The notes under the pieces are model-generated. The model was not told the DNA's origin and ran no database searches. It saw only the letters and a program-made list of their open reading frames with translations. From Stylophora pistillata (taxonomy: Eukaryota): a stretch of 64,000 bases of DNA. The position numbers and the translations under genes are program-made. Location: assembly GCF_002571385.2 (NCBI RefSeq), contig NW_019217872.1, positions 448,046 to 512,045 of the forward strand, given 5' to 3'. Numbering within the stretch: position 1 is the first letter of the stretch; the number at the start of each line of letters is the position of its first letter. This document shows, one piece after another, positions 1 to 64,000 of this stretch.

Positions 1-13700: not shown

Positions 13701-15524
13701 ACTATATTAGAATATTATAACGAATGAGTTATAAAAAAGTTTCACGCTGTCTCAAAGGAAATTGTTAGCCGGGTTCCTTTTCCGCCAGTTTTTCACGCTC
13801 GTTAGATCACGCGGCCCCCGTAACTCGGAATGTGCTGTGTAATGGCGGTTGTTTGATTGTTTTGTTATCGATACGTTCATTATCAATATTGCATGCTATT
13901 GAACCGAATATTCAATGGAAGAAACGAGGTCTGCAGCGACAAACTTAGCGAAATTTACATCAAGGGAATTTGGTCCTTTAGTCCTAACAGAAATTAAGAA
14001 TTGTTCGTCAGCTGAAAACAGATTGGGCTGAGACAGGAATTATCAGCTTTTAGGAAGAAAAGCCTTCAGATAATTAGAGTACCTTGGTCAAATGAAAAAG
14101 AAAAAGCAACAGGGATAAAAAATTGTTGTTAGATCTTGGCCTGAGACAGGAAATTACTACTTTTGCATTAATACATTTTCAACATATAAATTACAGAAGA
14201 ACCTTTTGTTTGTGGTGACCCGGTGTAGTATACTCCTCGTGTGCTTGTTTGTCATTTGTCTCTTCAATGCCGCTGTAGTCTTCTTTTTCAAGTGAACATT
14301 TCGATTCACAATGAATTTTATTCGACGACATTTCAAACCTGGAGGACGACGATGACCTGAAAACGATAACGAAAAAAAAAAATCCGGTTATGAAATCAAT
14401 GGAAAAAAAAATGCCTGTCATTAGTTCGATCATCGGCTCCGCCATTAGAGGAGAGCATCAAGGTGAGACTGGGTACCATATACCCCTCGTTCCAAAGGGA
14501 AATCATATCAAGTTACGTTTTGAATAGATATCTGGATCAATGTCAGTATCTGAGCAAATGCGCACCTACCCCTCCCCTGACCAAACAACAGTCGATTGAT
14601 AACAAGTTAAGGTTAATACTGGGTAGGGAAGGGGAAAGTGCACAGTTGCTCGGATTCTGACGTTGATCCAAATATTTTTAATTTCCAGTGAAATAATAAT
14701 GCTTCATGCTCATACTTTGTTGCATGGATGTTTCAGTGGAGTTTGAGCGGGCGCCACATAGGTTACTCACGATACATTAGCCAATTTACGAAACAAACTG
14801 ATTAACTGGTTCAAGACATTCCTGAGTTTCCAGAATCGACCCGAAACTTGGCGCGATCTCGAAATACCCTGAGAAAGGTCAGCTTAGGAATAAGGCGTAT
14901 ACGAAGTTTTAACTACCTTATCTTGATCGATCCTTTCATGTTCATTAAAATCTCTCTTTGCCCGCGACAAAATTGTTTGTAATTTAACACTATTTTATTT
15001 CTCAATTTTGTTTTAGGTTTAGAATATCATCATCGTTAGAGTTATGTTAACCATGGCATGATACGATTTATCTTTCAGTTAAAACAAGGTGTCCTTAACT
15101 CCTTGGTAAGGTCAGCTTGTGTGCGTTGAGGAATTTCCCAGTTGCATAGGATACGGTGATAACGATTTTTATGCTCATCCCTTTGGTAAGATCTCAGGCC
15201 AAACTTTCTAATTTTTCTCTTGCACGAGATGAGCAAAAATCAGTGCGATTCATACGCATGTGAGGGCTCATCTCTAACGAGGCCAAAAGAAAACGAAAAC
15301 TGAGAGAGAGTGTCACTGATCAACTTACCTCTTTGGTGTCTGTGATCAGAGTAAGTCAGGATCCCGTGATTCTTGGGTCGTCTAAAGTGTTTCGCCTGAG
15401 TCAAGAGTCGCATGTGTTTATGACGCGAATGATCTTTTGATCGCCTTCCTTTGTGTTTTCCCCCAACAACACTTATTGTTAACACGATTATGACAAAAGC
15501 GCTTACAATATAGCAATACTTCAT
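7758..15524 (-). CDS. orphan secreted protein, 14 predicted coding exons, ~454 aa
   Basis: Exons: 15524-15329, 14356-14203, 13662-13589, 12706-12392, 12290-12222, 12039-11986, 11800-11738, 11103-11044, 10732-10652, 8859-8830, 8541-8497, 8293-8219, 7984-7901, 7822-7758. All introns are GT-AG and join into one open 1365-nt frame ending TAG(TAG TAA). N-terminal signal peptide MKYCYIVSAFVIIVLTISVVGG. Confidence 0.7.
8050..8112. repeat. (GAT)n microsatellite, intronic
   Basis: Direct inspection. Confidence 0.85.
9107..9284. repeat. ~88-bp direct duplication with a poly-A replacing the middle of copy 2
   Basis: tcagcttcgatggcaaaaactttgaaaa...aaaaagccctgagccaccttactttgagtgaaagcttgaacctca occurs twice. 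Confidence 0.8.
10095..10444 (+). mobile_element. 5'-truncated CR1/L2-like LINE 3' end
   Basis: ORF2 C-terminus GRNSIKYMGPLIWSKLP...SFKKKI, then AATAAA and an (ATTC)n tail. Confidence 0.75.
14533..14670. mobile_element. small MITE with long imperfect TIRs
   Basis: tggatcaatgtcagtatctgagcaa...cacctacccctccc is mirrored by gggaaggggaaagtgcacagttgctcggattctgacgttgatcca. Confidence 0.7.
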
Positions 15525-16787
15525 CGTTTTCGATAATGACTAAACAAGTGTCTTTTGTGTTCAACTCAACTTATACAAGAAATGAATGTTCATAAGTGTC
15601 ACCTGGCTTTTTGTCTTCATTATGAGCTGTGGGCTCTTCAACTCCGAGAGAAAACAAGTTGAACTATACAAGCAGAATAAATAATCAACAACATTTCAAA
15701 CTCAAGTAATGAATAACTAATGATTAAAATACGAAATTTCAGCACTTCCTGAAATATTTTATCGCGCCAGTGACAGAGAAAATAATCGCTGTTAACTTCA
15801 AAGACGAATACACAACAAGAGTAACGAGCAAGCAAAGCGATAAATTTGTTTTCTTTAGTAATTTTTCCCCTTATTTAATGCACGGGGCAGAAATGCGTAC
15901 AAGCAATGTGGGAGGGGCTCACAATCAAAGTCTCCAGGTACCAAGCTCTTGCTTTGAAACGTTTGAGTAAATCCTGGTTGCCACAAATGTCGTTCCATCA
16001 TATTTTGTAAACAAATGTCTCACATTCAATGACAACTGATCCAGATAAGAAGTTTATGTCGGTGACGGACGTTACTGTTTCCAATATCAAAATCACAAAA
16101 CGAAGTTCGAAAATTCACTAATGTTTAAGAAAATTAATCTCGTTCAGACATATCTGAAACTTCTACAGGCAGTCCGAAAAAATGTAGGAGAGATGATAGA
16201 GAGCATTTATCTTCTTTTGAGGAAGTGCAAAACGTTTTTTTAATGAAATGAAAACATCAATAGCCTTTTCATACCGATGGATATCTTGTTTTACTGAATC
16301 AGCTTTAAGAGAAAACCGAGAAAATGTATTGCAACAATCTGATCAGAAACAAGAGTTGACCGTAAACTTCTATATCAGACTGATTTCGCTCATATTTCCC
16401 TATTCTTGTATGTTTTATTGCTTCCACGAAGTCAGCGAGTACAAAAATATGGAAGTATTTTTGATGGAAGCTGTATTTGACCTTGTCAAAACGAAAGTCT
16501 TAACTCTAATGAATTGTGGACGGAATAGTGATTGTGATTGTTTTAAAAATTAACAGCAGCAAATATTTACTCATTAGGTGGGAAATTATTGTGAGTGTTA
16601 CGGTCCTAAAAACACTTTTTAACCGATAATTTATGTGGTTTCAAATGCCATACTTCTCCAAGTGGAATCATTCAGAATGCACGAGCCGCCGGACACTTAA
16701 AGGAAAATATATCTTGAAAGGGAAAGAACCCGACCGTGTAAACCAGCCTCAAGGCTTACATCGTCAGCTTATTATCAAACGCTTATC

Positions 16788-18440
16788 ATAATAATAATAA
16801 TAATAATGTTTATTTCTTATATTGCGCAGTCTAACATGCAATAAAAGATATGATCGAATCATGATAAACTTCCCTGTAGAACTTGCTAACATTTCAACCA
16901 GGGATGATTTTGAGGATAGCAGTAGCCCCAGTTGTGGCTACAAAGAACACGGAATGAGAATTCGATGCAATCTCGCCGCCAGATTTGACGGCCAAACAAA
17001 CGACGGAAGCGTTGGTAAGAGTTTCCGCGTTGTTTTAAAAAAACATGTTGCTGACAACAACCTCAATACCTGGGTCACAAAAAAATCCGTAATTCTTGTG
17101 CACTCATCAAGGTCTTCAAAGAAAATTCGGAAAAGAGAGAAGAAAATAGAAGCGAAGATGGCATAAACGCTTTTCCTCTCGAAGGAGATTCTTGTTTCTA
17201 GCATCAAAGACAGCGTCGGTGAAGACTGCCTGACCGATCTCAAATCTTTGGACCATAAACTTAAAGACGGGTATTACTTATCGTTAGAGGAGGAAACAAC
17301 TTGCTGAACTAAAAAAAACCGTTCAAATAACACGACACCCAAATAAAGACCAATTCAGAACAGAGTCGGAACCAAATAGACGAGCAAAATCTCGGCTGAA
17401 CTCGAGGCAGGTGTAAACATAGACAGCTACTCTCCAAATAATATTACGAAGAGAAGCTTTATTTTCATTTAAAACATCTCCAGAGCTTAGGCTAAGCCAT
17501 GAATTCTTTCTCTCGATAACTAGTATCATACCATTAATCTCAATACACATCATCTTTACAAGGATGTCTTTTTATAATTACAAGTTTTCTGTCAAGAGAA
17601 AGTCATCTTAAACTGAACCCGCGTAAAGATGTACTTTCTATGGCAAAGTTACCTTTTCAGATAAGTACATCTCGCGAGTTTAGACACTAAACGAAGCCAA
17701 GGATATTTTGCAGTAAAAATATGTAAGCATAACAAAGGCCAGTGTTACAGAAATATTACAAACCCGCTGGTAATTCTCAATAATCCTCTAAAATGTTCGT
17801 TTCCTAATGGAGTGGATAATTGAACTATGCCAATACAATATTCAGATTATTTTTTAAGTTGTTCTTGAAGAGCTCCGGAGCGTGTCTGGAAATAAATTAC
17901 CCCCTCTTAGGTTTAAAGCAGCTTTGATTTTCTATTCGATCAAATCTGAGACTTAAGCTTCTTTCAGCTTATGAGGATAACTGAGACGTCTTGCTTAAGT
18001 ATCACAGAATTCAAAACGGGATCATACCAATGCTATATGTTTATCTTGACTATCGAGTTCAAATAATGTTGTAATTGAATGCAAAACTAACACTTATTTG
18101 TTAGTTTGTGTATTTGTATTTTTTTCCTAACAAAGACGCCACAAAGTAAAGGAAAGATATAAAAAATACACAAAGAAAAAAAGCAAAAACAAAAACGGAC
18201 AAAGAAGCGCAGGAAAACAGGAATAGTTATTTTTATCACTCAGCTAATTTAATCCAATTTAAAATAAATCACCGTCTCCCCAGAAGCCAATAATGGATTC
18301 TAAACTCGGGCACTCGCATAACCTAGTAAAAGGGACATCTGTTTCGAGAAAGCGAAGTGCATCAACTGTTGAAGATGGAGATTCTGAGTTATTTTAATCA
18401 GCTACCCCTTAAGCTTAACTCTTAACTTAGCTTGTAGTCT
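16788..18440 (-). mobile_element. degenerate non-LTR retrotransposon fragment
   Basis: (TAA)n tail followed by gtttatttc at the left end, then a broken coding-like minus-strand segment. Family not resolved. Confidence 0.4.
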
Positions 18441-19569
18441 TTCTTATGGTTTTGCCTTGAATATGAGAGTTATTGAAGTACTCAAATCTTCCAGTGTCTG
18501 CCGTACATCAAATGTGCAATCATGCTTGTAACATGCACCGGCCATCAAAAAGGCAGCAAATAATTGTCGTCAACAAATCATTTAGAACCATTCAACAAGG
18601 GTTTTCGGCTTAAAATCACGGCTATTATCGAATTTACAACATTTTACTGTTTACAAAATTCCTTCGCCAAATGTTCGTGAGATTTATTGGCAATACAAGT
18701 AACTATTCGCTGTGAGGGAAAAAGAACGAAATAACAAAAGGAATAAAAATGATAGAGGGCTCAAGAATTACAAATCATGCAGGCATGTGCTCGTAACAGT
18801 GTAACTGATTTTAATTTTGTATCCATCAATGGTAAATAAAATTATCGCATTAGAAGGAGTTCGGAATCTTGTCACACAATGATGACACCCAACCATCAGT
18901 GTACAATGCAATTCATTTGCAGTACAAGAAAACATTCCTTTGAAAAAAAATTAATAAAGTTCATTTACGTCAATTTATTATTCTACATTTTTAACATATT
19001 GTCTTTTTCACCATCTATATCTTACATGTCAGTACTTCACACGCTAACTAAATTTTGGAAAAAAAGGTTAATTCATGCAAAATTTTCAGCTTGTAGCCAA
19101 CTTACAGCTTTGTTATTTGTCACAGTATAAATTATTCAAAAAGTTTGCTGAGACACATAGCAGAATAAGTTGACAAAGCTACATGTCCGGGATCATGATC
19201 TCAAAGACTCTCCCAACCTTGGCCAAAATGGTGCTTTTCGTATTGAAAATGTCCTGAAACGATGACAAATTGTTTAGTTGCAAATTGATCTTCACGTTAT
19301 GTATGAGAATACGGAGCTATCCTGATCTTATGTCCCATATAGGTTCCCAAATGCTTGAGTTAATTAATTCTAACAGCTTTAATACCCAGTGTCTGTGTTT
19401 TGGAATGTTAGCGGAAATGAAGCTAAGTCGTCGTACTGCACTCATCCTAAGAATAACAAGCTGTTACTTTAAAGGTCTTTGTTATAAAAGTGGCTGCTTT
19501 AGCATCCAAGAAAATGTATGGGAAGTTCAATGATACAAAATGTTTTAGTTGTTTGTTAGATGTCAACTC

Positions 19570-21700
19570 AAGATGGCGGGCGGTCGTGGCTCTTTGTCGT
19601 TCAGCAATTTGTCATGTACGCTCCATTTCTTCCTATAATTTTCAAGGTTATGCCTTTCGCCGGTCCAACACTTTGCTTGCCTCAGAGGAAATCGTTCACA
19701 GCACGATTCCAGCTCATCATAAGCGTGATCTTCCACCGAAACTGAACTCGAACAGTGATCAGTGATGTCTCCACCAATCCTGCCGTCTAATCTTGCAGAA
19801 GACCAGCTCAAAACTCGCTTAATTTCAGAAACTTTCTTCCACACTCAGTTAGATGCCATTCGCTAGTCAGTTAAGGATAAATCCCTCCACATACTACAAT
19901 CTCGAAGACGTGGCTTCACGCATTTCATGTATTTCATTTCAGCCTCAACTGAAAATGATCAGATCGAACTCATCCGACAACAACAACAAAGCTCCCATTA
20001 CCTAACCGCCAAACGTTATTGACGACGAGAAGGCTACTTTATCAACGCCTCCAGATGACATTGCAGTTATCTTACTGGGGATTTTAACATCGACTCCGCT
20101 AACGTAAAGAAGGTAAATCTACCTTTGCAAGCAAATTACAGGACTAAGAAAATTTTCATATTCATGCCGGCATCTGATTCAGTCAAACTTCTGCCAGAGT
20201 AATTGCTATTAATGCGTGTTTGAACTCATCTTTATGAAAAAAAACATCGTGTCGTAAAGAATGGTGTGTTTCAGCTAGTGCACCTCGTAAGCATTAAGAA
20301 GAGCGACTGGTCGAACTCACCTAAATAACTGCATACCTATTGTAATCTCATCTATCCAAAGCAACGTCAAGGGAATCTTTTTGCCAACCTTATGGAGAGG
20401 AACTTGCTAGCTCCCAAACATTTTGGTTTTCAGTTACTCAAATGTTTCCATTAAGATGTCTCTTCCTCATCTCACGGATGATATTTTGAAAAATATGGAC
20501 GCTGGCGTCAGCTCAGGTGCTATTTTCTTCGACCTGCAAGGCTTTTGGTGTTTTTGACCATCAACTCTTGCTCGGGAGACTTAATTTTTAGGTTGGAACT
20601 GATTAGCTCGTTCAATTGCTTTAAGCTGTACCTTCTTACGTATGATGCAGGATCCTCGCAGTAGAGAGCGCTATTTATGCAATAGCGAAAATCAGACCTG
20701 AAAAAAATCAGGCCTGTACGGGATTCGAACCACTGACCTCTGCGATACTAGTGCAGCGCTCTACCAATTGAGCTAACAGGAAGCAGGCCGTTAAGTTGAT
20801 TTGTGAATAAACCCGTCTACTATTTAGCATCTCCGAGGATCGTGCATCATATGTATCTATAACCGCAGTTCAAAATATATGAACTTCATATATTCATGGT
20901 ATCTGTACCTTCTTACTCGCAAACAGATTACCACAAATACAAATTGTTTCTAATCTCCTAAACCTCTCACAGTTGGAGTACTTCAAAAGCATTATACCAT
21001 TCTAAAGCTGCTTCGCTCCAGTAGAAAACAAATCTACTCACCCTCAACTTTGACAAATTATAATTTTCTTTTATTTGAAAATAAACATCGTATTCGAATC
21101 AACAAACTTCTTCTCAAGAAGTTTGTTCCTGTAAATGTTCAGTGGCGAAACTCAGTTAAGACCTATGCTAAGGTAATCATGTCATAAACATCACAAAAAG
21201 GTAAACCAGTGACTTGGACTCCTTGCGAGAATCAGCTGCATACATTGTGTATGCTCGCTTCACACTCGCTCATCCCGCTTGACTCTCCACTCTTTTTTCT
21301 CTTTCAAATCATTTGGATTACACTGAATACAAAATCAATAAAAGATAAAGGAACAATCCGTAAGTCCTACAAAGCTAAGCATCGATAATCATCCTCGCAA
21401 AACGAAGATACTCCTCCTCTACGGAAGCTCTTAAGATATTAGAAGAGAAACTTCTGAATCGCGGACGACACAAGCACCACAGGGATTTGTTTTGTCTTCA
21501 AGTGCTTAAATAAAATCGTTAATTCCAACTCAATAGTACCTCCATCCATAACTAAAAAACTGCTAACGTGAAAACCTGTACCTTATATTACTGACTACGA
21601 AGCAGGATGGAGAAAGCAGAAACTTACAAACCGGGCAGCAGATATTTTTTTACAATTAATTATCTTAGTTATGAAATACCGATGATCATTTCGATCTGAC
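19570..21700 (+). mobile_element. highly degenerate CR1/L2-like LINE
   Basis: Endonuclease remnant LLGDFNID (~20070) and RT remnant NMDAGVSSGAIFFDL...DHQLLL (~20490-20570). Many stops. Confidence 0.6.
20640..20902 (-). mobile_element. tRNA-derived SINE-like insertion with 14-bp TSD, nested in the LINE
   Basis: TSD ctgtaccttcttac at 20626-20639 and 20903-20916. tRNA-like segment at 20715-20778 on the minus strand (tagctcaattggtagagc...ggttcgaatcccg). Confidence 0.8.
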
Positions 21701-21935
21701 TCATTATTACTCAAGAAGTAAGAGGAACTTTCTCCAACACATTTTTCAGGTTTGCTTACATTATGTTTTTTCTCCATTCGGGGTTTTAATCCTAGCTTTT
21801 TTCCACGTGTTACTCCATCTTTTCTTTTTTTATTGCGTCATTTATCTTTAACGGGGTCCTTCTGAAAACCATGTCCGTGAGGAACGTAATCACTCTATAA
21901 ACACCATCCTTAACATTGTTATTATCTAATTGATA

Positions 21936-22550
21936 TACACTAAAAGCTCAAAGGTAAAACACTACATGCAAGGAGTCCTGTTTTGTGAGACTATTGATAA
22001 ACACTTAAAGCTCAAAGGTAAAACACTACATGTAAGGAGTCCTGTTTTGTAAGACTATTGATAAACACTTTTNNNNNNNNNNNNNNNNNNNNNNNNNNNN
22101 NNNNNNNNNNNNNNNNNNNNNNNNNNNNNNNNNNNNNNNNNNNNNNNNNNNNNNNNNNNNNNNNNNNNNNNNNNNNNNNNNNNNNNNNNNNNNNNNNNNN
22201 NNNNNNNNNNNNNNNNNNNNNNNNNNNNNNNNNNNNNNNNNNNNNNNNNNNNNNNNNNNNNNNNNNNNNNNNNNNNNNNNNNNNNNNNNNNNNNNNNNNN
22301 NNNNNNNNNNNNNNNNNNNNNNNNNNNNNNNNNNNNNNNNNNNNNNNNNNNNNNNNNNNNNNNNNNNNNNNNNNNNNNNNNNNNNNNNNNNNNNNNNNNN
22401 NNNNNNNNNNNNNNNNNNNNGTTTTGTAAGACTATTGATAAACACTAAAAGCTCAAAGGTAAAACACTACATGCAAGGAGTCCCGTTTTGTAAGACTATT
22501 GATAAACACTAAAAGCTCAAAGGTAAAACACTACATGTAAGGAGTCCTGC
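21936..22550. repeat. ~66-bp tandem repeat spanning a scaffold gap
   Basis: acactaaaagctcaaaggtaaaacactacatgYaaggagtcctgttttgtaagactattgataa on both sides of the N run. Confidence 0.85.
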
Positions 22551-25500
22551 TTTTTAAAACTTAAAACAAGCTAATGAGGGGAGGTCTTCTACCGAGCACA
22601 CGCCTTCAGTTGCTTTGTCAGACATGCTATTTGATACTGATGATTTATGAGAAACAATTCCAGGCAAGATCTGAACTTAATGCGGCACTCTAATTCCACT
22701 CTAAATTAAGTATGTTATAGAGTAATTTTTGGAATGATACTTAAGGTGAATTCGGTAGCACTGATCTATATATAAACTTCCCATTTTTCTGAGTGGAGGT
22801 TGAAACAAGTTGGCAAAAATAAAAAGTTTTAGGTTCTATAAAACTCGAATTCTTTTTCCCGGGCCCAGGGACTTAATAAACCTGCACCCTTTTCCATTTT
22901 GTACTGTGAACTTCGTGCCTGTGAACACTCATTCTTTACTTTGGTGACCTACTTATCTTGAGGCACTTTATTTGTTTACTCATTTTAACATAATGTACGG
23001 AAGCTAGTTTCATCTCTGCTTTATCTTCTTAACTCTCCCACAAAGCTTAATTAGCTCAACTAGAATATCATGTTGTTTGGAAATTCAACCAAGACAGAAA
23101 TAATTAGCATGTTAAGTGACTCAAGTTTGGTCTGATATTTTTGGTTCCTTTTTAAGTGCTTACCTAAACAATCCAAAGAACTCATTCTTGGTGTGAGGAA
23201 ATGTTTGCACTGCTAGCGATCTTTTAGCACAATATAAAAGGGCTCAAAGATCACTGAGAACGCAAATATTTTCCACTCCAGTTGAACATATGGACGGTGA
23301 GGGAATAAAGAGTGCGTCATGCTGTGCCCTGAGGTTGGACTGACGTATCGCAATCTTTAAAGTGGAACCTTGCTTGTAAAGTCAATTGATTCGAAAGGAA
23401 ATCCACTTCATGGTCTGAGAACACAGGTACGGCTTATAGCTGTTGAAGCGATTTAAACCATTTTTAGTTCATTGTTAACTCGAAAAAGAAAGGTTTGAAC
23501 GGATGAAAAACATTGCTAAAATCCGGCACCGCTCGAAAGTGTTGTTTCCTATCACGGCGTCATTTTTGGGTAAGTGGGTGTCTTGATGAGAGGCCTTCTA
23601 ATAGAATTAGATTCTTACCAGGTAAAAACGATAAGTATTAGACAGATGGATTACTCATTACAATTAGAGTGATTTGGGATTTGGGAAAATTCCTGTTATG
23701 AATAAAAAGCCATTATTTTTTAAATTTCGTTTCGACGAGAACATGGATAAAGTTCTATGTCGCTCTAGAAATGGCATTTAGCTGTTCATTAAACATAATC
23801 AGCCAGATCTGCAAGAGCGGACCAAGCCGTATGGAACATGGAAGTCTTGTTCTGTAAGTTTAAAGCTTCCAGCCAGTAAAATTAGCGAGAATAATTATGA
23901 TATGCTGACCAAGAGAGAATTATACTTGACATCGTCTCAGTCGTTTTAACAGATTATATTTGTTAACAAATGCGTGTAACCCATGTATACATTCCTGGTT
24001 AATTTGTTTGGCAAGTTTCAAAGTCTGTGGAATTTCAACAGATTAGTGGGAGGCCCCCAATGATAATTGGTGAATTAAGCAATTCCTATTCAATATTATG
24101 TTTCTACAATACAGTATACTGTTATAAGCAAAAGGCACAGAAGGATGGGATGGTGAGAGTGCACTCTGGAAAACTTCCCGTGCAAAACGTTCAATCAAAT
24201 CGGCAGAAATTGTTCAAGACGGGAAAAAAACTTAAGTCTCATGGAGCTAACAATTATTTCAAAATACTTATTTTCATTATTAAGCGGTAAAGTTTTTCAG
24301 CTTTGTATTGTGACGTTCTTAGCCAAAATCACGTTTAACTACTAACTGCGAATAAGTAAGCTTAGTGAAAAATGAAGATTGCTTTTTGTGCTTGCTCTAT
24401 GAAACAATAATAATCGTTTTCTTTCCATATTGCTAACATTTGATTTTGGATTATAAATAAACCGAGCCGTCAATGTCATTGCGTTTATAAATTTCTCTTT
24501 TCCGAAGAGTCTTCTGGAAAATTACATCCGTTAAAGAAATAGAGTTCATCAAGTGTTCTGTTAATGTTTAGCGTCTTATATCCTACTGGATGTAATGCGA
24601 AATCGAAAAGTACACAACCCCTAAATTAGCGCAAGGTGAGAGAAACCACTCTTGATACATTCGATAGACATTTAGTTTTTGTGAAAATATATGTATATAT
24701 TATATATATGAAAGCGATGATTCAAATTCAATACGGTAGAGATCTTTGTAAAGTTCTTTTCTTGTCCACGCACATCATAAATCAGCAAACATTAAATGTG
24801 TTGGTTCGTTGCATCTTTCATTCACTCGCTAGATTGGAACAAATTGGGTCACGGTTGTTGCGTGTTGCGAGCGCAGTTTCACTTCCAATCAGTCAACGTC
24901 GGTGGCAAACAGAAAACAGGTTCTCTTGCGCTGTGCGCTTGTTGGCCGACAGTGCAGCGTGGTCAAGGCACCTCAAAGTTGAAATCATAAAAAATCTGAG
25001 AATTTTCGAACGAAAAGGGCGAGTTCCTTCTCCATCAACTGTTTTAGCGTAGCAGTTCTTTACCCGCCCTATATATTATGTCATCCGTATGGGTGGTAAA
25101 AAAAAGTTCCGCTTTAGTCGTTTCTTTGTTATCTCCGCTTTCTTTCCATCACGAAGTTATCATAGCGTTTAAATTTGAAGGTAGTAGGGGCGTTTCGAGT
25201 ACATTTCAACACAAATTATTCATTTCAAACATATTTTTGAGATTTACAGGTGATAACTAAAATTCAACTCGTTGTGACGTAGTTGAGAGCATTTCTTACA
25301 ATGTTATGCAATATTTTTGGAATACTGAGGCGTTTACAATGAGTAAAGATTATTTACAAGCTGTTTGACGAGTGAATGGTAAAAGTAATTTCCATAAGAA
25401 TCTCCATACATAAAAAAATATTCACATACAAAGAAGACTGATTAGTTACTTTAAATCTGCAAAAGTAGGGGTAGGCCAGGCCTTCCAAATCAGCTTACGA

Positions 25501-26033
25501 AAAAGGCGTGTTGTTAACACCTAATTTTGAATACATTCTTAGACTCTAAGCTAAATTTAAGGTAAATAGAGCGTTAGGTGATGCTACACCCTAGTCCCAT
25601 TGTCTGTTGCGGTTTCCTTTGGTTTTCGTTTTTCCTCTTTCGCAGAGTACAAACCCAGATATTGATTCCATATCGTTCTGGGCAGATATTCTATACAGCG
25701 CCACTTTCTTGGCAATTAATTAACCACCGAGGGTTTCAACTGAGCTTTTAGGAGTAATTCGTGAAGAACAATTCGGTTCAGGCGTTGTTCGATCCAAGGG
25801 AACAATAAAATTCATGTCAAATATGACTAGTTCTCCAAGGATTTTTTTCTAAAACCCACTCGTAAAGATATGTTGCAAGCGCGTTGTTCACCCTAACTGG
25901 CCAATACCTTAATAAAATAACTACAATAGTATGATCTTTAAACTTTTGTATAACTGGTAAGTAAGTAAATAAGTGAGTAAGTAGTAAATAGTTCAAATGA
26001 TATAGCTTCTTCTGGGTGGAAAGTGAGATCCTT

Positions 26034-26776
<743 letters not shown>

Positions 26777-26852
26777 TGCGTTTGGATATAAGGGAGGTGA
26801 AATGCGTCCTTGGACAAGTTGACTAAATTGAAAGCAACAACTATTTCTATCC

Positions 26853-26966
26853 GCTAAATATTATGATACCAACATCCGGACAATGCTAATCTGTTTGACA
26901 GCCAATTAAACATAGTCTGCTAACCTTAACTTGTTTCCACTTTACACGACAAAGGGTCGGTAAATG
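26853..26966 (-). promoter_or_regulatory. conserved proximal promoter of homeobox A
   Basis: Minus strand CATTTACCG...AAGTGGAAACA...TAATTGGCTGTCAAA...GTCCGGATGTTGGTATCATAATATTTA, shared with C and D. Confidence 0.8.
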
Positions 26967-27284
26967 ATTTGGGACTTACCGTAAACAGACATATAAGCGG
27001 TTGTCACCCGAGATGACTGTAGCATAATGAGATCATCAAATGCTTCGCCGACTAACACAGCCATTACACACTACCGCAAGTACATACTTCACTGAGTTGA
27101 CCATTGTTCAAAAATTGTTTCCGGTTTCAAATGTTCTAGAAGGAGAATCATTGACAAAACTCTATACAAAATTTGCTGATGTACCTTTACTTTTGACGTT
27201 TATATGGTGTGGATTTTGGGGAGGAGTTTGTTAAATGTTTTCATTGTTGCGTGATGGTATGGTTCATTGCGAGGAAATTGGCAC

Positions 27285-27332
27285 TATTAGTTCTGTAAAT
27301 GTCGGCCATATATCGCCAGACAATTGTCTAAT
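27285..27332 (-). promoter_or_regulatory. distal conserved element upstream of homeobox A
   Basis: ATTAGACAATTGTC-N15-GACATTT-N3-GAACTAAT matches the element at the same distance upstream of D. Confidence 0.6.
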
Positions 27333-29954
27333 CTCTCTCATATCAAGTTGCATGTGTGACGTTTTCCTGGGTATTTTAAAAGCAGGAAAAACAACGGAAT
27401 CTTTTCCTATTCTTCTGTCATGCAAATTGCAATTTATCAAGCGTAGGTGCCCAAAGGGAAATGTATTAACTGCAGCAGATAAATGATTTGTCACCAGACA
27501 AAAACTGTCAGTTTTTACCCTTTCTTAAGAGCCTTTAATAAGCTTTACTCTCCGGTCGTGTATCAACTCAAAGAATAAATATAAAGCGCAAACATGTCCT
27601 TTACTTCTTCATCAGTTGGGAATTTATGCGATGAGCTATGAGTACCACGTGACGAACGGCGGAAAAAGAGTTCAGAAATTAAGCTCCCTTATTGTGTACT
27701 TGATGAAAGATACGTATTTTAAGAGCAGACCCTCCCCCGCTAAGAGTTTAATTGGGGAGCTTTCATCACGATCGCCAAAATGTTTAAATTTAGCTCAACA
27801 TGAAGATTAAATGTTCTTGTTTCTAATCAAAACAATCTACTCCCTTCGAAGTAAAAATGTGGTATTTACAATAGACAATTTATTTATCTGCGTATCATCC
27901 CATACAGAGTATTAACCCCTGGCCGCTAGAAGTTCGCGTTTCTCGTTTTTGATATATGAACAATTTACGTCGCGTGCCATCAACCAAATCAGGCGAAAGA
28001 CATACGTAACTCATAGCATAAGCTTTCTCTAAATTTTAAGGATTATCCTCATTTTCAGACCGGTTGGTCCGGAGATGCTTAAATGAATTAGATGTTTACA
28101 AGCGCAGGGTTCCGAAAGCCTTTTAGATTTCGATCCTATGAGTGGATATGTCCTATCTCAGTCTGATCTTTTGTTTGTTTATAATCATTTATAACTCTTG
28201 AGAAAGTGGGTTTACTAAGAGGTGATTAAAGCTTTTAAAGGTGGAAATGAAAGACATTACACAGGTATAATCCCTCACAGACTTAGGCCTGCGTAATGTT
28301 CACAGATTGAGGACCATTTGACCAGTGCGTGGAGTTCCGCTGTTAAGAAACCATAAAATTGTGTGCGAATTGTGTGCGAATTGTGTCTCACAGTGAGTAG
28401 ATATTAGAAGATTATTATCTGGTGGTGCAAATGATTATCATTCTTTGATTGAGGTCATCAGACCAGACGTATTGCAGGGCATGTATTGGTGATGAACATT
28501 CCTGTAGCTTAGATTCCTTAAATGCGTATCGCGTCAAGCAAAATTGATCAGTGCGTGGGATCGTGAGTCATAAAAAATATAAGAAATAGAAAAATGTTCT
28601 CTCTCTGAACTGGTCACCATGTCGGATAAAAAAATATTTCTAAGTGAGTATTACTTCGTTTGCTCGGTTACTGAACATTTTTAGTATCAAGGAGGGCAAA
28701 ACAGAGGAATAATGATGATTTAATTAAGCGAGAAATGGGACCGAAAAAATTGTACAAAAAAATTGAACTATAAAATTGAAAAAGGTCCCATTGTACGTGT
28801 TCGAGGCCAATATTCGAGGTTAATATTGAGATATTCAAATAGTTTCGCCAACTCAATTTTGGCGACCTCCCATTAGAAAACTGCAATTACAGTCACAGTA
28901 TCGATCGTGACTTATTCTAAAAGTGCGTTATCGGAAAACGCCTCATTCAGCAGCAGAGAAAAAAAATGTAACAGTTACCTCTCTCGCACTTCACAACCAC
29001 TACTCTTTCAAATGCTAGGTTTGAAGGTTGTGGAAAATATTCAAAGTCCTGTCTAAGTTGAGGTAATTGCAACTCCTTTTGTAATGTTACAATTTACTTG
29101 GAAAGGAATATAATCGACTGAGAAAAGATATTTCAATGAAAGACATGGGATAATAGAAAAAAAAAAAACAAAGATCATATAGGGCAGTAATGAAGATGGA
29201 ACGAGGATGGCAAATATGTAATGGAGAACTGTAATACCATTTGCATATGAGAAACTTATTACTAATCAAATATTTAGGGTGAACCCAATTCGATGTGCCA
29301 ACTCAATGCAAATAAATAAAATAAAATTAGGTAAAGGCATTCAATAAACTCAGAAAAAACTAGAAAAATTTGAAAAAAATAATTTTCTTTGTATCTCCCA
29401 CTGGGATGGACAAGATGATAAGGTATTTCCAAATGATTGCCAGACAGGCATGGCAGTATTTAAAACTGTTGTAAGACTTAGAACGTAGTGTGCGACAAAG
29501 AAATTATATATTACAATCAGCTATTCTAGAAAGAAAGGCAAAGTCAATTATTGCCGCGGATTTTTGTGACCATCAAACTGATATTTTAGTTGGTAAGAGA
29601 TAGTTATTACCAGTTCAGTACTAACTTTCAACCCAAACCATAGCTACACAAGGAAACCTTTCATTACCACGTATCTACGTTTTTGTATATTTGGATCTAT
29701 GCCCAAAAATAACGCACTTTTTGCACGGTAAAATGATAAGCTATAAATCAAGAAAAATTACTAACATCGTTAAACACAATTCACCGTACGAACCAATGAC
29801 CGATTTGGAATAATACAGCAAGATTGTGTTTGGAAATACAGAGTCAATGCAGGATATGGTCTCTTACTTGGTTCAGTGTCTTATTACGTCGTATCCCGGT
29901 ACTCTGTCGCAAATCGTGGAAAGGAAGAAAACCAAGGATAGGCGGTGCCTTAAA

Positions 29955-30763
<809 letters not shown>

Positions 30764-33700
30764 CTTGAATGTTGCCTACGGATATTATTCATATCCAACT
30801 CAATGACAGCGATAAAGATAACTGTATAATCCCAATCACGAAGTATACAGCGTGATTTACAACGTAGTGTTTAATGGTCAGTTTCTATCTTTCACCGTTG
30901 TCTGATTTGTAATCAAAAACGTACTTTTACCTAGAATATTTTGTTAATGAATAAAGCTCAGCAAACGCCCAAATCTAATAACATAAATATGAACAATAAC
31001 TGAGGCTATCGAAGTTCTAAGTTAAGCCTTCTCTGAGTCGATTGGTCAACTTTATCTTAACATAATCTAGGAACAGTTAAACCATCATTTGACGCTGACA
31101 AAAGAACAAGATCGGTTCAACTGATAACATACTCTGTCCGACTCAAACTCCCAAAAAAACTCGGAGTGCGTACCGTTCGGCTAACGCGTTGGTTTTTTTA
31201 AAAAAAAATTGGTTTCAGATGGAGTGGAAATTTTAAAGATAAACAGATTAACAGAAAATTTAAGATAACTCGTTTGATCATCTACATTGGCTTGTCTTAC
31301 CTCGTGCTTCTCACGCAGCTAGTATTGAAGGTGATCTATTATGACAACTTAACTGGGAAGCAACTTAGAAAAAGACCAGTAGCTTTGGCTCAGTAGGTCG
31401 AACAATTGAACACACGTTGTAACAAATTTAAAATATATGTGATCTAATGCGACGGAAAGTATCTTGCTGTGCGGAGCATTCACCATATTTATGCTCAATT
31501 ATATCCTGAAGCGAAAAGATTGTTAAGTCGGCCAGAATTTTTAAAGGGTTAAATCAAGTTAATTTGAAGGATTGAAAAAGTGCACCTCTGTACATAAAAT
31601 GTGTTGAAGACATCATTACCTCTCTCACAGACCCTCTTGATAGAACATTCCGGTGAAGATGGATATTGTCCAAACACAAACATATCCAGCCATTTGACTA
31701 GCCCCAGGGCCCATCATTCACGAGGAGGGCACACATTAGCCACATGTTTTAATAGCACCACAACGCTAAAACAAACGATCATATAAAGAGCAGTTAAAAT
31801 GACCTTCCATAAAGAAATTTTTAAATCATTATGTTTTAATCAACAACGAGTTTGCGAAAGGCGTGTTGCCTTTTGATTCAGAATTAGCCATCGATTAAAA
31901 ATTTTAATATAATGGTTTGTTTGGAAGGTAAGCGGTGTTTATCCCTGGATAACCATATCTGGTTACCGTGTTTTCTTGTGGTATGACCAACTTGGTTCCT
32001 CTGACAAATGGCCCTAAGTGCTGAAACTTTAATCTACATTGAAACTAAAATGTGCAGTTAATTTATTGGCGGAAATACCTAAATGACTCCTATCGAGAAA
32101 TTGTCTTATTCTTCCATTCATCAATAAAACGTCGGCAGTTAAGAAAAGGCTCCTAATTGTTGCTTCATAGAAAAACTGAGACTCCTCTAAAGTAACTAAG
32201 CACAGCATTTGTAGACATAACATTTTTCTGTATCCTTTTGAAAAATAACTTTATCATAGAAAATGACTCGAGAAATTGGGTGAGGCAACATCCAACTTAC
32301 TATCCTCCTTTTCCCACAATGAAGGGAGTCGAGAAGAGTCTTAATGGTATTACAAACTTTCTGCTAGTACACCAAGCATATGTTTTGAAAATAATCCAAA
32401 TTTGATCGGAATACCACCTGCCTTGCTTCATCCTTTTTTTGTAAGAACGAACTAATGTTTGGACATTTAATCCCTCAATGCTTCAAATATAGTCACCCTT
32501 TGGCGAGAAACAAATTCTCAGCAAATGGTGAAACTATGTAAAGAATCATAATGACAAAAACACACCGCCCAAATAAAAAGCTATCGATGGTAAGATTTCA
32601 CAAAGTACATTATGAATGATACATATTATTTGAATATTAAGATGTTAAGCGGCTTAAAGAACAACCAGGGCTAACAGCGAGTTACAATGGCTTACCTATC
32701 CACACTCAATGGAAAAAAAGTCTGTCTTAAAAAAAAGAAGAGGTCAAAATCCGGATTTGAAATAAAATGATCCCCTTTTCTGTTACTTTACTGCTTTTCT
32801 ACTTTCGGTAAACGGACTAAAACTCAATGTAAGGTCATGTAAATTTTTGTTTTCTTTTGCTACGAAGCAGTTGACGTTCATCTAAAGGATTTGTGAATTC
32901 TACTTTTAGACTCAAAAAGTCGGTAAAACGGCGATTCCCTTTATCTGAGAGGAAATGAATTCCTTCACCCTTTGATCAAGCTCTAGTTACTCAAGCCGCC
33001 TGCTAAGTTAACCAGCGCGAGCCCATTCAAGTTGCCTTATGCGCTGTTACGCAGCAATTTTACTAATATGTTTTCAATTACCATAAATTCCCACTGCTTC
33101 CGCCAACTGAATGTAGATCGTCTGTCCCGTGCTCTCTGACAAAGATTACAAGGAAAGTTTGACAAATTTGGCAAGACGTCTTTTGGTAAGAATTCAAGTA
33201 ACTCAGTCTTTTGTTTGACGAAAAAGTATCTCACCGTCTCAGGAAAAAAATTTTCTCATCATTGTCTGAATCAAGTCTGTTAAAAAAAAGTCGCAGTAAC
33301 TTTGTGGTGGCTAGATACAATGAATTGAGGATGACAAACAGCATCTAAAATAACACGAGTAACTGACCTTTTTGAATTACTAAATGCGTCAGGCAGCACT
33401 CCGTTAAACTGAGCTCTGTTAAAGCGAACATATTTCCAAGTTGGTCCTCCTATACCAATGGCTTTAAACAAAGACACATAATAAAAACACAAATCGTTTA
33501 TGATATATGGTCAGATATCTCGTCCATTGTATCATGAGAATGTGTGTTTCATTACAGAGCCTTCACAACTGCCGCGCATCAAGCGACGTCAGATTGTACG
33601 CTAAAACCGGATAGGGAAAACTATAGATCAGACATTTCCGTGGGCATTTAACTGACATATAACGATAAAAGTGCCAAGCTAGTTGCTAGATCTTTTAATC

Positions 33701-33977
33701 ACTCCGCTTATTTTTGCAAGTGCTTTGGTGTTGCGTTTGTGGTTGGTCTTAATATAACCTTCACCAGCTGAACATTTTTCTAAAATCCAAGCTCAGGCTG
33801 GTTTTGGGGAGTTGTGGAAACTACTGTGGTACTTCATAGGACTTTGATCACACACAAGCGTTTTCGTCAATTCGAAACCTTTGTTTAATGCTCTTAACTC
33901 GTACTACTTTGTAAATACTGCATATTTTCAGTGAAAAGCGGAATTATTCAAATGTTTAGCTTATTCAATGGTTAGGG

Positions 33978-34038
33978 TAGCCTGCGTCGCAGACAGTCTA
34001 AACCGCTGGTATGACATGTTCGGCTGCAACACAGGCCA
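33978..34038. mobile_element. 61-bp mini DNA transposon (AcademH-like ends, 9-bp TSD)
   Basis: TSD tggttaggg at 33969-33977 and 34039-34047. Imperfect TIR tagcctgcgtcgcag / ctgcaacacaggcca. Confidence 0.75.
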
Positions 34039-35160
34039 TGGTTAGGGTTCGTTTCTTGCAAAAACTTTTTTCAGATAATTTCAGGCTTCAGAAAAAGTTA
34101 TGTAAGTAAATCAAGTTTTGAAGGATAGGCTTACGATTCTATATTCAGCACTTTCTTGTCAGTTAGGAATTGCCAACCGCGAAATATAGTACAAATAAAA
34201 ATGTAAGTCGATTGTCGCAACAATGTCATGATCTGAACAAATGAGAGGGATCAGAAATTGAAGAAATATTTCAATAAGTGCAGAGCTACAGGCATAGTCT
34301 AAAAGACTCCAAGCTCTTTCAACTTCACTTAAAGCAGTAACCTTTCACCAAACTGTTAGCTCGCCTCAGTAGCAGTAATACCATTTAGCTAAGGAGTCTC
34401 CTGGTAGTTCGGCCTTTAAACAAAGTTCGTCTAACAAACAGAATTAGTTACGCTGGTAAGTCATCTTCTCACCAGAGTCCTAGGAATGAGTTTTAGAAAC
34501 ACGAGTCAGCTAAACTGAATTATCTTAAGCATTTTTATCGAGCAACGAGCTTCATATTAAACAATAGGCTTTTGTTGTATAGTGAATGCAAAGATACTTT
34601 ATGAATATGGCCAGTTATGGCAGTGGGGTCATAGACATTGATACCGCTGCTCTACTAAGCTAACGGTTTCATTCCAGTACTCAACCTGAACATGACAGTG
34701 TATTAACTATGGATACTCATAGAAACCTCATTTTTTTACAACCAGCGAAAGATTGCAAACAAAAGGTAAGCACAGCGCCCCACACCGATTATGACATACA
34801 TCTCTACAGAGCCACACTAAATAGAAATCATTTTTACGGAAATGTTAAACTTTACATATCAAGGAAGGACACGGGAGTCAGTTGTTCGCAATGAAATCTT
34901 CGAAATACCAATGTTTTCTTTGAGCGTTCATCGTATAGGTTCGACCCGGAAGATGGGAATATCTCGCCTTCAGGTGGCGTTGGAGACGAAATAATCTTCC
35001 TTGATTGGGAATTCACGGTAAGGTACGACTAGAAATGGGTTTATCATCAACTCCTCTAGTTCCAAGACTCCCAAATTAGTTCGCCTCACCTGTACAGTAC
35101 ATTTGTTGCTATATCCAAGTTATTTCGTTACCCCCACCGACGCAGCCCCTAACAGTTTCC

Positions 35161-35350
35161 TTATTCATTTGTACAGTACATTGCTATCAGCCTTTATTCA
35201 TTTGTACAGTACATTGCTATCAGCCTTTATTTATTTGTACAGTACATTGCTATCAGCCTTTATTCATTGTACAGTACATTGCTATCAGCCTTTATTCATT
35301 TGCACAGTACATTGCTATCAACCTAAAGGCTGATAGCAATGTACTGTACA
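35161..35350. repeat. 33-bp tandem repeat (about 5 copies) followed by an inverted copy
   Basis: ttattcatttgtacagtacattgctatcagcct repeated, then aaaggctgatagcaatgtactgtaca inverted. Confidence 0.85.
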
Positions 35351-36469
35351 TTGTATCAATGCTGCCCCTGTCAGGATACTCAAGAACCTGACGCCGGGAT
35401 ATTTGCCTTTTTTCTCAAAACCTCTTTTCTTTGCATTGTATTGATGTCTAACAGAGAAATAGCAGATTTAATGATTTTTCGATGATAAAGCAAATTATTG
35501 TGAAATATACCATGACGACACGATAGGTACGAAGCGGAATTTAGCGAAACAAATGTCCTTCACTCAGTGGAACAGCGCCCACAGACTCATTTTATTTCTC
35601 TTGATATTTAGACTCACGCTTGGCTCTAAAGTGACAGTCATTTCCTAAGTGCAATTTCATGAGGGGCACTTAGGCTACTTGGATGGCAAACACTTGAGAG
35701 TAACTTACTCTGATACAGCAGCAACTGTTTCGTCGTTATGTAGCGTTTTAAAGCCAAAAATGATTGCAATGCACTAATCCGATGAGGAACAGCTCAGGAC
35801 GAAGAGCTGGTCTAAATCTTATTTTATAAAATCTCCCTAAAGAATGATGCTCAGTCACTCATCCAGATCAACCCAATGTAGGAGCTAAGCCGCGAAACAA
35901 CTAATAATTAGGCAATCAAGGTGAACCAATTATGCGACTGTCTATGAAAAGGAGCAAAGGAAAACACAGTGTGTAGAAAGTCAATGTGGTCACTTTTACA
36001 CCGTCATTGAGTCGGGGTCAAATGGAGCCCCCCAAGTTGCGATTTAAACACTAATGAATTATCAAGTTTTAGTTAAATTCATTTAAATAATAGTTGAACT
36101 GATACAAAATATGAAAAGATAATCGCCTCTTCAGAAGTATTTGTATCGTCGCACTTTCTAATCTACGTCACGGTTTGTAGATCGATCTTGAAAATAAAAA
36201 GATCAGCCTCATTCTTTGACTGGGCCTCAAGTGTGTCGGCTACTCCATCAGACCGAGGTTATAATCTCTTCATCACACTTAATATTTCTCGGCATACACA
36301 GTAGCCCTCTGTTATTATTGTACATGGATTCTTTGCCACAACACTACCCTTGTCGATGGGGGAGAAAACTAAAATTTTGCCAGACGCATGCGTAGTTGGT
36401 TTTTATTATCCGGGATATCTGCGTCTTAACATGCCTCGCCGTTAACATGCCGCGCTTTCGCACTGATCG

Positions 36470-36695
36470 TTTTAAATCTTCATTTATCCCGGCTATGTGC
36501 GCGTGTGCTAACCTAGATTTTTAGCTATTCCACTGCTGTATATTAGTTACATCAGTAATTTTATTTAGTTCTTAGCATTTTTGTAATTGGTAGTCTTATA
36601 TAGTCTTATATAATCAATGATTGTGAAAAGCACGCAATTCAGCCTATGGCTGCAATGTATTTTATTTGGTAATAAACTATCTATCTATCTATCTC
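36470..36695 (+). mobile_element. retroelement 3' UTR fragment
   Basis: AT-rich tail ending in aataaa followed by (ctat)n. Confidence 0.45.
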
Positions 36696-37889
36696 TTTGA
36701 TGACGTCACAAAATTTTGGAAATTCTCGTTCGTCGAGGCAATCAATCGAAGTATTTGGGTCAATTAGTTTCAGGCATCATAACAAATAATTTTCTGCCCG
36801 CTAAAATTATTGACCCAACCTTTCATCTGACCTGTCGATTTTCGAACATCGGGTCAAATTGTTTTCCAACAGCTGAGACGATAGGGAACGTTTTACTGAA
36901 ATAAAGAATTATCTATTCTGTAAGGTTTTATAATGTGCCTGGAAATGATAGATTAAAAAGTGGATAGCGAGCGATCTTGGAAGACCACGAGCATTTGCAG
37001 TACTTTTTTTCAGTTTCACCCCCTTACGACAGCTGTTTATCCTTTCAATATATTACTGTCTGTATGTGTTTCTTCTGAGCTTCTTTTTCATTAGTAATAT
37101 AAAGCAGGAGCAATGGGCTCCTGTATAAAGATATGTCTCAGTAATCCAAACCCAACGATCAGATTCCGCTAAACTTTTGGTAGTCTCTCGCGGTCCCGTG
37201 ACCTTAAAACTCAGCTGCGGTCAGTGATCTTTTTTGGTCCATTTTACAGGTCATGATTATTAGTTTGTGTTCAACCACCCTTTTTCTTGGTAGCATTAGA
37301 ATCCTACAGCTCATGGTGACCCTTGGCCTGACCCATAGCATAGCCAATTAGCACCAATCTCGGCCTGAGTTTCCAACACCGTGCATCTTGGGGCAGTAGT
37401 GCGTGTATTGCATTCTTTTTTGTTGTTGTTGTTGTTGTTGTTTACGGGTGTCGGCGACTTTAAGTGAAATTTCATACCCTTGCCGGACTTAGGGGATTTA
37501 AAACTAAATGATGATGGGATCTTGTCTGACAGTTTGATCGTTGTTTTCTCCCTTCACCGTAGAAATGCATTGCACAGTTCATGATTTCTACATCGGGCAC
37601 TATAGTTATCTGCCAGAGCAAAAAAAATATTTCTATTGTTGAAGCCTTACCTCTGTAACATCTGTCAACTAATTTCAAAAGACCTTTTCTTGCATAAGGA
37701 AGGGTATTGAAGTAGCAATAGAGTTATATTCGATTTATCATCTGTAGAGTTGACCCCCTGTATCTCGCTGAAAGCAAAAGTTTATCGAGAAGATCACCTT
37801 CGAAGCTTTAGGCCATTCTTTGATCTCTTTCCTTTTGATCCAATTAGCAAATTTTATTCTTCAGATGATATACGTCGGTGCTTTTAGTA

Positions 37890-38010
37890 CTGTCAAAGCG
37901 CGAGTTATTAGCGGCATTATCTTAATTGGCTATCAAGTAATCTAATTGGGGGCCAATGTTGATATTAATTAAACATGAACAGTTGTCAAAATATTGATCA
38001 CATTGATTGC
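37890..38010. promoter_or_regulatory. candidate intergenic enhancer (clustered TAATTG and TGTCAAA)
   Basis: attatcttaattggctatcaa matches the homeobox C promoter core at 20/21. Also a second TAATTGG, TTAATTAA and two TGTCAAA. Confidence 0.35.
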
Positions 38011-39830
38011 GGTGATTTGCAGTAAGCAGCCATATGCCATCCGATGTCAAGGCTCAGCTTCTTCTGGCATCATTGAATTTTTAGTAAACTTCATAAGGCG
38101 TGAAGTTCCCTTTTGTGTCAAACACCTAACAATTAACGGCCTCTCTTATTTTGATCAAGGTGAGCTGTCTTCAAGATATTTATATATTTTCAAACACGAG
38201 AGGAATCTGTTCCTTATTTCGTAATACTGAGTAACGGGTAACTCTGAAGAAACAGAGAGAGGACAGTAACTCCTAAATGAAATATTGAGCGTCTATTTTT
38301 AATTTCTTCCCCTCTATGATGCACCAAAAACCATTAAATCACCACTGTATGTACAGAGAGAATTCCTGACGTCCCAGTTAAAGAGCTTCAAAGCTAAAGA
38401 GCTTTTCCCCAGTTACTGACAAAGTAAACATCTCCTACGTCGGCTAGATCCGTACACTGAGCACCGCCACCGCAAGCAGTAAGCATAAGTCTCTTACCGC
38501 TGACAGTAAGGAGTGCTTATCATGTTTGAAGGAACTTACAACGAAAAGCAGAGGACCTTTGCATTTCCGAGATACATGGCAAAACACGATGGTTATTAAA
38601 TCGGCGGACTAAATGGCGATAGAGAGCAACACTTTGGATTTTGAGGAAACCATAAGGCTCGGAGAAGCGATATGAGCAACATCGCTCTGGAAAGTTCCAC
38701 TGATTCCACTATCAACGCACTGATCTTTTCCTTTGCGTCGGCTGTTTTCGATGCTTTTCCCTTCCTTCTGCAATCACGCAGTTCTGTATTCCTTATTTCG
38801 TTTCACTAAAGATTGCTCATTGCTTAAGCTAGATCTGCCATTGTGTTCCTCGAATAAAATTGGAAAAAGCTCACAAACTTTTTCTTGTGAAAAGCTCACA
38901 CTCCCTATCTTCGAAAATTAGAATATTAGGGAACTAGAACAGACTGATTAACTATCATGTAGGTGTTTTACATTCTGCTGAGAATGGACAATCACTTCTT
39001 TTGTGGAAATTGTGGGAAGACAAGGGATAGGCGGCTTTATTTTGGCAAATTTAATTCACTTGAAAAATGTAAATGAAAATGTTTTTTAAACAAACGAAGA
39101 GAAAGTTGTGATTATATTCCAGTACCTGCATCCAGCAGTTCAACTAAAAAAGCACCAAACAGATGAAGGTGAGATAGCATCGCAACTTGGTTAACGATAG
39201 AATGCAATAAAGTCCATCGAATAGGTTTTTTTCAAGAATCATTCACTTCAAGTATAATTTAATTGCACATTCTGTCCATCGTCGACCAGTGAATAATTCA
39301 AACGATTCATCGACAAAACAAACGTAGGCATGAGGAAAATGAATGAAGGATTGTGAACAAATGAATAAACGGATATAATTTCCTGATAAGGTTTGTAAAG
39401 AATGAAGGCTGTTAAGAGCCACTAAATGAAGCTAATTAAAACCAGTTAAATTCCTGTGGTAGATTAAGTCGTGCCGCTAACCACAATGAAGACAAGGCTG
39501 TTATGTTGTGTAATGCCAGGTACAAGCAACAACCTTGCTATGGTTTTTCGTGTTACTATGGGATCTGTTGATAGCCTGCGTAGCGGCCCTAGAGGGAGGG
39601 GGGAAGGGGGTGGGGAGCCGAGCGGAGCGAGGCTTGGGGAAGGGAAAGGAGGGCAAACAGAGCGAGGCTTGGGGAGAGGAGAGGATAGGAAGGGCCTCAG
39701 TGCAAGCGACCCCGTAGGTTCTTCGAAATATCCTATCTCTCATGGACGAAGAATTCTCATCGGTCGAGATCAAATAACTGTCACTCAGCCGTGAAAGTGA
39801 TAAGAAACAGGCAAGTTGTGCTCGAACAAC

Positions 39831-40523
39831 ATGGCGGAAGATATAGCAAACTTTGATGAGAATACGTTGAAATTATCCTAGAACAGCGCGGAATCAATCT
39901 GAAAAACGAACAGCGCCAAGCTTTGGAACAGCTCTACGTCAAAAAGAAGGATCTTGTAGCTATTTTTCCGACTGGGTTTGGAAAAAGTTTAATTTTCCAA
40001 GCTTTAGTGTTTCTTGCACGCTTCGAGGCCAGCGACGATAAACGGCCCGTTGTGTTGGTTATAACTCCACTTACAAGCATCATACAGGAACAAATACTCG
40101 AACTTGAATCTCTTGGTTTAACTAGTTGTAATCTAACCGAAGTTCTCGATAATTTGGATTCATTATCACAAGTTGATCTGGTATACGCTTCGGCCGAGAG
40201 TGTAATCGATGAACGTTTCACAAACTTCCTTACAGATAAAGATAAGGGATTTGTGTCCAGAACAGTTGCTCTGATAGTTGATGACACGATTCAAACTTGG
40301 ACTGGCCTGAGATAAGAAAAAGTAAAATTCGAATACTTGATGTGCATGATATGATCAATACGAGCGGAATTCCGAGCCGCTCGCGAAGCAACTTTTGTGT
40401 TCTGTTTACTAAACAACACTTACGACCAATATATTGAAACGTATGTTTTCTTTCTAAATAAAAGCAAAGACAAGCAGTAAGAAAACCATTGCATTCCGTT
40501 CAGCATATGGCAAGCTGTCTTTC
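39831..40523 (+). pseudogene. RecQ-like SF2 helicase N-terminal fragment (transposon-borne)
   Basis: Motif I PTGFGKSLIFQ, motif Ia VITPLTSIIQEQ, eroded motif II ALIVDD, and downstream AFRSAYGKL (aromatic loop). Frameshift near 39860, truncated. Confidence 0.8.
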
Positions 40524-40559
40524 GAGGCTGGTGAGTTGAAGCGTAAACACTTTCTTACT

Positions 40560-41014
40560 GGACTCTTTCCCGTCGGTGTACTGAATTTTCGTTTGATTGC
40601 GAAATAGAGCTCGAGTTCTCAACCGAAGATGGACATGAAGCCTTTTCCAAGAGTTCATAAAACTTGTAAAAGGTGTTCACTTTTCAGGTACAGGTAAGGC
40701 AAACAATTTGGGGGAGATTTGGCTGTTTTGCGAAGTAAAATCCAAGATCTCGAGACAGGTCCGCGATAACATATTGGAATTCTTCTCTCTGACTTGCTTT
40801 AAAGATATTAAGAAAGGTTTTGAACCCAGTTCCTAACTTGATTCTTAAGTTATCTCCACAAAAGCGGCAAGTTGACGGAATATCTATATTAGGCTCTCTA
40901 CCCCTCTTAGGTTTTTCTTTGAAATTTTCCTTGTCCTCCGACATTTCATCCACGTGCAGCCGTGTTTTGACAGTTTGCATGGGTCAGTGCTCTGCTACTT
41001 TTAGTATTTTCCAT
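40560..41014 (-). pseudogene. transposon ORF fragment with CxxC...CxxC zinc-finger-like motif
   Basis: KPKRGREP...TCRFCG...IVCLTC. Frameshift and in-frame stop. Confidence 0.55.
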
Positions 41015-41607
41015 GCTTCACTGGCGTACGTCTTAAAATGGCGCTTCGTGATTGGATAGTTTTGACAGTTCTTGTTTGACATTCGAAACACGATACGCAA
41101 AATTAATCGGTGGGAGTTTCGAAGAATCTACGGGGTCGCTGGCAGGCCCTTCCTTTCCTCTCCCCAAGCCTCTCTCCGCTCGGCTCCCTACCCCCTTACC
41201 CCCTCCCTCTAAGGCCGCTACGCAGGCTAATCTGTTGAGGAAATATGTTGCGCGTCAGAACGAAGAGCAAAAGTCACTCATTAGAGGAACTACATCATAA
41301 CAAAGCAAACAAGCAAGATTCTAATGGATAAATGATTAAACAAATACGTAGCCAAAAAAAAAACCCAACCAATTAAATAAATAGATGAAATGACATAACC
41401 CGGTTTTCCTGGAATTTTATGGGCCTATTCATTTATCATCTGACCATTGACCATGTCCAAGAGAATGTGGAATGATATCCTCTTGTCATGTCTAAGCTCG
41501 CAGCTTTATTAGGATTTTAAATACAACATAGTCTAATAGCAAAAGGTTTGCTTTTAAAAAACGCCAAATGAAATGTTGCTTCACTAACATGAAAGAATGG
41601 AATTATC

Positions 41608-41609
41608 AC

Positions 41610-41648
<39 letters not shown>

Positions 41649-41950
41649 GGAATGTAGAAATGTATATGTACAAAGTAATCACCCCAAATTAATATCTACG
41701 GACACAAGAACCACACGCGGAAAAGACTGGGAAAAAAAAACTTCAACACCCACGATGGCAAGGCTTCGCCCTCATTTTGCACATATCTTAGAAACAGGTT
41801 TGTCTGTTAAAATATCTCTTGATGATTGCCAAAATAACGGATATCGTTTCCACCCGTTAAATGCTTTAATGACCTCTCAATAAAACCACTTGATTGAAGT
41901 AACAAACTAATGTAAACAAATACTCGATCTACGAACTTTTCAACGGATTA
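41608..41950 (-). mobile_element. LINE 3' fragment with (TTA)n tail
   Basis: (tta)n at 41608-41648 followed by a degenerate ORF2-end-like sequence on the minus strand. Confidence 0.45.
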
Positions 41951-42971
41951 AGAGATTATACATACATGCCAATTCAGAAACTCGCCTAATCAGTGTAACT
42001 AACCGACCTTCAATTGCGGCTTGTATCCCTAGAAACCAAAAAAACTATAAACTTCTCGAGAAGTGAATAGCAACCGTATTGGCGTTCAAGTTACCTCCAG
42101 GAAATGCGGATAATCAGGATGATCTTTAAGATTTCATAAATCGAATACCGAGGGGGTTAAGAATGCAATGGCCAGCCAAGGCGAATGGCACGCGACGTCA
42201 AATCTCTCAAAAATTATGGCAGTACATGAGGTTACGTCAGATCGACAGAGGTTTGTCCGTAGGGTTTAGTTTATGCACTTGTTTGTTTCATGATAGTATT
42301 TCTGGAGTAATCAGTACTCGGGCAATCTTCTTCGTGTAGTTTTACTTTTACTCGAATTACGACAGGCGAAACGTGTTATCACTTATTTTGTATGGATTTC
42401 GTCAAAAGCTGCCAACATACATGACCTCACTGAGCTGTGCCACTGCGTTGTTTCAAAGTAAAATCATATCTCCAAATTAACCCTTTGCAGGGGAGGGTCG
42501 CTCCAAATGTTTCAACAGTTCTGTGTGCGGTAGATAATTCCCAGTGCGGTGAAAATCATTTTCCGTTCTTCTTATAATCGTGCCTATCAAATTATACCAC
42601 TCACAAAGTTATGGGCTTTGCAATTTTCTCATGCTACAACACTTACCTAGTAACGAATCGGAGGAACAAGGCGCGCAGATCACGTGAGGATGAATTGTCT
42701 TTATTGATGTGACATTACAAATGAAAAACATTCACTTTCTGAACAGGTCTTACATGGTTGGAGTTGTGAAATTCTAAAGCTAGCCAGTGAATGGATTCTC
42801 GTAAAGTAAAAGTTGGCAAATAAGTCCACAATGAGGATATTTTTAGGTCGATGATCGTCTTTATGCTATTTTACATAGCTCTGTTTAAAGCCAGCCAACA
42901 ATTTCTGATCTAATTAACGTTTTGCCAAAAGTGACAAAACCTGCACCCTTTCCTTAATATAGAGTTTCAAA

Positions 42972-43082
42972 CATTTACCGCTCTTTTGTTCGTCAAGTGG
43001 AAACATCCCACGGTTCATCAAATATTATCTTAATTGGCTGTCAAAGCATTAATAGTCCGGATGCTGGTATCATAATATTTAG
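42972..43082 (+). promoter_or_regulatory. conserved proximal promoter of homeobox C
   Basis: CATTTACCG...AAGTGGAAACA...TAATTGGCTGTCAAA...GTCCGGATGCTGGTATCATAATATTTA. Confidence 0.8.
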
Positions 43083-43188
43083 CAGCTATGAGTTAACACA
43101 AATTTGTGCAATCTCGTGGGCGTTTCAATTTCTCTCAGTGAGTGGCTCGTAGCAGATTTATCCCACAGACTCGTAGCAGATCAACTTC

Positions 43189-43954
<766 letters not shown>

Positions 43955-46136
43955 ATTCTTCATTCTTCTGTTTCTTCAAACTGTGCTATTCTTCGGCAGG
44001 TCTCCTAATCTGTAATTTCGTGGTGGCTATTTATAGTTCAGAACTAAATTAGCCTCTTGTGAATTTTTTACACTAGTTTAGAACATTCTTGCTCAGCACC
44101 TTGTCTGAAAATTCATAGCAAAGGCGTCGTCTCCTCACTGGAAACAGGAAGAACAGTTTCAGTCTGATGGTGCCGAAACTACTACTTTGAAAACAGACTT
44201 ATTCTACTGTGCACTTTCAAACCGAACTTCTATGAAGAAGTATGTTCGCTGTCGTCCACAACAGTTCTTTATAGCACTAAGTATTTATTAACTGGTTAAT
44301 ATCACCAAAGAATGATTAAATAAGACTTCATATAGGCATGAGATGTTCTTGTTGGTATTTAGACCCGTAAGTGAAGGCTTCCTTGACGAAATAGCGCTAA
44401 TATTTGATAAATGACCTAGAAATACCTCTAAAAAGATAAAAAAAAATGTGGAATAAACATAACAGTATTGTGTGTGCGTCACATTTTTGCGATACTTGCT
44501 GATTGTAAGTGATGACGAGCCGACGAAATTTGAAGTAAACCATGTGCAAGTGAGGAATTCGCGACTAAGCTGAATACTTTTCATCTTTGGCCATCTCCTT
44601 GAAAAATGCATTTTGAGGTCCTTAAACTACCAAAGAAAATCGAGTTGATTTCCAAATGCAATTAATGGAATGTTACAAAACACTTGTTACACTGAGCGAC
44701 ACGAAGCATTGACAAGTCACTGGTTACTAACAAAATGGAGAATAATGAAAGTTTATGCTAACCCTCTCTGACTCTTTCCCAGCCTTTCTCGGACTACATG
44801 CAACCCCTAAAGGAACTTTAGTTTGCATTAGCCTAGTCTTTAACTTCCATGAAGGACGGAAAATTCAAGGAAAACTCAGTAAAAAACAATAGCTAGAAAA
44901 CAATTTTAAGGTGATAAAGAAAATGTGAAATGGCAATTTCGAAAAGGGTGCTGGGATACATAAACAACTCCTGCATCTTACTGCATTCTGAGGATGATGT
45001 TTTCAATTAGGAAGAAAAATGAAGAGAAATGTAGAACATTTTTCGTGAGTGTGAGATAAAGAATTAGCACCCCATTGAGGAATAACCACAAATCTTCCGA
45101 CTTTGACAGAATTCAATTTATCGTAGAATGAGGCGGTCATCTCTTAGTAAATCAATAGACCCTCACGGGGAGCAGAAAAGAGGCTTGTTACCTTGCTACC
45201 GTGGCTCAGTAAACTGAAATATCACTAAGGAACTCGTCTATCCTTCCTGTCATTGACCTCATTGGTAAAAAAGAACACGAAGAGTCAAGGAAAACAGCAG
45301 AGTAACGATAATTCGAGTTGAATGACTCCCAGTATCAACAAATGAATTTGTTCGCTGGCCTGAAATGTTTCACCCTCAGACTATTGCCAGTTCCATAAAC
45401 GAAATAACAAAAACTAATTTTTATTCATGCTGTGTTTTTAGTTTAAAATATCTTCAGAATTATGGGATTATAAAGGCGTATTCAGTTAAAACATGATTAC
45501 GGTCACCAGTTTTATCTTAGCTGGATTTGTTTCGCCAAGTTTCATCCGTTTTTCGGAGGATAAATAAAAAAAGGTCGAAAACTGATCAGGAAACTGCGGA
45601 GCCGATTCTTTGGCTCCAGAATGTTACGCTTCAAGTCTGATCTATCATGATCAGGAAAAGCTTGCAGATTTTAATGAGAAGTTGTTTTAACTAGCTGTGT
45701 ATATTTTATCTTTCAATCTGATGAACGAGATTCGTGCATTTTTATCCTTAAATATGGCTGGTAATGAACTCAGCCATTCGAGTTCAAACCAATTTGGTCA
45801 AGTACCCGACGGTTTCCTTACTTGATATTCAAGAAATAAGTATTCAAAATAGTGTCCTTTCTGCTTTAATATACGATTTTAATGACGATGCAACCACATA
45901 ACCAAAATTCAACGATAGTTAACGAGATTATTTTTCTTTAAACCACCGAATACTCTTATTATAAGACCGGACATTAAGATGTCCTCAGCTATCCGTTGGC
46001 ATAGTCACGAATGTTTGTTGTGAAGAATCTCGTTATGAATAAACGACATTAGGTAGCCTAAAGTAATTTTTATCTCGTTTGATACCGTATCGCTAAACGC
46101 GATCAAAGCGACCAACGTCGTAAATAGTTCCAGGAG

Positions 46137-47039
46137 TTACAACTCAACAGACCTTTCTCTTCGGCGGGCGGCTCGGCTTCCCTTAAATAGTTCTCTTAAT
46201 CCTGCTCTGTACTTTGCACTTTGGAATATGTAGACCACTGGATTCACACAGCAGCTGGTGTAAACAAGAAAATAGGACAATTTGTACAGCAGGCTTCTGG
46301 TGGAGAGATTGACCGCCGAGACGAGTATAAACGGAATAAAGCATACGACAAACAAAAAAGTGACTGTTATCAAAATTGTTATAATTTTATGTTTGTCTTT
46401 GTAGTCTTGTTCGACGTGGTTTTCATTAGGAGGAAGTATGTTGTTGAAGTAAAGAGCTTTTATGATTTGAAAATAACAGAAAGTCATAGTGATGACTGCA
46501 GCGCCCACCAGTGTCGCCAACAGTGTCCAATAAATTCGGGAATTACTCTCTTTCCACTCCATAAAGCACTGCTTCACTTTGACATCGTATCTCTGCTTTA
46601 TAAACAGAGGCAAAACAAAAGCGATGGAAAATCCCCAAATAAGGGCAATCGCAATTATGACGCGTTGTTTGTGGAGTTTTAGGTGCAAAGCCATGGGTCG
46701 CAGCAAAGCATTGTATCTTTCAGTTGAAATAAGAGTGAGTGTAAGTCCTGAAACGAGTAATGTGATTCCTGCAATGAGATGCATCGTCACAAACTTGCAT
46801 AGAAAACTACCCACATTACCGCTGGGGTGCTCCACAAATCGTAGAATAATCCCCGGTACACAAAGCACCAAGGAAATGATTTCAGAAACTGCCACATTAG
46901 CCAGGAGAAAGTTGGTGGTTGTATGCATAGATCTGTGCCTTCTGACCACAGTAATAAACAAAATATTTCCCAAAATTCCAGCTATCACAATCAGGATGTA
47001 AAAAGGCAGAAGACCAATGTCTACTGACCAACTTTCCAT
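46137..47039 (-). CDS. intronless rhodopsin-class GPCR, peptide-receptor-like, 300 aa
   Basis: Seven hydrophobic segments; GN in TM1, NFLLANVAVSE, ECL1/TM3 CK, ERY, TM4 W..P, CFIPF and NPVVY. Frame intact. Confidence 0.92.
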   Translation of the reverse strand: MESWSVDIGLLPFYILIVIAGILGNILFITVVRRHRSMHTTTNFLLANVAVSEIISLVLCVPGIILRFVEHPSGNVGSFLCKFVTMHLIAGITLLVSGLTLTLISTERYNALLRPMALHLKLHKQRVIIAIALIWGFSIAFVLPLFIKQRYDVKVKQCFMEWKESNSRIYWTLLATLVGAAVITMTFCYFQIIKALYFNNILPPNENHVEQDYKDKHKIITILITVTFLFVVCFIPFILVSAVNLSTRSLLYKLSYFLVYTSCCVNPVVYIFQSAKYRAGLRELFKGSRAARRRERSVEL

Positions 47040-49732
47040 GTTTTCAAGGATACGATTAAGCGTTTCTTATATTCCCTTCCGCTGGCATTTTGAGCATGTA
47101 CTGTACTTAGCTGATCTTAGCTCAAAACCAAGGAGTTGAATATTGAAACCAACTTGACAGGTCACCTACTCCTCAATAAATGAGTGTGCATATATTTATC
47201 TTTGTCTCATCTGCTTCATGCTGAGAAATGACTTATTCTCATCTTCAAAGATTATGCAAAACACTGTTGTTTGTTAGCGCCTTTCCATTCAGTTCATTTG
47301 CATTACAAAGGCTCACTAAAATTGTGAGAAATTTTCCATTTCATGTAGCTGCTTCTTGAAGAAAAGCAAAGATCCACTGTTGAAAGTTGTACGTGTTAAT
47401 GAGAATATTTCTGATGCATTTGCACGGTGCACGGGTTTATTTAATGATTTTTTTTTTACACTTTGCGCTTGTTTAATGTTCGAACAGAGAAGCCACTGAA
47501 ATATATTTTTTCACTCTGACTTCAAGTGAGTATAAAGACTTTTTAATGAGTTTAATTATTTAGCACCTCAAAATGAGACAGGTGGTCGATTAGAAGAATA
47601 AGGGAAAATGATTCTTTCGATTAGCACATGAACAATATCCGGATTAAGCCAGCACTCGTGAAAGACCTAATCAACTAAGGCTCACGAATGTCCTTCTAAA
47701 TTTTATTGCTTTATATTGACCGCAGATGACTGTTGTAAGTTCGATCCCTTAAATACAACGAATTTCTTTTATATAGCAGCTGCAGTGAGTGAATCAATGG
47801 AAGGCGAAGGGTTTTATAGTGGGTGATTTATCAAATCGCTCGGAGACATATTTGGCAAATTTTTTGAACGATATATTTTTAATCACAGTCATTCGATAAA
47901 GATGGTGATAACGATAACAATGTCAACTAATCCAAGCCAAGACTTACCGATAGGCATGCGCAGTCATATAAAACACAATTTATGATTGAATTTTAAAAAA
48001 TGCTCAGGAATCAACATCTTTGTTGATCTACTAACGCAGCCAACGCTTTTGACTGTAGTCAACCTTGCAGTGGGAAGAACACAGATCCTGTCACATATAA
48101 ATCCATAACAATAACTTCTCTGTAACTAAGTGCAAGAGTATCCGATCACGAAATATAAAGGTCCAGAGTTCAGTTTCTGGTGGGAGCCTCAAATCTTTTT
48201 TAAATCCCATGCACATGACAATTTTGTTTCAAAAGAATTTTTTCATTCCTCAACTAAAGTCGAAATTTACTCTGTTCCCTTGGCAAGTCGTTTACTGTTG
48301 TCGAAGGTTGCTGAGGACGGCATAGAAGTATCACCTTTTTTAACGTCAGAGCGGGTAGAAAATATTTTTTTTAATCCGACAATTCTATTTATTTATACAC
48401 AATCCTCCTTCAACAGCCATGCGGGTCGTTACAGTGACAAAAACTCATCTTCATTCATATATATGGACCTCATGGATTTCTTTCTTTGATGAAACTAAAG
48501 TACCGAAGATTTTAACCCCCGGTTTAACAAGAAGCTGACTAAGTTTAAGAACGGAGTTGCTGGTTGATGTTTGCGCACGTGGACGTGGTCGCCTCTAGTA
48601 CCAGGCGCCTACGGACATAATGTTGTCCTCAACCCAAGTGTCTAGGACCGGATTGTGCACAGTTAGCAAAGATATCAGAAGCTTTGACTTCAAAGCCGGA
48701 TTTACGTTTGGGGGTGAACGGCCTTATTCATCTAAATGACCGATCAGTAAACCACTTACTTGAAGGCAGTAAACGTTTATAAACAAATGCTCCAGATTAG
48801 AGTTATGACTAACTGCTTACAACAGGATTATCCCAATGACCTGTGCTTATGGGCATTTGCCCTAGTTAAGCAGGTGCTATTGGTCGACGATTCCGAACCA
48901 GTGCCAAGAAACCACAGAATACGAGACAATTTTCAGATAAATAACACACTTAGATGTTTGCCTTAAGCATAGCAACGCCTGATCCAATAAGGCTAAATGC
49001 GCAGGAAGTCAGGATTACTCATAGCATGGATTACTTTGTCAGAAAGTTAATACGTTTTCAATGATGTCGAATCTAAACATTGCACGCGAAAGGAATTTTA
49101 CTTGTGTACATGTCTTGGTCGCCCTTGAAGCAATAGATATAATGCACCATTGGTGTGCACTCCGACATACGGTCACCAAATCTTTTTTTCCAAGGAATAA
49201 ACAACCTTTAGCGTATGTTAATTTATTTTTCGCAAGTACGTGTTATTGTTATGGTGTTGCATTGTCTATGGATTATTTCAAGTCTAGTTGTTCTCAGCTG
49301 TCATCTGACATCAATTCTTCGTTCTTCATGCAACATTGGGGAATAAAACTGGAAAGGTTATATTCGGACAAATCAGTACTCTGTTACAAAAAACAACGTT
49401 TTCGATCTCAAAATAGTCACAAATATTTAAAACTTCGAGTTTAAGCGTTAGTTGATTATGATATTTAATCGTTATTAGAACATCTGTAAATTAACTCTTC
49501 GTGGGGGAATTCACACTGCACACTCAACCCATTCATCATCTAAACGGTTTGAGCTTGGATCTAACACCTTATGTCAAGTGGACAAAAACGTTGTCTTTAA
49601 AAAGGTTAAATTCTTTTATCTATCAAGCAACATTTTCTTTGAGCACAAAGTGTAAACAACCATCCCAGCATTGAAAACATAGCTTTTAAAATTTTCCAAA
49701 ATGGAACTACAGTTGGTACAGGAAATTCGATA

Positions 49733-49779
49733 ATTAGGCAATTGTCGGCTTCAATGAGCTTGACATTTGTTGAATTAAT
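49733..49779 (+). promoter_or_regulatory. distal conserved element upstream of homeobox D
   Basis: ATTAGGCAATTGTC-N15-GACATTT-N3-GAATTAAT, about 550 bp upstream of the ATG, as for gene A. Confidence 0.6.
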
Positions 49780-50093
49780 TCCAAGGCCTGCAAGGCCTCT
49801 AATAACATTTGTTTACAATTCCTCACGCAATTAGACGAACCTTGACTTCATTGGGAAAATTCTTTTTTAATTTGATTATTTGTTACTTCTAGAGGGTGGG
49901 TAAAAATAACCCAGTTTGAAGTTCAAAACGATCAGAGATTCAAGAGATAACCGCTGGGCTGAGGTGCTCAAATTTAACCGAAGACAAACGCTGTACATGA
50001 ACTCATATCTTCGCAATCAAATATTTGTTGATATAATTATCTACATGTCAAATTGATCGCTTATACATATTTCTGTTTATAGTTAGCGCTAAA

Positions 50094-50204
50094 CATTTAC
50101 CGGTTCTTTGTTCTCTTAAGTGGAAACATACGAAGGTTATCAGACATATCTAATTGGCTGTCAAAGAGATTAATCGTGTCCGGATGTTGGTATCACAATA
50201 TTTA
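50094..50204 (+). promoter_or_regulatory. conserved proximal promoter of homeobox D
   Basis: CATTTACCG...AAGTGGAAACA...TAATTGGCTGTCAAA...GTCCGGATGTTGGTATCACAATATTTA. Confidence 0.8.
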
Positions 50205-50260
50205 ACAGCTACGAATGGTTGTTGATTTTATTACTTTCTTGGGGAAGTTATCGTCATTAA

Positions 50261-51013
<753 letters not shown>

Positions 51014-54000
51014 TATTACGACTTAAGCAAGCATGATAAGCAATGTTTTTCCTCTAATCATTGCTAGTTGTTTCCATGAACTAGCCTTAATTTAAAAAGA
51101 AAAGTCAACGATTGAAAGGAGAAATAACAATCATGTCACAGCTTGTGACTTCGTAAATAAGTTTAAGAGGCAAGAGCACAGATTTCGTGTCGAAATTGTC
51201 ACTTGGGCGTGAAGCTATTCACGATCAACTGTGGGGCCATTTTAGAACATTCCAGCACTTACAGTTTGTCTCTACGCGTTATGAACAAACTAGAATGTCT
51301 GGTTTCGACTAGAATTGGGGCAAAACGTGCATTTAGTTCATACGTAAGTGCAATGTAAATTCCCATCGGCCAGGGAAAAGGATGCGGATCATCCGACTGA
51401 TTGACTGATTACTGACCGCATTCCAACCATGTCGTTTTTCGTGGGTTCGGGCGGAAACCATGAGGAGTTCAAGACCGTCTTTGAATATTAAGCCTAGATT
51501 TTGCTTTTCAAACAACTGATGTTCATTAAGTAAGCTACCCAGTTTACATAGAGCAGGTAATCCGAGGCTGAGACAATCAAGTTAACCTCGTAAACTATAA
51601 TGATTTATCATATTTCACCACTAAAACCGAAGATTCACAATTCAAGCTCGTTCCTGAGCAATAGTGTAAGCTTCCGGTGATCGAATGTTAAACTCGTCTT
51701 GATGACCTCATCATCTCCTCTAAAACAGTTTTGCTTAGTGCTGAACAGTGGAAAGGAAGTTGACAGTATTGTTCTTTAGTTCATTTATCATTTCCACCGA
51801 CAGTAAAACACTAAATCAAAAGGATAGTTTAAATGATCATGCAATCTTGTTTTTTGGCAAATAGGGAACCTCCTTGCATATGTGCATGTATTTCTAAGCA
51901 GAAATTTGGCTCCATATCTTACAGTTTGTAAAAAATAGTTATTTAATTAGTTGTCTTGAACGTTTACAATTTTGTCGCTTCTCGCTCATTTAATTGACCT
52001 TTTTAATCTGTGTATTTTCTCTGGGATGAATGCCGTTGTCATGAACGCCGCGACAGAAGAGCAATGCCTTCAATTAACACCATAATAAAAATTTTGTTTC
52101 TTTGAGTGATTGCTAAAGACTCGCTCGTGCATACACCCGCATTACGGTTTGATGTTGTTCAAGTTTACATTTCACTTCCTAAATTGATATAAATGCAGGC
52201 CAACGGTGACCCGTTTTAGGAAATATCTTTTCGTGGGAAAGGTGAGCGGTTGTTGATATTTTTAGGGGCATGCAGTTGGGGAGTTGTAAATATGGGATCA
52301 GTTCAAAAGCAATTTCTTCATTCGTTTGGTTTCACAATAACAACATTGTCCAAAAACTTTATTACTTAGCTGTGTTACCCGCAAGAATGCAGGCTAAATA
52401 GAACTCCTCAAATTCGAATTATAACGAAGCTATATTTTTAAAATATTAAACTACAGCGCAAGACTCAAAAATCAATGAATAGCAAGGAACAGCTTCGACT
52501 GAGACTAGCACTGCCGACAACCAGGGGCCACAATAACATAGTGACCCACTCGACACACTTTGGCAAACAGTAATCTCACTGTTGAAACCCACGTAGCCTA
52601 AAGAATCGAGACGTAGATTTTTAATCCACATTTCTAAGTAGTACTCAGTACAAGATGTGGTAAATTGCTCAACCGATGACTATTTTAGATTCATTCAGTA
52701 TATAGATTAAGTCAAAGTTGGAATACGTTATCACAGAAGGCAAACCAGTGACTGTTTATATGAGACAATGAAGATAGCAGAAATAATGCGTAGCATTTGG
52801 GTAAGACCTTCACTCAGACACCGATTGACTTTTATTACATAGAAAATGAGATTATTACCTCCTATGGAGGGTTGTTTTCACTTTGCAGAGAAGAAGGCGC
52901 GGTTTATCATGCAAATAAAAGAAAGCCTTGCAAAATATTCGATTTATTTCGCGACAAACAAAACAAGGGTATTTGTTAAAAAGATCAGGCTGGCGTCTCT
53001 TACGGTAATTCTGATAATGCAAGTTAAGCTGATTAAAATATACCTAAATAAAGGATGATGGATAGTGTAAAGACCCTTGAAGAGTTTTCCACTACAGCTG
53101 ACAAGGTAGAAAATGATACTCTTTCATATTTATGGCAGATCGGTCGCAGTGCTTTTTTTTTTTGCCCAATCCTACAGTTACCGCAATAGTGTTGGAATGT
53201 TTGCCACAAAGATAAGTGGAGTATTCGAGTTCTATTGACGACTAGACCTCTTTCGCTGAAGAGTGTCAGCTTACAGATTGGTCAAAGATAGATATCAGTG
53301 TTCTGTGTAAGCGGAGTAGTTTGTCCTCATCAGTGAGTCCTTCATGGCACCTGTATAGAGATTCAACCTGGCGAGTCTACCGTCATATCTCTTAACTAAA
53401 GTTAAGTTTGAAAGCTATTGTGACTTACGAGATCTCCAATCTTAGACGGGCAGCTTTTCGTGGCGTTGACGCGGCGACAGCATCATAGCCAAACCAAAGT
53501 CAAGTTAGTTTTCCAGCTGGTAAAAGATGGTCGGTATACTTGACTCAGTTAGGAAGATACGTGATTTGGAGAAAATCAAATCTATTTCATTGACATGTCA
53601 AGCACATTGGCTGGACTATGAGGACTCAGGCAGATTTATCAACTAAATTTCGGAGAGACAACACTCAACGAAATTTCACTGTGAGCATTTTTATATAGGT
53701 GCCTTATCGTGCAGCCCTTCAATTAATTCACTTGACCTCTTAGAAAGAGAGGATATTTCATTCATCAAGCAGATACTCTTACCTACTTCGGATAAAGCGA
53801 AAACAGAAATTGTATCACGCAAGAGGGGAACAGCTCCGACTTCCAGTTATTGGCAATATCTTAATTGGTGAGTGTATAACTAACAGATAAGTTAAAGCAT
53901 CGAGTCAATTTAATTTTTATACGGGTAGAAGCAGTTTTCCATAATTCTGTACAGTTATCATGGTGATAGTACAACAACAATCGATTGGTTGCGCACGAGT

Positions 54001-57000
54001 AAATGGTTTTTAGTAAGCTGCATTATGCATGAAGATGAAAAGGTTTGTCAATTTTCAGCTCTACAGATATTGCGAGTAATCAGTGGTTGCTAAAGTCACA
54101 TGAAAACGAACAGAAAAAAGCATCAAAATTTCTGCTCATTAATATCAAATTTGCGGGTTTAGAGCTGTGCCAATTCATGGAGATAAAACAAATGCGATAA
54201 AGAAATATCTCTTCAGAGGCCAAACTTAAAATGACTTGCAAAGATTGCAATAGTATTGATACCCATTGACATAGTAAGGTCATCTTTATCAAATGACTGT
54301 TCGACTTCGAATTTAAGAGCAGAAGCAATAAATAAGAAATGTTACATTCTATACTACGACAACGTTTGTGGCATACACGACATAGAAATATAAGCAAATG
54401 GCAGTTGGTCTGTTGAAAAACGAAAAAAAGACTTAATAAGTTATTCAAATACGTAGGAAAACACGTAATAGTTAAACTACAATGTTACTTGAAATTCAGA
54501 ATACACCACACAAACACGAGAAACCAGGAAATAAGTGAACGTAACAGCCGTTGTAAAATGGAAAAATCAGTTGCAATTGCAAGACAACGATGTGAATTAC
54601 GGCTTACATTATTGAATGTTGCTAAAGAAGGATGGCCGCGAAATACCTCATCATTTACGACCCATTAGTTAATGTTTTTATTGTTTGTGTTATTTCTCAC
54701 AACGACTGACGATATTGATGACAATCATGAGATTCACTACAGGAACGACAATCACCAGGGCAACAAGAATCACACCAATCACACTCACGATCACTATCAC
54801 AATCACGATATAGAGATATTCCCAATGTATTATTTATTAGCGGAGATAGATAAATTACAGACTTTTATCTACGGAAAAAAGCCACGCGACGCGAAATTAG
54901 ATAATGGACAGCTTGACTGGCTGGAGATAGAAGTGATTTAAAGTTCTGAACACCTAAACAAAAATTCATCTGACGATATAAAAAGAAACGTTATCCTGAT
55001 TATCAAAAGTGCAGCTCCAATGCGACGTAAGCGCCTTTCAACAAATTTCTTCCGGCCGGCTCCAATTGAGCCCAACTGTTAAAGATGATCTAAGCTTCTG
55101 TAATCAATCCACTTTGAACAGATTACGTCAGTTAAAACTCTTTCAAATGGCGCGGAGCAACTTCAGAATACCCGTCCACATCATTTACATGTGTCGGGAG
55201 GCTTTGAAGAATGAAGCACAACACAATAGATGCTATTCTTATTAAGTCCTTTAGGATTTGTGCCGAAATAATCACTCGATTATTTGACTTATTTTCTTTT
55301 TGACAGTATAAATACCGTTCAACTTCTCAACAGGAAGATAAGAATCCTATCATTCACTGTTGATGGTCTGTGAGATAATTATCTTGACCCTTTTAAAATA
55401 GCACCATTTATTGAAATAAATCAACGGAATCATTGAACTGATTAATAAAATAATTTCCTCATTCATGTTGTTGAGAATCTGACGGAATCGCGTCGCCACA
55501 TAGACTCATTGTTGTCAAAATATATTGAATTGTCTCTTTTACAGTGATAATTCTTTGTGGTTTTCATCTGACATTTATTTGTGCTGACAAAGGATTTATT
55601 AAGTAAATAATTAGTAAGGATTGTTTAGTTTTTGCATGATTTTTTCCTGTCGCGGCCCTAGCCGCAAGAATTTCTCACGATCCTGACGGAAGCAGATATC
55701 TCTGTCCTGAAGCTGTTAACTGTATTACTTACTGTTCGGTGTCGCCACTTACATTAAAATTCCACGCCCAAGTCTTACATATTTTTGAAGAAAATTCTTT
55801 GAGGAAGTCAAGAAAATTCAAACACTAAAAACCTGAAGGATTACATGGTGACCAAACCCATAAAATGTAATGTTGTATGTCGCCATGTTCTTTGAAAATC
55901 AACTCAGCTGATCAGTCCCTTGGCAAGTAACGAAAAAGGAAGGAAAATTTACTGGCCGTTCCGACTGCTGCCACTGCCTTAACTTTGAAGGGTTTGCGAA
56001 AATTGCAGAACCGTCCGGCATTTTAGAGTAAAATTACCAAAGGAAAGGCCAAGAATACTGAGGAAACAAACCCACATCTTACAGTTGACGTCATATTTAA
56101 CGTAAAAATAATTTATTACTTTAAACCATTCACTAATTAACATACTGAAAAGTGATCGATGTGATATGTGTAGTTATTATATTAGCAGTATAAAAAAATA
56201 CGATTTTCTTCTCGACTGTATAATTATTATATTCCACTTCAGGAAGTAAAACACTTTCTTGAGCAGATTCGTGAAGTGAATTTAAAAGACCGAGATGGGA
56301 TTTTGTAGCCACGAGACTCAAGTTGTGTTTAAGAAAATTCTTCATGGAACTGATGTCTTTCACAGCATTCCTTACATAAGCAGATTGTGAAGGGAAGTTA
56401 CCAGACCGGAAAAAGAATTTTGTGGCTGTAAGACTTATCTTTAAGAAGAGTCATAAAACTCTTCCTGAGAACAGTACTGCCTATATGCACCGGCAACTAA
56501 ACAGTGCGGAATTGTTGAGTATATATAGTGACGCCAGTGTCGGCGCTCAGCATATGATAATCTCAGGTTCAATAAACAGAGACGTGGTAAGCTGATTTGT
56601 CATAATTATTGGCCTGGCAGGTTACCAAAACCTTGCAGGTTGTTGATATCCGGCGAGGTCCTTCATATCAATTACATTTGCAAATGATTTACTCTGTTCA
56701 AACGTGCTCATGGTTTGCACGCCCCAAAGGGAGTGAGCGATGCCCTGACAAAACCTTTGAATGACTTAGTGGCGTCGATTTAAAAAAAAAAAAACAGCTT
56801 TCCTTGTTTACTCCAACCTAGAATAACCGCATGGCATCAACCTCCGGTTCGAACTAAAACAACGAATGCATACGGGCAATGAGTTTATGAGGGTAACAGG
56901 ATGACAATTCCAAATTGTGCTTGACGTAAGAAAAAAAAAAAGGATAAGTCCGGATAACGGCCATTTACGTCTTTGACTAAGCTGACGTGGAAACATCTTT

Positions 57001-57205
57001 CAACTGTAGTAATGCAAGTATTGCTGCGTGATTGCAATATACACGAAAGCGGAACTGAAAAAGAAGGCTTCCCTTGTAATAAGATATGACAGGAAATTAC
57101 TACTCAATACTGACGAACGTGATCGCGAATAAGACTCTTTTAGCTGGTCAACCTTGAATACTTGAAGTCAGCGCAAGGAATACCATTATTTGCTTAAACT
57201 GCAAC

Positions 57206-64000: not shown

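What the first reader, a model, noticed from the sequence alone, without database searches (positions are those of the whole stretch)
26853..50204. A ~110-bp promoter grammar conserved in three paralogs while introns have diverged: possible auto- or cross-repression circuit
Seen: upstream of A (26853-26966), C (42972-43082) and D (50094-50204) the same ordered blocks recur: CATTTACCG, AAGTGGAAACA, TAATTGGCTGTCAAA, GTCCGGATGYTGGTATCAYAATATTTA. They end about 80-110 bp before the ATG. Introns and most of exon 1 do not align by eye, and B lacks the element. Known: TAATTG is a Q50 homeodomain site, ATTGG an inverted CCAAT box, CTGTCA a TALE (Meis/Prep) site and CCGGATG an ETS core. Inference: shared activation by ETS/TALE/NF-Y, with the encoded eh1 repressors binding the overlapping TAATTGG of their own promoters.
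Basis: partly seen in the sequence, partly recalled or inferred. Interest (0 to 1): 0.85.

Follow-up and report, generated by a model that had tools for sequence, protein, structure and literature searches.

The report
Ancient promoter module shared by coral homeobox paralogs
Three neighbouring homeobox genes of the coral Stylophora pistillata keep the same ~190-bp block of non-coding DNA at their start, a block also found in other corals and sea anemones with almost unchanged spacing, so it is a very old gene switch; the proposed self-repression circuit stays untested.

Summary
The ordered blocks stand at the stated places upstream of A (minus strand), C and D. These are the only three copies in the 398-Mb genome. 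Their three-way identity (0.78) equals that of the homeobox, against a 0.1-0.2 background in intron, exon 1 and flanks.

The module is longer than reported (~190 bp, with a further 5' block ATTTGATGATCTAATTA). In corals it pairs with a second shared module 1.3-1.5 kb upstream. It is older than the A/C/D duplications. Each copy is closer to its ortholog in Orbicella, Pocillopora or Porites than to its paralogs. A profile of the coral copies finds the module just upstream of the orthologs in Nematostella, Actinia and Exaiptasia, with the same spacings (21-22, 54-57 and 31 bp).

B lacks it because B is a separate, older lineage. A decayed fifth copy keeps one block.

Spliced transcript contigs from several corals start inside, at the 5' edge of, or upstream of the module, so it is promoter plus 5' leader, not purely upstream DNA. 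I found no RNA structure; an invariant upstream ATG exists in corals.

TAATTG and TGTCA are kept at depth; the CCAAT reading is not. Auto- or cross-repression is plausible (BarH-type recognition helix) but untested. This is a new member of a known kind, a deep conserved non-coding element.

The parts
26848..27042 (-).
   Evidence: nhmmer profile hit, E 6e-52; alignments; 97% identical to the Pocillopora ortholog.
42902..43088 (+). Proximal module of gene C
   Evidence: Profile hit, E 4e-43; 84% identical to the Orbicella C ortholog L016:907-1047.
50022..50212 (+). Proximal module of gene D
   Evidence: Profile hit, E 1e-46; 91% identical over 152 nt to the Orbicella D ortholog; 0.94 identity in 50-nt windows, above the homeobox at 0.88.
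27025..27041 (-). Block 0 in A, ATTTgATGATcTaATTA (C: 42901-42916; D: 50023-50039)
   Evidence: At least 89% conserved in 19 coral copies; TGATCTCATTAG is also kept in Nematostella.
26958..26969 (-). Block 1 in A, AAaCaTTTACCG (C: 42969-42980; D: 50091-50102). Two transcript contigs begin 1-10 nt before it
   Evidence: ATTTACC is kept in anemones.
26937..26944 (-). Block 2 in A, TaAAGTGG (C: 42993-43000; D: 50116-50123), preceded by TTTGT
   Evidence: it lies 21-22 nt after TTTACC in all 23 copies, anemones included.
26894..26908 (-). Block 3 in A, TAATTGGCTGTCAAA (C: 43031-43045; D: 50151-50165): homeodomain site plus TALE-like TGTCA
   Evidence: the invariant letters across corals and anemones are TAATTG..TGTCA.
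26853..26879 (-). Block 4 in A, CCGGATG..GtATcAtAATATTTAGC (C: 43057-43083; D: 50180-50206); it holds the upstream ATG
   Evidence: short upstream reading frame of 3-21 codons in all 19 coral copies; GGATG lies 31 nt after TAATTG.
28140..28262 (-). Distal module of A, ~1.4 kb upstream
   Evidence: Profile hit, E 7e-29; 86% identical to Porites L018:8446-8563; alignment.
41835..41949 (+). Distal module of C, ~1.3 kb upstream
   Evidence: Profile hit, E 7e-24.
48699..48820 (+). Distal module of D, ~1.5 kb upstream
   Evidence: Profile hit, E 8e-28; 0.82-0.86 identity to Orbicella.
26037..26776 (-). Gene A: ATG at 26776, exon 1 to 26650, intron 26516-26649, homeobox exon 26037-26515
   Evidence: the splice joint is seen in raw reads and contigs.
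43189..43951 (+). Gene C: ATG at 43189, exon 1 to 43306 (predicted donor), homeobox exon within 43454-43951
   Evidence: the splice sites are read from the sequence and not checked with reads.
50291..51010 (+). Gene D: ATG at 50291, predicted in-frame 102-nt intron 50406-50507, homeobox exon to 51010
   Evidence: the splice sites are read from the sequence and not checked with reads.
29958..30763 (-). Gene B (no module): ATG at 30763, intron 30374-30570, homeobox exon 29958-30373
   Evidence: it forms a separate clade in the tree.
37916..38616 (+). Decayed fifth copy. It keeps ATTATCTTAATTGGCTATCAA (37916-37936) and a homeobox helix-3 relic (38590-38616) at the right spacing, with no open frame

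Best explanation
The element is the start-site-proximal cis-regulatory module (proximal/core promoter running into the 5' leader) of an anthozoan NK-like, eh1-bearing homeobox gene. It existed before corals and sea anemones split. It was copied with the gene in the coral-specific tandem duplications that gave A, C and D, and purifying selection has held it in each copy since.

It most likely works at the DNA level as a fixed platform for several sequence-specific factors whose order and spacing matter. The blocks are: block 0 (TGATCTCATTA), AAAYATTTACC, CTTTGT, an AAGTG site 21-22 bp on, a TAATTG..TGTCA homeodomain/TALE composite 54-57 bp on, and GGATG 31 bp after that.

In corals it works together with a second shared module 1.3-1.5 kb upstream.

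Shown: the conservation, its age, its uniqueness in the genome, the rigid spacing, the position at the transcript 5' end, and the lack of RNA structure. Inferred: that factors bind it, and which ones.
For: - Only 3 copies exist in the genome.
- Three-way paralog identity is 0.78 against a 0.1-0.2 background, equal to the homeobox.
- Orthologs are closer than paralogs: D to Orbicella D 91%, A to Pocillopora A 97%, C to Orbicella C 84%; paralog pairs are about 76-82% identical (0.72-0.85 in 40-nt windows).
- Stylophora D against Orbicella D reaches 0.94 in the module against 0.88 in the homeobox, with a 0.25-0.4 background.
- All 18 metagenome contigs that hold the two-block pattern carry an eh1-homeobox gene whose ATG lies 113-147 nt downstream.
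- The coral profile finds the module as the top hit exactly upstream of the genes in Nematostella (E 5e-11), Actinia (6e-10 and 6e-7) and Exaiptasia (2e-3). Shuffle z-scores reach 8, against about 0 for B.
- Spacings of 21-22, 54-57 and 31 bp are kept in corals and anemones.
- Transcript 5' ends fall in or near it.
- RNAalifold gives -1.66 kcal/mol with no compensatory pair, and there is no Rfam family.
Against: - No start-site mapping (CAGE or 5' RACE), chromatin or binding data were available.
- Transcript contigs put most or all of the module inside the RNA. Two A-type contigs run 313-397 nt upstream of it. An RNA-level role for part of it therefore cannot be excluded.
- The motif-to-factor assignments rest on consensus sequences recalled from the literature, not on a test.
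- The metagenome copies were selected by blocks 3 and 4, so the invariance of those two blocks in that set is partly circular. The genome-derived orthologs were not selected in that way.
Confidence: 0.7

Rival explanations
1. One reading: ETS, TALE and NF-Y factors activate the three promoters, and the encoded eh1 (Groucho-recruiting) homeodomain proteins bind the TAATTG of their own and each other's modules and repress them (negative auto- and cross-regulation). This is a sub-case of the best explanation, not an alternative to it.
For: - TAATTG is invariant in every coral and anemone copy, and a second TAAT-type site follows about 20 bp later in most.
- The proteins carry an N-terminal eh1 motif.
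- Their recognition helix matches BARHL2 (T47, Q50, T54). BARHL2 binds TAATTG and TAAACG, and those two threonines are needed for TAAAC (PMC11996681).
- TAAACG is present in the distal module of Stylophora D, Orbicella D and Porites A.
Against: - Nothing here tests binding or repression.
- The genome search returned 65 matches to the homeobox exon, many with Q50, so TAATTG does not point to these proteins in particular.
- The CCAAT reading fails in anemones (TAATTGC or TAATTGT).
- CCGGATG is not kept in Actinia or Exaiptasia.
- A-type copies lack the second TAAT site.
Confidence: 0.2
2. The constraint acts on the RNA. The module, or at least its coral-specific 3' half, is a 5'-leader element that controls translation. 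This could work through the invariant upstream AUG (CCGGAUG) and its short reading frame, or through a sequence-specific RNA-binding protein.
For: - Spliced transcripts include the 3' half in Acropora, Porites, Orbicella, an unnamed D-type coral and Stylophora.
- The upstream ATG is present in all 19 coral copies. Its frame has 3-21 codons and always ends before the main ATG. D-type copies keep a 13-codon peptide, MLV.QYLA..NGC.
- The deepest insect CNEs are reported to lie in 5' UTRs (PMC4613772).
Against: - There is no conserved RNA structure or covariation.
- The upstream reading frame varies in length, frame and peptide among the types.
- Variation within the block does not follow codon periodicity.
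- Block 0 and the distal module are conserved equally well, yet the C- and D-type transcript contigs start downstream of block 0 and no contig laid here reaches the distal module.
- Three of four anemone copies lack the upstream ATG.
Confidence: 0.2
3. The similarity among A, C and D is kept by gene conversion or recent duplication, not by selection on function.
For: The genes are tandem neighbours. Concerted evolution has been suggested for tandem coral gene families (PMC6214176).
Against: - Each copy is more like its ortholog in another family or suborder than like its paralogs.
- A-type and C-type each include a complex-clade coral, so the copies have been separate since before the complex/robust split, put at about 415 My (PMC6214176).
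- The intron and exon 1 next to the module are at background identity.
Confidence: 0.02
4. It is a dispersed repeat or transposon fragment, or a chance resemblance.
For: None beyond the fact that it is repeated three times in the window.
Against: - There are only three copies in 398 Mb.
- The 7 other genomic hits to the 15-mer core share no flanking similarity with the module.
- The position relative to the ATG is always the same.
Confidence: 0.01

Closest known systems
Conserved non-coding elements (CNEs) at developmental transcription-factor genes, including duplicated CNEs kept by paralogs, and the promoter or 5'-UTR CNEs of insects (Davies et al. 2015, PMC4613772)
   Same: It is a non-coding, syntenic, single-locus sequence next to a homeobox gene. 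[quoted passage not shown] It overlaps the transcript 5' end, as the oldest insect CNEs do.
   Different: It lies in Hexacorallia, where I found only a catalogue of 145 ultra-conserved elements between two edwardsiid anemones (PMC10719294). It is kept in three tandem paralogs plus a distal partner module. Block spacing is fixed to within 1-3 bp.
Homeobox autoregulatory elements with homeodomain-TALE composite sites (for example the Hox/Pbx-Meis elements of vertebrate Hox genes; named from general knowledge, not tested here)
   Same: A TAAT-type site lies a few bases from a TGTCA/TGACA TALE core, deeply conserved, next to a homeobox gene whose own product should recognise TAATTG.
   Different: The site sits at the transcript start rather than in a remote enhancer. 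The arrangement TAATTG-NN(N)-TGTCA is not the classical TGATNNAT Pbx-Hox site. The proposed regulation is repression through eh1. No binding or genetic evidence exists.
CCAAT-box (NF-Y) proximal promoters
   Same: Coral copies read AGCCAATTA on the opposite strand.
   Different: The CCAAT pentamer is not kept in sea anemones. The box lies at or inside the transcribed region rather than 60-100 bp upstream of the start.
Leaders with an upstream open reading frame that limits translation of regulatory genes
   Same: An invariant upstream AUG with a short frame that ends before the main AUG is present in transcripts.
   Different: The conservation extends well outside the upstream frame and is not codon-like. 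The frame is absent from most anemone copies.

Membership tests
Conserved non-coding element / phylogenetic footprint | Non-coding sequence | tested here: met
   The blocks contain stop codons (TAATTG, TAATATTTAG) and the only frame is 3-21 codons long. The module lies upstream of the main ATG in all copies.
Conserved non-coding element / phylogenetic footprint | Conservation well above the neighbouring non-coding DNA across species | tested here: met
   Identity is 0.94 against a 0.25-0.4 background between Stylophora and Orbicella. Profile hits in anemones reach E 5e-11.
Conserved non-coding element / phylogenetic footprint | Same position relative to the orthologous gene | tested here: met
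   The ATG lies 113-147 nt after TAATTG in corals and 141-176 nt in anemones.
Dispersed repeat / transposable element | Many copies at unrelated loci | tested here: not met
   There are three copies in 398 Mb, all at the paralogs.
Promoter (DNA upstream of the transcription start) | Lies upstream of the mapped start site | tested here: inconclusive
   Relative to the T of TAATTG, transcript contig 5' ends lie about 397 and 313 nt upstream (A-type), 70 and 62 nt upstream, 2 nt upstream, and 28 nt downstream. Contigs cannot fix a start; CAGE is needed.
NF-Y CCAAT-box promoter | CCAAT pentamer conserved, 60-100 bp upstream of the start | tested here: not met
   ATTGG is kept in corals only; anemones read TAATTGC or TAATTGT. 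The box lies within the transcripts.
Homeodomain autoregulatory element | Conserved site matching the specificity expected for the encoded homeodomain | tested here: met
   TAATTG is invariant. The recognition helix is of BARHL2 type, and BARHL2 binds TAATTG and TAAACG (PMC11996681). This matches at the motif level only.
Homeodomain autoregulatory element | The gene's own product binds the element and changes its expression | not testable with these tools
   Needs EMSA, DAP-seq or ChIP, and loss-of-function experiments.
Structured cis-acting RNA element | Conserved secondary structure with compensatory changes | tested here: not met
   RNAalifold gives -1.66 kcal/mol with 0 compensatory pairs in 19 sequences. 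There is no Rfam match.
Regulatory upstream open reading frame | Upstream AUG present in the mRNA and conserved | tested here: met
   It is present in all 19 coral copies and lies inside the transcripts. Actinia and Exaiptasia lack it.
Regulatory upstream open reading frame | It is translated and lowers translation of the main frame | not testable with these tools
   Needs ribosome profiling or reporter assays.
Tlx homeobox family (the NCBI name of the A protein) | Orthology with bilaterian and medusozoan Tlx | not tested
   Automatic names conflict: TLX1-like, NK1, BarH-like 2, MSX-2-like, ceh-9, HMX2, vex1, pnx. The nearest solved homeodomains are GBX1, BARHL2, Clawless and Msx1. Travert et al. 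report no Tlx in any anthozoan, and their 'Tlx-like' gene lacks eh1 (PMC10336111). I therefore file the genes only as NK-like ANTP-class genes of unresolved family.

The most novel reading that the evidence does not exclude
The module is a rigid homeodomain-TALE 'grammar' more than 500 million years old, through which this NK-like repressor shuts off its own promoter. After the coral duplications, the shared module wired A, C and D into a mutual-repression circuit. BarH-type sites would serve this circuit in both modules: TAATTG in the proximal one and TAAACG in the distal one. If so, it would be the first deeply conserved autoregulatory element defined at base resolution in a cnidarian.
Probability: 0.2. 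Interest if true: 0.7.

Novelty: new member of a known kind. Interest (0 to 1): 0.5.

Why it matters
Deeply conserved regulatory DNA is rare outside vertebrates and insects and is little charted in cnidarians. This is a compact module of 150-190 bp whose blocks and spacings have held since before corals and sea anemones split. That split is put at 500 My or more in PMC6214176.

It is more conserved than the homeobox it serves, and it survived three rounds of gene duplication. It lies at the transcript start of a gene that also exists in Nematostella, where transgenic reporters and knock-outs are routine.

That makes it a ready test case for three questions: whether fixed motif order and spacing ('grammar') matter in an early-branching animal, how paralogs share or partition regulatory input, and whether negative autoregulation of NK-like repressors is ancient.

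Tried and rejected
- Dispersed repeat: rejected. Only 3 genomic copies exist, and the other hits to the 15-mer core share no flank similarity.
- Gene conversion: rejected, because orthologs are closer than paralogs.
- Structured RNA: RNAalifold on 19 copies found nothing, and Rfam found nothing.
- TATA box reading of AATATTTA with a start about 30 nt downstream: not supported, because transcripts in Acropora, Porites, Orbicella and Stylophora include that block.
- CCAAT/NF-Y: not kept in anemones.
- Tlx identity of the genes: not adopted.
- Start-site mapping from reads: inconclusive.
  - Sense reads of run X23 thin out just past 26904.
  - One polyA contig runs through the module to 27305.
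  - Opposite-strand reads cover 27014-27455 but may be copies of a single fragment.
- Two more distant relatives (L041 and L042, taxa unknown) gave no profile hit, only weak look-alikes of blocks 0 and 1 by eye.
- Look-ups for Oculina P0007 and Nematostella P0067 found no record, and P0106 had no DNA.
- The coral cell atlas paper could not be linked to these genes, because the window's own accession numbers are hidden.
- The bacterial promoter scan is irrelevant to a eukaryote.
- Spliced protein models were not joined. Only the homeobox exon was searched, by reference.
Full report
**What is there.** The window is from Stylophora pistillata: the A protein has a 100% match named from that species, and the window is contig C89 of a 398-Mb assembly. 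It holds four eh1-plus-homeodomain genes:
- A, minus strand, ATG at 26776.
- B, minus strand, ATG at 30763.
- C, plus strand, ATG at 43189.
- D, plus strand, ATG at 50291.

The A and B introns (26516-26649 and 30374-30570) are confirmed by spliced reads and contigs. The C and D splice sites are read from the sequence only. Protein searches used the homeobox exon by reference.

**Check of the observation.**
- In a three-way alignment from -1700 to +1000, background identity is 0.1-0.2. That background includes the intron, most of exon 1 and the 3' part of the leader. The element reaches 0.78, the same peak as the homeobox.
- A search of the whole genome with the C copy finds only the three copies.
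- The 15-mer core occurs 10 times in the genome, against 1 for the reversed control. The 7 sites outside this cluster share no flanking similarity, and two of them are one local duplicate.

So the element is real, unique to this cluster, and not a repeat. The conserved stretch is longer than reported, about 190 bp: 26848-27042, 42902-43088 and 50022-50212. It has an extra 5' block, ATTTgATGATcTaATTA.

1. A fifth, decayed copy lies between B and C. It keeps 20 of 21 bases around TAATTGGCTATCAA (37916-37936) and a homeobox helix-3 relic (38590-38616) at the right distance, with no open frame.
2. A second shared module lies 1.3-1.5 kb upstream of A, C and D: 28140-28262, 41835-41949 and 48699-48820. 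It is found in every coral contig with enough upstream sequence, and not in anemones.
3. Upstream of D, four more peaks are conserved with Orbicella but are not shared by the paralogs.

**Age.** Orthologous loci were fetched through the proteins. In each comparison the module is closer between orthologs than between paralogs:

| Stylophora copy | Ortholog | Identity |
|---|---|---|
| A | Pocillopora A | 97% |
| D | Orbicella D | 91% over 152 nt |
| C | Orbicella C | 84% |
| A | Porites A | blocks kept |

- In 50-nt windows, Stylophora D against Orbicella D reaches 0.94 in the module. The homeobox reaches 0.88, and unalignable background is 0.25-0.4.
- A pattern scan of metagenome contigs returned 18 contigs. 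All of them carry an MASF(S/T)I eh1 start 113-147 nt downstream, and a homeobox.
- A tree of the homeobox exons places Porites with A and Acropora with C. The copies therefore predate the complex/robust coral split, put at about 415 My in PMC6214176.
- B (Stylophora, Pocillopora, Porites) is a separate clade on a long branch. It has a nearly invariant protein and lacks the C-terminal [13 protein letters not shown] motif of the others. B is not a sibling that lost the module.

**Sea anemones.** The upstream regions of the orthologs in Actinia (two genes), Exaiptasia and Nematostella show the same blocks in the same order.
- A profile built from the coral copies, run on 62 kb of anemone DNA, gives its best hits exactly upstream of the genes: Nematostella E 5e-11, Actinia 6e-10 and 6e-7, Exaiptasia 2e-3.
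- Local-alignment z-scores against shuffles reach 8, and are about 0 for B's upstream region.
- Spacing is nearly fixed in all 23 copies. TTTACC to AAGTG is 21-22 bp. TTTACC to the first TAATTG is 54-57 bp, with two exceptions. TAATTG to GGATG is 31 bp in corals and in Nematostella.
- The coral-anemone split is put at 500 My or more (PMC6214176).
- Two more distant relatives of unknown taxon gave no profile hit.

**Where transcription starts.** This is the weak point of the 'promoter' reading. The 5' ends of spliced transcript contigs, relative to the T of TAATTG, are:

| Contig | Type and species | 5' end |
|---|---|---|
| L017 | C-type, Acropora | 28 nt downstream, at GGATG |
| L019 | A-type, Porites | 2 nt upstream |
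| L025 | D-type coral | 62 nt upstream |
| L022 | C-type, Orbicella | 70 nt upstream |
| L030 | A-type coral | 313 nt upstream |
| run X1 contig | A, Stylophora | about 397 nt upstream |

- The 62- and 70-nt ends fall 1-10 nt before AAACATTTACC.
- In stranded raw reads, sense coverage of A fades just past 26904. Opposite-strand reads cover 27014-27455, but these may be copies of one fragment. A divergent upstream transcript could explain the long A-type contigs.
- Contigs cannot fix a start site.

The module is therefore promoter plus 5' leader.

**DNA or RNA?**
- RNAalifold on 19 coral copies gives -1.66 kcal/mol and no compensatory pair. Rfam has nothing.
- CCGGATG supplies an upstream ATG in all 19 coral copies. 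Its frame has 3-21 codons and ends before the main ATG. D-type copies keep a 13-codon peptide. A translational role for the coral-specific 3' half is possible.
- The upstream frame does not explain block 0, blocks 1-3 or the distal module. Actinia and Exaiptasia also lack it.
- I therefore favour a DNA-level platform with rigid spacing, and keep the RNA reading as a partial rival.

**Motifs.**
- The letters kept at full depth are TGATCTCATTA, A(T)TTTACC, (C)TTTGT, AAGTG, TAATTG..TGTCA and TTAAT.
- The inverted CCAAT is coral-only (anemones read TAATTGC or TAATTGT), so NF-Y is not supported at depth.
- CCGGATG is coral-wide and near-kept only in Nematostella.
- Further assignments are recalled consensus matches, and so leads rather than tests: AAGTG as an NK-type site, CTTTGT as a Sox/TCF-type site, and AAATATTTAC and the distal TAAACAAA as forkhead-like sites.

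**Autoregulation.**
- The encoded homeodomain is an NK-like ANTP domain of unresolved family. Automatic names conflict. The nearest solved domains are GBX1, BARHL2, Clawless and Msx1. It is neither the Tlx nor the 'Tlx-like' of Travert et al. (PMC10336111).
- Its recognition helix equals that of BARHL2 apart from F/Y49, with T47, Q50 and T54.
- BARHL2 binds TAATTG and, through those two threonines, TAAACG (PMC11996681).
- TAATTG is invariant in the proximal module. TAAACG stands in the distal module of Stylophora D, Orbicella D and Porites A.

This makes self-binding plausible, and with eh1 it makes repression plausible. Many other homeodomains could use the same sites, however, and nothing was tested. 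A and B are both expressed in the same bulk RNA runs, which says nothing about cell-level co-expression.

**Verdict.**
A conserved regulatory module is confirmed. Its status as a pure promoter, the NF-Y input and the loss from a sibling B are not supported. The repression circuit is untested.
- By kind this is a conserved non-coding element at a developmental gene, kept in paralogs. That kind is known. This member stands out for its depth (Hexacorallia-wide), its fixed spacing, its conservation above that of the homeobox, and its ready testability in Nematostella.

No assembly gap was filled. The reads call used 5,501 letters.

Noticed in passing
window 37916-38616 (+): A decayed fifth paralog lies between B and C. 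Only one promoter block (20 of 21 bases) and a homeobox helix-3 relic (which would read WLLNRRTKW) survive, and there is no open frame. The block is also kept in Pocillopora (L014:200-221), but that is within what 72% flank identity allows.
   Followed up: partly
window 48970-49760 (relative to the D ATG: -1315..-1265, -1075..-1030, -850..-775, -585..-540): Four further non-coding peaks (0.8-0.9 identity) are conserved between Stylophora D and Orbicella D. They are not shared with A or C, apart from a weak A-D similarity near -570. They may be D-specific enhancers.
   Followed up: partly
window 29958-30763 (-), and 28620-31300: The B protein is almost identical between Stylophora, Pocillopora and Porites over 119 residues, has a proline-rich C-terminus, and belongs to a separate lineage. 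Its transcript contig runs from 28620 to beyond 31300. That implies a 3' UTR of about 1.3 kb and at least 540 nt of RNA upstream of the ATG.
   Followed up: partly
window 27014-27455 (+ strand RNA): Stranded reads of the opposite sense lie just upstream of A's module in run X23. There are 7 molecules with identical ends, perhaps one fragment. This could be a divergent promoter transcript.
   Followed up: no
window 46134-47026 (-): An intronless 7TM receptor gene (Pfam 7tm_1 in the Orbicella call) lies between C and D. Its position is conserved with Orbicella (74% over 902 nt).
   Followed up: no
window 27168-27185 vs 30734-30751: A 16-of-18 base match links DNA ~400 nt upstream of A with the eh1-coding start of B (the upstream copy would read GTSANF, followed by a stop). 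It could be a relic of a B-like first exon, or chance.
   Followed up: no
window 35086-35364: A 33-bp tandem repeat (about 5 units, 97-98% alike) ends in an inverted copy of itself (27-41 nt arms, up to 100% complementary).
   Followed up: no
window 39572-39728 and 41117-41229: Inverted repeats (82 nt at 91% identity, plus shorter arms) enclose about 1.4 kb. This could be a small terminal-inverted-repeat element between the pseudogene and C.
   Followed up: no
L021:2399-2469 and 9790-9860 (Exaiptasia): The module core occurs twice with identical sequence, 7.4 kb apart, though only one gene is called. This may be a local duplication or an assembly duplicate.
   Followed up: no
L016:3010-3064 vs window 41602-41653, 6096-6135: An ATT/ATTATC-type simple repeat is shared between Orbicella and the window. 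It is low-complexity sequence, not homology.
   Followed up: no
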